Shown here piece by piece: positions 1 to 53,748 of a DNA stretch of 53,748 nt. The stretch spans positions 1-53,748 of the forward strand of contig DATNIJ010000052.1 of the NCBI GenBank assembly GCA_035604475.1. The letters are read 5' to 3'. Both the position numbers and the translations under genes were made by a program. How positions within the stretch are numbered: the first letter of the stretch is position 1; every line of letters starts with the position of its first letter. The notes under the pieces were generated by a model. The model was not told the origin of the DNA, ran no database searches, and saw only the letters and a list, made by a program, of their open reading frames with translations. Origin of the DNA: Alphaproteobacteria bacterium. GTDB taxonomy: Bacteria; Pseudomonadota; Alphaproteobacteria; JACZXZ01.

Positions 1-30
1 TGCCAGGCCCAGGGTTTCACCTACGCAGGA

Positions 31-468
31 ATGGAAACAATGAGCAATCATACAACCCCCGAGCAATTGATGGAGGCGACCGTCAACGTCGTCCGGGCAT
101 ATGTCTCCAATAACCGGCTCGACTCCGCCGAATTGCCTGCCGTCATACGCCAAGTCCACGACTGCTTCCGAGGCCTTGGCGAGGAGCAGACGGCGGCGGG
201 CAAGGCCGAGCCCCATGTACCGATCAAGAAGTCGGTCACCCGGAACTACCTCGTTTGCCTCGAGTGCGGTATGCGCCTCAAGATGCTCAAGCGCCATATG
301 GGCTCGGCCCATCAGATGAGCCTTGCCGACTATCGTTCCAAATGGGGTCTGTCGCCGAGCTATCCCGTCGTCGCCCCGAGCTACGCCGAGACGCGCTCGG
401 CGCTCGCCAAGCAGATCGGCCTCGGCACGCGCAACCGGCGCAAGAGCGGCCGGCGCAAGAGGGCCTGA
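31..468 (+). CDS. mucR: MucR/Ros family zinc-finger transcriptional regulator
   Basis: 145-aa ORF. The stretch LVCLECGMRLKMLKRHMGSAHQMSLADYRSKWGL is the conserved Ros/MucR Cys2-His2-type DNA-binding core. Confidence 0.9.
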   Translation: METMSNHTTPEQLMEATVNVVRAYVSNNRLDSAELPAVIRQVHDCFRGLGEEQTAAGKAEPHVPIKKSVTRNYLVCLECGMRLKMLKRHMGSAHQMSLADYRSKWGLSPSYPVVAPSYAETRSALAKQIGLGTRNRRKSGRRKRA

Positions 469-588
469 GCCCCTAGTACCGACTTTCGCGAGCTCGCGAG
501 TCGCCTTTCGGCGACCCGCGAGACGCAAAACTGTGCGAAGAGGTACCAGGCCGCGCGACGCCGCCGGGCGCTCCGTCGGTCACGGGTC

Positions 589-644
589 AGTTTCACCCCA
601 TCCTTCGAGACGGGCCTTCGGCCGTCCTCAGGATGAGGTGAAAC
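589..644. repeat. REP-like imperfect palindromic element, copy A
   Basis: GTTTCACCCCATCCT...AGGATGAGGTGAAAC arms enclose a CGGGCC-TTCG-GCCG inner hairpin. It shares the CCTCATCCT/AGGATGAGG terminal motif with copy B. Confidence 0.6.
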
Positions 645-656
645 CCTAACCAAAAT

Positions 657-709
657 GTCCTCATCCTGAGGAGCGTCGCGCATGCGACGCCTCTCGAAGG
701 ATGAGGATC
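657..709. repeat. REP-like imperfect palindromic element, copy B (inverted relative to A)
   Basis: TCCTCATCCTGAGGAGCGTCGC-GCAT-GCGACGCCTCTCGAAGGATGAGGA is a long hairpin-forming element in the mucR-znuA intergenic region. Confidence 0.6.
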
Positions 710-757
710 CAGCCAAACTCACCCCCTACCGCTCCGTCATCGCCGTTGCGCGCGATG

Positions 758-776
758 GTATGTTATAATATAACGC
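758..776. promoter_or_regulatory. Zur-type operator upstream of the znuA-like gene
   Basis: ATGTTATAATATAAC contains the perfect 6-1-6 palindrome GTTATA-A-TATAAC at 762-774. This matches the core of the proteobacterial Zur box (..ATGTTATAnTATAACAT..) and lies about 40 nt upstream of the 812 start. Confidence 0.6.
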
Positions 777-811
777 GCAGGGCGGAACCGGCAGACACGA
801 GGAGCGAAACC

Positions 812-1675
812 ATGCGTCACTTCTTCATCGCTGCATTCGTCGGCTGGGCGCTCGGCGCGTCTTGGGCCCATGCCGCTCCGATCGACATCGTGGCGGCCGA
901 GAACTTCTACGGCGACGTGGCGGAGCAGATCGGCGGCCCGGAGGTGCATGTCACGAGCATTCTGACCAACCCGGATGAGGACCCGCATCTCTTCGAGGCC
1001 AACCCGTCGACGGCCCGCCAGCTTGCCGATGCCAAGCTTGTGATCTATAGCGGGGCCGGTTACGACAGCTGGGCCGGCAAACTGCTGGCCGCCTCGAAAG
1101 CCCCAGGCCGCCAGGTCATCGATGTCGCCAAGCTTGTCCATCGGAAGGATGGAGACAATCCGCACATCTGGTACGACCCGCCGACGATGCCGGCGCTTGC
1201 CAAGCATCTCGCCGACACATTGTCGCAGCTCGACCCCTCCCATCGCGCGGACTACGTCAAGCGCTTGGCGCTCTTCGTGGAGACGATGAAGAGGATGGAC
1301 GCCAGGATTTCCGAGCTCCACCGCAAGTACGCCGAAACGGTCGCGACGGCGACCGAGCCCGTGTTCGGCTATATGGCCGATGCGCTCGGCCTCAAGATGC
1401 GGAACGACCGCTTCCAGCTCGCGGTCATGAACGACACCGAGCCCAGTGCCGGCGAGATCGCCGCCTTCGAAAAGGACTTGCGTTCGCGGACGGTCAAGGT
1501 GCTCTTTTACAACAGCCAGACGAGCGAGGCCTTGACCGAGCGGATGCGCGGCATCGCGAAGCAAGCCGGCGTGCCGATCGTCGGCGTCACCGAGACGGAG
1601 CCCCCGGGAAAGAGATACCAGGAATGGATGATGTCGCAGCTCGATGCTCTCGACCAGGCGCTCGCGGGCAAGTAA
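812..1675 (+). CDS. znuA: Metal (zinc/manganese) ABC transporter substrate-binding protein, ZnuA/TroA family
   Basis: Start chosen at MRHFFIAAFVGWALGASWAHA, a signal peptide. The body (ENFYGD..HLFE..NPHIWYDP..) is typical of cluster A-I metal-binding proteins. Assignment to zinc rests on the upstream Zur-like box. Confidence 0.8.
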   Translation: MRHFFIAAFVGWALGASWAHAAPIDIVAAENFYGDVAEQIGGPEVHVTSILTNPDEDPHLFEANPSTARQLADAKLVIYSGAGYDSWAGKLLAASKAPGRQVIDVAKLVHRKDGDNPHIWYDPPTMPALAKHLADTLSQLDPSHRADYVKRLALFVETMKRMDARISELHRKYAETVATATEPVFGYMADALGLKMRNDRFQLAVMNDTEPSAGEIAAFEKDLRSRTVKVLFYNSQTSEALTERMRGIAKQAGVPIVGVTETEPPGKRYQEWMMSQLDALDQALAGK

Positions 1676-2472
1676 ACGCCCGCGCGATCGAGCTCGACCG
1701 CGTCACGCTTACGCGCGGCGGGCGCAATGTGCTTGCGGACGTGAGCTTCGCCATAGCGCAGGGAGAGTTCGTCGGCGTCTTCGGCCCCAACGGCTCCGGC
1801 AAGACCACGCTACTCCAGGCCATCCTCGGCCTGATTCGGCCGTCGCGGGGCGCGCTCAACATCTTCGGCGAGGGGGCGCGGCGGGGCACTGCCGCCGCCG
1901 GATATCTGCCGCAGCAGCGTAGCCCGGTCGCGGATCTGCGGCTCCGCGGCTGGGATTTCGTGGCGAGCGCCTGCAATGGCGAGCGCTGGGGCCTGCCGCT
2001 CCTCGGTGCGGCGGGGCGGGGCGAGGTCCATGCTGCGGTCGAGCTCGTCGGCGCCGCAGCGCTCGCCGAACGGCCGCTCTGCGAGCTCTCGGGCGGCGAG
2101 CTGCAGCGCCTCCTGCTGGCCCAGTCGCTCCTCGGCAAACCGAAGCTCCTCCTGCTCGACGAGCCGCTCATCAGCCTCGACCCCCATTTCCAGCAGGCGG
2201 TGGTCGAGCTGGTGAAGCGGATTCAGTCGAGCCTGGGGATCACGGTGCTGTTCACCGCCCACGACATCAACCCGCTGCTCGGCTTCATGGACCGTGTGCT
2301 CTACCTAGGCCACGGCCAAGCCGCGCTCGGCACGGTCGAGGAGGTGATCAACGGCGAAGTGCTTTCCCGGCTCTACAGCACGCCGATCGAAGTCCTCCGC
2401 GTGAAGGACCGCATCCTTGTCGTGTCGGGACATGGCCCGGTCGAGACCCATGCTCATCTCCACGATGTTTGA
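1624..2472 (+). CDS. znuC: Metal ABC transporter ATP-binding protein
   Basis: Walker A GPNGSGKTT, signature LSGGELQR and Walker B LLLLDEP are present. The only in-frame start upstream of the conserved N-terminus is ATG 1624, which gives a 52-nt overlap with znuA. Confidence 0.85.
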   Translation: MDDVAARCSRPGARGQVNARAIELDRVTLTRGGRNVLADVSFAIAQGEFVGVFGPNGSGKTTLLQAILGLIRPSRGALNIFGEGARRGTAAAGYLPQQRSPVADLRLRGWDFVASACNGERWGLPLLGAAGRGEVHAAVELVGAAALAERPLCELSGGELQRLLLAQSLLGKPKLLLLDEPLISLDPHFQQAVVELVKRIQSSLGITVLFTAHDINPLLGFMDRVLYLGHGQAALGTVEEVINGEVLSRLYSTPIEVLRVKDRILVVSGHGPVETHAHLHDV

Positions 2473-3274
2473 GTACGACTTCATGCGCACCGCGTTTGCG
2501 GCCGGCGGCGTCGTGGCCGTGGTCGCGGGTACGGTGGGATTCTTCCTGGTGATGCGCAACCTCGCGTTCGCGGGTCACGCGCTGTCCCATGTCGGCTTTG
2601 CGGGCGCCACGGGCTCGGTGCTCATCGGGCTGTCGCCCTTCTGGGGGCTGCTCGCCTTCACGCTCGCGGCGGGGATCGTAATGGGCCTGCTCGGCGAGCG
2701 CGTGCGCGGCCGCGATATCGCCGTCGGCATCATCCTCTCGCTGGCGCTCGGCCTGGGCGTGCTTTTCCTCTATCTTTATACCACCCACGCGACTCAGGCG
2801 ACGGCGCTCCTCTTCGGCAACCTGCTCGGCGTGAGCGCCGACATGCTGTGGGACATGGTCGCCCTCGGCGCGCTCAGCCTTGCGGGCCTCGCGGCCATCT
2901 CGCGGCCGCTGCTCTTCGCCACCTTGGAGCCCGAGCTCGCCGAGGCCAAAGGCGTCTCGTTGCGCCTCGTCTCCGTGCTCTTTCTCATCATCGTCGCCGT
3001 GGCCGTCGCCGAGGCCGCCCAGGTCGTGGGCGTCCTTCTCGTCTTTGCGCTCATGGTAGGCCCGGCTGCCGCGGCACTTCGTCTCACCTCGCGTCTCGGC
3101 CGCGGGGTGGCGCTCGCAGCCCTCCTCGGCCTCGGCGAGACCTGGCTCGGAATTGCGCTTGCCTATGTCACCGACTGGCCGCCGAGCTTCTGGATCGTCC
3201 TCTTGAGCTGCTCGGTCTATTTCCTCAGCCTGGCGCGCCCCACCTCGGCCCGGCTCGTTCCCGCCGCCAACTGA
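2465..3274 (+). CDS. znuB: Metal ABC transporter permease
   Basis: Polytopic hydrophobic protein of the ZnuB/TroCD type. The ATG at 2465 overlaps the znuC stop (ATGTTTGA). Alternative starts are at 2450 and 2417. Confidence 0.85.
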   Translation: MFEYDFMRTAFAAGGVVAVVAGTVGFFLVMRNLAFAGHALSHVGFAGATGSVLIGLSPFWGLLAFTLAAGIVMGLLGERVRGRDIAVGIILSLALGLGVLFLYLYTTHATQATALLFGNLLGVSADMLWDMVALGALSLAGLAAISRPLLFATLEPELAEAKGVSLRLVSVLFLIIVAVAVAEAAQVVGVLLVFALMVGPAAAALRLTSRLGRGVALAALLGLGETWLGIALAYVTDWPPSFWIVLLSCSVYFLSLARPTSARLVPAAN

Positions 3275-3334
3275 ACCGGCATGCCGTGCCGCGAGCGGGA
3301 TTCCGCGCGCGGGCAACGCTCGCCCTCGTCCGCC

Positions 3335-4150
3335 TCAGAGTGCCGCGAGCTTGGCGTTCAAGAGATCGGTGATCAGCATGTGCGAGGGATAGTGGGAGAT
3401 GGAGAAGGGCGGCTTGGCCGTCGCGATCACCGATTGCGGCGTCACGCCACAGGCCCAGAAGACCGGCAGCTCGTCCTCGCGTACCGCGACCGTGTCGCCG
3501 AAATCCGGCTTGGCGATGTCCTTGATGCCGATCATCTCCGGCAAACCCAAATGCACGGGCGCGCCATGCACGTTTGGGAAGCGCGAGGTGATCTGCACGG
3601 CGCGGATCGCCTCGGCCGGCGTGAAGGGCCGCATGGAGACCACCAGCTTGCCGTGGAAGCGCTCGGTGCGCTCGGTGTCGAGGCTGGTGCGGAACATCGA
3701 CACCGTGACGCCTTGCTCGAGGTGACGCAGGCGGAGGCCCGCCTCGAGGAGGGCCTGCTCGAAGGAGAACGAGCAGCCGAGCACGAAGGCGACCAGATCG
3801 TCGCGCCACCACTTCATGAGATCGGTCGGGCTGTCGACCTCTTTGCCGTCGCGGAAGACGCGGTAACGCGGCACGTCGGTGCGGATGTCGATGTCGCGGC
3901 CGAGCGTGGGCAACAAGGGGTCGCCCCGCTTTCCCACGGCGAGAACGGGGCAAGGCTTCGGGTTTTGCAGGCAGAAGCGCAGGAACTCGTCGGCCCAATC
4001 GGCCGGCAAGATCGCGACGTTGCCCTGCACCATGCCGGGTGCCAGGCCCGAGGTCTGGCCGCGGTACTCGCCGCGCCGGATGCGCGCGCGTACCGCCGCA
4101 GCCGAGACGTCGGAAGCCTTCGCCACTCTCTCATCGAATGCGATGCTCAT
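3335..4150 (-). CDS. DUF1445/UPF0317 putative hydro-lyase (D-glutamate cyclase-like)
   Basis: 271 aa. [53 protein letters not shown] is the characteristic N-terminal block of this family. Confidence 0.8.
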
Positions 4151-4204
4151 GGAAACCGCTCCTTGATTGCGCCGGCCCGCCGCACCGCACGCGGCGCCAT
4201 GGCC

Positions 4205-4996
4205 TCAATAGACGCCGCCCGGTCCCGCCTTGCCGCCGTCGCCGCGCATCTCGGCCACCACCTCCTTGCCGAATTGAGCAAGGATGCGGTTGTCGCTCAA
4301 CACCGTCACGAGATCGAAGCCCTTCGCGATCATCGCCTTGGCATAAGCCACGCTTCCCGTGTGGATGCCGGCCTTTATCTTGTGGCGCTTGCTCGCGGCC
4401 AGGATGCGATCGATGAGGGCTACGATCTTCGCGTCGGTCTGATCCAGGCCGCCCTTGCCGCCGTGGGAAAGCGAGAGGTCGTTGGGCCCGATGTAAAGTC
4501 CGTCGAGTCCCGGCGTGCTGCAGATCTCGTCCAGATGCTTGACCCCGTCCGCGGTCTCGATCATGGCCAAGGCGACGATCGTCTCGTCGGACTTGCTCTG
4601 ATAGTCGCTGCCGCCATAGATGAGGCCGCGGATCGGACCCGCGCTGCGGTATCCGCGGGGCGGATAGCGGCAGGCGCCCACGAACCGCTCGGCTTCCTCG
4701 CGGTCGTTGATCATCGGACATATGACGCCGTAGGCGCCGGCGTCGAGACACTTCATGATGATGGCCGGGTCGTTCCACGGTACGCGCACGAGCGGCGTGA
4801 CGCTGGTCGTCGAGATCGCCTGCATCATCAAGACCGAGCTCTGGTAGTCGATGAGACCGTGCTGCAGGTCGATGACGAGCGAATCCCATCCGAGCGTCGC
4901 CATGACCTCGGCGGAAAAGCTGTTCGGAATGCCGAGCCAGCCGTTGACGACCGCACCGCCCTTGTTCCAGATCGTGCGCAGGTTGTTGGGCCTCAT
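4205..4996 (-). CDS. HpcH/HpaI family aldolase
   Basis: MRPNNLRTIWNKGGAVVNGWLGIPNSFSAEVMATLGWDSLVIDLQHG is a typical HpcH/HpaI N-terminus. It is probably co-transcribed with the DUF1445 gene. Confidence 0.8.
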   Translation of the reverse strand: MRPNNLRTIWNKGGAVVNGWLGIPNSFSAEVMATLGWDSLVIDLQHGLIDYQSSVLMMQAISTTSVTPLVRVPWNDPAIIMKCLDAGAYGVICPMINDREEAERFVGACRYPPRGYRSAGPIRGLIYGGSDYQSKSDETIVALAMIETADGVKHLDEICSTPGLDGLYIGPNDLSLSHGGKGGLDQTDAKIVALIDRILAASKRHKIKAGIHTGSVAYAKAMIAKGFDLVTVLSDNRILAQFGKEVVAEMRGDGGKAGPGGVY

Positions 4997-5239
4997 CGTC
5001 TCTCCCCCTCCCATGCTGTCCGCGCGCGATCATGGCGCCTCGCCCGTGCCACCGCAAGCGTGATCGCCGCCGCCGCCGCTCCGGGGATCATCGATAAATA
5101 GGCTTGAAAACACTCGATAATTTCCCCGCCGGCGTCAGCCGCGCCCGAGCGGCCCCAAGGCCGTTTCGCCCCCTCTCGCGCAAAGGGACCGAGGCGGCCG
5201 CAGCAAAGCCCTTGCCGCCCGCCGCGTGGACTGGTCTTC

Positions 5240-6247
5240 TTGGCGCTCTCCACGACCGTGCAAGGGCGAGGCACTGCGGCGCGGCTGTCAATCCACGAGG
5301 GCCCATCGTTGGCAGGCGGTGTGAAACTGAAGAGGAATTCCGAGCTCGCGGTCGGTATCGCGCTCGGCAGCGGCGTCGCGCGCGGCTGGGCGCACATCGG
5401 CGTCCTCAACGCGCTCGAGCGCGTCGGCATCAAGCCCGATATCGTCTGCGGCACCTCGATCGGCGCGCTCATCGGCGGGGTCTATGTCGCCGGCAGGCTC
5501 GACGGGCTCGAGGCATGGGCGCGCAGGCTCAATAGGCTCCGCGTCACCCGCCTCCTGGACTTCCAGATCGGTCATGGCGGCCTGATCGCGGGACGCCGCA
5601 TCATGCAGGTCTTTGACGAAGAGCTCCACGGCCTGACGATCGAAAATCTGCCCCTGCCGTTCGCTTGCGTCTCGACCGACCTTGAGACCGGGCATGAGGT
5701 CTGGCTGCAAAAGGGCAATCTCATGGACGCCGTCCGCGCTTCCTATGCGCTCCCCGGCGTCTTCCCGGCCGTCAAGCTCGACGGCCGCTGGCTCATCGAC
5801 GGCGCGCTCGTCAACCCGATCCCGGTCTCGATGTGCCGCGCGCTCGGCGCGCACCTCGTCATCGCCGTGAACGTGAATGCGGACACCTTCGGGACGGCCA
5901 GGCTGCGCGCCGTGCGCGAGATCGAGGCCGCCGACGAGCGCGCGATCGTGAGGCGGATCAGGAATCTCCCCGGCGCCGAGCTCGCCCGCCAGCTTTTCAG
6001 CCACCGCAGCGACGAGCCGAGCATGCTCAACGTGATGGCGCGCTCGCTGCAAATCGTCCAGGACCGCGTCAGCCGCTCGCGGCTCGCAAGCGATCCGCCC
6101 GACGTGACGATCATACCCAGGCTTGGCGCGATCGGCGTTCTGCAGTTCGATCGCGCGAGCGAGATCATCCGGGCGGGCGAGGAGGCGGTCGAGCGCGCCA
6201 TCCCGCATCTCGAGGACGCGCTCCAGCGGGTCGACCGCGGGAAATAA
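5240..6247 (+). CDS. Patatin-like phospholipase (RssA-like)
   Basis: It carries the GxGxxG oxyanion motif (GSGVARG), the nucleophile elbow GTSIG and a DGA catalytic Asp motif (LIDGALVNPIP). The exact start is uncertain. Confidence 0.85.
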   Translation: MALSTTVQGRGTAARLSIHEGPSLAGGVKLKRNSELAVGIALGSGVARGWAHIGVLNALERVGIKPDIVCGTSIGALIGGVYVAGRLDGLEAWARRLNRLRVTRLLDFQIGHGGLIAGRRIMQVFDEELHGLTIENLPLPFACVSTDLETGHEVWLQKGNLMDAVRASYALPGVFPAVKLDGRWLIDGALVNPIPVSMCRALGAHLVIAVNVNADTFGTARLRAVREIEAADERAIVRRIRNLPGAELARQLFSHRSDEPSMLNVMARSLQIVQDRVSRSRLASDPPDVTIIPRLGAIGVLQFDRASEIIRAGEEAVERAIPHLEDALQRVDRGK

Positions 6248-6346
6248 GCACGCCGGCTTATCGCTGCCGCCGTCATGACGCCCTGATCCCACGGGCGTCC
6301 GCTTAACGGGGCCGTCTCGGGCCCTGCTCGTCGCGCCGGCTTCGCG

Positions 6347-7636
6347 TCAGGATCTCTCGGTGTTGTGCATCAATCCCCTGCGCTGCGGCCGCGCGAAGGC
6401 AGGCCTTTGCCAAGAGGGTTTGCCGCGGCCGGGGCGAGCCCGGCCGGCCGTCTCCGCCCGAGGCCCGCGCTCCGCGTGCAGAGCCCCCGAGCGGGCCGGA
6501 ACGTGGAAGGGATGGTCCTCGACCACCGCGATCGCGCGGCGCGTCAGCTTCTCGATGTCCTTGAGATAGGCGCGCTCGGCGCCATCGCAGAAGGAGATCG
6601 CGATGCCGTCGGCACCCGCCCGCGCCGTGCGGCCGATGCGGTGGACGTAGCTCTCCGGTACGTTCGGGAGCTCGTAGTTGATGACATGGCTGATGCCGTC
6701 GATGTCGATGCCGCGCGCAGCGATATCGGTGGCGACGAGAACGCGCGTCTCTCCGGCGCGAAAACTTTCCAGCGCGCGCTGGCGGGCGGGCTGCGACTTG
6801 TTGCCGTGGATGGCCTCGACCTGGACGCCGATGCGCTCGAGCTGCTCGGCCAAGCGGTTGGCGCCGTGCTTGGTGCGGGTGAAGACGAGGGCGCGGGTGA
6901 TCGCGGGGTCCTTGAGGAGTTCGGCAAGGAGGGCGCGCTTGCGGGCGGCATCGACGAAGAGGACGCGCTGCTCGACCCGCTCCACGGTCGAAGCGGCGGG
7001 CGTCACCTCGACTCGTGCCGGGTTGCTCAAGATGCTGGCGGCGAGACGCCCGATCTCGGGCGGCATGGTCGCGGAGAAGAACAGCGACTGCCGCGCCTTC
7101 GGCAGCGTCGCGATGATCTTCCTCACGTCGTGAATGAAGCCCATGTCGAGCATACGGTCGGCCTCGTCGAGGACGAAGACCGAGAGCCGCTCGAGGCGGA
7201 CATGGCCCTGCCCCATGAGGTCGAGGAGCCGGCCCGGTGTGGCGACGAGGATGTCGAGGCCGCGGGAAAGGGCTGCGACCTGGGGCCTTTGGTTGACGCC
7301 GCCGTAGATGACGGCATGACGGAGTGCCAAGTAGCGGCCGTAGGTGCGAAAACTCTCGTCGATCTGGATGGCGAGCTCGCGGGTGGGTGTGAGCACCAAG
7401 GCCCGCACGAAGCCGCGCCCGACGGGCGCATGCGCTGCGGACAGGCGGTGCAGGATCGGAAGCGCGAAGGCGGCCGTCTTGCCGGTGCCGGTCTGCGCGA
7501 TGCCGACGAGGTCTCTTCCCGCGAGGAGATGCGGGATGGCCTGCGCCTGGATGGGCGTCGGCCGCTCATAGTTCGCCGCTCGCAAGGCACGGTGGATCGG
7601 CTCGAGGAGGGCTAGGTCGGAAAAGGAAAGATTCAC
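6347..7636 (-). CDS. rhlE: DEAD-box ATP-dependent RNA helicase
   Basis: Q-motif region, [18 protein letters not shown] ([10 protein letters not shown]), SAT and HRIGRTAR motifs are present, followed by a basic C-terminal tail. Confidence 0.9.
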
Positions 7637-8069
7637 TTCTATCTCTTTCTAATGGCGGCTCTGCCGCACCTCCCGCCCATCGCGGCTCCGTGCCGCAGGT
7701 CGGGCGAGAGGGGCGGCTTACGCCGCATGTAAGTTTAAGACTCGCAGCGTCCTGCGCCGCGAATCCCGGTTGCGTTGCGGCCTAACCCGCACGCGCCGGG
7801 GTATGCCTTAAATGTCGGGGAATTGTCTCGGAATGCAGCCGCGTCGGTACTGATCCAGCTATGGACGCCAACGCGCTTCGCGCGATCGCGAGATACGACA
7901 GTGACAGTCAAATAGGGCTTTGTCGCAGCGATGTCAAGGCTGGGTGTCGTGCCGCGGCCGTGGTCAAGACCTAGCGCGAGCTCGGCCTCTCTGAGGCCGG
8001 CATCAGGCTGATCGCTCCGTTGGACGTCGTTCCGGGGCGGGAACAGCCGGTTGCGCCCTTGCCGTGCGA

Positions 8070-8113
8070 TTGACGGCAGTAAGGATTTTCCTTACGTTAA
8101 GGAAGTTCCTTAC
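8070..8113. promoter_or_regulatory. Putative promoter overlapped by two tandem palindromic operators of the mazEF-like operon
   Basis: TTGACG (8070-8075)-N17-TACGTT (8093-8098). Two palindromes are present: GTAAGGA-TTT-TCCTTAC at 8079-8095 and TAAGGAA-G-TTCCTTA at 8098-8112. All lie directly upstream of the antitoxin start at 8129. Confidence 0.55.
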
Positions 8114-8128
8114 ACCGGATAGAGCGCC

Positions 8129-8344
8129 ATGATCACGAGCAAATTGACGGTCAAAGCGCAGACCACGATTCCGCGGCCGGTCAGAGCAGCTCTTCGGCTC
8201 AGAGCCGGCGACGAGATCGTCTATACGATCGAAAAGGGACGGGTCGTGTTGACCAAGGCCGCAGGCCGCGACGCCGAGGATCCCTTCGCCAGCTTCAACG
8301 AATGGGCGTCGGAAGCGGACGAGCGCGGCTATGCCAAGCTTTAG
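8129..8344 (+). CDS. mazE: AbrB/MazE/SpoVT-family antitoxin
   Basis: 71 aa. LTVKAQTTIPRPVRAALRLRAGDEIVYTIEKGRVVL is a swapped-hairpin AbrB-type fold signature. It overlaps the toxin gene by 14 nt. Confidence 0.8.
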   Translation: MITSKLTVKAQTTIPRPVRAALRLRAGDEIVYTIEKGRVVLTKAAGRDAEDPFASFNEWASEADERGYAKL

Positions 8345-8675
8345 CGCTTGGGACATCGTCAGAGTACCGTTCCCGTATACGGATCGGCCGATCCGGAAAT
8401 ACAGACCGGCCCTAGTCGTCGTCGGCGGTGATCTCGATAAGTCGCACGGCCTCTTGTGGCTCTTGATGATTACCAGCGTCGAGAATCGCCGCTGGCCCGA
8501 CGACGTTCCGATTTCGAACATCGAGGCCGCGGGACTGCCGATTGCTTCCGTGGTCCGTTGCGCCAAGATCGCGACTGTCGATGCCGACAGCGCCGAACGG
8601 ATCGGCATGCTGCCGCGCGGCGACCGCACGAAGGTGCAACGGTACCTCCAAAACCGCTTGCGCCATCTTCTCTAA
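8331..8675 (+). CDS. mazF: MazF/PemK-family toxin (endoribonuclease-type)
   Basis: 114 aa. WDIVRVPFPYTDRPIRKYRPALVV is the typical PemK/MazF N-terminal strand motif. The gene follows the antitoxin, which is the usual type II arrangement. Confidence 0.75.
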   Translation: MPSFSAWDIVRVPFPYTDRPIRKYRPALVVVGGDLDKSHGLLWLLMITSVENRRWPDDVPISNIEAAGLPIASVVRCAKIATVDADSAERIGMLPRGDRTKVQRYLQNRLRHLL

Positions 8676-8724
8676 AGGCGCGGGCCGCAAGGCCGTCTTT
8701 GCCCAAGGGTGCCGTTCCAGGCCC

Positions 8725-9270
8725 TTATCGCGCCGAGTTCCTAGCACCTCTTGCCCAATAGCTGCCGAAGCGTGCGACCGCCACCCTATCGTCGCTCGGG
8801 GTGACGCCCGTCGGCAGCGCGTCCACGACCAGCGGATGATCGTCCTCGAACATCCGATCGGCCGGCCGCGACAGTTGCCTATTGCGCCGCCGCGGCGCCG
8901 CTGCCACGAGGCTGCCGGCGGCGACCAGCTGGTCGATTGCGCTCTGGTCCGCCTTGATCGCCAGATCGGCATGGGTGAACGCGGTTGCCGGCGTGAGAGG
9001 GGTAGGCTCCGCGAGCAAGACAGGGTAGCACTCGCCCGTGGCCGTCACCACGAGCGTGCCCCCCGGACGATCCTGGATTTGGCTCCCCGGCTCGGCGTGC
9101 GTGCGCCAGTAGACGCGGTCCTTGAGGCGATGCCGTGCGGTGCGACCCGCCTCTGCCGCCGTCATGGTGTCATCGACATAGACTTGGCTCGGACGCCGCC
9201 CGATCTGACGGTAGATCGTAACCGGGGAGACCACGTCGAGGGTGCGCTGCGCCGCGGGGAGGTAGGCCAT
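8725..9270 (-). CDS. Hypothetical protein
   Basis: Start chosen at MAYLPAAQRTLDV. The composition looks coding, whereas the opposite-strand ORF 8542-9297 is Arg-rich shadow. I recognise no family. Confidence 0.5.
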   Translation of the reverse strand: MAYLPAAQRTLDVVSPVTIYRQIGRRPSQVYVDDTMTAAEAGRTARHRLKDRVYWRTHAEPGSQIQDRPGGTLVVTATGECYPVLLAEPTPLTPATAFTHADLAIKADQSAIDQLVAAGSLVAAAPRRRNRQLSRPADRMFEDDHPLVVDALPTGVTPSDDRVAVARFGSYWARGARNSAR

Positions 9271-9561
9271 GTCGTTCCTTTCATTTGTCCCTTTTAAATG
9301 GTGCTTGGCACCTGCGAATGCCACTCGCGGCTGTCGCGGCGGGTAAGGCGGCCCGCGCAAAAGGCTTGCCAGCCGGCGCGCATACGATCATCATCATGTC
9401 AAGCTATTTGGCTTCGGCGCGCGCTTGTCCGCTCCGCTTGCGCGTCGGATTCGCTTGCCGTTCCCTTGGGCGCGGGGGGCGAGTTCCCGGCGGCGAGCCG
9501 CTATCGAGTGCGACAGCAAAGGGACGGCAGGCCGCCGCTTTCCTCAAATCGGGAGGTGTCA

Positions 9562-9834
9562 TTGGTCAAGGAAGCTCTGCTCGAACTCGAAGGCACGGTG
9601 CTGGAGCTGCTGCCCGACGCGCGCTTTCGCGTGCAGCTCGACGACGGTCACGTGACGCTCGCCTACACGTCGGGCCGCATGAAGAAGAACCGCATTCGCA
9701 TTCTCGCGGGCGACCGCGTCACCGTCGAGATGACGCCCTACGACCTCAGCAAGGGGCGCATCAACTTCCGGCATAAGGACGAGCGCGGCTCCGCGGTCGC
9801 CCCGACGCCGAGATTTCCGCGCCGGCGGCATTAG
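9562..9834 (+). CDS. infA: Translation initiation factor IF-1
   Basis: [72 protein letters not shown] is the S1-like IF-1 fold. An in-frame TTG start lies 7 nt after GGGAGG. The extended basic C-terminal tail resembles that of Rhizobiales IF-1. Confidence 0.9.
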
Positions 9835-9933
9835 CCGGGCCATGGACGGAAGGCCTCACGGGGCCGCAAGAGGACTACGCAAGATGCAGCACCACCGCGG
9901 GCGGCGGGACGGTCACTGAGGCAGGAGGCTCCC

Positions 9934-10221
9934 GTGCGCATGCCGGCCATCGAGAGTTACGAGCGCCACGAGATGGCGAGCCACGGCCCGGAGCGGCAGC
10001 TCTGGTGCGCGGTGCTCCACCGTGCCTTGCAGGACGCGACGAACTGCATCGCCACCGTCTCCGGAGAGGACGAGCGGCAGCGCATTCGCGACGACGCGCG
10101 CAACTGGTTTCTGCGCAACGGCTACGATTTCCGCATCGCCTGCGAAGCCGCGGGATACGATCCGGACTATTTGCGCTGCGTCGTCCTGCCGCTGATCGCT
10201 CCCAAGCGCGCCAAATCCTGA
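9934..10221 (+). CDS. Hypothetical small protein
   Basis: 95 aa. AGGAGG lies 7 nt upstream of GTG 9934, and an ATG follows at 9940. I recognise no family. Confidence 0.5.
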   Translation: MRMPAIESYERHEMASHGPERQLWCAVLHRALQDATNCIATVSGEDERQRIRDDARNWFLRNGYDFRIACEAAGYDPDYLRCVVLPLIAPKRAKS

Positions 10222-10421
10222 GCCGCCGGCGACTGTCTCAAGGGTTCCGCAGGCGAACTTCCGGCCCTTCGTGACGCCGCGCAGCACCCGAAGGCCTTGC
10301 CAGGCAGCCGCAGATTGATTAGCTTCCGAACGATACCGGGCCGGACCGCCGTTGTGCAATCGCTCTTCTTGCACTAAGCGCGCGTCCGCTCGTTCCTCGG
10401 CACCGCGGATCAAGTCAAGCC

Positions 10422-10979
10422 ATGGATGCGTTGACGGCCCTCAAGACCCGTGTCTCTCCGATCAAGCTCGCCGAGCCCGCGCCGACGGCCGAGGCGCTCG
10501 AAGCGATGCTCGCGGCCGCCGTCTCGGCGCCCGATCACGGCAGGCTGAGGCCGTGGCGTTTTCTCATTTTCGACGGAGCGGCGCGGGAGCGTTTCGGGGA
10601 GTTGCTGGAGCAGTCCTTGCTCCGGCGCGAGCCGGAGGCGCCCGCCGCCAAGCGCGATGCCGAGCGCAAGAAGGCGGAGCGCGCGCCCCTTATCATCGTC
10701 GTCGCCGCCGCGGTCAAGGACGATGCGAAAATTCCGCCGATCGAGCAGATCGTCGCGGTGGGGGCCGCGGCACAGAATCTTCTCGTTGCGGCCCATGCGC
10801 TCGGCTACGGCGGCTTCTGGCGCACCGGGGCTGCCGCCTATGATGCGATCTTCAAGCGCGAGCTCGGCCTCGCCGAAAGCGATGCGATCGTGGGCTTCCT
10901 TTACGTAGGCTCCGTGGCCACGCCGGGACAGCCGAGACGGAGCGAGGCAGCGGACGCCGTTCGCCGTCTGCCGAGCTGA
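10422..10979 (+). CDS. Nitroreductase family protein
   Basis: 185 aa. The N-terminus ALKTRVSPIKLAEPAPTAEALEAMLAAAVSAPDHGRLRPWRFLIF is typical of NAD(P)H nitroreductases. Confidence 0.8.
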   Translation: MDALTALKTRVSPIKLAEPAPTAEALEAMLAAAVSAPDHGRLRPWRFLIFDGAARERFGELLEQSLLRREPEAPAAKRDAERKKAERAPLIIVVAAAVKDDAKIPPIEQIVAVGAAAQNLLVAAHALGYGGFWRTGAAAYDAIFKRELGLAESDAIVGFLYVGSVATPGQPRRSEAADAVRRLPS

Positions 10980-11084
10980 GCGTTTCCGAGCGGCCCCTTT
11001 CGCCAATCCGCCCGGCGGAGCGGAGTGCGCACATAGTACTGTGAACGAGAAGCGCCTGGGGCTGGGAAACGCGGGTCGGAAATC

Positions 11085-11161
11085 TGGTGGGCCCGGCAGG
11101 ACTCGAACCTGCGACAACACCGTTATGAGCGGTGCGTTCTAACCAGCTGAACTACGGGCCC
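11085..11161 (-). tRNA. tRNA with anticodon CAT (Met; acceptor stem suggests tRNA-Ile2/lysidine type)
   Basis: The reverse complement GGGCCCGTAGTTCAGCTGGTTAGAACGCACCGCTCATAACGGTGTTGTCGCAGGTTCGAGTCCTGCCGGGCCCACCA folds into a full cloverleaf with a CTCATAA anticodon loop, a GTTCGAGTC T-loop and an encoded CCA. It lacks initiator features: there is no 1:72 mismatch and no 3x G-C anticodon stem. Confidence 0.93.
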
Positions 11162-11235
11162 TTGCCAGAAGACGGACGAGGGACGACGGACGACAGAAAA
11201 GCGGCCGCCTTTCGCTTCCTTTCCGTCCTCTGTCC

Positions 11236-13263
<2,028 letters not shown>

Positions 13264-13336
13264 GCCGCCGTCGCCCCTTCCGATCGTGATGAAACCAACG
13301 ACCGCACCCCCCTTCCCCGAGAGCGCTTCCTGCCAC

Positions 13337-14230
13337 TTACCTTCTCCTCTTCCCCTTGCGAAAGAGGAACTCGTCCCGCTCGTGGTCGAGCGCATGTTCC
13401 TTAAGAGCCAAAACCTCGCGCCGACCCGCCTGTAGACGGATCAGCCCTTCGTCGGTCATATGCTCGGCCAATTCGCGTTCCGCCTTCTCAACCTCCCGCG
13501 TGGCATGGGAGCTGGAGAGAAGGTCGTAGCTGTGCCGCCACGCCCTCGCTGCCTGCTCGAGGCTCGAGTCCTGAGCCGCAACCCAGGCATCACGGGCCAG
13601 GACACGCGCGAGCGCGCCACCGAAACCGGATGCCACTAGGTGGTTTTTCAGCGCCTCTGTGTCAATATCCGGCTTCCAGGTCTTTATGATCTCGCGCCTC
13701 AGCTCGTCAAGCTCACCCTTGGGCAGCTCAAGGGTGCCAAAGAGCTCGCCGAGCTGATCCAGGAGCGCCGGGTGGCTTACGATTGCGGCCACCAGCCCCT
13801 CCTGGCCGAGCCTGGGCAATGTTTCGGGCTTGCGCGGCCCCTTGAGACCCGCAGCCCCCGGCTCAAGCCCCCGCCGGTCGCCGGGACGGCGCTCCCTGCG
13901 GCCCGCAAAGCCACCCTTGGTCGCTTGGCCGCCGTAATGCTGGTGATAGCGGGCCCAAAGCTCCTGCCGATAGGTTTTCTGCACCGCGTCATTTTTGATC
14001 CGCCGGGCGGTCGCCTCGATGCGCTCTTTCAATCGCGCCCTGCGCTCGGGCGTATCGGCGGGGTGTGCGGCGATCTCCAGCTCCCAGATGAGATCGACCA
14101 GCGGGCGGGCCTCGCTCAAGAGCGTGCGCACGGCCCCAACCCCGCCTTCCTCTCGGAGAAGGGTGTCGGGATCCTCGCCCGCGGGCAGGCGCACGAAGCT
14201 GAGCGACTTGCCGGGAGCCAAGAGCGGCAG
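13337..14230 (-). CDS. dnaG: DNA primase DnaG, C-terminal portion (from the end of the Toprim domain), in a different frame from the N-terminal portion
   Basis: [30 protein letters not shown] continues the canonical primase sequence that follows the DGDxAG motif. This frame is open from about 14230, and the ORF track calls it from TTG 14221. Confidence 0.8.
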
Positions 14231-15179
14231 CGCGCCCCGCCGCGCGCGCGCCCGCCGCGTCGCCGTCGAAGCAGAGCACGGGCTCGTCGACGAGGCGCCA
14301 GAGGAGTGCCAGTTGCGCCTCGGTCAAGGCGGTCCCCAGCGGCGCCACCGCGTCGTTGAAGCCCGCCTTGTGCAGCGCGATCACGTCCATATAGCCCTCG
14401 ACCACGATGAGCCGGCCGCTCTCGGCTGCCCCGCGCCGGGCATGGGCCAGGCCGTAGAGCATCTTGCCCTTGTGGAAGAGCTCGCCTTCCCGCGAATTTA
14501 TGTATTTGGGCGTCGCCTCGCCGAGCGTACGCGCGCCGAACGCGACGATGCGTCCGCGCGCGTCCGCGATCGGAAAGATGACGCGGGCGCGGAAATAATC
14601 GTAGCTCTCGTTGCGCTCCTCGCTATGGGCGATCAGCCCCGCCTCGAGCAAAAGCGCCTCGGGATAGCCTTCCTTGAGGAGGTGGCTCTTGAGCGCATTG
14701 CGCTCGGGTGCCCAACCGAGGCGGAAGCGGGCGATGGTCGTCTCGTCCAGGCCGCGGCGGTGGAGATAGTCGAGTGCCGCCCGTCCGGGCGGGCCCGCGA
14801 GCTGCTTCTCGTAGAAGGTGCTGGCGGCCTCGAGTGCGGAGCCGAGGGTCTTGAGCTTCTCCGCGCGCGCGCGCTCTTGCGGCGAGGATTGCGGTACGGC
14901 GAGGCCCGCCTCGGCGGCAAGCCGCTCGATCGCCTCGGGAAAGCTCAGATGCTCGCTGCGCATGACGAAGCCGATCACGTCGCCGTGGGCGCCGCAGCCG
15001 AAGCAATGGAAGAAGCCCTTCTCCTCGTTGACCGTGAAGGAGGGGGTCTTCTCGTTGTGGAACGGGCACAGGCCGAGGTGCTCGCGGCCCTTGCGCTGGA
15101 GCTTGACGCGCCGGGAGATCGCATCGACGAGCCCCACTCGGGCACGCAGCTCGTCGAGAAATTGTGGAGACAAGGCCAT
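14231..15179 (-). CDS. dnaG: DNA primase DnaG, N-terminal portion (zinc-binding and RNA polymerase/Toprim domains), frame lost near 14231
   Basis: Start at MALSPQFLDELRARV. Zinc ribbon CPFHNEKTPSFTVNEEKGFFHCFGCGAHGD, Toprim EGYMDV and CFDGDAAG are present. After ..AAGRA the frame runs on as non-homologous sequence to a stop at 13989. Confidence 0.85.
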
Positions 15180-15351
15180 CAGGCCGGACCCGCACGCAAC
15201 TCGAGGCTCCCCCACCGGGCGACCCGCCGCCGCCCTCTGCGGCCTCCCCCTGAGGCCGGTCACCCTCTATGTGTTATGGCCGGGGCGCGGCAGCAACGGG
15301 CAGGCGCAAATTATGCGACTCGACCCCTACCCCCTCAACGCTCTCCCGGCC

Positions 15352-15813
15352 TCAGCTTCCTGCCAGCCTCGCCTTGACGAGCATGCTCGCCTTCGCGAAA
15401 TCCATGGTCCCGGCAAAGCGCTCCTTGAGCTTCGCCATCACCTTTCCCATGTCCTTCATCCCGCTGGCACCGAGCTCGCCGACCACTTTTGTGATCGCCT
15501 CCGCCATCTCGCTTTCCGAGAGCTGGCGCGGCATGAACGACTCGATGACCGCAATCTCGCCCCTTTCCTTCTCCGCGAGCTCGGGCCGGCGGCCGCGCTC
15601 GTAGAGCTCGATCGACTCGTGCCGCTGTTTGATCATGCCCTGCATCATCGCGACCATCTCCTCATCGGAGATGCCCTCCGGCTTGCCCTTGGGGCGGGCC
15701 TCGATGTCGCGCTCCTTAAGCCGCGCCAAGATGAGGCGCACCGTCGAAACGGAACGCGCGTCCCTCGCTTTCATCGCGGTCTTGAGGGCCTCGCTCAGGC
15801 GGGCACGGAGCAT
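15352..15813 (-). CDS. GatB/YqeY domain-containing protein
   Basis: MLRARLSEALKTAMKARDARSVSTVRLILARLKERDIE...GASGMKDMGKVMAKLKERFAGTMDFAKASMLVKARL is the typical YqeY sequence. It lies upstream of dnaG. Confidence 0.85.
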   Translation of the reverse strand: MLRARLSEALKTAMKARDARSVSTVRLILARLKERDIEARPKGKPEGISDEEMVAMMQGMIKQRHESIELYERGRRPELAEKERGEIAVIESFMPRQLSESEMAEAITKVVGELGASGMKDMGKVMAKLKERFAGTMDFAKASMLVKARLAGS

Positions 15814-15927
15814 GGAAGGGGACGCCTGCATGGAAAGGGAGCACGGTAACCGGAAACGCTCCGTGGCGCAAGGGATTAACACGGATTAAGCGCTTGAATT
15901 CGCAAGAAATTTTTCGACGCACCCGGC

Positions 15928-15956
15928 TTGACGCCGGCATGGCATTTGCTTATCTA
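15928..15956 (+). promoter_or_regulatory. Putative sigma-70 type promoter of carA
   Basis: TTGACG (15928-15933)-N17-TATCTA (15951-15956), about 55 nt upstream of the carA start. An AT-rich tract TTGAATTCGCAAGAAATTTTTCG lies just upstream. Confidence 0.4.
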
Positions 15957-16009
15957 AGCCGCGGCCCGCCGCACCACGGCTTACGCGCGGCAGCCGGGGA
16001 ACCATCCGC

Positions 16010-17194
16010 ATGTCGCAGCAAGAGCCCACGCGCGCAGAATCGCGGCTGCCGGCGCCGCCGGCGGTCACAGCCGTGCTGGCGCTCTCCGATGGCACGCTCT
16101 ACTGGGGCCGCGGCATCGGTGCCGCAGGCAAGGTCGTGGGCGAGGTCTGCTTCAACACCTCGATCACCGGCTACCAGGAGATCCTCACGGATCCCTCCTA
16201 CGCCGGGCAGATCATCACCTTCACCTTCCCCCACATCGGCAACGTCGGCACCAACTCCGAGGACATCGAGACCATGACGCCGGCGGCGCGCGGCCTCATC
16301 GTCCGCGACGACCCTACGGAGCCGAGCAACTGGCGCGCGACACAGCACCTCAACTCCTGGCTCGTCGGCCACGGGCTTCCCGGGCTCGCCGGCATCGACA
16401 CGCGCCGTCTCACGCGGCGCTTGCGGGAAGGCGGGGCTGCGAACGGCGTCCTGTGCTTTGCCCCCGATGGCCGCTTCGATGTCGAGGCGCTGATCGGCGA
16501 GGCCGCCGCCTGGCCCGGGCTCGAGGGCATGGACCTCGCGCGCGAGGTCAGTTGCCGGCAGACCTATCAGTGGGACGAGACGCGCTGGGTGCTCGGAGCG
16601 GGCTATGGCCGGCAGCTGGAACCGACGCTCCACGTGGTCGCGGTCGATTACGGCGCCAAGCGCAACATCCTGCGCTGTCTCGCCTCCGCCGGCTGTCGGG
16701 TCACCGTGGTGCCCGCGACGACGAGTGCTCAGGCCATCCTCGGCCTCCTGCCCCACGGCGTCTTCCTCTCGAACGGTCCGGGCGACCCGGCGGCGACCGG
16801 CGAATATGCGGTGCCGATGATCCGGCAGATCATCGAGGCGGGAGTCCCCACCTTCGGCATCTGCCTCGGCCATCAGATGATGGCGCTAGCACTTGGCGCC
16901 CGGACCGAGAAGATGCACCACGGCCATCGCGGGGCGAATCACCCGGTCAAGGATCTGCAAACCGGCAAGGTCGAGATTACCAGCCAGAACCACGGCTTCG
17001 TCGTGGTCGAGGCGTCGATGCCGAGCGGACTCGAGGTCACCCACCGCTCGCTCTTCGACGGCAGCGTCGAGGGCTTCCGCCTCAAGGACATGCCCGTCTT
17101 CGCCGTGCAATATCATCCCGAGGCCTCGCCCGGTCCGCGCGACAGCCATTACCTCTTCGCACGCTTCGTCAAGCTGATGGAAGAGAACGCATGA
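16010..17194 (+). CDS. carA: Carbamoyl-phosphate synthase small (glutamine amidotransferase) subunit
   Basis: 394 aa. It has the GICLGHQ catalytic Cys motif, HGHRGANHPV and AVQYHPEA. Confidence 0.95.
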   Translation: MSQQEPTRAESRLPAPPAVTAVLALSDGTLYWGRGIGAAGKVVGEVCFNTSITGYQEILTDPSYAGQIITFTFPHIGNVGTNSEDIETMTPAARGLIVRDDPTEPSNWRATQHLNSWLVGHGLPGLAGIDTRRLTRRLREGGAANGVLCFAPDGRFDVEALIGEAAAWPGLEGMDLAREVSCRQTYQWDETRWVLGAGYGRQLEPTLHVVAVDYGAKRNILRCLASAGCRVTVVPATTSAQAILGLLPHGVFLSNGPGDPAATGEYAVPMIRQIIEAGVPTFGICLGHQMMALALGARTEKMHHGHRGANHPVKDLQTGKVEITSQNHGFVVVEASMPSGLEVTHRSLFDGSVEGFRLKDMPVFAVQYHPEASPGPRDSHYLFARFVKLMEENA

Positions 17195-17247
17195 GCGCAG
17201 CAAATTATAATAGCTGGTTCGTTCCGCTGCACGTGATCCAAGACCTT

Positions 17248-17283
17248 AAATCCCCCTCCCCCCTTGAGGGGGAGGGGGATTTT
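17248..17283 (+). terminator. Strong GC hairpin with trailing U-tract between carA and carB (terminator/attenuator-like or REP-like)
   Basis: AAATCCCCCTCCCCC-CTTGA-GGGGGAGGGGGATTT forms a 16-bp perfect stem with a 5-nt loop and ends in TTTT. It lies 23 nt upstream of the carB ATG. Confidence 0.45.
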
Positions 17284-17305
17284 CCTCTCGCCAATGACCG
17301 CGCCC

Positions 17306-20557
<3,252 letters not shown>

Positions 20558-20639
20558 GATCCACCTCATAGCCCGGGCGAACGCAGGCCTGCCCGGCTAT
20601 GAGAGGTATTGTCTGTTCAGGACCAGGTTGGACGCGGCC

Positions 20640-21110
20640 ATGGACAAAATGCCGATCACCCCGAAAGGATTGGCCCGCCTTCAGGAGGAGCTGCGCCGTC
20701 TCAAGACGGTCGAGCGGCCGACGGTCATTCGCGCGCTCGAGGAGGCGCGCACCCACGGCGATCTTTCGGAGAACGCCGAATACCATGCGGCGCGCGATCG
20801 TCAGAGCTTCATCGAGGGCAGGGTCGCCGAGCTCGAGGACAAGATCCGACGCGCCGAGGTGATCGACGTGACCAAGCTGAAGGGAAAGGCCGTCAAGTTC
20901 GGGGCCACCGTCGACCTCGTCGATGTCGATACGGACGAGGAGGTGACGTTCCAGATCGTCGGCGCGGAGGAGTCCGACATCACCTCGGGCAAGCTTTCCA
21001 TCATCTCGCCGCTTGCCCGCGCGCTGATCGGCAAGGAGGTCGGCGAGAGCGTGGAAGTCTCCACGCCGCGCGGCTCCAAGGTCTACGAGATTCAGAAAGT
21101 GCGGTTCTGA
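20640..21110 (+). CDS. greA: Transcription elongation factor GreA
   Basis: MDKMPITPKGLARLQEELRRLKTVERPTVIRALEEARTHGDLSENAEYHAARDRQSFIEGR is the canonical GreA coiled-coil with the DLSENAEY motif. Confidence 0.95.
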   Translation: MDKMPITPKGLARLQEELRRLKTVERPTVIRALEEARTHGDLSENAEYHAARDRQSFIEGRVAELEDKIRRAEVIDVTKLKGKAVKFGATVDLVDVDTDEEVTFQIVGAEESDITSGKLSIISPLARALIGKEVGESVEVSTPRGSKVYEIQKVRF

Positions 21111-21120
21111 AGGCCGGAGC

Positions 21121-21330
21121 GCAACGCAGTTCGTCGTTGCGAGGAGGCGGAGCCGACCTGCCTGCGCGAAGCCGCAGCGGCTTCGCTCCCGCCTTCGCGA
21201 AGCCCGCTTCGGCGGGCGAAGGAAGGTCGGCGGAGGCAGGCGAAGCAGCCCAGGAGTGTCCAATGAAACCTGATGTGGTGGATTGCTTCGCCTGCGGCTC
21301 GCAATGACGTCGGTGAAGCTTCGGAAGCAG
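21121..21330. repeat. Cluster of GC-rich nested hairpins / REP-like elements in the greA-lrp convergent spacer
   Basis: Hairpins present are GCAACG-N8-CGTTGC, GCGAAGCC-GCAGC-GGCTTCGC and GCCCGC-TTCG-GCGGGC, the last flanked by CCTTCGCGAA/GAAGG. A GCGAAGC motif recurs. Confidence 0.5.
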
Positions 21331-21350
21331 GCGTTCAAGCGGGCACGGCA

Positions 21351-21851
21351 CTAAGGCTTCTCCGTCGTCTGTCCTCCGTCACCCGGTTCGACCGGAATCC
21401 CGGGTACGGCCTTGGAGGTGCGGATGACCTGGATCGTGCGGACGTGCACGACATGGGCTGAAGAGGTGAGCTTGGTCGTGAGTTCGTTCTCGTGAGCCGT
21501 GTTGCGTGCGACGAGCTTGAGCACGAAGTCGTCGGGGCCGCGCGCCATGAAACACTCGCGCACCTCCGGCCATGCTCCCACCCTCTCCTCGAATGCCGTG
21601 AGCACCGCCTCCGACTGGCTGTCCAAGCCGACAAGGGCGAAAAACATCACCTCGAAACCGAGCCGCTCGGGATCGAGCTCGGCGTGATAGCCGCGAATGA
21701 AACCGGCTTCCTCGAGCGCGCGGACGCGGCGCAGGCATGGCGGCGCCGAAATGCCGGCCCGTTTGGCGAGTGCCACATTGGTGATGCGCCCATCATCCTG
21801 AAGATCATGCAGGATTCGGCGATCGATTCGGTCGAGCTTCACGTGTCGCAT
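21351..21851 (-). CDS. Lrp/AsnC family transcriptional regulator
   Basis: MRHVKLDRIDRRILHDLQDDGRITNVALAKRAGISAPPCLRRVRALEEAGFIRGY is the HTH region, followed by an AsnC-type ligand domain. An alternative GTG start is at 21857. Confidence 0.9.
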   Translation of the reverse strand: MRHVKLDRIDRRILHDLQDDGRITNVALAKRAGISAPPCLRRVRALEEAGFIRGYHAELDPERLGFEVMFFALVGLDSQSEAVLTAFEERVGAWPEVRECFMARGPDDFVLKLVARNTAHENELTTKLTSSAHVVHVRTIQVIRTSKAVPGIPVEPGDGGQTTEKP

Positions 21852-21926
21852 GACCACTCGCCCCCTTTGGCGCAGGTGCCGTCGGCTCGCATGCGCAACA
21901 AAATTACGACTTTAGACCTATGCGTA

Positions 21927-21943
21927 TTGAAATAATATTTCAA
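21927..21943. promoter_or_regulatory. Perfect 17-bp AT-rich palindrome in the lrp / ELM1-family divergent promoter region
   Basis: TTGAAATA-A-TATTTCAA (8-1-8). A direct repeat CCATATTGCGG occurs at 21947-21957 and again at 22011-22021. Confidence 0.45.
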
Positions 21944-22040
21944 GGCCCATATTGCGGAAATTTAATTGCATTTGCCAGGCGGCCCCCTTGCCGAGTTTAG
22001 GGCGGGGTTGCCATATTGCGGCGCCGTTATCCGGGGTTCC

Positions 22041-23039
22041 ATGACAAAGCCAAGCTGCTGGATCGTCACCGAGGGCGCTGCCGGCATGGAGAGCCAGTGC
22101 CGCGGGCTAAGCGACGCGCTCGGGCTCGAGGCGGTGATCAAGCGCGTCAATCCGCGCCTTCTGTGGCTGGCACTGCCGTCCAATTGGTGGCCCTGCCCCT
22201 TCCGCTCGCTCGGTCCCGGCAGCGATCGCTTCGCCCCCCCCTGGCCGGACATCCTGATCAGCTGCGGGCGCAAAAGTGTCGCCATAGCGCTCGCGGTGAA
22301 GCGGGCGAGCCGCGGACGGAGCTTCCTCGTGCATGTTCAGGATCCGCTCATGAACACCGCCGCCTTCGACCTGGTGGCAGCCCCCCGGCACGACCGGGTC
22401 AAGGGCGCCAACGTAATCGCGACGCGCGGAGCGCTTCATCCGGTGACACCGGAGAAGCTCGCAGAAGCCGCTCGGCATTTCCGCCCGCTCTTCGCGGCAC
22501 TCCCCCGCCCCCTCGTCGCGGTATTGGTCGGCGGCGCCAACGGCCGCGACCGCTTCACGCCCGCGGATGCCGCGCGCATCGCGGACCGGCTCGTCGAGCT
22601 CGCCCGCGGGACCGGCGCCGGCCTTGCCGTGACGCCCTCGCGTCGCACCGGTGCGGAGTACGAGCGCATCTTGCGCGAGCGTCTCAAGGAGGTTGCCGCC
22701 TACCTGTGGGACGGCACTGGCGAGAACCCCTATCTCGGCCTGCTGGCGCTCTCCGACTACATCCTGGTGACGGCCGATTCCGTATCGATGGCGTCCGAGG
22801 CCTGCGCCACAGGAAAGCCGGTCTACATCCTCGAGCTCGCCGGCGGGTCCAAGCGCCACCGGAAATTTCATGACGAGCTGCGCGAGGCGGGCTTGACGCG
22901 ACCCTTCGAGGGACGGCTCGAGCGCTGGAGCTACGCCCCGCTCCTCGATGCCGAACCGGTGGCGGCCGAGGTGCGGCGGCGCCTCTCCCGCCGAGCGCGC
23001 GCGAAAGTTGAGGCGGAGCCGGCGCAAAATCGGCTATAA
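22041..23039 (+). CDS. ELM1/DUF1022 (mitochondrial fission ELM1) family protein
   Basis: Start at MTKPSCWIVTEGAAGMESQCRGLSDALGLE, the typical N-terminus of bacterial ELM1-family proteins. The C-terminal part ..ILVTADSVSMASEACATGKPVYI.. resembles a GT-B-like nucleotide-sugar site. Confidence 0.75.
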   Translation: MTKPSCWIVTEGAAGMESQCRGLSDALGLEAVIKRVNPRLLWLALPSNWWPCPFRSLGPGSDRFAPPWPDILISCGRKSVAIALAVKRASRGRSFLVHVQDPLMNTAAFDLVAAPRHDRVKGANVIATRGALHPVTPEKLAEAARHFRPLFAALPRPLVAVLVGGANGRDRFTPADAARIADRLVELARGTGAGLAVTPSRRTGAEYERILRERLKEVAAYLWDGTGENPYLGLLALSDYILVTADSVSMASEACATGKPVYILELAGGSKRHRKFHDELREAGLTRPFEGRLERWSYAPLLDAEPVAAEVRRRLSRRARAKVEAEPAQNRL

Positions 23040-23066
23040 GCGCCCGTTCATAGACCAAGGCGGCCC

Positions 23067-24977
23067 ATGGCGCTTGAGATCGAGACTTTCAACAACCTGA
23101 CCGGCGGCAACGCCTTTTTCAAGGCGATTGGTCATCCGCTCGCCGCAGCAAAGGCGCCCGGCCTGATCGAACGTCTCGGAAGGCGCGGTCCCGTCGCCGT
23201 TTACGACCCGCTCGGCCTGGCCCAGGGCTTCGCGGCATTGCATCCCTTGGCCCGGCTCGAGCTTGCCGGCGTCTTCGTGCAGAACGTCGAGCAAGTGGGG
23301 GTGACAAGGCTGGGCCAGCGCGCCCAGCCCGTGACGGAGCTTCCGGCGAGTGCCGCCAAGAGCCTTCTGGTCATGGCCTTCGATGCCGGCCGGCTCATCG
23401 ATCACATTCGCCATCTGCTGCCGCGCGGCATCGCGCTCGAGAGCCTCGACGAGATGAAGCTGCCGCCGGACATGCTGGGCAGCGCGCGGCGCTACCTCGA
23501 CCCGCTCAACTTCGCGACGAACTTCGTCTTCTTCCGCGATGCCGACGGTCTTCACACGCGGCTCGTCAGCGCCAACTACTGGTCGGGCTACGGCGCCTCC
23601 GAGGTTGCGATTTGGCTCTGCCTTTTTGATGAGCAAGGCAAGCAATTGGCGGAGTGGCGCGAGGAACTTCCCCCCGGCCCCGCTTCCATCGTCGTCGACA
23701 GCGACGAGGTGCGCCGTCGCTTCTCGCTCCCCCCCTTCACCGGCCAGCTCTTCGTGCACGTGATCGGCGCCGTGGTGCACGACGTGGTCAAGTACGCGCT
23801 CGATACCTACGGCCAATCGGGCGCTGAACTTTCCGCGACGCATGACGCCAATTCCTGGCCGGCCGACCTCTATGCGGGCCTGCCCGCACCCCGCGAAGGC
23901 GAGCGCGTGACACTTTGGGTGCAGAACAGCCACCCGACCCCGATCCCGGCCAAGGCCGTGGGGCTCAATCTTATGGGCAGCCACGAGATCGCCTGGCTCG
24001 AGCGCGAGATCGCCCCCTTCGGCACCTTGGCGCTCGATGTGGCGTCGCTCTTGCCCGCCGCGCGCTGGCCCCAGCAGCTCGAGGTGCAGGCCGGCAAGTA
24101 TTTCGTCCGTCCGCGCTACGAGGTGAGGGCGCGCGACGGCAAGCGGCGCATCGCGCACGCGAATGTGGAGCGCAGCGACCTCAAGTGCGATCCGCGCATT
24201 GCCGAGCTCGGCAATCTGATGGGCAAGGGCTTTCTCCTGCCCGCACCCTTGCTGCCGCCCCGCGAGTTCCGCACCGTGGTGCTGCCGACTCCCATGGCGA
24301 CCTGCCAGGACGAGCTGCCCGTCGCCCTTCTCGTCTACGACTCGAGCGGGAGGGAGTGCGCGCGCCACCTCTTCGGCTGCCTCAAGCGCAACGACAGCGT
24401 GGCACTCGACCTGGCCCAGCTCGTCGATGGCGGAATGACGCTTGCGGGAGGCTACGGCCACGTCGAGCTCGTCTACGATTTCTCCCAAGGGGGAGCTGCC
24501 GACGGCTGGCTCCACGGCATCTTCCGCTACGAGGACAAGGTGAGCGGACACGCGGCCGAGACGAGCTTCGGCGCCCACGTCTTCAACACCGTGCTCACCT
24601 ATCGCAGCGAACCCCAGTCCTACGCCGGTGCTGCACCCGGCCTCAGCACCAGACTCTTCCTACGTCTGGGCGAGGCTCCGCTCGACACGCTCTGCCACCT
24701 GATCTACCCCGCATCGGCCCCCTGGCACGCCCGCTCTGCGACCGACCTCATCCTCTGCGACGGGGCGGGCAAGGAAGTGGCGCGCAAGCGGATTGAGATT
24801 CCGTGCGGCGGCTCTCGCCTGTGGCGCTACGGCGAGACCTTCGCGGCCGAGGCGCGCGCGCACGCCGGAGAGCGCGCTTATATCGTCGTGCGCGACACCA
24901 CTTGCCGGCTCTTCGGTTACCACGGCCTCGTGGGCAGCAACCGAAGCTTCAGTCTCGACCACATGTTCGGCTTTTGA
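23067..24977 (+). CDS. Large conserved-looking hypothetical protein with four internal repeat modules
   Basis: 636-aa ORF starting 27 nt after the ELM1-family stop. The amino-acid composition looks coding and I recognise no family. See the finding on this locus for the repeat structure. Confidence 0.7.
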   Translation: MALEIETFNNLTGGNAFFKAIGHPLAAAKAPGLIERLGRRGPVAVYDPLGLAQGFAALHPLARLELAGVFVQNVEQVGVTRLGQRAQPVTELPASAAKSLLVMAFDAGRLIDHIRHLLPRGIALESLDEMKLPPDMLGSARRYLDPLNFATNFVFFRDADGLHTRLVSANYWSGYGASEVAIWLCLFDEQGKQLAEWREELPPGPASIVVDSDEVRRRFSLPPFTGQLFVHVIGAVVHDVVKYALDTYGQSGAELSATHDANSWPADLYAGLPAPREGERVTLWVQNSHPTPIPAKAVGLNLMGSHEIAWLEREIAPFGTLALDVASLLPAARWPQQLEVQAGKYFVRPRYEVRARDGKRRIAHANVERSDLKCDPRIAELGNLMGKGFLLPAPLLPPREFRTVVLPTPMATCQDELPVALLVYDSSGRECARHLFGCLKRNDSVALDLAQLVDGGMTLAGGYGHVELVYDFSQGGAADGWLHGIFRYEDKVSGHAAETSFGAHVFNTVLTYRSEPQSYAGAAPGLSTRLFLRLGEAPLDTLCHLIYPASAPWHARSATDLILCDGAGKEVARKRIEIPCGGSRLWRYGETFAAEARAHAGERAYIVVRDTTCRLFGYHGLVGSNRSFSLDHMFGF

Positions 24978-25184
24978 GGCCCGGTTTTCACGCGAGACTC
25001 GATTTTCGCGAGGTGGCGCCGGCCGCGCAGCCGCCGCCGCCATTGACCTCCTTGCGAGCGCTCCGCGGCAGAGTTGGCGTCACGACGCAAACCATGTCTT
25101 GCCTGCCGCGCATGGGCCTCTTATCTTCTGTGCTCATTTGGCAGGGCTTCGATACCTCCCTCATAAGGCCTTGGACCGCGCATC

Positions 25185-26156
25185 ATGGCCAACTCCCGTC
25201 GCAGCAAGACCGTCATCATCGGATCGGGGCCGGCAGGCTACACGGCGGCCATATACGCCGCGCGCGCCAACCTGAGGCCGATCCTCGTTGCCGGGCTCGA
25301 GCCGGGGGGCCAGCTCACGATCACCACGGATGTGGAGAACTACCCGGGTTTTGCCGAGGTGATTCAAGGGCCCTGGCTCATGGAGCAGATGAAAGGCCAA
25401 GCCGAGCAGGTCGGCACCGAGATCGTCAACGACTTGATCGTGGAGGTGGATTTCGCCGGCCGGCCCTTTCGGCTGGTGGGCGACTCGGGCGATCTCTACT
25501 TCGCGGATAGCGTGATCGTCGCGACGGGGGCGCAAGCGCGCTGGCTCGGCATCCCGAGCGAGGAAGCCTTTCGCGGCCACGGCGTCTCGGCCTGCGCCAC
25601 CTGCGACGGATTCTTCTATCGCGGCAAGTCGGTCGCGGTGATCGGCGGCGGCAACACGGCCGTCGAGGAGGCGCTCTTTCTCACCAATTTCGCGAGCCAG
25701 GTCACTCTCGTTCACCGGCGCGACAAGCTGCGCGCCGAGAAGATCCTGCAGGACCGCCTCTTCAAGAACCCGAAGGTGGCGGTGATTTGGGACCATGTGG
25801 TGGAGGAGATCGTCGGAACCGGCGCGCCGCCAGCGGTGACGGGGATCGAGCTCAAGCCCGTCAAGGGAGGAGCCACGCGCAGGCTCGCCGCCGACGGCGT
25901 CTTCATCGCCATCGGTCACGAGCCCGCGACGGCGATCTTCAAGGGCAAGGTCGCGATGGACGCCGCCGGTTACATCTCGACCGCACCCGACAGCACCGCG
26001 ACCAGCATGCCGGGCGTGTTCGCGGCAGGCGACGTCAAGGACAAGGTGTTCCGTCAAGCCGTGACCGCGGCCGGAATGGGGTGCATGGCGGCACTCGAGG
26101 CCGAGCGCTATCTCGCCGCCCAAGAGCACGTCTCCGAGCGCAGCGCCGCGGAGTGA
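25185..26156 (+). CDS. trxB: Thioredoxin-disulfide reductase
   Basis: GSGPAGYTAAIYAARA (FAD), redox-active CATCDG, GGGNTAVEEALFL (NADPH) and GVFAAGDV motifs are present. Confidence 0.95.
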   Translation: MANSRRSKTVIIGSGPAGYTAAIYAARANLRPILVAGLEPGGQLTITTDVENYPGFAEVIQGPWLMEQMKGQAEQVGTEIVNDLIVEVDFAGRPFRLVGDSGDLYFADSVIVATGAQARWLGIPSEEAFRGHGVSACATCDGFFYRGKSVAVIGGGNTAVEEALFLTNFASQVTLVHRRDKLRAEKILQDRLFKNPKVAVIWDHVVEEIVGTGAPPAVTGIELKPVKGGATRRLAADGVFIAIGHEPATAIFKGKVAMDAAGYISTAPDSTATSMPGVFAAGDVKDKVFRQAVTAAGMGCMAALEAERYLAAQEHVSERSAAE

Positions 26157-26217
26157 GGCGCGGATGAACCGCGAGGGCCTCGGCCAGGTCAGGCTGCCGC
26201 GAGATCGGGGCAGGGGA

Positions 26218-27108
26218 ATGGATTGGGACAAGCTCAGAGTGTTTCATGCCGTCGCCGAGGCCGGCAGCTTCACCCATGCAGGCGAAGTCCTCAAGCTCAG
26301 CCAGTCGGCGGTGAGCCGCCAGATCAGCGCGCTCGAAGAGAGCCTTTCCACCACGCTCTTCCACCGCCACGCCCGCGGCCTCATCCTGACCGAGCAGGGC
26401 GAGCTTCTGAACCAGACGGTCAAGGAGGTGTTCGGCAAGCTCGCCATGACCGAGGCGATGCTGACCGAGAGCAAGGAGCGCCCGAAGGGTCCGCTCAAGG
26501 TCACCACGACGGTCGCCTTCGGCTCGACCTGGCTGACGCCGCGCATTCGGGAGTTCCTCGATCTCTATCCCGAGATCGAAATGACGCTGCTGCTCGAGGA
26601 CGGCGAGCTCGACCTCTCCATGCGCCAAGCCGATGTGGCGATCCGCATGGCGCCGCCGCGCCAGCCGGATCTGATCCAGCGCCAGCTCATGAAGGTGCAT
26701 GTGCACCTCTTCAGCACCAAGCAGTATCTCGAGGCTGCCGGTACGCCCAAGACGCCGGAAGACCTCGAAGCGCACAAGATCGTCATCTTCGGCGAGGAGG
26801 CGCGACTGCCGGCGACCAGCGTCAATTGGCTCTTGGATCTCTGCAAGGCGCACAAGCACATGCCCAAGCAGGTCTTGCGCGTCAACAACATCTACGGCAT
26901 CTACCGCGCCGTGCGCGGCGGCCTGGGCATCGCCTCCCTCCCTGACTACATGGTCGGCGACACGACGGACCTCGTCCGCGTGCTCCCCGATCTCCAGGGA
27001 CCGGAAATCGACGCCTACTTCGTCTACCCGGAAGTGTTGCGGCACTCGAAGCGCATCGCCGTGTTCCGCGATTTTCTCGTCAAGCGCATCGCCGAATTCC
27101 GCTTCTGA
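26218..27108 (+). CDS. lsrB: LysR-family transcriptional regulator, LsrB/VtlR-like (immediately downstream of trxB)
   Basis: MDWDKLRVFHAVAEAGSFTHAGEVLKLSQSAVSRQISALEESL is the wHTH region. The trxB-LTTR-sRNA arrangement matches the remembered rhizobial lsrB/vtlR locus. Confidence 0.7.
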   Translation: MDWDKLRVFHAVAEAGSFTHAGEVLKLSQSAVSRQISALEESLSTTLFHRHARGLILTEQGELLNQTVKEVFGKLAMTEAMLTESKERPKGPLKVTTTVAFGSTWLTPRIREFLDLYPEIEMTLLLEDGELDLSMRQADVAIRMAPPRQPDLIQRQLMKVHVHLFSTKQYLEAAGTPKTPEDLEAHKIVIFGEEARLPATSVNWLLDLCKAHKHMPKQVLRVNNIYGIYRAVRGGLGIASLPDYMVGDTTDLVRVLPDLQGPEIDAYFVYPEVLRHSKRIAVFRDFLVKRIAEFRF

Positions 27109-27130
27109 GCGGCCGAGCGCGGGGTCAAGA

Positions 27131-27159
27131 CATGCGAAATGCGCATGGCTCGCTTGACT
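27131..27159 (+). promoter_or_regulatory. LTTR-type box plus -35-like hexamer upstream of the candidate sRNA
   Basis: CATGCG-N5-CGCATG at 27131-27147 contains T-N11-A. TTGACT follows at 27154-27159. No good -10 hexamer is seen, as is common for activator-dependent promoters. Confidence 0.4.
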
Positions 27160-27186
27160 ATTTTGGTGTGGTCTTCCCAGCGAAAA

Positions 27187-27368
27187 AGCCTATTTCTTGA
27201 TCAGGCCATGATGCTGCGTTGCAGCAAGGCCGCAGATTTGACGAGTTTCGGGGCGTGGCCCCGAGCGGGTTCCAGGCGCAAGGCCTGGAAGGGGTCTTCG
27301 GACCCTACGTCTCCCAGACGTGAAGCCTCCCTGTTCAACTCACCGGGCCTTCGGGCCCGGTTTTTTTT
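27187..27368 (+). ncRNA. Candidate AbcR-family (alpha-r15-like) structured sRNA; 5' end uncertain, 3' end defined by the terminator
   Basis: There is no credible ORF. The region contains successive hairpins: GCTGC-GTT-GCAGC, TCGGGGC-GTG-GCCCCGA, TTCCAGGC-GCAAG-GCCTGGAA, GGGTC-TTCG-GACCC and ACGTCT-CCC-AGACGT. CUCCCA lies at 27311-27316 and single-stranded CCUCCC at 27326-27331, ahead of the terminator. Confidence 0.55.
27343..27368 (+). terminator. Rho-independent terminator
   Basis: CCGGGCC-TTCG-GGCCCGG followed by T8. Confidence 0.85.
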
Positions 27369-27471
27369 GGCTGCTACGGCTTAGGACTAAGCACCCGCAT
27401 CGCCGAGTTAGGGGGCGGTGGGACCACGCGCGGGCGCCAGCGGAGCCGGCCCTCTTTGCAAAGCACTCCTG

Positions 27472-28191
27472 CTACGACGCGGGCTTCTGCGGCAGCACCG
27501 TTACCGCATCGGGCCGCCACGCTTCGGGGAAGAGCCGCTCGAGCGCCTCCACCTTGGGCATGTCCTGGAAGGCGATATAGGGCTGGTGGGGATGGAGAAG
27601 GAGATAATCCTGGTGATAGGCCTCGGCCGGATAAAAGCCGGTGAACGCCTCCACCCGCGTCGCGATCGGCCGCGGCCAGACGTGCGCCGCCTCGAGCTGC
27701 GCCAAATAGGCGCGCGCTACACGCGCCTGATCGGCATCCCCCACCCAGATCTCGGAGCGGTATTGCGGGCCCCAGTCCGGGCCCTGATGATCGACCTCGG
27801 TCGGATCGAGCGCCACCGAGAAGAAGATCTGGAGGATGCGGCCGAAGCTGATCTGCCGCGGGTCGTAAGTGATCTGCACCGTCTCGGCGTGGCCGGTCTT
27901 GCCGCTGCTGACGGTGTCGTAGTCGGCGCTGTCGGCGCTCCCGCCGGCATAGCCCGAGACCGCGCGCTCGACCCCCCTCACATGCTCGAACACGCCCTGG
28001 ATGCCCCAAAAACAGCCGCCCGAGAGCGTCGCCACCTGCCGCTCGCCGGCGGCCGGCAGATCGAGCGCGGGTGCCGGTACCAACTGCGGCGCCGCGTCGG
28101 CATGGGCACCCGGAGCGCGCAGCACGAGTAGGGCTACCGCCGCGGTCAGCGCCGCGGCTGCGAGCGCGCGAAGCAGATATCGATGCAACAT
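27472..28191 (-). CDS. msrA: Peptide-methionine (S)-S-oxide reductase MsrA with N-terminal signal peptide
   Basis: GGCFWGIQGVFEHVRGV is the catalytic motif. The N-terminus MLHRYLLRALAAAALTAAVALLVLRAPGAHA is signal-peptide-like, which suggests an exported enzyme. Confidence 0.9.
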   Translation of the reverse strand: MLHRYLLRALAAAALTAAVALLVLRAPGAHADAAPQLVPAPALDLPAAGERQVATLSGGCFWGIQGVFEHVRGVERAVSGYAGGSADSADYDTVSSGKTGHAETVQITYDPRQISFGRILQIFFSVALDPTEVDHQGPDWGPQYRSEIWVGDADQARVARAYLAQLEAAHVWPRPIATRVEAFTGFYPAEAYHQDYLLLHPHQPYIAFQDMPKVEALERLFPEAWRPDAVTVLPQKPAS

Positions 28192-28306
28192 CGGCAGTTC
28201 CTCCGGACCCTGGTTGCCGGCGCGCCGTTGATTTGGTGCCGAATGGCGCGTGGGGCAAGGCTCGACGGCCCTGATCGGGAGGCGACGGCCGGCACCCGCC
28301 GCTACA

Positions 28307-28726
28307 CTACCCGATCCGCTCCCACAGGGAGCGCTCCTTCTCGACCTCGGCTTTCTCTTCGCCGTAGAAGTCGCGGCGCGAGACGACGCCCAAAATGCGG
28401 CCGCGCTTCACCACCGGCAGGTGGCGATAGCCGCCGTCCTCCATCATGCGGAGCGCCTCGAGCGCGAGCGTGTCGGGCCTCACCGTGTCGGGCTTCTCGG
28501 TCATCACTTGGGCGAGCGGCGTCGTCAGGGGATCGAGCTTCGCGGCAACGACCCGGTTGACCACGTCGCGCTCGGTGAAGATGCCCATGAGCTTGTGCTC
28601 GTCGGTGACCAGCACCGAGCCACAGTTCCGCGCCTTCATCAGGCAGGCGGCCTCGTAGACCGTAGCACTTGGCGCCAGCTCGGCGAACTCCCCACCCACC
28701 ATCATGTCCGCGATCTTGCGCAGCAT
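28307..28726 (-). CDS. CBS domain pair protein
   Basis: Start at MLRKIADMM. Two CBS repeats are present (..GSVLVTDEHKLMGIFTERDVV.. and ..YRHLPVVKRGRILGVVSRRD..). Confidence 0.85.
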   Translation of the reverse strand: MLRKIADMMVGGEFAELAPSATVYEAACLMKARNCGSVLVTDEHKLMGIFTERDVVNRVVAAKLDPLTTPLAQVMTEKPDTVRPDTLALEALRMMEDGGYRHLPVVKRGRILGVVSRRDFYGEEKAEVEKERSLWERIG

Positions 28727-29001
28727 GGCCCCACCTCCCAAAGCGAGATTTTCCCGGCGAGCCGCTCCGACGGGCCCCAGCATAGCAGGCCCCCGCTCCG
28801 GACCGAACAGCCGTCGTCCGGCCCGGGCATCGCCGCGCGGCAGCTTCGGCGCCGAAGGCCTTGTCCCTCCCCGGCAGGGGAGCATTTGATAAGTCATTTG
28901 GCTCGAGCCTAGCCGGTCGGGCCCGTATATGCCTATGGTGGATACGAGCCGAAATCAGCGCCCCCTGAGGGCGCACGGAGCGCAGCAAAGGACGAACCGC
29001 A

Positions 29002-30054
29002 ATGATGCCGGCATCCTCGCGGCCGATAAAGTTCGCAGCGATCGGTCTCGATCATCGTCATATTTATGAAATGACGGGGCGTCTCTTGGAGCTCGGCAGC
29101 GAGTGCGTTGGTTACTGGACCGACGGCGAGCCACAGCCCCTCGCCGGTTTCATCAGGCGCTACCCGCAGATTCCCCGTGTCGCCGACAAGCAGCGCCTCC
29201 TCGAGGATGCGACGGTGCAGCTGATCCTCACCGCTGCGATTCCTGCGGACCGCGCCGCGATCGCGATCGAGGCGATGCGCTGCGGGAAGGACGTGATGGC
29301 GGACAAGCCCGGCTGCACCACCGCCGATCAGCTCGCAGCACTCCGCCAGACCGTCGCCGAGACGGGACGCATCTGGTCGGTAAATTATTCCGAGCGGTTC
29401 GAGGTGGCAGCCGTGACCCGCGCCATCGAGCTCGTTTGCTCTGGCGCGATCGGCCGGGTCGTGCAGACCACAGGCCTGGGACCGCATCGGCTGAACCGCC
29501 AGCTGCGCCCAGCCTGGTTTTTCGAGCGCGAACGGTACGGCGGCGCGCTGTGCGATATCGGCTGCCATCAGATCGAGCAGTTCCTGACCTTCACCGGCTC
29601 AAGCGATGCCGAGATCGTCAGCGCGGCGGTCGGTAATTTCGCCAATCCCGCTGATCCGGGATTCGAGGATTTCGGGGAGATGCTGCTAGAGAGCGACCGC
29701 GGTCGGGGCTATGTCCGGGTCGACTGGTACACCCCCGACGGCCTGGCGAACTGGGGCGACGGGCGCCTCACGATCCTCGGCACAGGGGGCTACATCGAGC
29801 TGCGTAAATTTGTCGACATTGCCGGACGTCCCGGTACCAACCATCTGTTTTTGGTCGACAACAAGGAGACGCGCTACATCGACTGCAGCGATGCCGGCTT
29901 GCCATATTACCCCGATCTCAGCGCCGACATCCTCGACCGGACGGAGCGCGCGATGACTCAGGCGCATTGCTTCAAGGTAATGGAGCTGGCGCTTCGGGCC
30001 GAGGCGATGGCGAGGCGGCTCGGCAACCTGCAAGTGCCGGCGCGAGCACTTTGA
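29002..30054 (+). CDS. Gfo/Idh/MocA family oxidoreductase
   Basis: 350 aa. It has an N-terminal Rossmann-like IKFAAIGLDHRHI segment and the typical C-terminal alpha/beta domain. Confidence 0.75.
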   Translation: MMPASSRPIKFAAIGLDHRHIYEMTGRLLELGSECVGYWTDGEPQPLAGFIRRYPQIPRVADKQRLLEDATVQLILTAAIPADRAAIAIEAMRCGKDVMADKPGCTTADQLAALRQTVAETGRIWSVNYSERFEVAAVTRAIELVCSGAIGRVVQTTGLGPHRLNRQLRPAWFFERERYGGALCDIGCHQIEQFLTFTGSSDAEIVSAAVGNFANPADPGFEDFGEMLLESDRGRGYVRVDWYTPDGLANWGDGRLTILGTGGYIELRKFVDIAGRPGTNHLFLVDNKETRYIDCSDAGLPYYPDLSADILDRTERAMTQAHCFKVMELALRAEAMARRLGNLQVPARAL

Positions 30055-30230
30055 GGTGCTGCGCCGGGATCACCCTCCGGCCGCCCCGAAGAAACAGCGT
30101 ACATTGCCACGCGGGCGTGCATAGGGCGCGATCAGCCGGCTTGACCCCGACACCGGCACCTCCTTTAATGACTAACGGGCTGCATGTGGCATGGGCGCAC
30201 CGCAAGACGCCTGGCCGCAGGGAGAATCTG

Positions 30231-31034
30231 ATGGCCTTGTCGCAAAGCGGATGGCATCGCTGGCTCCGGGCCGGGTGGAGTAGGCCATTTATTTTCCTGA
30301 TGTTGCTCGTGGTCGGCTGGGATCTCGCCATCCGCATTTTCCACATACCGCCCTACCAGGTCCCGGCGCCGAAAGATGTGTTGATCGTGCTGTGGCAGGG
30401 TTGGCCGAAGCTGCTCGCCGAAGCTTGGCCAACCACCGTCGCCACCGTCGAGGGCTTCATTCTTTCCGCGCTCTTCGGCATTCCCATGGCGATGCTGATC
30501 GTCGGCTCGCGCACCGTCGAGAGTTACGTCTATCCGCTCCTCGTGTTCTCGCAGTCGATCCCGAAGATCGCCATCGCGCCGCTGTTCGTCGTCTGGTTCG
30601 GCTTCGGCATGCTGCCCAAAGTGCTCTCGGCATTCTTGCTCGGCTTCTTCCCGGTCGTCGTATCGGCCGTGCAGGGCTTCAAATCGGTCGAGCCCGACAT
30701 GCTCGATCTCGCCCGCGCCATGGAGGCCAACCGCCTCCAGATCTTCCGCATAATCAGGCTACCGCATGCGTTGCCGGCAATCTTCTCCGGGCTGAAGGTG
30801 TCGGTCACGCTTGCCGTGGTCGGCGCCGTGGTCGGCGAATTCGTCGGTTCCAATTCGGGCCTTGGCTTCGTGCTGCAACGGTCCATAGGCAATTTCGAGC
30901 TGCCGACGATGTTCGCAGCACTGGTCTTGCTCTCGCTTATCGGCGTGATCCTGTTCTGGATCGTCGACGTGATCGAGCGGTTTGCAATTCCGTGGCACGC
31001 GAGCCAACGCCAGGATTTCATGCTCGCTGCATGA
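30231..31034 (+). CDS. ABC transporter permease, NitT/TauT (SsuC-like) family
   Basis: Start at MALSQSGWH. Six hydrophobic segments and an EAA-like loop (DLARAMEANRLQIFRIIRLPHALP) are present. Confidence 0.85.
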   Translation: MALSQSGWHRWLRAGWSRPFIFLMLLVVGWDLAIRIFHIPPYQVPAPKDVLIVLWQGWPKLLAEAWPTTVATVEGFILSALFGIPMAMLIVGSRTVESYVYPLLVFSQSIPKIAIAPLFVVWFGFGMLPKVLSAFLLGFFPVVVSAVQGFKSVEPDMLDLARAMEANRLQIFRIIRLPHALPAIFSGLKVSVTLAVVGAVVGEFVGSNSGLGFVLQRSIGNFELPTMFAALVLLSLIGVILFWIVDVIERFAIPWHASQRQDFMLAA

Positions 31035-31056
31035 CCGGACACAACGGGAGGACAGC

Positions 31057-32031
31057 ATGTTGCGATTGTTAATCACGCTCGGCGTAATCCTGCTCGCGGG
31101 GCCGGCATTGGCCGCGGACAAGGTCACGCTGATGCTGAATTGGTATGTCTATGGCGAGCACGCGCCATTCTATTACGGCAAGGAAAAAGGGTTCTACTCG
31201 GCGAAGGGGATCGACCTCGAGATACAGGAAGGCCGCGGCTCGGGCATCGTGACGCAGGTCGTCGCGGCAGGGACCGTGCCCTTCGGCTACGTTGACGTGC
31301 CCACCATGATGCGGGCAGCGGTGAAGGGCGCGCCAGTCATTGCGGTAGGCGTCGCCTTGCAGACCAATCCCATGTCGGTGATGGGCTTTGCCGACAAGAA
31401 CATCAGGAAGCCGTCGGACATCAAAGGCAAGACAGTCGCCACCACGCCCGGCGATTCCATGTCGCAAATCTGGCCGCTCTTCCTGAAGAAGACCGGGCTC
31501 ACGGAAAGCGATTTCAAGACCGTTTCGGGCGATGCCACGACCAAGCTGAATGCCGTCATCAACGGCCAAGCCGATCTCCTGCTCGGTTACGTCATGGACC
31601 AGAGCATGAAGATCAAGGATGCCACGGGCAAGGACGTCTATCCGATCAAGTTCGCCGATTACGGCATCAATCTCGTCAGCTCCGGCGTGGTCACCAGCAC
31701 GGATTACCTGAAAGAACATGCCGACCTGGTGAGGCGGTTTCTCGCGGCGACCGTGGAAGCGATCCAGGAGGCCTCCATGCATCCGAGAGACGCGGCGCAG
31801 GCTATCCTCAACGCCAATCCGAAGGGCGGCAAAATCGATACGCTCACGCAGGGATTTGAGCTCACAATCCCGCTCTACAAGGATCCAACCGGAAAATCGA
31901 AGGAGCCGCTGCGCGTGAGCGACGAGAACATGGCAGAGACGGTCGATGTGATGGTCGAGTACGGCGGGCTCGACGCAAAGGCAAAGGAGCATCTCAAGGA
32001 CTATTACACAAACGCCTATCTGCCGAAGTGA
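31057..32031 (+). CDS. ABC transporter substrate-binding protein, NMT1/THI5-like (NitT/TauT family)
   Basis: Signal peptide MLRLLITLGVILLAGPALAADKV, followed by LMLNWYVYGEHAPFYYGKEKGFY, which is typical of this SBP family. Confidence 0.85.
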   Translation: MLRLLITLGVILLAGPALAADKVTLMLNWYVYGEHAPFYYGKEKGFYSAKGIDLEIQEGRGSGIVTQVVAAGTVPFGYVDVPTMMRAAVKGAPVIAVGVALQTNPMSVMGFADKNIRKPSDIKGKTVATTPGDSMSQIWPLFLKKTGLTESDFKTVSGDATTKLNAVINGQADLLLGYVMDQSMKIKDATGKDVYPIKFADYGINLVSSGVVTSTDYLKEHADLVRRFLAATVEAIQEASMHPRDAAQAILNANPKGGKIDTLTQGFELTIPLYKDPTGKSKEPLRVSDENMAETVDVMVEYGGLDAKAKEHLKDYYTNAYLPK

Positions 32032-32855
32032 GCGCAACAGTAACGACGATGAAACCCGACATCCGCGCCGCCTCCTCACCGGCGGCGCGGAGCGTCATCG
32101 AAATCAAAGGGATATCGAAGACATATCGTACGCGTGACGGCGAAATACCGTCGCTGCGAGCGATCGACTTCACCATCGGGGACGGCGAATTCCTCGTCGT
32201 GGTCGGCCCCTCCGGCTGCGGCAAGACCACGCTCTTGAAAATGATCGCCGGCTTGTTGGAGCCGAGTTCGGGCGAAATCCGCATCGAGGGCCGCGTTGTC
32301 ACCAAGCCGCACAGCGGCGTTGGCATCGTGTTCCAGACGGCGATGCTGCTCCCGTGGCGTAGCGTGTTCCGCAATGTGATGATGCCGGTCGAGGTCAAGC
32401 ACCTGCCGCGCAAGACCTATGAGAAACGCGCGCAGGCGCTTCTCAAAATGGTCGGACTCGAAGGCTTCGAGCACAAATATCCCTGGCAACTGTCGGGCGG
32501 CATGCAGCAGCGCGCCTCTATCTGCCGCGCACTGGTGCATGACCCCAAGATCGTGCTCATGGACGAGCCATTCGGCGCGCTCGACGCAATGACCCGCGAG
32601 CGCATGAATGTGGAATTGCAGCGTATCCAGCGCGAGACGCGCAAGACCGTGCTGCTTATTACCCATTCGATTCCGGAGGCCGTTTTTCTGGCCGACCGCA
32701 TTCTCGTGATGACCGACCGGCCAGGCTCGATCGCGGCAGTCTATGACGTTCCACTGCAGCGGCCGCGCTCGTTGGATGTTTTGGCCGATCCCGTGTTCGT
32801 TAGACTGACGCAGACCATCCGACGGCATTTCAACACACAGACCGAAGGGCAATAA
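32028..32855 (+). CDS. ABC transporter ATP-binding protein, NitT/TauT family
   Basis: Walker A GPSGCGKTT, signature LSGGMQQR and Walker B VLMDEPF are present. GTG 32028 overlaps the SBP stop. An alternative ATG is at 32049. Confidence 0.9.
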   Translation: MSATVTTMKPDIRAASSPAARSVIEIKGISKTYRTRDGEIPSLRAIDFTIGDGEFLVVVGPSGCGKTTLLKMIAGLLEPSSGEIRIEGRVVTKPHSGVGIVFQTAMLLPWRSVFRNVMMPVEVKHLPRKTYEKRAQALLKMVGLEGFEHKYPWQLSGGMQQRASICRALVHDPKIVLMDEPFGALDAMTRERMNVELQRIQRETRKTVLLITHSIPEAVFLADRILVMTDRPGSIAAVYDVPLQRPRSLDVLADPVFVRLTQTIRRHFNTQTEGQ

Positions 32856-33020
32856 TTTACGCGATAACTCTGGCTGAGGGGGGCGGGAGTGACCCGAGCG
32901 CTAGGCCGGCCCGCGCAGCACCCGCTCGTGCCTCGAGGCGAAGCCTGTTGTGCTTATTTTATCCAGATAAGCATAACGCTCGGCCCTCGAGCATGATCCG
33001 ATCAAGTTGAAACACCATGG

Positions 33021-33106
33021 TCGTCACGCCCGCGCAAGCGCGGTCCAGAAGCTGCCTGGATTCCCGCTCCCCGCCTTCGCGGGGACATGCTCCGCGGGAA
33101 TGACGA
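33021..33106. repeat. Composite REP/MITE-like palindromic element
   Basis: TCGTCA..CCGCGC-AA-GCGCGG..TCCAG-N6-CTGGA..TTCCCGC[TCCCCGC-CTTC-GCGGGGA]..GCGGGAA-TGACGA. The GGAATCCC/GCGGGAAT-type core is common in Rhizobiales intergenic repeats. It lies in a convergent spacer. Confidence 0.55.
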
Positions 33107-33141
33107 TGCGAACTGTCGATTCAACGCGATTGGACTTTACC

Positions 33142-34206
33142 CTAGCGATCGCCGCTGAAGACGATGCAGGAGGGGCTCGCGCTCTCGATGGTCTGGCCCG
33201 TTGGCGTCAGCTTCCCGCTCGTCCTGTCGACTCGGAAGGCGACGATGGTGTCGCTCGCTTCGTTGGCCACGTAGAGCTGCCGGCCGGAGGGGGGGAGCGC
33301 AAAGAAGCGCGGCTTTTCCCCTTGCGTCGCTTCCCAGCCGATCGGCGTCAGCCTGCCGCTCGCGCGCTCGATCGCGAAAATGGCGATGCTGTCGTGTCCG
33401 CGGTTGGAGGCGTAGACGAAGGCACCTGAGGGTGCCACGGCGATCTCGGAGCCGGTATTGTCGCCGGTGAAGCTGTCGGGCAGCGAGGGCAAGATCTGGA
33501 GCGGCCGCAGCTCGCCCCGCTCGCCGTCCCAGCGGTAGGTCGTGACGGTCGAGTCGAGCTCATTGATGACATAGGCGCGAGGGAGGGACGGATGGAAGGC
33601 GATGTGCCGCGGGGCTGCACCTCGCCGTGTCTCGACGAAGGGGGGATCGTTCGGCTCGAGCCTGCCTTGAGGAGCGTCGAGCCGAAAGACGAAGATACGG
33701 TCGAGCCCCTTGTCGGGGACGAGCGCGAAACGGCCCGAGGGATCGAAGGGAATATGGTGGGGATGCGAGCCCGTCTGCTCGCGCTTGTGCGGGCCCGGCT
33801 CGCCGGGGAGTGTGAGCGTCCGGATGCGCGCTCCGAGCGATCCGTCGGCCTCGATCGGCACGACCGACAGCGTGCCGTTGGCGTAGTTCGCAGTGACGAT
33901 GAAGCGATTCGTCGGGTCGATCGCGAGATGGACCAGGTTCGCCCCGCCGGCCCGCTGCCGGTTGACGAAGCTGAGCCGTCCGCTCTCCGCATCGATCGCA
34001 AAGGCGCTGATCTCGTCGAGATCGCCATGAACCGCATAGAGAAACCGGCCTCGCCGATCGACGGCCAAGTACGAGGGATTGTCCAGGTCCTCGACGAGCT
34101 GGACATGCCTCCAGCCTCGCGATGCCGGAGCCACCCGGTAGACCTCGATCCCTCTGCCGCGCGCCTTGCGCTTTGTCGTGGTGAACGAGCCGACATAGGC
34201 AAGCAT
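33142..34206 (-). CDS. Lactonase family protein (7-bladed beta-propeller, 6-phosphogluconolactonase-like)
   Basis: 354 aa. The N-terminus MLAYVGSFTT and repeated blade motifs (..PSYLAVD.., ..HLAIDP.., ..PHHIPFDPSG.., ..PRHIAFHP.., ..GSEIAVAPSG..) are present. Confidence 0.8.
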   Translation of the reverse strand: MLAYVGSFTTTKRKARGRGIEVYRVAPASRGWRHVQLVEDLDNPSYLAVDRRGRFLYAVHGDLDEISAFAIDAESGRLSFVNRQRAGGANLVHLAIDPTNRFIVTANYANGTLSVVPIEADGSLGARIRTLTLPGEPGPHKREQTGSHPHHIPFDPSGRFALVPDKGLDRIFVFRLDAPQGRLEPNDPPFVETRRGAAPRHIAFHPSLPRAYVINELDSTVTTYRWDGERGELRPLQILPSLPDSFTGDNTGSEIAVAPSGAFVYASNRGHDSIAIFAIERASGRLTPIGWEATQGEKPRFFALPPSGRQLYVANEASDTIVAFRVDRTSGKLTPTGQTIESASPSCIVFSGDR

Positions 34207-34429
34207 GGCCCTATTCCTCCGCCCTTCCGGCCTCCCTCAACATAGGCGCTCGCCGCAAGGGCTCGGTCAATGCCGTCCCAACCGCGATTCTCCCACGCCT
34301 TTGCGAGGAAGCGGCGCTTTTGCCGGTGCGGACAGCGTTGATCCATGTCATTGCAGGCCCCTCGACGCGGGAGAATATTAAACTATATGGGGATCTGTGA
34401 GGCCGCATCTCGATGAAGGAGCAAGTGCC

Positions 34430-34993
34430 ATGACAGGACATGCAGTGAAAGTCGAGAAGTCGGGCAAGGGGACCGAAGCGTCCAAGCTGCCGGCCGCGGG
34501 GGCCGGGGAGCATCCGCTGATGACGTTGCGCGAGGAGGTCGACCGTCTTTTCGACGACTTCTTCCGCGGCTGGCCGAGTCTCATGTCGTTCCCGAGCCGC
34601 ATGTTCAGCCTCGATCCGTTCCGGCGCATGGGCGAGCCGCTCGTCGCCAGCTTCGGCAGGGTGATGCCGAAAGTCGACGTCTCGGAGAGCGCTGAGAGCT
34701 ACCAGATCGAGGCCGAGCTGCCCGGCATCGACGAGAAGGACTTGAGCGTCACGCTGAGCGACGGCGTGCTCACGATCCGCGGCGAGAAGAAGGCGGAGCG
34801 CGAGGAGAAGAAGAAGGACTATTATCTCAGCGAGCGGAGCTATGGCACCGTGCAGCGGTCCTTCGAGCTTCCCGAGGGCGTCGACGCGGACAAGATCTCG
34901 GCCAAGTTCGAAAAGGGCGTGCTCTCGCTGTCGCTGCCCAAGTCGAAGGAGGCGAAGGCGAAGGAAAAGAAGATCCCCATCGCGTCGAAGTAA
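34430..34993 (+). CDS. Hsp20/alpha-crystallin family small heat-shock protein
   Basis: ATG 34430 is preceded by GAAGGAG. The alpha-crystallin domain PKVDVSESAESYQIEAELPGIDEKDLSVTLSDGVLTIRGEKK...SYGTVQRSFELPEGVDADKISAKFEKGVLSLSLPK is present. Confidence 0.9.
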   Translation: MTGHAVKVEKSGKGTEASKLPAAGAGEHPLMTLREEVDRLFDDFFRGWPSLMSFPSRMFSLDPFRRMGEPLVASFGRVMPKVDVSESAESYQIEAELPGIDEKDLSVTLSDGVLTIRGEKKAEREEKKKDYYLSERSYGTVQRSFELPEGVDADKISAKFEKGVLSLSLPKSKEAKAKEKKIPIASK

Positions 34994-35168
34994 CGCGCGA
35001 TGGCGCTGCCGATTTTCGCGAGCTCGTGGTTCGCCAGCGCGGGCCACGAGCCGCGAAAGCGGTAGTGCGATCAAGAGGCGGCGTCCGCGCGGCACCGGCG
35101 GCCGCCGCATGGCGTGACGATTCCGACGAGCGTTCCCCTCCTTTGCCGCGAGCCCATCGTCGGCGCGA

Positions 35169-35196
35169 TTGACTTGCGCCACGACACGCGATAATC
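35169..35196 (+). promoter_or_regulatory. Putative sigma-70 type promoter
   Basis: TTGACT (35169-35174)-N16-ATAATC (35191-35196), about 35 nt upstream of the 35231 start. Confidence 0.4.
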
Positions 35197-35230
35197 GGCG
35201 CCAGCGATCCGGCAGGAGGAATGGGCTCAG

Positions 35231-36721
35231 ATGCTGAAGCTTCGCCGCGTCGCGATCGACGCCCGCCACGAGAACCTCGCCTTCCTCGCGCGCGACTGCC
35301 GACAATACCGCCCCGAGGAATTCGAGGCGCTCGAGAAGATCGAGATCTCGGCCGACAACCGTCGCATCCTCGCCATCCTCAATGTGGTTGACGATCCCGC
35401 GATACTGAAGGGCGACGAGCTCGGCCTGGGCGAGCGCGCCTTCCGTCATTTCGGCTTGCCGGAGGGAGCGCTCGTCGAGGTGGCGCAGGCGAGCCCGCCG
35501 CAAAGCCTCGAGGCGATCCATCGCAAGCTCGCGGGCCATGTGCTCGTCGCGCATGAGATCGACGCCGTCGTGCGCGACATCGCCGCGAACCGCTATTCCA
35601 AGATCGAGATCGCCGCCTTCCTCGTCTCCTCCGCGGGCTCCATGGGGGTCGAGGAGGTCCTGGCCCTCACGCGGGCGATGGCCAAGGTCGGCACCCAGCT
35701 CACCTGGGACGCCGAGCGCGTCGTGGACAAGCATTGCATCGGCGGGGTGCCCGGCAATCGCACCTCGATGATCGTGGTGCCCATCGTGGCCGCCTACGGC
35801 CTCACCATTCCCAAGACCTCAAGCCGCGCCATTACCTCACCGGCCGGCACGGCCGACACCATGGAGGTGCTCGCCCGCGTCGATCTCAGCATCGATGAGA
35901 TGCGCTCGATCGTGCGCCAAGAAGGGGGCTGCCTGGTTTGGGGCGGGCACGTCGACCTCTCGCCGGCGGACGACGTTCTCATCTCCGTCGAGCGCCCGCT
36001 GGCCCTCGATCCGCGCGAGCAGATGGTCGCCTCGATCATCTCGAAGAAGCTGGCCGCCGGCTCGACCCATCTCGTCGTCGATATCCCCGTCGGCCCCTCG
36101 GCCAAGGTGCGCGATCCCGACGAAGCAGCGCGCCTGCGCAAGCTCTTCGAGTACGTGGGTGCGGCCACCGGCTTGACGCTCGACGTGGTGCTTACCGACG
36201 GCACCCAGCCGGTGGGGCGCGGCATCGGTCCAGCACTCGAGGCACGCGACGTGATGAAGGTCCTGCGCAACGAGCCGGAGGCGCCGCCGGACTTGCGCGA
36301 GCGCGCCCTCTTTCTCGCCGGCCGCGTGCTCGACTTCGATCCCCGCCTGCGCGCGGGCGAGGGGCGAGGCCATGCCGAGAAGCTGCTTGCCTCGGGCGAT
36401 GCGCTCGCGCAGATGGAGCGCATTATCGCCGTTCAGGGGCCGAGCCAGGCGCTTTATCCCCTCGGCCAGCTCACCCGCGAGGTGCCCTCGCCTGCCCGGG
36501 GCAGGGTCAAGGCGATCGACTGCTACCGCATCGCGCGCACGGCACGGTTCGCGGGCGCGCCCACCGACAAAGGGGCGGGCGTCGACCTCCTCAAGAAAGT
36601 GGGTGAAGCGGTCGCGGAGGGCGAGGCGCTTTATCGCATCCACGCTTGCTTTCCCGCCGATTTCAAGTTCGCGACCGAGTATGCGCAGAGCGCGAGCGGC
36701 TACACGATCGTCCCGAATTAG
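35231..36721 (+). CDS. Thymidine phosphorylase family protein (long type II / AMP-phosphorylase-like form)
   Basis: 496 aa. An N-terminal extra domain (MLKLRRVAIDARHENLAFLARDC..) precedes the glycosyltransferase family 3 core (VDKHCIGGVPGNRTS.., SSRAITSPAGTADTMEVL). Confidence 0.85.
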   Translation: MLKLRRVAIDARHENLAFLARDCRQYRPEEFEALEKIEISADNRRILAILNVVDDPAILKGDELGLGERAFRHFGLPEGALVEVAQASPPQSLEAIHRKLAGHVLVAHEIDAVVRDIAANRYSKIEIAAFLVSSAGSMGVEEVLALTRAMAKVGTQLTWDAERVVDKHCIGGVPGNRTSMIVVPIVAAYGLTIPKTSSRAITSPAGTADTMEVLARVDLSIDEMRSIVRQEGGCLVWGGHVDLSPADDVLISVERPLALDPREQMVASIISKKLAAGSTHLVVDIPVGPSAKVRDPDEAARLRKLFEYVGAATGLTLDVVLTDGTQPVGRGIGPALEARDVMKVLRNEPEAPPDLRERALFLAGRVLDFDPRLRAGEGRGHAEKLLASGDALAQMERIIAVQGPSQALYPLGQLTREVPSPARGRVKAIDCYRIARTARFAGAPTDKGAGVDLLKKVGEAVAEGEALYRIHACFPADFKFATEYAQSASGYTIVPN

Positions 36722-36772
36722 GCCCCTCGGGCAGGCAAGCTCGCGGCGGCGCGCAAACGCCGGCAGGGGCTC

Positions 36773-37762
36773 TCAATCCGCCATCTCGAACTCGGCGACG
36801 ATGGGGGCATGATACGAGCCAAGCGAAGGATGGGCGGACAAGGGATCGCGGGCCTCGTCCGAGAGCCCCTCATTCTGGATCTCGACCCGGTAGGGCCAGG
36901 CCGCGAGCGCCGGCGAGACGAGCAAATGGTCGAGCAGGAGCGGACGGCCCGCGTGCAGCACCGAGTATCGCCGCGGCGCCGGCACGCTCTCCTCGAGCGC
37001 TGTCAGCATCCTCTCCGAACGCGCTCGCCCGCTGCCGTCGCGTTCGCCGCCGATCAAGACGCGCACGGGCGTCTCCCGCGCCTCGGCATTGAAATCCCCG
37101 CAGACCGCGATGAGGGCCGAGGCATCCGCATCGAACAGCCGCTCGACGACGAGCCGCGCCTCGAGCGCCTGACCCGCTCGCTTCATCGCGGCGAGGAAGA
37201 AGCCCTCGGCCCAACCGCCGACGCTCCGCCACTCCGCGGCGGAGACTTTCTGCCCCGGGATGGCGACCGCAAGGGGCGCCTTGAGGTGAAGATTGAGCAC
37301 GTGCAGCCTGCGGCCGCCTGGAAATTCGATCGCCGCATAGAGGAGGGGCCGATCCCAGCTGAGCGTGAGTGCCTCCTTGGCGGGCGGCGACGCCGTGACC
37401 AAGCGATAGCTCAATGGCGGCACGAGCTCGTGGTGGATCTGGCGGCTCGCCGCGATCGGATAGCGGCTCAAGAGCGCGAGATTATGGCGCTCGGCCGGCC
37501 CGTCGTGCGCGATGGGCCCGGTGAGCGCGCGGTTATAACCGAGGTAGAGCGTATCCTCGAGGAGATGATCGAGGGCCGTGAGCCGGCGCGGCAGGTGGCG
37601 CGCGACCGCCTGAGCGTTGACCTCCTGGAAGCAAAGGAGATCGGCCTCGAGGCGGCGGAGCTGCGGTCGCAGCACGGCGATGCGTTGCGAGAGAGCCGGT
37701 ACCGCGCCGGGCTCGTCGTCGAGGCTCTCGAGGTTGAAGGTAGCGATACGCAACCGCGCCAT
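36773..37762 (-). CDS. Endonuclease/exonuclease/phosphatase (EEP) family protein
   Basis: MARLRIATFNLESL...DLLCFQEVN is the EEP N-terminal catalytic motif. The C-terminal SYHAPIVAEF resembles the conserved SDH motif region. Confidence 0.8.
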   Translation of the reverse strand: MARLRIATFNLESLDDEPGAVPALSQRIAVLRPQLRRLEADLLCFQEVNAQAVARHLPRRLTALDHLLEDTLYLGYNRALTGPIAHDGPAERHNLALLSRYPIAASRQIHHELVPPLSYRLVTASPPAKEALTLSWDRPLLYAAIEFPGGRRLHVLNLHLKAPLAVAIPGQKVSAAEWRSVGGWAEGFFLAAMKRAGQALEARLVVERLFDADASALIAVCGDFNAEARETPVRVLIGGERDGSGRARSERMLTALEESVPAPRRYSVLHAGRPLLLDHLLVSPALAAWPYRVEIQNEGLSDEARDPLSAHPSLGSYHAPIVAEFEMAD

Positions 37763-37918
37763 CTCTCCTCCGCAGCACCCTCGAACCCGGCCTTATGCGA
37801 GGCGGGCTCCCGTCCAGGCCAACGAGCCGTCGATGCGAAAGTGGGGACCGGTTGGCGCCGGACCTTCTACGAGGCGCCGCCGCAGCGGGCAAGGGTCACG
37901 TGCGTTCGCGACCCGCAC

Positions 37919-37952
37919 AAAAGGTTCCGGCGGTCACTTGCGCGACCGCCGG
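37919..37952 (-). terminator. Intrinsic terminator-like hairpin (also the first terminator downstream of the 38079-38588 gene)
   Basis: A 9-bp GC-rich stem CCGGCGGTC/GACCGCCGG with an 8-nt loop is followed on the minus strand by AACCTTTTG. Confidence 0.6.
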
Positions 37953-37983
37953 CTCTCTAATGTGCTGGGGAGGGACTAGAGAG
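37919..37983 (-). ncRNA. Candidate FNR-box-dependent small RNA with a CCCUCCCC loop
   Basis: Minus strand: CUCUCUA-GUCCCUCCCCAGCACAU-UAGAGAG (hairpin 1) is followed by CCGGCGGUC-GCGCAAGU-GACCGCCGG and AACCUUUUGUG (terminator). Hairpin 1 starts at the position 41.5 bp from the centre of the perfect FNR box at 38018-38031. There is no ORF. Confidence 0.5.
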
Positions 37984-38017
37984 GCCCCTTCCTTAGCACC
38001 TCGCCCCAGGCGGCGAT

Positions 38018-38031
38018 TTGATCCAGATCAA
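38018..38031. promoter_or_regulatory. FNR/FixK box (perfect consensus)
   Basis: TTGAT-CCAG-ATCAA. Confidence 0.8.
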
Positions 38032-38078
38032 TTTTAAGGCAGGATTCTTCAGGCGGCGAAATACTGTGCCGCAGGCGA

Positions 38079-38588
38079 TCATCCCTTAAGTCTCAGGGCG
38101 TTGACATGGGCCCTGGTTTCCGGGAGGAGCCGCTTGCACATGCCAATCCCCTCCGCCCCGTAGCCCGCTTGGAAAAAGGGGCCAAGCCGGCGCTCGTCGA
38201 GTGCTACGCGCGCGCCCTGCTGCTGCGCCACCATGACATGGACGGCCACGCAGTCCGTTTTACGGGCCAAGCTGTCGATGGCGGCGATGAGCGCCTCGGC
38301 CGCGCCGGCACCATCGACGAGATCGAGAGCGACGAAGTTTTCGACCCGAAACGTTCGTCCGTGCTGAATATCCGGCAGGATCCTGTAACTGAACAGGCCG
38401 TAGATGTAACCGTCTGCGCCCTGGGCCGCAATCAGCCCCGCCTCACGCTCTCGGCCGGTCGCGCACAGACTCCGCCCATGTGCGAGCCACTCACCAAGCC
38501 CGAGGCGGGGGGCTATCGCATGAACAAGCGGATAGACCTGCGGCAGCCGGCTTAGAGGAAGCGGGCGCACTTCGTATCGTCTGCCCAT
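38079..38588 (-). CDS. Hypothetical protein (possibly GNAT-fold)
   Basis: 169 aa from MGRRYEVRPLPLSRLPQVYPLV, the lower part of the 516-aa ORF 38079-39629. The composition looks coding. The family call is weak. Confidence 0.5.
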   Translation of the reverse strand: MGRRYEVRPLPLSRLPQVYPLVHAIAPRLGLGEWLAHGRSLCATGREREAGLIAAQGADGYIYGLFSYRILPDIQHGRTFRVENFVALDLVDGAGAAEALIAAIDSLARKTDCVAVHVMVAQQQGARVALDERRLGPFFQAGYGAEGIGMCKRLLPETRAHVNALRLKG

Positions 38589-38657
38589 CTCCGGAAACGA
38601 GCCCTTCGCTATGCATTTCGGACGCCTTAAGTAAGCCATAGCGGCATTGGACCGGCA

Positions 38658-38671
38658 TTGATATGAATCAA
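38658..38671. promoter_or_regulatory. FNR/FixK box (perfect consensus) in the divergent region upstream of the fnr-like gene
   Basis: TTGAT-ATGA-ATCAA. Its centre lies about 41.5 bp from plausible transcription starts in both directions (about 38623 on the minus strand and about 38706 on the plus strand). Confidence 0.8.
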
Positions 38672-38819
38672 GAATCGATGTATCTCCCCTATCCAGGATA
38701 CACTCGGCCGCCCGTGACGCCATGGCGAGCGAGGGGCCACCGCGCCCCGAAATTGTTTCGTTCGGCTGGGCGCAGTAGACTGGCGAGCGGCTGGGGTAGG
38801 ACTGGGGATCGGATCGGCA

Positions 38820-39554
38820 ATGGCCACACGAAGGCGAGCGGGACGAGATATCGCCGCCCGTGCGGTTGCGAGCCCATGCGCGGCTTGCAAGGTTCGCGAC
38901 ATCTCCGTTTGCAGCGCGCTCGACGCGGACGAGCTTGCTCGGCTCACGGCAATCATGAGCACGCTCGGGATGCAGCCGCAGCAGACGTTGTTCTATGAAG
39001 GCGACCCCGCCGAGTTCCTCTTCAACGTCACGGGCGGCATGATTCGGGTCCACAAGCTCTTGGCCGACGGCAGGCGTCAGGTCACCGGATTTCTCTATCC
39101 GGGCGATTTCGTCGGCCTCGCGGTCCACGACAGCTACGCCTATACGGCCGAAACCGTCGTCGCCACCAGCGTCTGCCGTTTCCCGCGCACCAAGCTCCAT
39201 GCGCTCATGCGCGAGATGCCGCATCTCGAGAACCGCATGCTCAGCATGGCCTCGAACGAGCTCATCGAGGCGCAGGACCAGATGCTCCTCCTGGGCCGCA
39301 AGACCGCGCAGGAGAAGATCGCCTCCTTCCTCTTGATGATATCGCGCCGCGCCGGCCGGCGCGGACAGCCCGACAATCCCATCCATCTGCCGATGGGACG
39401 CACGGACATTGCCGACTTTCTCGGGCTCACCACCGAGACGGTGAGTCGCGTCTTCACGCAGTTCAAGACCTCGGGTGCCATTCGCCTCCTCGACAACTCG
39501 CGCGTGCAGCTCTCCGACATGCGCGCGCTCGGCGCCACGGCACAAGGGAGCTAG
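38820..39554 (+). CDS. Crp/Fnr family regulator, FnrN/FnrL/AadR type with N-terminal Cys cluster
   Basis: The N-terminal C-X2-C-X7-C motif (SPCAACKVRDISVCS) and central Cys (VCRFP) fit an [4Fe-4S] O2 sensor. A cNMP-like barrel is present, and the HTH carries E..SR (TETVSRVF), the determinant that reads TTGAT half-sites. Confidence 0.85.
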   Translation: MATRRRAGRDIAARAVASPCAACKVRDISVCSALDADELARLTAIMSTLGMQPQQTLFYEGDPAEFLFNVTGGMIRVHKLLADGRRQVTGFLYPGDFVGLAVHDSYAYTAETVVATSVCRFPRTKLHALMREMPHLENRMLSMASNELIEAQDQMLLLGRKTAQEKIASFLLMISRRAGRRGQPDNPIHLPMGRTDIADFLGLTTETVSRVFTQFKTSGAIRLLDNSRVQLSDMRALGATAQGS

Positions 39555-39620
39555 CGGCCTGGAGAAATCTCGACAGCCCACCGCCTCGGGCCGGGGCCGG
39601 ATGAGCGCTTGCTCGGACCC

Positions 39621-39634
39621 TTGACCCAAGTCAA
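39621..39634. promoter_or_regulatory. FNR/FixK-type box upstream of the usp gene
   Basis: TTGAC-CCAA-GTCAA (TTGA-N6-TCAA). The predicted transcription start is about 39669, the -10-like hexamer TCTACT is at 39657-39662, and the usp ATG is at 39708. Confidence 0.7.
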
Positions 39635-39707
39635 TGAGCGCGCCTCTTTGCCAAGCTCTACTCCCGCCATCGCGCAGGATAAATGGATTTCAGCGGAGGA
39701 CCTCGTC

Positions 39708-40544
39708 ATGGCGTACAAGGATCTCCTTGTCCACCTGAACAACTCAAAGCATCGCGCCAGACGTCTCGATATCGCCATTCGGCTGGCACAAGCTTCGGAC
39801 GCCCATCTTGTCGGCCTGTATACCGCCACGGACCTCTTCGCGCCGGCCTTTCTCACTTCGCAGCTGGCGGCCGGGCTCATCGCCGCGCAACGCGGGCTTT
39901 TCGCCGACGAGCGCAACAAAGCCAAAGCCGAGTTCGAAGAGCGCGGACGCAAGGCCGGCATCAGTATCGAGTGGCGCGAGGTGGAGGAGGATAGCGGCGC
40001 GATGGCGACCCTCAACACGCGCTACGCCGACCTCGCGGTGATCGGCCAGCCCGACCCCGATGAGGCGCTCTCCCCCAAGGAGCTCGATCTCGCCGAACGC
40101 GTGGTGTTGGATTCGGGCCGGCCCATCCTCATGGTGCCCTATGCCGGCCGGTTTCCCACGCTCGGCCAGCGCGTGCTGATCGCCTGGAACGCCAGCGCGC
40201 AAGCGACGCGCGCCGTCAACGACGCCTTGCCGCTGCTTGCGCAGGCCAAGGCCATTACCGTGCTGGCCGTGAATCCGAGAGGCGGCGAGCGAGGCCACGG
40301 CGAGGTGCCGGGTGCGGATATAGCGCTCCATCTCGCGCGCCACGGCCTCAAGGCGGAAGCGGCGCACGCTTTCGCCGATGACATCGACGCCAGCGATGTC
40401 ATCCTCTCGCGCGCCTCCGACCTCGGCGTCGACCTCATTGTCATGGGCGCCTACGGCCGCCCCCGCCTGCGGGAACTGGTGCTGGGTGGCGTCACGCGCA
40501 GCCTGTTCCAGCACATGACGGTGCCCGTGCTCATGTCCCATTGA
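39708..40544 (+). CDS. Universal stress protein, tandem UspA domains
   Basis: Start at MAYKDLLVHLNN, preceded by GGAGGA. The C-terminal motif MGAYGRPRLRELVLGGVTRSLFQHMTVPVLMSH is the Usp ATP-binding G-2x-G-9x-G(S/T) region. Confidence 0.85.
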   Translation: MAYKDLLVHLNNSKHRARRLDIAIRLAQASDAHLVGLYTATDLFAPAFLTSQLAAGLIAAQRGLFADERNKAKAEFEERGRKAGISIEWREVEEDSGAMATLNTRYADLAVIGQPDPDEALSPKELDLAERVVLDSGRPILMVPYAGRFPTLGQRVLIAWNASAQATRAVNDALPLLAQAKAITVLAVNPRGGERGHGEVPGADIALHLARHGLKAEAAHAFADDIDASDVILSRASDLGVDLIVMGAYGRPRLRELVLGGVTRSLFQHMTVPVLMSH

Positions 40545-40668
40545 GGGAGCGCCCTGGCCGTAGTCGTCCCCTCGCGCGCCCATGTCATTCGGGCCATTGC
40601 GCGCGAGAGCGGGCAAGGCTGCTTGGCGAGCATCGTCTTCGCCATTTGGCCGCGCCCCCGAACTCGCC

Positions 40669-42018
40669 TCAAACGGCGACCGAATGCCGCGCGGTCCCCT
40701 CTTTGAGATAGCGGTCGAAGACGGCGCACACCGCGCGCACCAGCGGGCGTCCCGCCCTGGTCACGCGCAAATGGCCGTTCTCGAGCGTGACCACGCCGTC
40801 CTCGATCATTTGGTCGAGGGTCTTCCACTCTGCCAGGACCGAGCCGAAGGTGTGGCCGTAGGCGGCGCAGAGGCGCGCAACCGGCGCCTCGAGGAAGCAC
40901 ATGAGGCTCTCAATGATGTCGCGCCGCAGGCGATCGTCGTCCGCGAGCGCTATGCCGCGCGCCGTGGCAAAGGATGCGCGCCCGATCGCGTCCCCGTAGG
41001 CGCGCAGCTCGGTAGCGCTCTGCACATAGCCTTGGGGAAGCGAGCCGATGGCGGAAACTCCGAGGCCGATGAGCGTCTCCGCACCATCCGCCGTATAGCC
41101 CTGGAAATTGCGGCGCAGCTCGCCGCGCGCAAGGGCCAAGGCGAGCGCGTCATCGGCTCGCGCGAAGTGGTCGAGGCCGATCGCCACATAGCCGTGAGCT
41201 TCGAGCGTGGACGCGACCACTGCCATTTGACCGAGGCGCTCCTCGGCATCCGGCATGGCCTCCTCGGGCAGCAGGCGCTGGTGCCGCTTGAGCCACGGCA
41301 CGTGGGCATAGCCGAAAACGGCGAGCCGGTCGGGCGACAGCGTGAGCGCGCGCTCGACCGTTGCGGCGACGCTCCCGACCGTCTGGTAGGGCAGCCCGTA
41401 GAGGAGATCCAGATTGATTGAGGCAATGCCGTTCGCGCGCAGAGCGTCGATCGCTCGCGCCGTCACTTCATAGGGTTGGATGCGGTTGACGGCCTTCTGC
41501 ACCAATGGCGCGAAGTCCTGCACGCCGAGACTGGCCCGGTTGACGCCGGCCAGGCCGAGCGCCCGGGCCTGCTCCGCGCTCAGCACGCGGGGATCGATCT
41601 CGACGGCGAACGCCGCGTCGCCCGCGACGTCGAAGCGGTGCCGCAGCGCGTCGGCGAGGCGCTCGAAGTTGCTAGCGCTCAACGTCGTCGGCGTGCCGCC
41701 GCCGAGATGGATATGGCTCACCCGCGGCCGCCCTCCGATGCCATCTGCCACCATCTCGATCTCCTTGAGCAGGAGCTCGAGATACCGGTCGATGGGGCCG
41801 GATTTGTTGACGACGTGCATGTTGCAGCCGCAAAACCAGCAGAGCGAGCGGCAGAAGGGAATGTGCAGATAGAGCGAATAGGGCCCGGCCGTGCCGAGCT
41901 CGCCAAGCCAGGTGCCATAGCGGCGCGCGTCTACCTCGGGCCCGAAATGGGGAGCCGTGGGATAGCTCGTATAGCGCGGCACCGGCCGCGCATACCGCGA
42001 GAGAACGTCCGGCGTCAT
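40669..42018 (-). CDS. hemN: Oxygen-independent coproporphyrinogen III oxidase (radical SAM)
   Basis: Start at MTPDVLSRYARPVPRYTSYPTAPHF. The radical-SAM cluster motif is CRSLCWFCGC, and a HemN C-terminal domain is present. Confidence 0.9.
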   Translation of the reverse strand: MTPDVLSRYARPVPRYTSYPTAPHFGPEVDARRYGTWLGELGTAGPYSLYLHIPFCRSLCWFCGCNMHVVNKSGPIDRYLELLLKEIEMVADGIGGRPRVSHIHLGGGTPTTLSASNFERLADALRHRFDVAGDAAFAVEIDPRVLSAEQARALGLAGVNRASLGVQDFAPLVQKAVNRIQPYEVTARAIDALRANGIASINLDLLYGLPYQTVGSVAATVERALTLSPDRLAVFGYAHVPWLKRHQRLLPEEAMPDAEERLGQMAVVASTLEAHGYVAIGLDHFARADDALALALARGELRRNFQGYTADGAETLIGLGVSAIGSLPQGYVQSATELRAYGDAIGRASFATARGIALADDDRLRRDIIESLMCFLEAPVARLCAAYGHTFGSVLAEWKTLDQMIEDGVVTLENGHLRVTRAGRPLVRAVCAVFDRYLKEGTARHSVAV

Positions 42019-42054
42019 CGCAGCGAATGATGAGGCGACAGGCCCGGCCCGGCT

Positions 42055-42068
42055 TTGACCTAGATCAA
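42055..42068. promoter_or_regulatory. FNR/FixK-type box proximal to hemN
   Basis: TTGAC-CTAG-ATCAA. A -10-like CATCAT lies at 42032-42027 on the minus strand. The predicted transcription start is about 42020, essentially at the hemN ATG (42018). Confidence 0.75.
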
Positions 42069-42193
42069 AACCAGGCCGTGGCCCCTGGGGCCTGCGGCGC
42101 GCTTGCGGAGCGGCGCGGGTTCTCGCCGCGACTAGTCGACAGATCGGCCGCACGCGTCATTGCCGCGTCTGGCAAGCATGCGCGCCGCGTGGA

Positions 42194-42207
42194 TTGACCT
42201 ACATCAA
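42194..42207. promoter_or_regulatory. FNR/FixK-type box facing the devC-like operon
   Basis: TTGAC-CTAC-ATCAA. A -10-like CATGAT lies at 42229-42234. The predicted plus-strand transcription start is about 42242. Confidence 0.7.
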
Positions 42208-42412
42208 TGTCGGCTGAGCGCTGAAGTCCATGATGTTGCGCGATATTTGCGTCGAACGGGCTGCAGAAAACGATGCGCGATCGTTCATACGACCACCTAG
42301 GCGTGCCACAGCAAGCCCTGGGTGAAGGCCGAGAAGATGGGTTGAGCCGCAATCGCCGGCTTCGTGCCGCCCTGCGTGATTTCATCATGCTGCTCGCGGA
42401 GCCGGAAGTCCG

Positions 42413-43549
42413 ATGCCGGGGATCCTGAGGATCGCTTACAGGCTTTTGGTCAACGACCGGGCGAAGTTCGCAGCGCTTCTGGTCGGGATCACCTTCGCCG
42501 TGTTCCTGATGATCGAGATGACGTCGCTTTTCTCCGGGATTCTCAAGCGCTCGTCGGCGACCGTCATCAACATCGGCGCCTCGATTTGGGTGATGGACCC
42601 GTCGATCCAGACGGTTGCCAATACCATTCCGCTACCCGACTACGTCCTGGACGAGGTCCGCAGCATACCGGGCGTCAAATACGCCGTTCCCCTTTATTCC
42701 GGCGCCGCGCTGCTCAAACTGCGCGATGGTGTGTATCAGTCCGCCAATATCATTGGCCTCGACGATACCAGTCTGTTCGGAAGGCCGACGCTTCTTGCCG
42801 GAACCATTGAGGACATCTTCGCCGAGAACGCCTTCATCGCGGTCAGGGACTCCGAGTTCTACAAGCTCGAGAACCCGAAGATCGGCGCCGAGTTCGAGCT
42901 CAATGACCATCGCGGCGTAATCGTCGGCATCGCGCATGTCTCATCGAGCGGACTGTTCGGCGTGCCGACTCTCTACACGACCTACAACCGGGCACTGCAA
43001 TACATACCCAATATGCGCTTTACCATCTCCTACCTCCTCGTCGAGCCTAAAACGCCGACCGACGTGCCATTGATCAAGCAGCAGGTCGCGGCGGCAGGAT
43101 ATTTGGCCCTCACGAAAGACGAGTTCATCCAAAAGATCTCCGATTTCTACAAGTACCAGACCGGGATCGGGACCAACATGCTGCTGATGACGGTGATCAG
43201 CTTCATCATCGGAATGTCCATCTCGGGACAGACCTTCTATACCTTCATCCTCGAGAACCTCGACAAGTTCGGCGCACTCAAGGCGATTGGCGCCAAGGGG
43301 CGCGAGCTGATCTCCATGATCCTGTTTCAGGCGTCATTCGTGGCCTTGACGGGATATGGCATCGGCGTCGGGTTATGCGCTCTCGTGATATGGCTCGCTC
43401 GGATCTATCTTCCCGATTATGCGGCGATCATCACTTACGCCAACCTCGGCCTTGCCCTCGTCATGGTGGTCATCATCGCCGCATTCTCGAGTTACGTCGG
43501 AGTCCGCAAGGTCCTGAAAATCGAACCCTTCGACATTTTCCGAGGCTAG
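42413..43549 (+). CDS. ABC exporter permease, FtsX-like, DevC family
   Basis: 378 aa. It has an N-terminal TM segment, a large periplasmic domain and a C-terminal FtsX-type 3-TM bundle. The N-terminus RIAYRLLVNDRAKFAALLVGITFAVFL is DevC-like. Confidence 0.8.
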   Translation: MPGILRIAYRLLVNDRAKFAALLVGITFAVFLMIEMTSLFSGILKRSSATVINIGASIWVMDPSIQTVANTIPLPDYVLDEVRSIPGVKYAVPLYSGAALLKLRDGVYQSANIIGLDDTSLFGRPTLLAGTIEDIFAENAFIAVRDSEFYKLENPKIGAEFELNDHRGVIVGIAHVSSSGLFGVPTLYTTYNRALQYIPNMRFTISYLLVEPKTPTDVPLIKQQVAAAGYLALTKDEFIQKISDFYKYQTGIGTNMLLMTVISFIIGMSISGQTFYTFILENLDKFGALKAIGAKGRELISMILFQASFVALTGYGIGVGLCALVIWLARIYLPDYAAIITYANLGLALVMVVIIAAFSSYVGVRKVLKIEPFDIFRG

Positions 43550-43551
43550 TC

Positions 43552-44253
43552 ATGCCCAGGACGGCGATCCAGGCGGTTGGCCTCAATAAGTGGTTCGGCG
43601 AAGGCGACACCAAGACCCACGCCGTGAGGGACGTGAGCTTCGACGCCCATTTCGGCGAGATCCTTTACGTGGTCGGTCCGTCCGGCAGCGGCAAGACCAC
43701 GATGCTCAGCATGATCTCGGGAATCCTCCGGCCGAACACGGGCGCCGTGAAGATCGAGGATACCGAGATATGGAATCTCTCCGACGACGAGCTCGCCGAG
43801 TTCCGCCTGCACAAGATCGGCTTCGTGTTTCAGGACTACCATCTTTTCCCGCGGCTGACGACCGCCGAGAATGTTGCGATTCCGCTCATTCTCCAGAAGC
43901 GCGACTGGGACGAGGCTCTCAAGGAGGCGGTGCTTGATCTTGAGATCGTCGGGTTGAAGACCCGGGCGCAGCTGCCGCCGGTGAAGCTCAGCGGCGGAGA
44001 GCAGCAACGGGTCGCAATAGCCAGAGCCATCGTCGGCCGCCCCGACATCCTGATCCTCGACGAGCCGACCGCGTCGCTCGACGGCGATACCGGCCGGAAC
44101 ATCGTAACCTTCGTTCGACAGCACATTCTCTCCGACCAGCGCTGCATCGTCATCGTCACCCACGACGCTCGCATCTACGAGTTTGCCGACCGCATTCTGA
44201 AGATGGAGGACGGACGGGTGGTGGCCGTCGGACGGGAGCTTTTGGATGCCTAA
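43552..44253 (+). CDS. ABC exporter ATP-binding protein, DevA/MacB-ATPase-like
   Basis: Start at MPRTAIQAVGLNKWFGEG. Walker A GPSGSGKTT, signature LSGGEQQRVAIARA and Walker B ILILDEPT are present. Confidence 0.9.
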   Translation: MPRTAIQAVGLNKWFGEGDTKTHAVRDVSFDAHFGEILYVVGPSGSGKTTMLSMISGILRPNTGAVKIEDTEIWNLSDDELAEFRLHKIGFVFQDYHLFPRLTTAENVAIPLILQKRDWDEALKEAVLDLEIVGLKTRAQLPPVKLSGGEQQRVAIARAIVGRPDILILDEPTASLDGDTGRNIVTFVRQHILSDQRCIVIVTHDARIYEFADRILKMEDGRVVAVGRELLDA

Positions 44254-45331
44254 TAGGGTCATCTTCATCCTCTCGGCCCTGGGCCTGATCCTGGCGCTCG
44301 TCAGCGCCTTCATCTTCAGCGAGGAGCCGGGCGCGCAGCCGCCGGTCTTCAATCCGGCGGCCAATCCCTATGCCAAGGGGATCTACGCGAATGGCATCGT
44401 CGAGAGCGTCCAGGCGCAGGGCGAGAACATCAACATCTATCCCGAGGTCTCGGGACCGATCACAGAGGTCCTGGTTGCCGAAGGCGACAGGGTCCACAAG
44501 GGCGATCCGCTGCTGAAGATCGACGACACGGTGCAACGGGCGACAGCCGAACAGCAACGATCACAAGCGGAGGCAGCACTCGCGGTGCTTGCGGAGCTCA
44601 AGGCAGAGCCCAGGCAGGAGAACCTCGACGTGGTCACGGCCCAGGTCGAGAACGCCAAGGCAAGCCTCAAGAATGCGCAGGATCAGCTCGCCAAGCAGGA
44701 GCGATCCTATGCGCTCGACCCGAAATCGGTCAGCCTTGAGGCGTTGGATAACGCAAGGAATGCCGAGAAAATAGCGGACACAAACCTCAAGGTCGTCCAG
44801 AAGCAATACGCCCTGACCAAGGCAGGCGCCTGGATCTACGATATCCAGAACCAGGAGAAGCAATACGCCGCCCTATCGAAAGCGTATGCGGCTTCCGCGG
44901 CGCTGCTCGCTAAATATACCATCATGGCGCCTACGGATGGCGTGGTGCTCTCGCTTCAGGCCGCTGTCGGCAGCTACGTCTCGTCACAAGGCGCCTACGA
45001 TTCCTATACTCAAGGGTTGAACCCGCTCATCGTCATGGGCACGCCGGACGCTCAACTGCAAGTCCGCGCCTATATCGATGAGATATTGGTTCACCGTCTG
45101 GCCGATCCGGCCAAGATGGACGCCCAGATGTTCATCCGCGGCACCGACATCCATGTGCCGCTGACGTTTGCGCGCATCCAGCCCTATGTCTCGCCGAAGA
45201 TCGAGCTCTCCAATGAGCGGCTGGAGCGGGTCGATGTCCGGGTGCTGCCGGTGATTTTCCGTTTCGAAAGGCCTAAAGGCCTGAACCTCTATCCGGGGCA
45301 GTTGGTCGATGTCTATGTCGGCGAGAAATAG
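44246..45331 (+). CDS. HlyD-family periplasmic adaptor (DevB-like membrane fusion protein)
   Basis: It has an N-terminal TM segment (VIFILSALGLILALVSAFIF), a lipoyl-like motif (VAEGDRVHKGDPLLKIDD), a coiled-coil hairpin and a beta-barrel domain. Its start overlaps the ATPase stop. Confidence 0.85.
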   Translation: MPNRVIFILSALGLILALVSAFIFSEEPGAQPPVFNPAANPYAKGIYANGIVESVQAQGENINIYPEVSGPITEVLVAEGDRVHKGDPLLKIDDTVQRATAEQQRSQAEAALAVLAELKAEPRQENLDVVTAQVENAKASLKNAQDQLAKQERSYALDPKSVSLEALDNARNAEKIADTNLKVVQKQYALTKAGAWIYDIQNQEKQYAALSKAYAASAALLAKYTIMAPTDGVVLSLQAAVGSYVSSQGAYDSYTQGLNPLIVMGTPDAQLQVRAYIDEILVHRLADPAKMDAQMFIRGTDIHVPLTFARIQPYVSPKIELSNERLERVDVRVLPVIFRFERPKGLNLYPGQLVDVYVGEK

Positions 45332-46847
45332 GCGCCAGCACATAGCGCTGCCGCATCGCCTGCCCGACGCGCCCGTCATGGGGCTCGCCAGCGGCGTCGC
45401 ACTGCTTTGCCTCTTGTCCGGCTGCGCCGTCGGCCCGGACTTTCTGCGCCCCGCTGCGCCGCCGGTCACCCATTATTCGAATGGCGCGGACCCCGAGGTG
45501 ACCGCTTCCGTCGGCGGCACGGCGCAGCACTTCGCCCCCGGAGCGAAGGTCGCCGCCGATTGGTGGCGCCTTTTCAACTCCTCGCAGCTCGACGCGGTCA
45601 TCTCGGAAGCGATCGCCAACAACCCCGGGCTCGAGGCGGCGCAGGCAAGCCTGCGCCAGAGCCAGAACAACTTGCGTAGCGGGTATGGCATCTTCTACCC
45701 GGAAATCGACGCCAATGCCGGAGCCACGCGACAGAGGTACAACCCGATCAAGGCCGGGCAGGATATGCCGGCGAGCGTGTTCAATCTCTTCACGCTTTCG
45801 GCCACGGTGAGCTACGCCCTCGATGTCTTTGGCGGAGAGCGGCGCATGGTCGAGGGTCTGGGTGCGGAGGTCGACGTGGCCCGCGCCACGGAGCAGGCGA
45901 CCTATCTCACGCTCTCCGCCAACATCGCAAATACGGTGATCGCCAAGGCGGCTTATCGCGCCGAGATCGAAGCCACGGCGCAACTCATTGAGCAGCAAAA
46001 GGAACAGGTCGCTCTGGCCGAAGTCCAAGCGCAAGCCGGGACGGTGCCCTATTCCAACGTCTTGAGCCTCCGCAGCCAGCTTGCCTCCTACGAAGCGACG
46101 GTTCCGCAGCTCGAGCAGAAGCTCACGCAAAGCGACGACCTGCTCGCCACGCTCGCCGGCCATACGCCGGCCGAGTGGAGCCCGCCGGAAGTCGACTTGG
46201 CCGATCTCGTATTGCCGAGCGACCTGCCGGTCAGCCTTCCCTCCGATCTCGTGCGCCAGCGTCCGGACATCCTTGCAGCCGAGGCGACGGCTCATGCCGC
46301 CAGCGCCAACATCGGCGTCGCGACCGCGGCACTTTTGCCGAGCGTCACGTTGAGCGGAAGCCTGGGGACCAACGGCACATCGACAAGCAACCTATTCGCC
46401 GCCAATGGAAATTTCTGGAGCATCGGCGCCAACGCGGTGCAGCCGCTGTTCGACGGCGGAACATTATGGTTCAAGCGCAAAGCGGCGATCGACAATTATC
46501 AGCAGGCGATGGCCACTTACCGCCAGACGGTCCTGAGCGCATTTGGACAGGTGGCCGACACGCTTCGCGCGCTCGACCACGACGCCGCGGTTCTCCGAGC
46601 GGAGGAGGAAGCACTCTCAACCGCGGATCAGGCTTTGCATCTGGTGCAGGCCAACTACAAAGCAGGGCTCGCGACCTATCTTGATGTCTTGATTGCGGAT
46701 GCACAATACCAACAAGCGAAAATCGCCGACCTGCAGGCGCTCGCCGTGCGCTATCAGGACACCGCCGCGCTATTCGCCGCGCTCGGCGGCGGCTGGTGGA
46801 ACGCGAAGCGCGAAGATGCCAGCGCAGACGGATCAAAAGGCGATTGA
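45309..46847 (+). CDS. Efflux outer-membrane factor lipoprotein, NodT family
   Basis: The lipobox LLCLLSGCAVGPDF and duplicated OEP/TolC-type repeats are present. The start may be 45378 (MGLASGV..). Confidence 0.9.
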   Translation: MSMSARNRRQHIALPHRLPDAPVMGLASGVALLCLLSGCAVGPDFLRPAAPPVTHYSNGADPEVTASVGGTAQHFAPGAKVAADWWRLFNSSQLDAVISEAIANNPGLEAAQASLRQSQNNLRSGYGIFYPEIDANAGATRQRYNPIKAGQDMPASVFNLFTLSATVSYALDVFGGERRMVEGLGAEVDVARATEQATYLTLSANIANTVIAKAAYRAEIEATAQLIEQQKEQVALAEVQAQAGTVPYSNVLSLRSQLASYEATVPQLEQKLTQSDDLLATLAGHTPAEWSPPEVDLADLVLPSDLPVSLPSDLVRQRPDILAAEATAHAASANIGVATAALLPSVTLSGSLGTNGTSTSNLFAANGNFWSIGANAVQPLFDGGTLWFKRKAAIDNYQQAMATYRQTVLSAFGQVADTLRALDHDAAVLRAEEEALSTADQALHLVQANYKAGLATYLDVLIADAQYQQAKIADLQALAVRYQDTAALFAALGGGWWNAKREDASADGSKGD

Positions 46848-47023
46848 GTGGCCGTCCCGAGCTTCTCCGCCAGGTAGCTGCGAAGGCGGACTACGGTTTG
46901 CGGACGAGGGTGCGCCGCCCGGAAGAGCGCCAGCGACCGCACGCGCGCCCAGCCGACCGGATCCGCCGGCAGCAGGACGGTTCCGGGGCGGATTTCCATT
47001 GCGCGCTGCGAGCCCTTACACCT

Positions 47024-47365
47024 TCAAGTGCTTCCTTTTTTGCGGCCGTAGCGAATGACGGAGACCTTTTGCAGGGTTACCAGGGCGCTGTCGACCATAT
47101 CATCGAGGACCGGGAGGAATTCCTTGATCTTCTCGTCGGTATCGACAATGTCGATGACGATCGGAAGATCCTCGGACAGCCGAAGCACGATTCGAAGTTC
47201 CTGGCTTGCAGGACCATAGGCCAACACTCCGCGCGTGACCGTGGCTCCCGCCATTTCCATGGCGCGCGCCTTGAGCACGATCTGATCGTGCAAAGGTTTG
47301 TTGTCAAACGTATCGTCGTAGCCGACGAAGATGCGGAGCAGGGTTGCGTCGCATGGGGCGTGCAT
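47024..47365 (-). CDS. DUF190 (UPF0166, PII-like fold) protein
   Basis: 113 aa. LLRIFVGYDDTFDNKPLHDQIVLKARAMEMAGATVTRGVLAYGP is the family's core. GAGGAG lies 9 nt upstream of the ATG. Confidence 0.8.
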   Translation of the reverse strand: MHAPCDATLLRIFVGYDDTFDNKPLHDQIVLKARAMEMAGATVTRGVLAYGPASQELRIVLRLSEDLPIVIDIVDTDEKIKEFLPVLDDMVDSALVTLQKVSVIRYGRKKGST

Positions 47366-47771
47366 TTTGGGCGGCTCCTCGAAGAACGCCGATCGATCAC
47401 TTCAGGGAACGAATGCAGACGATAAGCTGCCTTATTTGCGCTGGTCGCAGGGCAATGGGCGATATCCGTAGCAGTTGTCGAGTGCGCCGTCCAATCCCTG
47501 CCCGGTAAGCTTCCCCTCCGTGTTGAGCTTGGGAAGGATGGGGCAGCAAGGGTGCTGAGGGGACAACGATAGTCATGACCTGCTGGGGTGGACGGCCCCC
47601 GCGCCCGCCATCGGCGCGCCGCCCGCGGACACAGAAAGAGGTACGCGCACTTCGCTGAGGCCGTGCGCGACAACGTCACCATCACCCTCTATTGCGACGG
47701 CTTGCTCGCGGGCCCATAGAGAGACCGGACGCCGCGGTTCGCGTCGCGAGCGAGCCGCGGCGGCGGTTTCC

Positions 47772-48170
47772 TCACACCTTTTCCGCCTCGTGCCGCGTGG
47801 TTTGCGGCGCCGCGGGGAAACCCACGCGCGCCGCCTGGGCGAAGAGGCCGGAGAGCTTGCCCGCGTACTCGAGGTACTGCGTCGTCGCCCGTTCGGCGAA
47901 GCGGCGCTGGCAGTCGAAGGCCTCGCTTTGGCTGCGGCACCCTCGGAGAGTCTCGCAGGCGGCAAGATCCTCCTTGAAGCGCTCGAGCGAGAAGCGCGCC
48001 ATCTCGCAGGAAAGATCGAACATTCCCTTGGTCATCGCCTCGCTCGCCTTCGCCCACTGGTCGAACGACACTCGGCTGTTCTCGAGGAATTGCGCGTAGC
48101 CGCCGAACCAAGCCGCCGGGTCCGGCATGCCTGGAAACGCTTTCGCCTCGCTTGTCGATTTTGCTGCCAT
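47772..48170 (-). CDS. Phasin-family-like protein (unusually Cys-containing)
   Basis: 132 aa, predicted all-helical, with ..FLENSRVSFDQWAKASEAMTKGMFDL...RRFAERATTQYLEYAGKLSGL.. resembling Phasin_2-type proteins. GGGAGA SD is present. It neighbours phaC. Confidence 0.55.
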   Translation of the reverse strand: MAAKSTSEAKAFPGMPDPAAWFGGYAQFLENSRVSFDQWAKASEAMTKGMFDLSCEMARFSLERFKEDLAACETLRGCRSQSEAFDCQRRFAERATTQYLEYAGKLSGLFAQAARVGFPAAPQTTRHEAEKV

Positions 48171-48224
48171 GACAGTTCTCCCATCCCGATGGCTTATCTA
48201 TAGCCACCCGGGCTGAGCGCCGCA

Positions 48225-48238
48225 TTGACCCAGGTCAA
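48225..48238. promoter_or_regulatory. FNR/FixK-type box upstream of the phasin-like gene
   Basis: TTGAC-CCAG-GTCAA. A -10-like TATAGA lies at 48202-48197 on the minus strand. The predicted transcription start is about 48190, 20 nt before the ATG at 48170. Confidence 0.7.
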
Positions 48239-48276
48239 ATTCAGGCGGACGCGTAGCCGCCTCGGCGTGGGCTTCC

Positions 48277-48290
48277 TTGACCTAAATCAT
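48277..48290. promoter_or_regulatory. FNR/FixK-like box (one half degenerate) facing the 48389 gene
   Basis: TTGAC-CTAA-ATCAT. The predicted plus-strand transcription start is about 48325. Confidence 0.5.
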
Positions 48291-48388
48291 TGGCTGTCCG
48301 CAGCGCCGGTGGGAGACTTGTGCTTTCAGTCCGATGGTCGATGGGAAGCGGTCGGCCCGAAACATCTGCGAAGCAGCGGAGACCCGTC

Positions 48389-49015
48389 ATGGACCAGCTG
48401 GCGTTCAGGAATCCTACAGAGGGCGAGCCGACGGCGATCGCCATCCGGCTTAGCCGCCTGCAGCAACTCTTCAACTCCTTCGATCCCTCGCCCTTTCACG
48501 AAAAGGACCTCGATCAGGATGCCGAGGAGTATATCGTGGGCTCGGTCGACGACTTCCCGTTGCCAAGGCCGCTCAAACTCGTGCTTCAGCTGCCCGCCGA
48601 CCAGCTTGCGGTCGCCCAGGCACTCCACCTCGAGGCTGGGATCCACAACTATTTCACCTATCGCTCCGGCGAGGCGCGCCGGCGCATGCGCTTCCTCTTC
48701 CGCGAGGGGCGCATCGCATTGTTGATCGGTCTCGCCTTCCTCTTCATGTGCACGCTCGTGCGCCAGATCGCCTTCACGCTCTGGCCCAACGCCGCGGCGC
48801 AGACCCTCGCGGAGGGCCTGCTCATCGTCGGTTGGGTCGCGATGTGGCGGCCGCTCCAGATCTTTCTCTACGACTGGTGGCCGATCCGGCATCAATGCCG
48901 CCTCTTTGCCAAGCTCGCCGAGATGCCGGTCGAAATGCGTGCCGCGGACGCGCTCCCCTTCCAGGTGCACGAGAGGGCGGGAACCGACGAGCCACAGCGC
49001 CCCTCCGCCTCGTGA
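48389..49015 (+). CDS. Hypothetical membrane protein
   Basis: Start chosen at MDQLAFRNP. The soluble N-terminal part has FNSFDPSPFHEKDLDQDAEEYIV, followed by two or three hydrophobic segments (IALLIGLAFLFMCTLV, LLIVGWVAMWRPLQIFLY). I recognise no family. Confidence 0.6.
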   Translation: MDQLAFRNPTEGEPTAIAIRLSRLQQLFNSFDPSPFHEKDLDQDAEEYIVGSVDDFPLPRPLKLVLQLPADQLAVAQALHLEAGIHNYFTYRSGEARRRMRFLFREGRIALLIGLAFLFMCTLVRQIAFTLWPNAAAQTLAEGLLIVGWVAMWRPLQIFLYDWWPIRHQCRLFAKLAEMPVEMRAADALPFQVHERAGTDEPQRPSAS

Positions 49016-49105
49016 AGGAGGCAAAGCGGGCCAGGAGTCTCAAGCAAATCGTCCCGGCGCGCCGGGGGGCACCCGCCCGGACGCCTCTCCCCGTCTTCCC
49101 GGTCA

Positions 49106-49119
49106 TTGATCTGGCGCAA
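49106..49119. promoter_or_regulatory. Weak FNR-like half-site box upstream of phaC
   Basis: TTGAT-CTGG-CGCAA: the left half is perfect and the right half is poor. It is correctly spaced from a good -10 (CATATA/TATAAA at 49142-49149). Confidence 0.3.
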
Positions 49120-49189
49120 TGCGCTTGCGCCGGCGCCGCACCATATAAAGGCCAACCGCTCGCGCGCAGAGGCCGAGGAGGGTAAAGCG

Positions 49190-51199
49190 ATGACGCAATC
49201 GGCAAGTAATGAGGTCCGCGAACCCCCGGCAGAGGCGGGGTCTGAAGCTCCGTCTACGCTCCCGGACCAAAAGCGGGAAGCACCAAGGGCGCCTTCAGAG
49301 CGAGCGGCAAAACGCGGCGCCAAGGGCGAGCAGGCGCCGGCCTGGCCGCCCCTCTGGCAAGCCGGCAACGATCAGCTCCTTCCCGCGATGGAAAAATACG
49401 CCGAGCTCTTCGGGCTACGCCGCTGGGTTGACACGGCCGTGAAGAGCATGGCCCCGGATGCGTCGGACGCTCCCGATCCGAGCGAAGGGCCTCGCAGCAT
49501 CGACCGGCTCGTGCATTCGGCCGTCGGAAAGGCCACCCTCTCCATCTCGCCGGTTTCCTTGGCGCTTGCCTATTTCGACTGGGCCGCGCACCTTGCGATG
49601 TCGCCCGGCAAGCAGGCGATCCTCGCGGAGAAGGCGCTGCGCAAGGCGACCCGCTTCGGCATCCACGTCTCGCGCGCGCTCGCCGAGCCGACGACACCGC
49701 CATGCATAGCACCCCTGCCCCACGATCGGCGCTTCGACCACCCCGATTGGCAGAAGTTCCCCTTCCGCTTCATCTATCAGTCGTTTCTCCTGACCCAGCA
49801 GTGGTGGCACAACGCCACAACGGGCGTGCACGGCGTCTCGCGCCATCACGAGCAAGTGGTTTCGTTCGCCACGCGCCAACTGCTCGATATTGTCTCGCCG
49901 TCGAACTTCGTGCCGACAAATCCCGAGATCCTGCAGCTGACGATGAAGCAAGGCGCGCGCAATCTCGCGCAGGGGGCGTTCAACTGGGTCGAGGACTGGG
50001 AACGCGCGATCGCCGGCCGTCCGCCCGTCGGCAGCGAGGCATTCCGCCCCGGCCGCGACATCGCGCTCACCCCGGGCGTCGTCGTCTATCGCAACCGGCT
50101 TATCGAGCTCATCCAATACAAGCCCGCAACCAGCGAGGTTCAGGCCGAGCCGGTGCTGATCGTGCCGGCATGGATCATGAAATATTATATCCTGGACCTC
50201 TCCCCGCATAACTCCCTGGTCAAGTACCTCGTCGAACGCGGCCATACCGTGTTCATGGTTTCCTGGCACAATCCCGGCGCCGACGATCGCGATCTCGGTA
50301 TGGGGGACTATCTGGGCCTGGGCGTGCTCTCGGCGCTCAGGGCGATCCGCGCCATCGTGCCCGGACGCAAGGTCGACGCGGTCGGCTATTGCCTCGGCGG
50401 CACGCTGCTCGCGATCGCCGCGGCCTGGCTCGCCCGCAAGCGGGACGAGCAGCTCAACACGGTTTCCCTCTTCGCGGCACAGGTCGACTTCACTGAGGCC
50501 GGCGAGCTCACGCTCTTCATGGACGAGAGCCAGCTTGCCCATATCGAGGACACGATGTGGGACCAGGGCTACCTGGATGCCAAGCAGATGGCCGGCGCCT
50601 TCCAACTCCTGCGCTCGAACGACCTCATCTGGTCGCGCCTCGTGCGCGACTATCTGCGCGGCGAGCGCGACCCCATGACCGACCTCATGGCATGGAACGC
50701 CGATGCGACGCGCTTGCCCTACCGCATGCACAGCGAATACCTGCGCCGCCTCTTCCTCAACAACGACCTCGTCGAGGGGCGCTACGAGGTAGGGGGCAAG
50801 CCGCTGTCACTCGGCGACATCCGCGTTCCCGTCTTCGCGGTCGCGACGGAGAGCGACCACGTGGCGCCGTGGCGCTCGGTCTACAAGCTCAACCTGCTGC
50901 TCGACACGGCGGTGAGCTTCCTGCTCACGAGCGGCGGTCACAATGCCGGCATCGTGAGCGAGCCGGGACATTCGCAGCGCTCCTATCGCCTCTTGCAGCG
51001 CAAGGCCGGCGATAGATACCTCGATCCGGAGACCTGGTACGCCGCGGTCTCGGCGACGGAGGGCTCGTGGTGGCCGGTTTGGGCGGAGTGGCTCGAAGCC
51101 CATGACAGCGGCAAGTCGCCGCCGCCCAATCTCGGCGCCGCCGACAAGGACTATCCGCCGCTGGGTCCAGCACCCGGTCGCTACGTGCTGGAAACATAG
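49190..51199 (+). CDS. phaC: Class I poly(3-hydroxyalkanoate) synthase
   Basis: Start at MTQSASNE after GAGGAGGG. The lipase-box-like GYCLGG has the catalytic Cys, and the conserved ..PLLIVPAWIMKYYILDL-type block (here PVLIVPAWIMKYYILDL) and the C-terminal catalytic D/H region are present. The N-terminal ~70 aa are low-complexity. Confidence 0.9.
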   Translation: MTQSASNEVREPPAEAGSEAPSTLPDQKREAPRAPSERAAKRGAKGEQAPAWPPLWQAGNDQLLPAMEKYAELFGLRRWVDTAVKSMAPDASDAPDPSEGPRSIDRLVHSAVGKATLSISPVSLALAYFDWAAHLAMSPGKQAILAEKALRKATRFGIHVSRALAEPTTPPCIAPLPHDRRFDHPDWQKFPFRFIYQSFLLTQQWWHNATTGVHGVSRHHEQVVSFATRQLLDIVSPSNFVPTNPEILQLTMKQGARNLAQGAFNWVEDWERAIAGRPPVGSEAFRPGRDIALTPGVVVYRNRLIELIQYKPATSEVQAEPVLIVPAWIMKYYILDLSPHNSLVKYLVERGHTVFMVSWHNPGADDRDLGMGDYLGLGVLSALRAIRAIVPGRKVDAVGYCLGGTLLAIAAAWLARKRDEQLNTVSLFAAQVDFTEAGELTLFMDESQLAHIEDTMWDQGYLDAKQMAGAFQLLRSNDLIWSRLVRDYLRGERDPMTDLMAWNADATRLPYRMHSEYLRRLFLNNDLVEGRYEVGGKPLSLGDIRVPVFAVATESDHVAPWRSVYKLNLLLDTAVSFLLTSGGHNAGIVSEPGHSQRSYRLLQRKAGDRYLDPETWYAAVSATEGSWWPVWAEWLEAHDSGKSPPPNLGAADKDYPPLGPAPGRYVLET

Positions 51200-51299
51200 C
51201 GCCCAAGTACGCTGAGCGACGCTGCGTTCCCGCGAGGCGGCGGCGGCCGAAGAGGAGCCATGCGTCGCCGTAAACCTCGGCGCGCCGCCGGCCCGAGAT

Positions 51300-51313
51300 T
51301 TGACATAGATCAC
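51300..51313. promoter_or_regulatory. FNR/FixK-like box upstream of the second usp gene
   Basis: TTGAC-ATAG-ATCAC. A -10-like CATAAG lies at 51336-51341. The predicted transcription start is about 51348, and the ATG is at 51372 after GGAGG. Confidence 0.6.
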
Positions 51314-51371
51314 GGTCGGGCCCCCTCCTTGCCTGCATAAGTGCCCTCGCGATCAATCACGGAGGCCTCTC

Positions 51372-52223
51372 ATGTCGATCAAGACCATCCTGGCGCCGAT
51401 CACGGGCCACGAGGCCACGAGTGCCGCGCTGGCGAGCGGCATGCGCCTGGCAAAGCGGCTCGGGGCCTTCGTCGAGGTGCTGCACGCGCAGCAGGATCCG
51501 CGAGAGAGCGTTCCATTCATTGCCGAGGGCGCGCTCACCTCGGTCATCGACCAGTATATCGCCCAGGCCGAGAGCGAGGCCGAGGCGCGGCGCGGCGCGG
51601 CTGAGCGGATTTGCGAGGAAGCCGCTCGAGCAGCTGGCGTGCCGGCGACAGGTCCTGGGGCCGTCCTGCGCTTCGATTCGATCCTCGGGAGCGCTGCCCA
51701 AGAGGTGTCCACGCGCGGACGGGTTGCCGATTTGATCCTTGTCGGCCGCGTGCCCGACGATCGGGAGGTCGAGTGGCGCCTCATGGTCGAGGCAGCACTC
51801 ATCGAAAGCGGCCGGCCTGTGCTTCTCATGCCGGCCGCGACGCGCGAGCTCGCGGGCGTCACCGTAGCGATTGCCTGGAACGGCAGCATGGAGGCGGCGC
51901 GCGCGACGAGTGCGGCACTTCCCATCCTTCACTTGGCAAAGCACATCCTCATCCTCAGCGGCGCCAAGGATGCGCCCGTCGAGCCCTCGCCTAGCCGGGT
52001 CGGCGAATGGCTTGCGCGCCACGGCATCGCGGCCAAACGCAGAAGCGTGGCGCTCGAGGGCTGGCCGGTCGGCGAGCAGCTCGTCAGCGAGGCGGCGGGT
52101 GCGGGGGCCGAGCTTCTCGTGATGGGCGCTTATGGCCATACCCGCATGCGCGAGACCATCTTCGGTGGGGCTACCCGGAGCGTACTCAACGAATCGAGCC
52201 TGCCGGTCCTGTTCGCCCATTGA
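51372..52223 (+). CDS. Universal stress protein, tandem UspA domains
   Basis: 283 aa. The C-terminal MGAYGHTRMRETIFGGATRSVLNESSLPVLFAH is the Usp nucleotide-binding motif. It is a paralogue of 39708-40544. Confidence 0.85.
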   Translation: MSIKTILAPITGHEATSAALASGMRLAKRLGAFVEVLHAQQDPRESVPFIAEGALTSVIDQYIAQAESEAEARRGAAERICEEAARAAGVPATGPGAVLRFDSILGSAAQEVSTRGRVADLILVGRVPDDREVEWRLMVEAALIESGRPVLLMPAATRELAGVTVAIAWNGSMEAARATSAALPILHLAKHILILSGAKDAPVEPSPSRVGEWLARHGIAAKRRSVALEGWPVGEQLVSEAAGAGAELLVMGAYGHTRMRETIFGGATRSVLNESSLPVLFAH

Positions 52224-52255
52224 CGCCTGAAGCGCCGGCACGAGGAGAGTCGACG

Positions 52256-52555
52256 ATGCTGACCTGGGAAGATTGCGTGGCGCTTTGCGCACTCAACGAG
52301 GCGGAGATCGAGGCGATCGCCGAGCACGAGCACATTCCCGAGGTCCCCGCACTCCTGCTTGGCGACTACCTCTGTCACACCTCGACGGGCGAACGCGCAA
52401 TCCGGCGCATCATTCTCGACGACCTCTCCGCGGCGCGGCAGAGGGGCGATGTCCGGCACGTGCTGGCGCTGCTGCGCACGCTCCAGCACTTCGTGGCGAC
52501 TCATCCCAAGGCGCGCGAGACCGCCCGCGACGCGACGGTGCCGCGCCAGGTCTGA
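52256..52555 (+). CDS. Hypothetical small protein
   Basis: 99 aa, with ATG 8 nt after GAGGAGAG and 32 nt after the usp stop (probably co-transcribed). I recognise no family. Confidence 0.55.
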   Translation: MLTWEDCVALCALNEAEIEAIAEHEHIPEVPALLLGDYLCHTSTGERAIRRIILDDLSAARQRGDVRHVLALLRTLQHFVATHPKARETARDATVPRQV

Positions 52556-52604
52556 CGGCTGCCGGCATACGCGATACGCCGGCGCGGCCAGCTTGCTCGA
52601 AAAG

Positions 52605-53495
52605 CTAGCGGATCAGGAGCAGCGGGCAGCCGAAGGTCGCGATCAGCCGGTCGCGCCCCACCTCGGCAAGGAGCGGCGACTTAGCTGAGAGCACGAGAAG
52701 GTTTTGGCCATGTTGCCGCGTATAGACCGCCACGGCGCGAGCGGCGAAGGCCGGCAGCACTTCGAGCCGCCAGGCGACATGCGCCTCTGCGAGCCTCTTG
52801 CGCAGGAACGCCTCGCGCTTGGCGGCCTCTCGAGGCTCGAGCGGCGGGGCCAGCACCCGAAGTTCTAGGCCGGCTAGGCGCGCGATCTCCGCGGCAAAGG
52901 CAAGCGCGCGCTCGTCGACCTCGCCGTCCTCTAGGGCCACGAGGACCGAGCTCGGCAACCCCATGCCGGGCTCGAGCAGGAGCACGGCGCAGCCGAGTGC
53001 AGTCGCAGCGGCAAGCCCCGGCGCCTCGAGGCGAAGATGGCGGCCGAGCGGCCGGCTGCTCGCCTGCAGCACCACGAGATCGGCCTCCGTGGAGCTCTCG
53101 GCCAGCTGGCTCGCAAGCTGACCGCGCACGACGCGGAACGAGTGGCGCAGTTTGCGGCGCTCGGCGGCAGTGACGAGCGTATTGCGGGCCTTGGTCGCCA
53201 AGAGGTCCAATTCGCGCTCGATCGTCTTCAGGTCGAAGCTGCTGCCAGACGCGCCGCCAAAGCCGAACTGCCGAACGAACGGCAATGCCGCCGAGTGGAG
53301 CAGATCCATGTCCTCGATGAAGAGACCGCTCAGATCCGCATCGAAGAGGCGGGCGAACTCGGCCGCGAGGTCGAAGGCGCCGGCACAGAGCGTTGCCGCG
53401 TCGAGCGCCACGAGGACGCGCCGCGGGACGCCTCCGGCGCCCGTGCGGCGCTCCGGCTCGCCAGCGCTGTCTTGAGTACGCTTCTTGCCGTTCAT
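52605..53495 (-). CDS. Hypothetical protein with degenerate tandem Usp-like (adenine-nucleotide alpha-hydrolase-like) architecture
   Basis: 296 aa. Two halves each begin with a VLVALD/VLVALE strand and end with LLVLxA/LLLIR-type strands, but they lack the G-2x-G-9x-G(S/T) ATP motif. It starts 21 nt after the upstream Lon-like gene's stop. Confidence 0.55.
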   Translation of the reverse strand: MNGKKRTQDSAGEPERRTGAGGVPRRVLVALDAATLCAGAFDLAAEFARLFDADLSGLFIEDMDLLHSAALPFVRQFGFGGASGSSFDLKTIERELDLLATKARNTLVTAAERRKLRHSFRVVRGQLASQLAESSTEADLVVLQASSRPLGRHLRLEAPGLAAATALGCAVLLLEPGMGLPSSVLVALEDGEVDERALAFAAEIARLAGLELRVLAPPLEPREAAKREAFLRKRLAEAHVAWRLEVLPAFAARAVAVYTRQHGQNLLVLSAKSPLLAEVGRDRLIATFGCPLLLIR

Positions 53496-53516
53496 CGCCG
53501 TTCCTTGCGAGGCAAG

Positions 53517-53748
53517 CTAGTGTGCGGCCGGGCCCTCGTCCCCCCGGTCGCGGCCCTGCTGCGCGAAGCGGCGCGCCGCCTCCGCGAAGCCGGCGAGACG
53601 CGCCTCTACCCGCCCGTTGATGCTGTCGGGCGGATAGCTGCCCTTGGCATCCGGCGCGCCGGCGGCAATTCCCGTCAGGATCTCGATACCCTGGTCGATC
53701 CTCTCCACCGCGTAGATGTGGAATTTGCCGGCGGCGACCGCTTCGATC
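53517..53748 (-). CDS. C-terminal end of a Lon-like (S16) protease family protein; 5' part lies beyond the window
   Basis: The frame is open to the window edge. ..IEAVAAGKFHIYAVERIDQGIEILTGIAAG.. resembles the C-terminal tail of Lon-related ATP-dependent proteases. Confidence 0.5.
   Translation of the reverse strand, partial: IEAVAAGKFHIYAVERIDQGIEILTGIAAGAPDAKGSYPPDSINGRVEARLAGFAEAARRFAQQGRDRGDEGPAAH

Follow-up and report, generated by a model that had tools for sequence, protein, structure and literature searches.

The split primase gene of an alphaproteobacterial metagenome-assembled genome very probably reflects the loss of one 14-nt repeat unit in a single assembly

We present an analysis of a primase gene, dnaG, that is divided into two reading frames in a 53,748-nt stretch of alphaproteobacterial DNA (referred to as a whole as the window), and we conclude that this division is very probably a local assembly or consensus error private to this metagenome-assembled genome (MAG) and not biology. 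Exactly 14 nt are missing from the window that multiple alignment finds in all 10 relatives. An assembly error is the probable explanation because the gene is unbroken in further assemblies of this strain, and we infer a technical cause for the lesion.

The gene is located on the minus strand of the window, with the change of frame at 14225-14236. The preliminary description of this DNA had reported dnaG as split over two frames, the first running from 15179 to a stop at 13989 and the continuation extending to 13337, and this is confirmed by the open reading frames (ORFs), their translations and the matches to the dnaG profile TIGR01391. The features of the locus, with the basis for each of them in brackets, are the following.

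ATG 15179 to stop 13989, minus strand: ORF of the N-terminal part of dnaG (ORF list and profile match)
14226 to 15179, minus strand: N-terminal part of dnaG in its true frame (CHC2 zinc ribbon, DNAG_N and Toprim)
14259 to 14267, minus strand: DxD (DGD) metal-binding motif of the Toprim fold, GAC GGC GAC (sequence)
14225 to 14235, minus strand: deletion junction, the sole remaining copy of GCGCGCTGCCG (alignments with contigs L018, L061 and L062)
13989 to 14225, minus strand: out-of-frame Arg/Ala-rich tail of the N-terminal ORF (translation)
13337 to 14233, minus strand: C-terminal part of dnaG in the other frame (rest of Toprim with the EDPD acidic motif, and the C-terminal region)
11236 to 13263, minus strand: rpoD, directly downstream of dnaG (ORF and translation; Sigma70 domains in the gene calls of L061)

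The domain set expected of a bacterial DnaG, namely a CHC2 zinc ribbon, DNAG_N and a Toprim domain with its E...DxD motifs, is present in the window. The N-terminal ORF covers positions 3-326 of the 414 in the TIGR01391 profile, scores 403 bits against it (the cut-off is 283.6) and has Pfam matches to PF01807 (Zn_ribbon_DnaG), PF08275 (DNAG_N), PF13662 (Toprim) and PF01751. Its DGD motif is aligned, through an intact relative, with the DGD of E. coli DnaG (1EQN, 1DD9), and its true-frame sequence agrees letter for letter with the unbroken allele of the same strain in L061. The Arg/Ala-rich tail that follows is no real protein sequence, and no protein match to it was found in a collection of 5.8 billion clusters. 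The C-terminal part, which ends at the stop at 13337, matches positions 320-410 of TIGR01391; this was its only profile match, and neither a Pfam domain nor a recognisable DnaB-binding domain came up in a C-terminus that is poorly conserved in the group. In the DnaG frame, the codon changes of the window lineage in the C-terminal part comprise 21 synonymous and 8 non-synonymous ones. Purifying selection has thus acted on this part as DnaG coding sequence, and it shows no difference from the unbroken allele of L061; dnaG is therefore not an old pseudogene. A continuous frame through Toprim into the C-terminal region is absent in the window and present in the same-strain contigs L061 and L062. 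The location of dnaG directly upstream of rpoD is the canonical gene order, and this is therefore the chromosomal primase locus. Exact-identity look-ups of the dnaG ORFs (396, 424 and 294 aa), of the RpoD of the window and of the intact DnaG of L061 returned no record and are uninformative.

In the window, 28 nt separate the DGD codons (14267-14259) from the CTG of the LP motif (14230-14228), as stated from the outset, versus 42 nt in every relative. The indel had been assigned to the class of 3n+2 deletions or 3n+1 insertions, with about 14 nt missing from the usual spacing, a figure that alignment to the relatives turns into an exact one. A 701-nt query from the window across the site aligns to 714-nt stretches in congeners, and an alignment with 10 genomes and 6 further contigs contains a single clean 14-nt gap, the gene being otherwise free of indels. 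At this site the intact allele reads GCGGCGGG-GCGCGCTGCCG-AGC-GCGCGCTGCCG-CTCTTGG in L018, L061 and L062; that is, it contains a perfect 11-nt direct repeat, with two copies of GCGCGCTGCCG at a 14-nt period. One copy survives in the window, and the gap of 14 nt fits equally well before or after it. The earlier suggestion that the break occurs in a CG-repeat run can be refined: the junction lies at the 3' edge of the (GC)n run, not within it, and the substrate is the 11-nt direct repeat.

The residues G-R-A-A-E-R-A-L-P that follow DGD are encoded in the intact allele by GGG CGC GCT GCC GAG CGC GCG CTG CCG, and the 11-nt repeat arises from the codon choice within this stretch of roughly 90% G+C. 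Among more distant relatives a synonymous GCC/GCT difference reduces the repeat match to just 10/11 or 6 nt. The catalytic core of E. coli DnaG (1EQN, 1DD9) could be aligned with an intact relative without a gap, with DGDAAGERAAGRAAERALPLL placed opposite DGDRAGRDAAWRALETALPYM, and this puts the lost residues RAAER in the part of the Toprim fold that separates its acidic motifs DxD and EDPD. The genome of the window (G000) contains 162 perfect direct repeats of at least 11 nt with a period of 12-20 nt, of which 128 have a period of 12, 15 or 18; just 34 repeats in these 4 Mb have a period not divisible by three (9 of them a period of 14), and frame-breaking slippage substrates like that of dnaG are therefore scarce. 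In form, the lesion is a classical case of a short repeat that has slipped or collapsed by one unit, and this form is the same whether it has arisen in the cell, in the tube or in software. An explanation by a hairpin was rejected as non-specific, since the long G+C stem predicted for the intact allele is no better than that of shuffled sequence (z = 0.24).

Independent contigs of the same strain were fetched by exact identity to the YqeY protein encoded in the window. One of them, L061 (JGI Ga0311301_10000128, a 254-kb contig), differs from the window over 11366-19813 by 6 mismatches in 8462 nt and the 14-nt gap, and the other, L062 (JGI Ga0310038_10029442), by 3 mismatches in 3293 nt and the same gap. 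There is no mismatch inside dnaG in either contig, both carry the 14 nt, and in L061 dnaG is called as a single gene of 604 aa. The 14 nt are likewise retained in L018, which is 97.5% identical to the window, and in all 15 other relatives. When collections of metagenome and genome contigs were searched with a gapped pattern that accepts both the 72-nt deleted form and the 86-nt intact form, all six matches were intact and the 72-nt form was absent.

The alignments with relatives also revealed variation outside the site of the deletion. Contig L019 (Ga0074044_10025355) is a mosaic, with 98.2% identity to the window in rpoD (11591-13328) and 93.7% in dnaG (13946-15824), while the 3' region of dnaG at 13328-13946 was left unaligned by megablast; this pattern of similarity suggests a recombination breakpoint near the C-terminus of dnaG. 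All other small indels near dnaG (13273-13308, 15972-16000 and 17203-17297) are located in the dnaG-rpoD, yqeY-carA and carA-carB spacers, and the window exceeds the congener G001 by about 25 nt in the last of these spacers. Three families of short dispersed repeats, 60-150 nt long, are found in the window at 578-732, at 21125-21187 and 21227-21315, and at 32986-33146; they are intergenic and REP- or MITE-like, and dozens of copies with 75-97% identity are spread over many contigs of G001 and G003.

The source assembly is a fragmented short-read MAG of the MEGAHIT type, with 372 contigs, an N50 of 14.5 kb and no Ns, in which 189 contig ends share exact 141-mers. When the 53-kb window is compared with two congeners, no conserved coding sequence other than dnaG has a frame-breaking indel well within it, and every other indel whose length is not a multiple of three is either intergenic or at the end of a gene. 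Frameshifts were also scanned for across the genome by GC3 and by codon log-odds, where a strand filter was needed against antisense shadow ORFs. The strand-filtered codon-bias scan of the whole genome yielded two clear intragenic frame switches, that in dnaG and one in a DUF2064 gene (PF09837) on contig C27, which is 4 nt short in a (GC)n run at about 17178-17181. The run is GGGCGCGCGCGG in the strain and GGGCGCGCGCGCGCGG in the congener G002, which has an intact gene of 228 aa, and the gene is in frame in three congeners.

The DUF2064 gene provides a control for the behavior of a frameshift between assemblies of this strain. Same-strain contigs, fetched by exact look-up of two neighbouring proteins, carry the 4-nt deficit in seven out of seven independent cases (five JGI samples, GCA_036741655.1 and Logan SRR5829545; the site is at 879-882 in L055 and within 3476-4152 in L068), and real frameshifts therefore replicate between assemblies of the strain. 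The DUF2064 frameshift is therefore real, and the gene is a genuine pseudogene or truncated gene fixed in the strain. The dnaG frameshift is replicated in neither of the two same-strain contigs, which come from samples 3300032160 and 3300030707, both shared with the DUF2064 control.

Three technical variants were considered and rejected. A systematic (GC)n error of this assembly is ruled out by the seven independent contigs that share the frameshift on C27. A noisy long-read assembly is ruled out by the exact 141-nt end overlaps and by conserved genes that show no further frame-breaking indels over 53 kb. A chimeric switch between strains at the junction is ruled out by the similarity to L018 and L061, which is equal on both sides.

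Another assembly has trouble at the same place. Contig L063 (GCA_036741655.1, DAINRT010000341.1) matches the window with 100% identity between 16618 and 14264, that is, through the YqeY-dnaG region up to the DGD codons, and past its position 2355/2356 (14264 in the window) it continues with the 3' end of an unrelated hemL-like gene that is absent from the genome of the window. L063 thus contains a chimeric join, about 30 nt from the dnaG deletion junction. Given this mis-join at 14264, the dnaG spot derailed another assembly too, and the site in the window, with its 11-nt repeat, is a local difficult region that is not troublesome to one assembly only. Gene callers report a 349-aa 'DnaG' on the chimeric L063.

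The preliminary description had put an assembly or sequencing error first among its explanations, and the intact same-strain contigs from other assemblies support that choice. It had also listed a genuine slipped-strand deletion, surprising for an essential gene unless a second primase exists, and a split or recoded primase. A genuine and very recent deletion would mean that replication slippage between the 11-bp repeats removed the 14-bp unit and that a dead dnaG allele, present in a subpopulation, in relic DNA or in a few molecules, became the assembled path. We consider this unlikely, even though the anatomy of slipped mispairing is exact (a perfect 11-nt repeat, a deletion equal to the period and one copy kept), repeats of at least 11 nt with a period that breaks the frame are rare enough (34 in 4 Mb) to make this one a plausible hotspot, and the same strain bears a real slippage frameshift in the (GC)n run of a non-essential gene. 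A de Bruijn assembler, moreover, should require reads that contain the junction. These points are opposed by the essential role of dnaG: with no second primase found, a null allele could not be the majority state of a living population. The search for such a primase in the genome of the window, which is 93% complete, led to one locus with TIGR01391 and PF08275 and to none with Toprim_3 and Prim-Pol. Further evidence against a genuine deletion is that it would be private to one assembly of an otherwise identical strain, since two other assemblies are intact, that neither the deleted form nor the out-of-frame tail was found in any other record searched, and that the rest of dnaG is free of decay and identical to the intact allele.

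We regard it as extremely improbable that the gene functions as a split or recoded primase in living cells, whether by +1 ribosomal frameshifting or transcriptional slippage, which would produce a nearly full-length DnaG lacking 5 residues, or by reassembly of two fragments, one with the zinc-binding domain and part of Toprim and the other with the rest of Toprim and the C-terminal domain, into an active primase. Each half is intact and free of stops in its own frame, as such readings demand, but the frameshift is not conserved, with 15 relatives and the same strain being in frame. The sequence around the junction, GCG GCG GGG CGC GCT GCC GCT CTT, offers no A/T homopolymer for transcriptional slippage and, by inspection, neither a codon known to be prone to +1 shifts nor a stop or rare codon close by, and the next stop in the original frame is 79 codons downstream. 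There is no credible restart either: the first possible start of the C-terminal part, TTG at 14221, is an ordinary conserved Leu codon with no clear Shine-Dalgarno sequence, and it is 230 nt upstream of the stop of the N-terminal ORF, so that translational coupling is impossible. Fragments reassembling in the cell would be broken between the DxD and EDPD metal-binding motifs with the loss of five helix residues, and any rescued product would be without the five conserved residues RAAER, which align gaplessly to RALET of E. coli DnaG.

Slipped-strand mispairing between short direct repeats is the classical model of replication slippage. The dnaG lesion resembles deletions of this kind in that one period is lost and one 11-nt copy kept in a G+C-rich context capable of forming hairpins; it differs in that it would have had to prevail in the sample despite knocking out a single-copy gene that is essential, and in that the hairpin is not stronger than chance (z value as above). 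Unsupported local consensus and wrong repeat numbers are common in short-read MAGs, with 13 cases in one genome of 1.1 Mb (Chen et al. 2020, Genome Res 30:315, PMC7111523). The present case is similar, as it is a short-repeat lesion in a fragmented short-read MAG, the gene is intact in other assemblies of the same population and another MAG has a mis-join next to this spot; unlike in those cases, the dnaG repeat, with two copies of 11 nt, falls short of the k-mer length of any assembler. A frameshift within the essential primase gene of a sequenced bacterium is also found in Blochmannia vafer, an endosymbiont with a reduced genome, where an indel of 1-2 nt in a poly(A)/poly(T) tract is presumed to be rescued by transcriptional slippage (PMC3017870). 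In contrast, the window loses a 14-nt G+C-rich unit with no homopolymer, in a 4-Mb genome of the free-living type, and the same strain is intact elsewhere. The replication gene dnaX of E. coli is likewise read in two frames, by a -1 programmed frameshift as summarised in the same paper, with a conserved slippery heptamer and stimulators and with both products functional, whereas dnaG of the window has no such signals or conservation.

We therefore return to an error of this one assembly as the preferred reading. The real genome, that of an uncultured alphaproteobacterium from soil or peat, would contain an ordinary chromosomal dnaG in single copy, and one 14-nt repeat unit would have been dropped from the consensus in this single short-read MAG, which would divide the gene into two frames; the loss would be a local error of assembly, library or consensus where the repeat is difficult to handle, and would not represent the state of the gene in the living population. 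Some points speak against this reading. With k of at least 21, a de Bruijn graph would not be misled by the 11-nt repeat alone, the other assemblies (L018, L061 and L062) resolved the same repeat correctly, and the assembly is otherwise clean over 53 kb. As the repeat is shorter than k, reads or processed reads with the deletion probably existed, which gives room for a minority or private allele. Their source may be library amplification across the G+C-rich repeat, read processing or a rare real variant where coverage dropped out.

The approach amounts to a cheap test of real versus artefactual frameshifts for MAGs whose reads are not at hand, in which an exactly conserved neighbouring protein leads to independent contigs of the same strain; the contrast here is between the DUF2064 frameshift, present in 7 of 7 contigs, and that in dnaG, present in 0 of 2. 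The dnaG gene of this MAG should consequently carry no pseudogene label, and no claim of gene loss or recoding should rest on it. The break in dnaG is a data-quality flag, and the organism almost certainly has a normal primase.

Follow-up and report, generated by a model that had tools for sequence, protein, structure and literature searches.

A perfect FNR/FixK-type palindrome that stands apart from the promoters of its neighbouring genes, hereafter box 1, may control a small non-coding RNA. In the reading that we favour, with a confidence that is about even, an FnrL-activated promoter placed after the stop codon of an orphan gene would give rise to an RNA of ~65 nt with an anti-Shine-Dalgarno (anti-SD) loop, and this RNA would share the terminator of the orphan gene. 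The DNA analysed was a stretch of 53,748 nucleotides, referred to here as the window. Since it is read from genomes and not from transcripts, and from one narrow clade, the element is regarded as a well-supported candidate and not as a discovery; the kind of element is already known. The box and the genes around it are the following.

Positions 38018 to 38031, no strand: box 1, TTGATCCAGATCAA, a perfect palindrome of the FNR/FixK type centred at 38024.5, where FnrL is proposed to act as activator.
Positions 38079 to 38588, minus strand: orphan gene, clade-restricted, 169 aa (possibly 186 aa from 38639), the mRNA of which would end at the terminator at 37952-37927.
Positions 38658 to 38671, no strand: box 2, TTGATATGAATCAA, a second perfect box, between the orphan gene and fnrL.
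Positions 38820 to 39554, plus strand: fnrL-type regulator gene, the presumed activator at box 1, with C20-X2-C23-X7-C31 plus C119 and an E--SR recognition helix.
Positions 36773 to 37762, minus strand: EEP (Exo_endo_phos) gene, of the endonuclease/exonuclease/phosphatase family, a candidate target or read-through beneficiary.

The sequence of box 1 was re-read and agrees with the perfect palindrome initially reported at 38018-38031. The pattern TTGAT-N4-ATCAA is found twice in the window, box 1 being one of the two occurrences, compared to 0.02 expected, and TTGA-N6-TCAA is found 7 times, compared to 0.3 expected. Box 1 is a real site, and a chance match is set aside. It starts 47 nt beyond the minus-strand ORF, whose stop codon ends at 38079, close to the 50 nt first estimated, and the distance from its near edge to the EEP ATG (37762) is 256 nt, the very figure given at the outset. 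Where a box of the window is at ordinary promoter distance (orphan gene, usp), its centre is 76 to 81 nt from the start codon. The original prediction, that box 1 is off the promoter distance of any coding sequence, stands: its centre is 262 nt from the EEP ATG, a strong hairpin lies between the two, and coding by the plus-strand ORF that overlaps the orphan gene is rejected by its substitutions (see below). That box 1 is genuinely an orphan with respect to coding genes is supported.

The presumed regulator is encoded nearby. The gene at 38820, described at first as fnr-like, is of the FnrL type: its protein of 244 aa matches the FnrL model at 4e-55, contains the cysteine cluster and has the recognition helix ETVSR. 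An exact-match look-up with the FnrL protein of the window gave no match. On the 3' side of fnrL are a universal-stress-protein gene and then hemN; the other side of the locus comprises the EEP gene, whose product proved to be an Exo_endo_phos protein as had been proposed for the gene at 37762, and a thymidine phosphorylase gene. As a whole, the locus makes up an island of the FnrL regulon. Box 2 is ~150 nt upstream of fnrL, and most likely belongs to fnrL itself, since it recurs at the same distance in distant relatives (for example, L012, L044 and L053). Its distance from the minus-strand ATG at 38588 also suits a class II promoter. Judging from these positions, box 2 is probably both an autoregulatory box of fnrL and the promoter box of the orphan gene.

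The box being a palindrome, it mattered which strand is coding beside it. A plus-strand ORF (38106-38555, 149 aa) overlaps the orphan gene, and its ATG is 81.5 nt from the centre of box 1. Public gene callers are split on the coding strand, several of them annotating the plus-strand ORF, and GC content by codon position could not settle the matter. The substitution pattern among nine close variants was more informative: the variable columns of the overlap fall on 46 third, 9 second and 12 first positions of the minus-strand frame (binomial p = 8e-6). In addition, the minus-strand ORF is intact in all nine variants, and the plus-strand ORF has lost its ATG in L009. From this pattern and the intact frame, the 169-aa ORF is to be taken as a real gene, and box 1, therefore, not as the promoter of the overlapping plus-strand ORF. 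Box 1 is located in the 3' region of the orphan gene, between the stop codon and the terminator. The 169-aa protein was matched by neither Pfam nor NCBIfam, and among 5.8 billion proteins its homologues form a single cluster. Its predicted structure was discarded as unusable (pLDDT 42), and a PDB sequence search with it gave only a match of E = 0.92 to a diamine acetyltransferase.

On the other side of the box, that is, downstream on the minus strand, the following features were distinguished.

Positions 37990 to 37998, minus strand: extended -10-like TGcTAAGGA, with TG at -15/-14 and the hexamer TAAGGA at -12 to -7 if +1 is 37983; putative promoter element.
Positions about 37917 to 37983, minus strand: candidate small RNA of ~65 nt, which would begin at the predicted start and finish with the U-tract, as delimited by geometry.
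Positions 37953 to 37983, minus strand: hairpin 1, with a 9-bp stem and a 13-nt loop CCCUCCCCAGCAC at 37974-37962, the proposed seed or anti-SD region.
Positions 37927 to 37952, minus strand: GC-rich terminator hairpin of 11 bp with a GCAA loop, followed by AACCUUUUGUG.

In the enterobacterial small RNA FnrS, the FNR site is in class II position, centred near -41.5. For a class II promoter, 41.5 bp from the centre of box 1 (38024.5 minus 41.5) leads to a predicted start at 37983 on the minus strand. The arithmetic behind the 37983 start was correct, but the remark that the hairpin begins 'exactly at +1' is a post-hoc coincidence, as the distance is a rule of thumb. The spacing of TGcTAAGGA from box 1 is right for a -10 element, ~32 bp off the centre, with T-12 and A-11 present. 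GGTGCTAAG is invariant in the six variants, and the hexamer is TAAGAA in four relatives. The conserved T at -7 is missing from TAAGGA, and a generic sigma-70 consensus scan called no promoter at the candidate RNA, in keeping with the weak -10 that had been described. It is plausible that the extended -10 fits a start at 37983; promoter activity, the 5' end and termination are inferred.

Read from 37983, the RNA is CUCUCUAGU-CCCUCCCCAGCAC-AUUAGAGAG, then directly CCGGCGGUCGC-GCAA-GUGACCGCCGG, then AACCUUUUGUG. The minimum free energy (MFE) structure of the transcript 37983-37919 is a two-hairpin fold at -32.7 kcal/mol (ViennaRNA), in which the pair probabilities of hairpin 1 are at least 0.96. 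Of the 8 bases of CCCUCCCC, 6 are unpaired at a probability of at least 0.95, and the other two at 0.55 to 0.60. The sequence and C-rich loop first assigned to hairpin 1 were thus retained, but not its size, which is 9 bp with a 13-nt loop according to ViennaRNA, instead of 7 bp with a 17-nt loop. The fold is tied to the assumed 5' end, since the addition of a few flanking bases leads to a different MFE structure in which hairpin 1 can vanish. The z-score of the fold is -5.2, owed mostly to the terminator.

Directly after hairpin 1, as had been noticed, comes the second hairpin, which in the window is predicted to be an intrinsic terminator (11 bp, 9 GC pairs, UUUUGU). It is the sole terminator-like hairpin between the stop codon of the orphan gene and the EEP gene. 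Among the relatives, the T-tract of L009 is degraded (CCCUAUGUG) and no terminator is called there, and in L011 and L092 the tail of the terminator is GUUUGUG. The view that no ORF fits the RNA was borne out: AUG is absent from it and the sole start codon is a GUG within the terminator stem. The intergenic region was also judged free of small ORFs on both strands, as the variable sites are distributed 14/7/13 by codon position, which gives no periodicity.

A comparative analysis was carried out on 168 loci, gathered from an EEP look-up plus two collection scans. The segment made up of box, hairpin and terminator was detected in no relative with less than 91% DNA identity (nhmmer, blastn). All element carriers are metagenome-assembled genomes of uncultured Alphaproteobacteria or soil/peat metagenome contigs. 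The element alignment consisted of six sequences, 100%-identical contigs being left out, and the variable sites were counted by segment.

Positions 38032 to 38078, plus side of the box: 19 of 47 sites variable (0.40), with indels.
Positions 38018 to 38031, box: 0 of 14 variable.
Positions 37984 to 38017, spacer from the box to the predicted +1: 7 of 34 variable (0.21), indel-free.
Positions 37953 to 37983, hairpin 1: 0 of 31 variable.
Positions 37927 to 37952, terminator stem-loop: 1 of 26 variable.
Positions 37915 to 37926, tail: 2 of 12 variable.
Positions 37789 to 37914, rest of the intergenic region: 24 of 126 variable (0.19).
EEP third codon positions: 60 of 329 variable (0.18).

A run of 52 nt (37988-37937) is invariant across both hairpins in the six relatives (permutation p = 0.0013). 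The RNA body has 1 variable site out of 57, which is lower than for the EEP third codon positions (60/329, p = 6e-4), and lower than for the rest of the intergenic region (p = 3e-4). The seed, hairpin 1, is more conserved than the neutral rate, as seen within one narrow clade. These counts support strong purifying selection on the hairpin block.

If box 1 serves the hairpins, one would expect the two to remain together, and this co-conservation, called for by the original prediction, was found: box and hairpins are kept at a fixed spacing in the six close relatives. Box 1 lies inside an invariant run of its own (38033-38011), and is also found in L002. The plus-side flank 38047-38067 is hypervariable with indels; in L002, an insertion of ~120 nt separates the ORF stop from the box, the box being kept together with the flank downstream of it on the minus strand; and the distance from the ORF stop to the box also carries indels in L011 and L092. 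Given the fixed spacing between box and hairpin, as opposed to the insertion and indels on the other side, box 1 is tied to the hairpin side, and neither to the upstream ORF nor to the plus side.

Only one change was observed in the stems, from G-U to G-C in the terminator hairpin, and 19 of the 20 pairs are invariant. There is no covariation in the stems across the alignment, because the sequences are too similar, and with 19 of 20 pairs invariant the constraint could act on DNA rather than on RNA. Over 688 kb of related loci, a covariance model (R1) retrieved nothing beyond the copy of the window itself, so that the wider search proposed at the start brought no further copy, the element being confined to relatives at least 91% identical. 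Known RNA families were rejected, since Rfam cmscan gave no relevant match, whether 37400-38800 was scanned at E<=10 or the whole window at the gathering threshold. The possibility that the element is repeated or mobile was likewise discarded, as it is single-copy in the window. In relatives of the EEP gene at 67 to 72% identity, neither box nor hairpin is present upstream, and a short spacer follows a different upstream gene; on this basis box 1 was rejected as an ancestral EEP promoter. A box does occur ~290 nt upstream of the EEP gene in L132 and L134, where it belongs to a divergent 148-aa gene.

We then consider what the loop might pair with. A C-rich loop pairs with almost any strong Shine-Dalgarno (SD) sequence, and the C-rich regions of RoxS/RsaE pair with SD sequences. 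In a rough duplex screen of the loop region against 52 crude translation-initiation regions, the fnrL leader (-24.4 kcal/mol) and the EEP gene (-22.0 kcal/mol), which flank the element on either side, ranked 1 and 2. An all-position duplex scan of both strands, using the whole of hairpin 1 as a query on 26,827 window positions, gave the fnrL leader as the single best duplex of the window (-34.4 kcal/mol; mean -11.6, sd 4.2), and placed EEP in the top 0.17% of positions. The two sites are as follows.

Positions 38790 to 38808, plus strand: fnrL 5' leader site, GCUGGGG-UA-GGACUGGGGA, which complements nt 2-20 of the candidate RNA and overlaps the probable SD.
Positions 37766 to 37778, minus strand: EEP Shine-Dalgarno region, GUGCUGCGGAGGA, which matches the reverse complement of the hairpin-1 loop at 11 of 13 positions and is invariant in the six relatives.

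The duplex with the fnrL leader ranges from -25.8 to -34.4 kcal/mol in the close relatives, and is at background in L012, which is devoid of the element. Within the fnrL-leader site, the 3' block is invariant; the 5' block varies at the neutral rate, the RNA being invariant. The window shows no enrichment of matches to the loop complement when up to 2 mismatches are allowed. Within this GC-rich 1.2 kb, 19-nt repeats of about 79% identity occur frequently. A local duplication was rejected as the source of the complementarity, the only direct match being of 19 nt at 79%, and the order of box and motif fitting neither a direct nor an inverted duplication. The target prediction initially suggested gave a mixed outcome: the two flanking genes rank 1 and 2, but the loop motif is SD-like, its near-matches show no enrichment, and part of the fnrL site has changed among the relatives. 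We infer trans action and the identity of the targets from these complementarities, and treat the assignments as leads. We know of no report that FnrS targets fnr, and a literature search on small RNA (sRNA) feedback onto fnr found no paper with 'fnr mRNA'.

Several known systems resemble the candidate in part. FnrS (Enterobacteriaceae, RF01796) is a small non-coding RNA whose promoter is a direct target of activation by FNR, with induction in the absence of oxygen (PMC8139620). Its repression of mRNAs involves pairing in or close to their ribosome-binding sites, and it has an intrinsic terminator at its end, as would be the case here. However, it has no similarity of sequence or structure with the candidate (no Rfam match even at E<=10), which is about half as long and is located in the 3' region of a gene, whereas FnrS is free-standing; the two belong to different phylum-level lineages.

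The cuckoo/αr14 RNAs (CcsR1-4, that is, RSs0680a-d, in Rhodobacter sphaeroides; NfeR1/SmrC14 in S. meliloti) have a C-rich anti-SD motif in hairpin loops of 9 to 27 nt, followed by a terminator, and are defined by 2 to 4 adjacent hairpins, each with CCUCCUCCC in the loop (PMC4615179). The candidate was first described as having this architecture of alphaproteobacterial C-rich-loop sRNAs, and here the comparison failed: it has a single C-rich hairpin with a different motif, CCCUCCCC, its second hairpin is a GCAA-loop terminator, and no αr14-type Rfam match was found (cmscan E<=10, 37400-38800). Moreover, the cuckoo/αr14 RNAs are controlled by RpoHI/HII or by nitrogen or stress signals, not by FNR. 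By these comparisons the candidate is a member of neither FnrS nor cuckoo/αr14.

Comparable in regulation are the sRNAs of R. sphaeroides, where FnrL ChIP-seq sites are found at RSs0019 and RSs2461, and where PcrZ is FnrL/PrrA-dependent (PMC4263372, PMC8139620). As is proposed for the present locus, an alphaproteobacterial FnrL regulon there includes sRNA genes, and FnrL sites lie outside protein-coding promoters; for RSs0019 and RSs2461, a regulatory effect of FnrL is not established, and the effect of FnrL on PcrZ may be indirect. With respect to position, the candidate resembles MicL, the promoter of which is inside the upstream coding sequence (PMC4102768), DapZ, and NarS, which comes from the narK 3' end in the FNR/NarL regulon (PMC8139620): in each case a coding gene and the sRNA at its 3' end lie on one strand and use a common terminator. 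It differs from the 3'-UTR sRNAs of the MicL type in that its promoter would be after the stop codon, not inside the coding sequence, and there is no homology. Finally, RoxS/RsaE of Firmicutes is an oxygen/NO-responsive sRNA under ResDE control (PMC8139620), but of an unrelated lineage, with a different regulator and several C-rich regions.

Other explanations of the locus have to be weighed against the small RNA. The hairpins might be only the 3' end of the 169-aa mRNA (a stabilising hairpin and a terminator), box 1 being an FnrL site deprived of promoter function; the box would then modulate or road-block the transcription of the orphan gene from box 2, or act as a decoy, and any small RNA would come from processing of the 3' UTR instead of from its own promoter. 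We hold this to be possible, if rather on the unlikely side. The upstream gene is indeed real, ends 47 nt before box 1 and needs a terminator, it has box 2 at class II distance from its start, the -10 of the candidate is weak, and 13 FnrL ChIP-seq sites of R. sphaeroides lie outside upstream regulatory regions (PMC4263372). Yet a terminator with its stabiliser leaves unexplained the invariant 13-nt loop and the lack of change at any of the 31 sites of hairpin 1. The palindrome and its flanks are themselves conserved, and the distance that is free to vary is the one from stop to box (the ~120-nt insertion of L002, the indels of L011 and L092), not the one from box to hairpin.

Alternatively, box 1 could be a low-oxygen promoter of the EEP gene, with a leader of ~220 nt, in which the terminator hairpin would be a leaky or regulated attenuator and the loop would pair in cis with the EEP SD, ~190 nt downstream. 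The 11 matches out of 13 between loop and SD region would be accounted for, the degraded T-tract of L009 would permit read-through, and the scan found no consensus sigma-70 promoter for EEP. This is unlikely, however: in the window, an 11-bp GC-rich stem followed by U4 makes a strong terminator; EEP has a separate candidate promoter, CTTGCC-N18-TAGAAG (37893-37864), part of which falls in an invariant run; its relatives at 67 to 72% identity have no FNR box and directly follow another gene; and the other boxes of the window are 76 to 81 nt from their start codons. Transcription from box 1 towards the plus strand, serving the 149-aa ORF (38106-38555) or giving an RNA antisense to the orphan gene, is more improbable still, to the point of being very hard to maintain. 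The palindrome would allow it, the ATG at 38106 is at the usual local distance from the box centre (81.5 nt), and several public gene callers annotate the ORF; but in the plus-strand frame 46 variable sites fall on position 1 compared to 12 on position 3, the ATG is lost in L009, the -10 region on that side (38054-38059, CGGCGA) is not promoter-like, and no other part of the locus varies as much as the plus side, with its indels and the ~120-nt insertion of L002. On the substitution test, the lost ATG and the hypervariable flank, the plus-strand ORF was rejected as a gene served by box 1, a role that can be considered largely refuted.

The small RNA that we favour would work as follows. When oxygen is low, [4Fe-4S]-FnrL, the product of a gene 800 nt away, would occupy box 1 and thereby activate a class II promoter that depends on it and fires on the minus strand at ~37983, inducing the RNA. 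The non-coding transcript of ~65 nt would end at the terminator hairpin also used by the 169-aa gene. Its 5' hairpin, by means of the C-rich loop CCCUCCCCAGCAC, would pair with translation-initiation regions rich in purines, repressing translation; the strongest candidates as targets would be the adjacent EEP SD region and the fnrL leader with its SD, the latter pairing resulting in negative feedback. The candidate RNA, located downstream of a coding gene of the same orientation with which it has the terminator in common, would be a 3'-UTR-type sRNA with its own promoter. This variant, which the original prediction had mentioned as an option, gained from the analysis, the upstream ORF being coding and the sole terminator-like hairpin being shared; it is the variant that fits best, since the upstream ORF is a real gene needing a terminator. 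The original interpretation as a whole we regard as partly supported. Altogether, a clade-restricted, FNR-activated, anti-SD base-pairing sRNA is plausible. A bolder proposal, which we advance as speculative and rather unlikely, is that of a young lineage-specific sRNA, born with the orphan gene beside fnrL, induced by FnrL and repressing both fnrL, as a feedback through pairing of the 5' hairpin with the leader and SD, and EEP.

FNR-activated sRNAs are well studied in enterobacteria, whereas in alphaproteobacteria there are ChIP-seq hints only. If validated, an FnrL-dependent anti-SD sRNA would extend the FNR-sRNA logic to an uncultured soil/peat lineage, and would, if true, be an example of the recent birth of an sRNA beside its own regulator. 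If the pairing with the fnrL leader holds, the RNA would be a feedback brake on the oxygen-response regulator. The locus would then contain a regulator-sRNA-target module within 1.3 kb, and no FNR-family regulator before FnrL would have been shown to be held in check by an sRNA of its own.

The annotated strand of one gene near fnrL differs between public gene callers:

38079-38588, minus strand: orphan gene, an ORF of 169 aa (possibly 186 aa from 38639); called at 186 aa in Logan contigs
38106-38555, plus strand: overlapping ORF, called at 149 aa in JGI contigs

As judged from substitution periodicity, the true gene is shown to be the minus-strand ORF 38079-38588, because variable columns in the overlap fall 46, 9 and 12 times on its third, second and first codon positions, respectively. 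The gene is clade-restricted, and an FNR box lies at class II distance from it. For its protein, the predicted order of secondary-structure elements and a PDB match (E = 0.92) faintly suggest a GNAT-like fold.

Downstream of this gene, a relative about 93% identical (L002, 1003-1170) carries approximately 120 nt of extra sequence between the stop codon and the perfect FNR box at 38018-38031; its contig stops 14 nt past the box, so that any hairpins of the candidate sRNA in that lineage would lie beyond the contig end. Further along the minus strand, the segment CTTGCC-N18-TAGAAG (37864-37893) resembles an alphaproteobacterial sigma-70 promoter and partially overlaps an 18-nt invariant run; it may be the own promoter of the Exo_endo_phos gene (36773-37762, minus strand).

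The closest non-self match to the complement of the C-rich loop of the candidate sRNA is GCCGGGGAGGGAC (28863-28877, minus strand; one mismatch), which falls within the opening codons of the minus-strand CBS-domain gene at 28307-28897 and inside a small hairpin, CTCCCC-TGCC-GGGGAG. A strong-scoring predicted partner of the loop is the initiation region of a 1087-aa ORF (17294-20557), which is very G-rich (GAGGGGGAGGGGGA); an inverted repeat, CCCTCCCC...GGGGAGGG (17254-17276), is found immediately upstream of this ORF. The sole Rfam or ARAGORN match in the window is a tRNA-Met (CAT; 11085-11161, minus strand).

In the public contigs L003, L004 and L005, fnrL (38820-39554, plus strand, in the window) is called at only 194-199 aa, which excludes the N-terminal Cys20/23/31 cluster. 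These short calls look like start-codon mis-annotations, since the 244-aa ORF of the window aligns with positions 5-234 of the FnrL model. An FnrL 58% identical to that of the window is also encoded on L013, a contig labelled 'uncultured Mycobacteriaceae', probably through a binning or labelling error.

A perfect FNR box is present about 150 nt 5' of fnrL in the window (38658-38671), in L012 (5831-5844), and in L044, L053, L054 and others. Its retention from the clade of the window to relatives about 50-70% identical suggests that fnrL autoregulation is conserved; in the window, this box may act bidirectionally, on fnrL and the orphan gene. Overall, the window holds seven TTGA-N6-TCAA boxes, compared to 0.3 expected. 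Besides the two perfect boxes, they lie at:

10431: TTGA-N6-TCAA box
39621: TTGA-N6-TCAA box
42055: TTGA-N6-TCAA box
42194: TTGA-N6-TCAA box
48225: TTGA-N6-TCAA box

One of these five is upstream of usp, two are at the start side of hemN, and two are elsewhere. Jointly, the seven boxes would mark a dense local FnrL regulon.

Follow-up and report, generated by a model that had tools for sequence, protein, structure and literature searches.

A window of 53,748 nucleotides from an uncultured soil alphaproteobacterium (contig DATNIJ010000052.1, assembly GCA_035604475.1), which is the whole stretch of DNA analysed here, carries between 34.3 and 52.6 kb a group of stress, storage, haem and export genes around a Crp/Fnr regulator gene, interspersed with ten palindromic boxes of the form TTGA-N6-TCAA. 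The features are listed below in order of position; where given for a box, the distance to the start codon, the -10-like hexamer with its spacing from the box and the score in a position weight matrix (PWM) are in brackets.

34338-34351, box with one mismatch, TTGATCCATGTCAT, 5' of hsp20 (centre 82.5 nt from ATG; AATATT at 22 nt; 14.3 bits)
34427-34993, plus strand, hsp20, small heat-shock protein of the Hsp20/alpha-crystallin family (Pfam HSP20, 2.9e-26)
36773-37762, minus strand, endonuclease/exonuclease/phosphatase (EEP) gene (Pfam Exo_endo_phos, 1.1e-14)
37921-37985, minus strand, candidate FNR-dependent small RNA of ~65 nt (fold z-score -4.7)
38018-38031, perfect box, TTGATCCAGATCAA, probable promoter element of the minus-strand candidate small RNA (invariant in L001-L003)
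38079-38588, minus strand, GNAT-fold protein of 169 aa, divergent from fnr (AlphaFold2 and Foldseek)
38658-38671, perfect box, TTGATATGAATCAA, common to the GNAT-fold gene and fnr (76.5 nt and 155.5 nt from their respective ATGs)
38820-39554, plus strand, fnr, FnrL/FnrN-type Crp/Fnr regulator (Pfam cNMP_binding, HTH_Crp_2, Crp)
39621-39634, perfect box, TTGACCCAAGTCAA, 5' of usp1 (centre 80.5 nt from the ATG at 39708; TCTACT at 22 nt; invariant in L001-L003)
39708-40544, plus strand, usp1, tandem universal stress protein (Pfam Usp, two stretches)
40669-42018, minus strand, hemN, oxygen-independent coproporphyrinogen III oxidase (NCBIfam TIGR00538, 467.9 bits against a 325-bit cut-off)
42055-42068, perfect box, TTGACCTAGATCAA, at hemN (CATCAT at 22 nt)
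42194-42207, perfect box, TTGACCTACATCAA, devCAB-omf promoter element (171-nt leader; CATGAT at 21 nt)
42413-46847, plus strand, devCAB-omf operon (Pfam), comprising the next four genes
42413-43549, plus strand, DevC-like FtsX/MacB permease (Pfam; below the NCBIfam devC cut-off)
43546-44253, plus strand, DevA-like ATPase (Pfam; below the NCBIfam devA cut-off)
44246-45331, plus strand, HlyD-family adaptor (Pfam)
45309-46847, plus strand, NodT-family outer-membrane factor (outer_NodT, 465 bits against a 210-bit cut-off)
47024-47365, minus strand, small DUF190 (COG1993) protein (Pfam DUF190, 1.7e-29)
47772-48170, minus strand, phasin (Pfam Phasin_2, 4e-10)
48225-48238, perfect box, TTGACCCAGGTCAA, serving the phasin gene (61.5 nt from ATG; 20-nt leader; TATAGA at 22 nt; conserved in G001-G003)
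48277-48290, box with one mismatch, TTGACCTAAATCAT, serving the membrane-protein gene (105.5 nt from ATG; 17.1 bits; conserved in G001-G003)
48389-49015, plus strand, uncharacterised 2-TM membrane protein (motifs QQLFNSxDPSPFHEKDLD and GWVAMWRPLxIFLYxWWP)
49106-49119, weak box with one mismatch, TTGATCTGGCGCAA, 5' of phaC (77.5 nt from ATG; TATAAA at 24 nt; 11.2 bits; invariant in L001)
49190-51199, plus strand, phaC, class I-like PHA synthase (Pfam PhaC_N, PHBC_N, Abhydrolase_1)
51300-51313, box with one mismatch, TTGACATAGATCAC, 5' of usp2 (65.5 nt from ATG; CATAAG at 22 nt; 15.9 bits)
51372-52223, plus strand, usp2, tandem Usp (Pfam Usp)
52256-52555, plus strand, uncharacterised ORF of 99 aa (52% homologue in the L032 island)

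The initial annotation had counted at least eight boxes in about 13 kb, and every site that it gave was found; the tenth, at 34338, falls outside its range and extends the island to hsp20.

Target genes and promoter geometry

Pfam and NCBIfam matches, taken with the box geometry, confirm the proposed targets: the regulator, its divergent neighbour, two tandem-Usp genes, hemN, the DevCAB-like/NodT exporter, phasin, the membrane protein and phaC. A hexamer with at least four of six matches to TATAAT lies 20-24 nt from the box in seven of the ten target promoters, as against 4% of random positions, and discriminates the target orientation of the boxes. The fnr, GNAT-fold and membrane-protein promoters have weak -10 elements, with three of six matches. 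The earlier statement that such a hexamer stands 22 bp from the box in every case was overstated, and the companion statement, that the predicted transcription start always lies 20-170 nt from a start codon, fails at box 38018, with no coding sequence lying at the distance of a promoter, and at box 42055. The centre of the latter lies 43.5 nt from the hemN ATG, so that a leaderless or near-leaderless mRNA (leader of ~2 nt) is implied, and hemN in the congener G005 and in L009 is arranged likewise, at 41.5 nt and with no Shine-Dalgarno sequence.

The GNAT-fold protein has no Pfam or NCBIfam match, but its AlphaFold2 model (pLDDT 81) is matched by Foldseek exclusively to GNAT acetyltransferases (best E = 6e-8). 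Homologues are found divergent from fnr at L004, L046, L009, L010, L007, L008 and L045, with a box 52-77 nt from the start in six of seven lineages (L007/L008 being without a perfect box there), and a paralogue on contig C360 likewise has a box. Judged by this distribution, the gene is a conserved partner of fnr. The usp1 start was picked by reading frame and by the Shine-Dalgarno sequence GGAGGA, and usp homologues at L004 and L034 are also preceded by a box.

Further downstream, box 42194, its -10 element and its 212.5-nt distance are conserved in G005 despite a different upstream neighbour. The G+C content drops to 0.59-0.64 over the devCAB-omf genes. The DUF190 gene, absent from the initial annotation, is the best-conserved stretch of the gap at 46.8-47.8 kb; no separate box was detected for it. 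The 2-TM membrane protein belongs to a family with over 7,698 homologue clusters, all of them lacking a Pfam domain, and its AlphaFold2 model (pLDDT 78) has no fold match in the PDB; homologues at L104 and L105 lie in box-preceded operons with Usp or Host_attach genes, near phaC. The island's own phaC scores 544 bits with NCBIfam PHA_synth_I, under the 622-bit cut-off, and phaC genes at L105 and L032 have boxes too, at 72-77 nt. For the 99-aa ORF, the L032 homologue has a box just 3' of it.

The regulator and the candidate small RNA

The regulator carries the FNR-type cysteine cluster and E--SR recognition helix noted earlier: C-X2-C-X7-C at residues 20-32 and a further cysteine in SVCRF make four in total, and the helix reads ETVSR. 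It aligns with Aliivibrio FNR over the cysteine ligands and with FixK2 over the C-terminal part, and its best NCBIfam model is FnrL (186.6 bits, under the 300-bit equivalog cut-off). By these motifs it is of the FnrL/FnrN type with four cysteines and not of the Cys-less FixK2 type. Box 38658, at its distance from the fnr ATG, implies autoregulation, and G007 (L004), with an FNR 68% identical, has TTGATATGCATCAA at the matching position. Genes for cbb3 oxidase, the canonical target of FNR, were found neither in the assembly (93% complete) nor in the island.

Whether this protein is the main reader of the boxes must be weighed against at least two paralogues elsewhere in the genome, a FixK-like gene on contig C91 (cut by the contig end), whose helix is likewise ETVSR, and a Dnr-like gene on contig C244 with ESLSR, both of which, given the shared E--SR helix, could use the same boxes. 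The boxes might then be read mainly by the FixK-like paralogue, without a Cys cluster and under a FixLJ-type kinase, or by FixK-, FnrL- and Dnr-type proteins together. Either way, the FnrL-type gene beside the boxes would supply one input among several or be among the targets of the cascade. The target sequences of alphaproteobacterial FNR, FixK and DNR are indistinguishable (PMC2908626), which counts for such sharing, as does G005, where the boxes are retained, homologous usp, EEP, devCAB-omf and small-RNA features adjoin regulators that are solely FixK-like, and the search returned no close FnrL orthologue (best match to the island FNR 44% identical). Nevertheless, the island itself contains the FnrL-type gene, with its own box in front, and the order GNAT-fold gene/box/fnr/box/usp is kept with four-Cys regulators in G007, L046, L009 and L010; we regard a leading role for the paralogues as possible but rather doubtful.

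Box 38018 had been taken as a protein-gene promoter, but the EEP start is 262 nt away from it, and it stands 3' of the GNAT-fold gene stop. It most likely drives, to judge from the conserved structure, a ~65-nt small RNA instead. The candidate folds into a 7-bp hairpin (CUCUCUA/UAGAGAG) with the loop CCCUCCCC and an 11-bp GC-rich hairpin (37952-37927) followed by AACCUUUUGU, at which a terminator-like site was detected. No Rfam family matches it, and a covariance model finds it in the host's own genus only. An alternative is that there is no free-standing small RNA and that the box is the EEP promoter with a 221-nt structured leader, or that the hairpin, 127-152 nt 3' of the GNAT-fold stop codon, is the terminator of that gene. 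The U-tract is weak here (UUUUGU) and has decayed in G003 and G001, making read-through into EEP (start 37762) plausible, and an EEP homologue (62%) belongs to the FixK-centred island of G005. In that genome, however, box at equal distance, hairpin, CCCUCCCC loop and terminator with a U8 tail occur together with 100% pairing and two compensatory pairs, while the EEP homologue is on another contig; with the stems showing compensatory changes and the loop invariant, the alternative seems to us unlikely. We favour the small RNA, from whose promoter the EEP gene may be reached by read-through.

Density and conservation of the boxes

The window contains seven perfect boxes against 0.30 expected, a count reached in none of 100 shuffles. 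Genome-wide there are 72, and six of them (38018, 38658, 39621, 42055, 42194 and 48225) lie within a 10.2-kb stretch of the island, the runner-up cluster having three in 8 kb (scan-corrected Poisson estimate ~2e-5). A genome-wide PWM scan of the kind proposed in the initial annotation, with a matrix trained solely on sites off the island's contig and a threshold of at least 14 bits, places nine of 64 sites inside a 17-kb stretch of the island, the next cluster having three (corrected p ~5e-9). The island is the densest box cluster in the 3.97-Mb assembly, whose fragmentation into 372 contigs may split clusters elsewhere. Box clusters of equal density occur in the genomes of relatives. Since 34 of the 38 sites of the refined motif TTGA[TC]N4[AG]TCAA are intergenic or at the 5' end of a gene, though coding DNA makes up ~83%, the motif acts like a regulatory site genome-wide; sites elsewhere precede genes for 2-oxoacid:ferredoxin oxidoreductase, cytochrome c, a BON-domain protein and 5-aminolevulinate synthase, which are of low-oxygen type.

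Among congeners, 124 of 126 box columns (98%) are invariant as compared with 1290 of 1580 other intergenic columns (82%; Fisher p = 1.2e-8), and half-site columns are invariant throughout (90/90); at box 34338 the half-sites are conserved in L001-L003 and the spacer varies. In more distant genomes box-gene pairs are maintained even with differing neighbours for devC, hemN, GNAT-fold/fnr/usp, phaC and the membrane protein, the last two being retained in L105, L104 and L032. That the cluster arose by chance, through base composition or as remnants of dispersed repeats, with no regulatory function, is effectively refuted by the shuffles, the scan-corrected p of 2e-5 to 5e-9, the confinement of sites to intergenic DNA and their conservation above background, and no repeat family reaches past the 14-bp boxes.

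A probable low-oxygen regulon island and its relatives

The sites, their excess and conservation, the promoter geometry, the gene families and the sensor and DNA-reading motifs of the regulator lead us to consider the region from 34.3 to 52.6 kb very probably a low-oxygen regulon island. Binding of the regulator to the boxes, oxygen dependence and direction of regulation are presumed by analogy, the following steps being taken from the established FNR mechanism. As oxygen drops, the regulator would assemble a [4Fe-4S] cluster on its four cysteines, dimerise and bind the palindromes, whose centres lie ~41.5 bp before the transcription starts (class II activation), switching on about ten transcription units: hsp20; the small RNA, with its C-rich anti-Shine-Dalgarno loop and possibly EEP read-through; the GNAT-fold gene; divergent fnr; the tandem Usp; leaderless hemN; the DevCAB-like ABC exporter with its NodT outer-membrane factor; phasin; the 2-TM membrane protein; PHA synthase; and the second tandem Usp with its small ORF. 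The net effect would be non-growing survival at low oxygen, with PHA as electron sink, Usp and sHSP as protection and hemN for oxygen-independent haem synthesis. Against this weigh the score below the FnrL cut-off, the cbb3 oxidase not found, the three weak -10 elements and the 11-bit phaC box.

The island is a further example of an already known type of low-oxygen survival locus. The clustering and the PHA/Usp/exporter combination are not out of the ordinary: they have been described for the lxa locus (PMC3721108) and the FNR core regulon (PMC2908626), and both recur in unrelated MAGs. In Burkholderia cenocepacia J2315, the lxa locus (Sass et al. 2013, PMC3721108) is a gene cluster induced at low oxygen, with 17 FNR/Anr-like inverted repeats of this kind at many intergenic points. 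Compared by gene kind, it shares with the island several Usps (six in lxa), an alpha-crystallin sHSP, a class I PHA synthase and numerous genes without a known function, as well as genes for ABC transporters, a 'transport system' and outer-membrane transport. It differs in being a 50-gene betaproteobacterial locus with measured induction and survival phenotype, whereas the island is smaller and has, besides hemN and a candidate small RNA, a four-Cys regulator of its own.

In the alphaproteobacterial core FNR regulon, fnrL, uspA and hemN are frequently co-located (PMC2908626), and in Rhodobacter sphaeroides ccoNOQP-uspA-fnrL-hemN (Dufour et al. 2010, PMC2908626) the regulator gene likewise has its own TTGA-N6-TCAA box and lies beside its direct core targets uspA and hemN; the island, in contrast, lacks cbb3 oxidase genes, adds PHA, exporter, sHSP and small-RNA units and has a regulator below the FnrL equivalog cut-off. 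PHA synthase genes are controlled by Fnr, Anr and FixK2 (PMC5862806, PMC9049629), and in Bradyrhizobium diazoefficiens Usp, PhaC2 and phasin are microoxically induced, some as FixK2 targets with the same box (PMC6515984, PMC9049629), but there FixK2 lacks the N-terminal Cys cluster, depends on FixLJ and has targets dispersed over several loci. What is new is modest: the small RNA, the conserved GNAT-fold partner gene and the very large uncharacterised membrane-protein family. The small RNA resembles Escherichia coli FnrS and other FNR-activated small RNAs (PMC3688515, PMC3032703) as a short, here candidate, non-coding transcript behind an FNR box, but at ~65 nt, with its CCCUCCCC hairpin loop and detected in one uncultured genus only, it has no sequence or Rfam relationship to them, and it would give the oxygen regulon a post-transcriptional arm.

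Box density and gene content

A pattern search of the window recovered seven perfect TTGA-N6-TCAA palindromes in 53.7 kb against 0.30 expected, a count matched by none of 100 dinucleotide-preserving shuffles of the same sequence. Six perfect boxes (38018, 38658, 39621, 42055, 42194 and 48225) lie where the initial annotation had placed them, its boxes at 48277, 49106 and 51300 are recovered once one mismatch is allowed, and a one-mismatch site absent from its list, 34338 (TTGATCCATGTCAT), lies upstream of the small heat-shock gene. Across the whole assembly (3.97 Mb in 372 contigs, the window being contig C52) there are 72 perfect boxes; by a crude, GC3-based gene call with 83% coding density, 47 of them either fall between genes or lie no more than 150 nt from the 5' end of one. 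The intergenic boxes have in common the refined form TTGA[TC]N4[AG]TCAA, found 38 times genome-wide and in 34 of those cases outside deep coding sequence.

The initial annotation had proposed a genome-wide scan as the check on this density, and by both consensus and weight-matrix scans the island is exceptional. It holds six perfect boxes in 10.2 kb, the runner-up cluster being three in 8 kb on contig C308, and the Poisson probability multiplied by the number of windows is about 2e-5 for the six-box cluster. A position weight matrix trained only on 28 sites outside C52, and applied to non-coding sites at a threshold of at least 14 bits, finds 64 sites genome-wide, nine of them in the island (34338-51300), with the next cluster at three (corrected p about 5e-9); this ranking comes from a fragmented assembly, whose short contigs could split other clusters. 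Membership of the boxes in a longer dispersed repeat is ruled out, as no such repeat family was found, and chance clustering is ruled out by the shuffles and the two scans. The observation of a box-dense island is thus confirmed.

Genes of the island region, with families assigned by Pfam and NCBIfam
33142-34206, minus: lactonase
34427-34993, plus: Hsp20 (hsp20)
35231-36721, plus: archaeal-type thymidine/AMP-phosphorylase-like protein (NF003338, 684 bits; AMP_phos, 488 bits, under its cut-off)
36773-37762, minus: EEP-family protein
38079-38588, minus: 169-aa protein without family hit (GNAT-fold gene)
38820-39554, plus: Crp/Fnr regulator (fnr)
39708-40544, plus: tandem Usp (usp1)
40669-42018, minus: hemN (TIGR00538, above cut-off)
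42413-46847, plus: FtsX/MacB-type permease, ABC ATPase, HlyD adaptor and NodT-family outer-membrane factor (devCAB-omf)
47024-47365, minus: DUF190 (COG1993)
47772-48170, minus: phasin
48389-49015, plus: membrane protein of unknown function
49190-51199, plus: class I-like PHA synthase (phaC)
51372-52223, plus: tandem Usp (usp2)
52256-52555, plus: 99-aa ORF
52605-53495, minus: degenerate Usp-like protein

The DUF190 gene, missed by the initial annotation, fills the seemingly empty gap between the outer-membrane factor and phasin genes and is the most conserved stretch of that gap, with 2-4 substitutions per 100 nt versus 11-23 in its flanks; no box of its own was found for it. Two ORFs, 46796-47425 (plus) and 47077-47685 (minus), were discarded, since what is conserved in the gap is the DUF190 gene. 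The crude gene caller had also picked the plus-strand ORF 38106-38555; the GNAT-fold gene on the minus strand was preferred to it, given its homologues and the confident fold of its product. The thymidine phosphorylase-type gene, between hsp20 and the EEP gene, likewise lies inside the island without a box of its own. The 99-aa ORF has a 52% identical homologue (L032 6069-6353) inside the box-dense island of an unrelated metagenome-assembled genome; it is thus a genuine gene, conserved and associated with Usp genes and FNR boxes.

The exporter has the same architecture as DevBCA-type exporters (FtsX/MacB permease, ABC ATPase, HlyD adaptor, NodT outer-membrane factor) but is not a member by score, the three NCBIfam Dev models all falling under their cut-offs (devC 63 bits against 290, DevA 211 against 296, DevB 28 against 129). 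Across devCAB-omf (42000-48000) G+C falls to 0.59-0.64, and its proteins are 85-92% identical to those of the congener G005 as against 60-71% for the neighboring orthologues (hemN, lactonase, usp1), which together suggest that the cassette was exchanged recently within the genus.

The regulator, its promoters and their conservation

Pfam assigns the regulator cNMP_binding (6e-16), HTH_Crp_2 (1e-16) and Crp (2e-13) domains. It carries four cysteines, three in the arrangement C-A-A-C-X7-C (C-X2-C-X7-C) at residues 20-32 and one in SVCRF, and a recognition helix of the TTGA-reading E--SR type (ETVSR within TETVSRVF). It aligns over its full length with Aliivibrio fischeri FNR, with cysteines 1, 2 and 4 in register with the ligands and cysteine 3 shifted by two residues, an offset typical of FnrN/FnrL. 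The top NCBIfam model is FnrL (NF045989), ahead of the Caulobacter FixK and enterobacterial Fnr models, yet its 186.6 bits fall under the 300-bit equivalog cut-off, so that the protein may be called FnrL-type but not an FnrL orthologue. Judged by its sequence, then, the regulator is an FnrL/FnrN-type sensor-regulator, a type in which an oxygen-labile [4Fe-4S] cluster governs dimerization and DNA binding. It is not a FixK2: regulators of that type lack an N-terminal cysteine cluster and are expressed under FixLJ, whereas here the cluster is present and alignment with FixK2 is limited to the part without cysteines.

Five further Crp/Fnr genes are found in the genome, two of which carry the E--SR helix: a FixK-like gene on contig C91 and a Dnr-like gene on C244. 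The N-terminus of the former is cut off by the contig end, and its interpretation as a truncated pseudogene was rejected on that ground; this paralogue appears to fit the FixK2 type better than the island regulator does. No cbb3 oxidase genes (FixO; CcoN as a COX1 hit) turned up in this genome (93% complete) or in its congener G003 (100% complete); they are present in the congeners G001, G002 and G005. Sequence does not allow individual boxes to be assigned to one or another Crp/Fnr protein, an ambiguity already stated for the alphaproteobacteria (PMC2908626). On the sequence evidence, we have high confidence that an FNR-type oxygen sensor would activate class II promoters in the island.

In class II FNR-dependent promoters the box is centered near -41.5, which leaves about 22 nt from its edge to the -10 hexamer. 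To examine this geometry, every box was scanned in both directions for the hexamer closest to TATAAT within a spacing of 20-24 nt.

Best -10 match and its spacing from the box edge
hsp20: AATATT, 22 nt
usp1: TCTACT, 22 nt
hemN: CATCAT, 22 nt
devC: CATGAT, 21 nt
phasin: TATAGA, 22 nt
phaC: TATAAA, 24 nt
usp2: CATAAG, 22 nt

Matches of at least 4/6 occur at seven of the ten targets versus 4.1% of random positions, as a sequence surrogate for transcription starts, and in regions with two boxes the opposite orientation scores 1-2/6. The initial annotation had put a -10 hexamer at 22 bp in every case; this stands, at 20-24 nt, for the seven, and the remaining three lie below 4/6. Most genes would have leaders of 20-64 nt, with longer ones predicted for fnr (114 nt) and devC (171 nt), such that the claim of a start codon 20-170 nt from every predicted start applies to most targets and fails at boxes 42055 and 38018. 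Box 42055 is centered 43.5 nt from the sole hemN start compatible with the conserved N-terminus, and hemN in G005 and at the distant locus L009 has a 41.5-nt arrangement, likewise without a Shine-Dalgarno sequence; from this distance and the matching arrangements, the hemN mRNA is very probably leaderless. Box 38018 is found past the stop codon of the GNAT-like gene and 262 nt from the EEP start.

Every box is kept at its syntenic place in three congeneric species genomes (L001-L003, 92-96% DNA identity). When intergenic regions are aligned, 124 of the 126 columns within boxes show no variation versus 1290 of 1580 others (Fisher p = 1.2e-8), the half-site columns are invariant throughout (90/90), and the sole changes fall in the spacer of the hsp20 box. 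In more distant genomes box-gene pairs persist despite differing neighbors. Genome G007 (locus L004), whose FNR is 68% identical, has the order GNAT-like gene, box, fnr, box, usp, followed by what we take to be cco genes. In G005, devCAB-omf retains its box, the CATGAT -10 and the 212.5-nt distance next to a different upstream gene. The island of G005 contains a box-preceded usp1-like gene, a FixK-like regulator, a usp2-like gene, EEP and devCAB-omf, and no close orthologue of the four-cysteine regulator was found in that genome. The clustering has thus been rebuilt in a different way within one genus. In L032, the unrelated metagenome-assembled genome, a 7.6-kb stretch around fnr contains seven perfect boxes, along with genes for Usp, cytochromes c and VIT1 and phaC.

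A candidate small RNA and conserved box-preceded families

On the minus strand, 34 nt after box 38018, lies a 7-bp hairpin (CUCUCUA/UAGAGAG) with a 17-nt loop containing CCCUCCCC, followed by a second, GC-rich hairpin of 11 bp (37952-37927) and the tail AACCUUUUGU; the fold z-score of the element is -4.7. In G005 a perfect box is followed at equal distance by the same construction, which there ends in a U8 tail and adjoins a FixK-like gene and a phasin gene. Among four distinct sequences 72 of 72 pair cells are paired, with two pairs changed on both sides, against 33-46% in slid controls. A covariance model confines the element to this genus (G000, the present genome, with G001, G002, G003 and G005) among 11 genomes of the order. 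Rfam, FnrS included, gave no match at E <= 1 on either strand apart from one spurious IRES hit. Weaker covariance-model hits in the family-level relative G006 were rejected as unrelated tandem hairpin repeats; at contig ends of that genome (L099 1-200, C44; L103 end, C205) a 58-nt unit containing a GC-rich hairpin (GCGGCGGCCGGAAACGGCCGCCGGC) is repeated in tandem.

On balance we lean towards box 38018 driving a small RNA of about 65 nt, free-standing and dependent on FNR. Because the U-tract is weak in G000, G001 and G003, read-through from the same promoter into the EEP gene is a real alternative.

The gene for 5-aminolevulinate synthase (TIGR01821, 673 bits; C99 13122-14339, minus) has a one-mismatch FNR-type site at 14469, 136 nt upstream, and the CCCUCCCC loop of the candidate small RNA is complementary over its full length to the gene's Shine-Dalgarno region GUGGGGAGGGUGAUG. 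Target prediction through GGGGAGGG near start codons was abandoned as too unspecific, giving about 60 candidates including repeat elements.

The protein divergent from fnr is confidently predicted to have a GNAT fold: its modeled structure is confident (pLDDT 81) and all top PDB matches are acetyltransferases. In our reading of the family alignment the usual acetyl-CoA loop motif is not conserved. A word-based homologue search returned just one close relative; homologues divergent from fnr occur in seven other lineages, including Oceanibacterium hippocampi, and six of these lineages have a box at a distance of 52-77 nt from the start of the homologue, L007/L008 being without a perfect box there. 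A paralogue on contig C360 likewise has a box. The membrane protein at 48389-49015, for which no Pfam domain or PDB fold match was found, belongs to a family with more than 7,698 clusters scored, 55-70% identical across phyla and all named 'hypothetical'. At the distant locus L104 (6001-6588) its homologue is in a usp-membrane-protein operon behind a box, beside a second Usp that also has a box, and at L105 (6001-6579) it comes after a box-preceded Host_attach gene, with ABC/adaptor genes and a box-bearing phaC a few genes away.

Taken together, we tentatively propose, as a possibility somewhat short of probable, that the FNR-box-driven small RNA is the post-transcriptional arm of the genus's oxygen regulon, its invariant CCCUCCCC loop pairing with extended Shine-Dalgarno sequences (such as GGGGAGGG before 5-aminolevulinate synthase) in a manner FnrS-like in action but unrelated, and that the GNAT-fold partner of fnr and the membrane-protein family join it in the regulon as conserved FNR targets that have so far escaped study.

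Elsewhere in the genome, three proteins of about 230 aa without family (C168 2603-3283; C314 12963-13706, minus; C308 19713-20399) each lie behind a perfect box. A Pfam scan of one gave no hit, two are weakly related (28% over 93 aa), and by eye they have in common a ...WHGF... motif reminiscent of 2OG-Fe(II) oxygenase-like folds. Many loci (e.g. C78 3491, C142 945, C171 4381) carry the palindrome TCCCCC(T)TGAAGGGGGAGGG, a dispersed element that often overlaps predicted 5' ends and is probably a REP-like repeat.

Comparison with known systems

The overall interpretation given in the initial annotation, a low-oxygen module under an FNR-type regulator, is supported. The genes without assigned function (the GNAT-fold partner, the membrane-protein family, DUF190, the 99-aa ORF and the DevCAB-like exporter) gain a predicted low-oxygen regulatory context, and the candidate small RNA is directly testable; together with the probably leaderless hemN, the candidate small RNA, the GNAT-fold partner and the membrane-protein family merit further study. 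The understanding of FNR regulation is unchanged by the island. It shows that the design of a low-oxygen survival island, in which a regulator adjoins FNR-box-preceded genes for Usp, small heat-shock protein, PHA synthase, an exporter and haem synthesis, is also present in a deep, uncultured soil order of the Alphaproteobacteria.

The implication that this clustering and combination are unusual is not borne out, given the parallels in L032, the core FNR regulon and the lxa locus of Burkholderia cenocepacia, and we regard the island as not very unusual. The fnr gene itself, uspA and hemN belong to the core alphaproteobacterial FNR regulon, and core regulons are often co-located (Dufour et al., PMC2908626); the differing assembly of the island among congeners lends support to the published proposal that core regulons move and expand in compact form. 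PHA synthase genes are under Fnr, Anr, CydR and FixK2 in Herbaspirillum, Pseudomonas, Azotobacter and Bradyrhizobium (PMC5862806, PMC9049629). The lxa locus comprises 50 clustered genes that are strongly and specifically induced at low oxygen and whose deletion impairs survival; 17 of its intergenic points carry an FNR-like inverted repeat, and it holds six Usps, an alpha-crystallin small heat-shock protein, a class I PHA synthase and ABC and outer-membrane transport genes (PMC3721108). Compared with that paper's description, the island has a near-identical functional list of clustered, box-bearing Usps, small heat-shock protein, PHA synthase and transporters.
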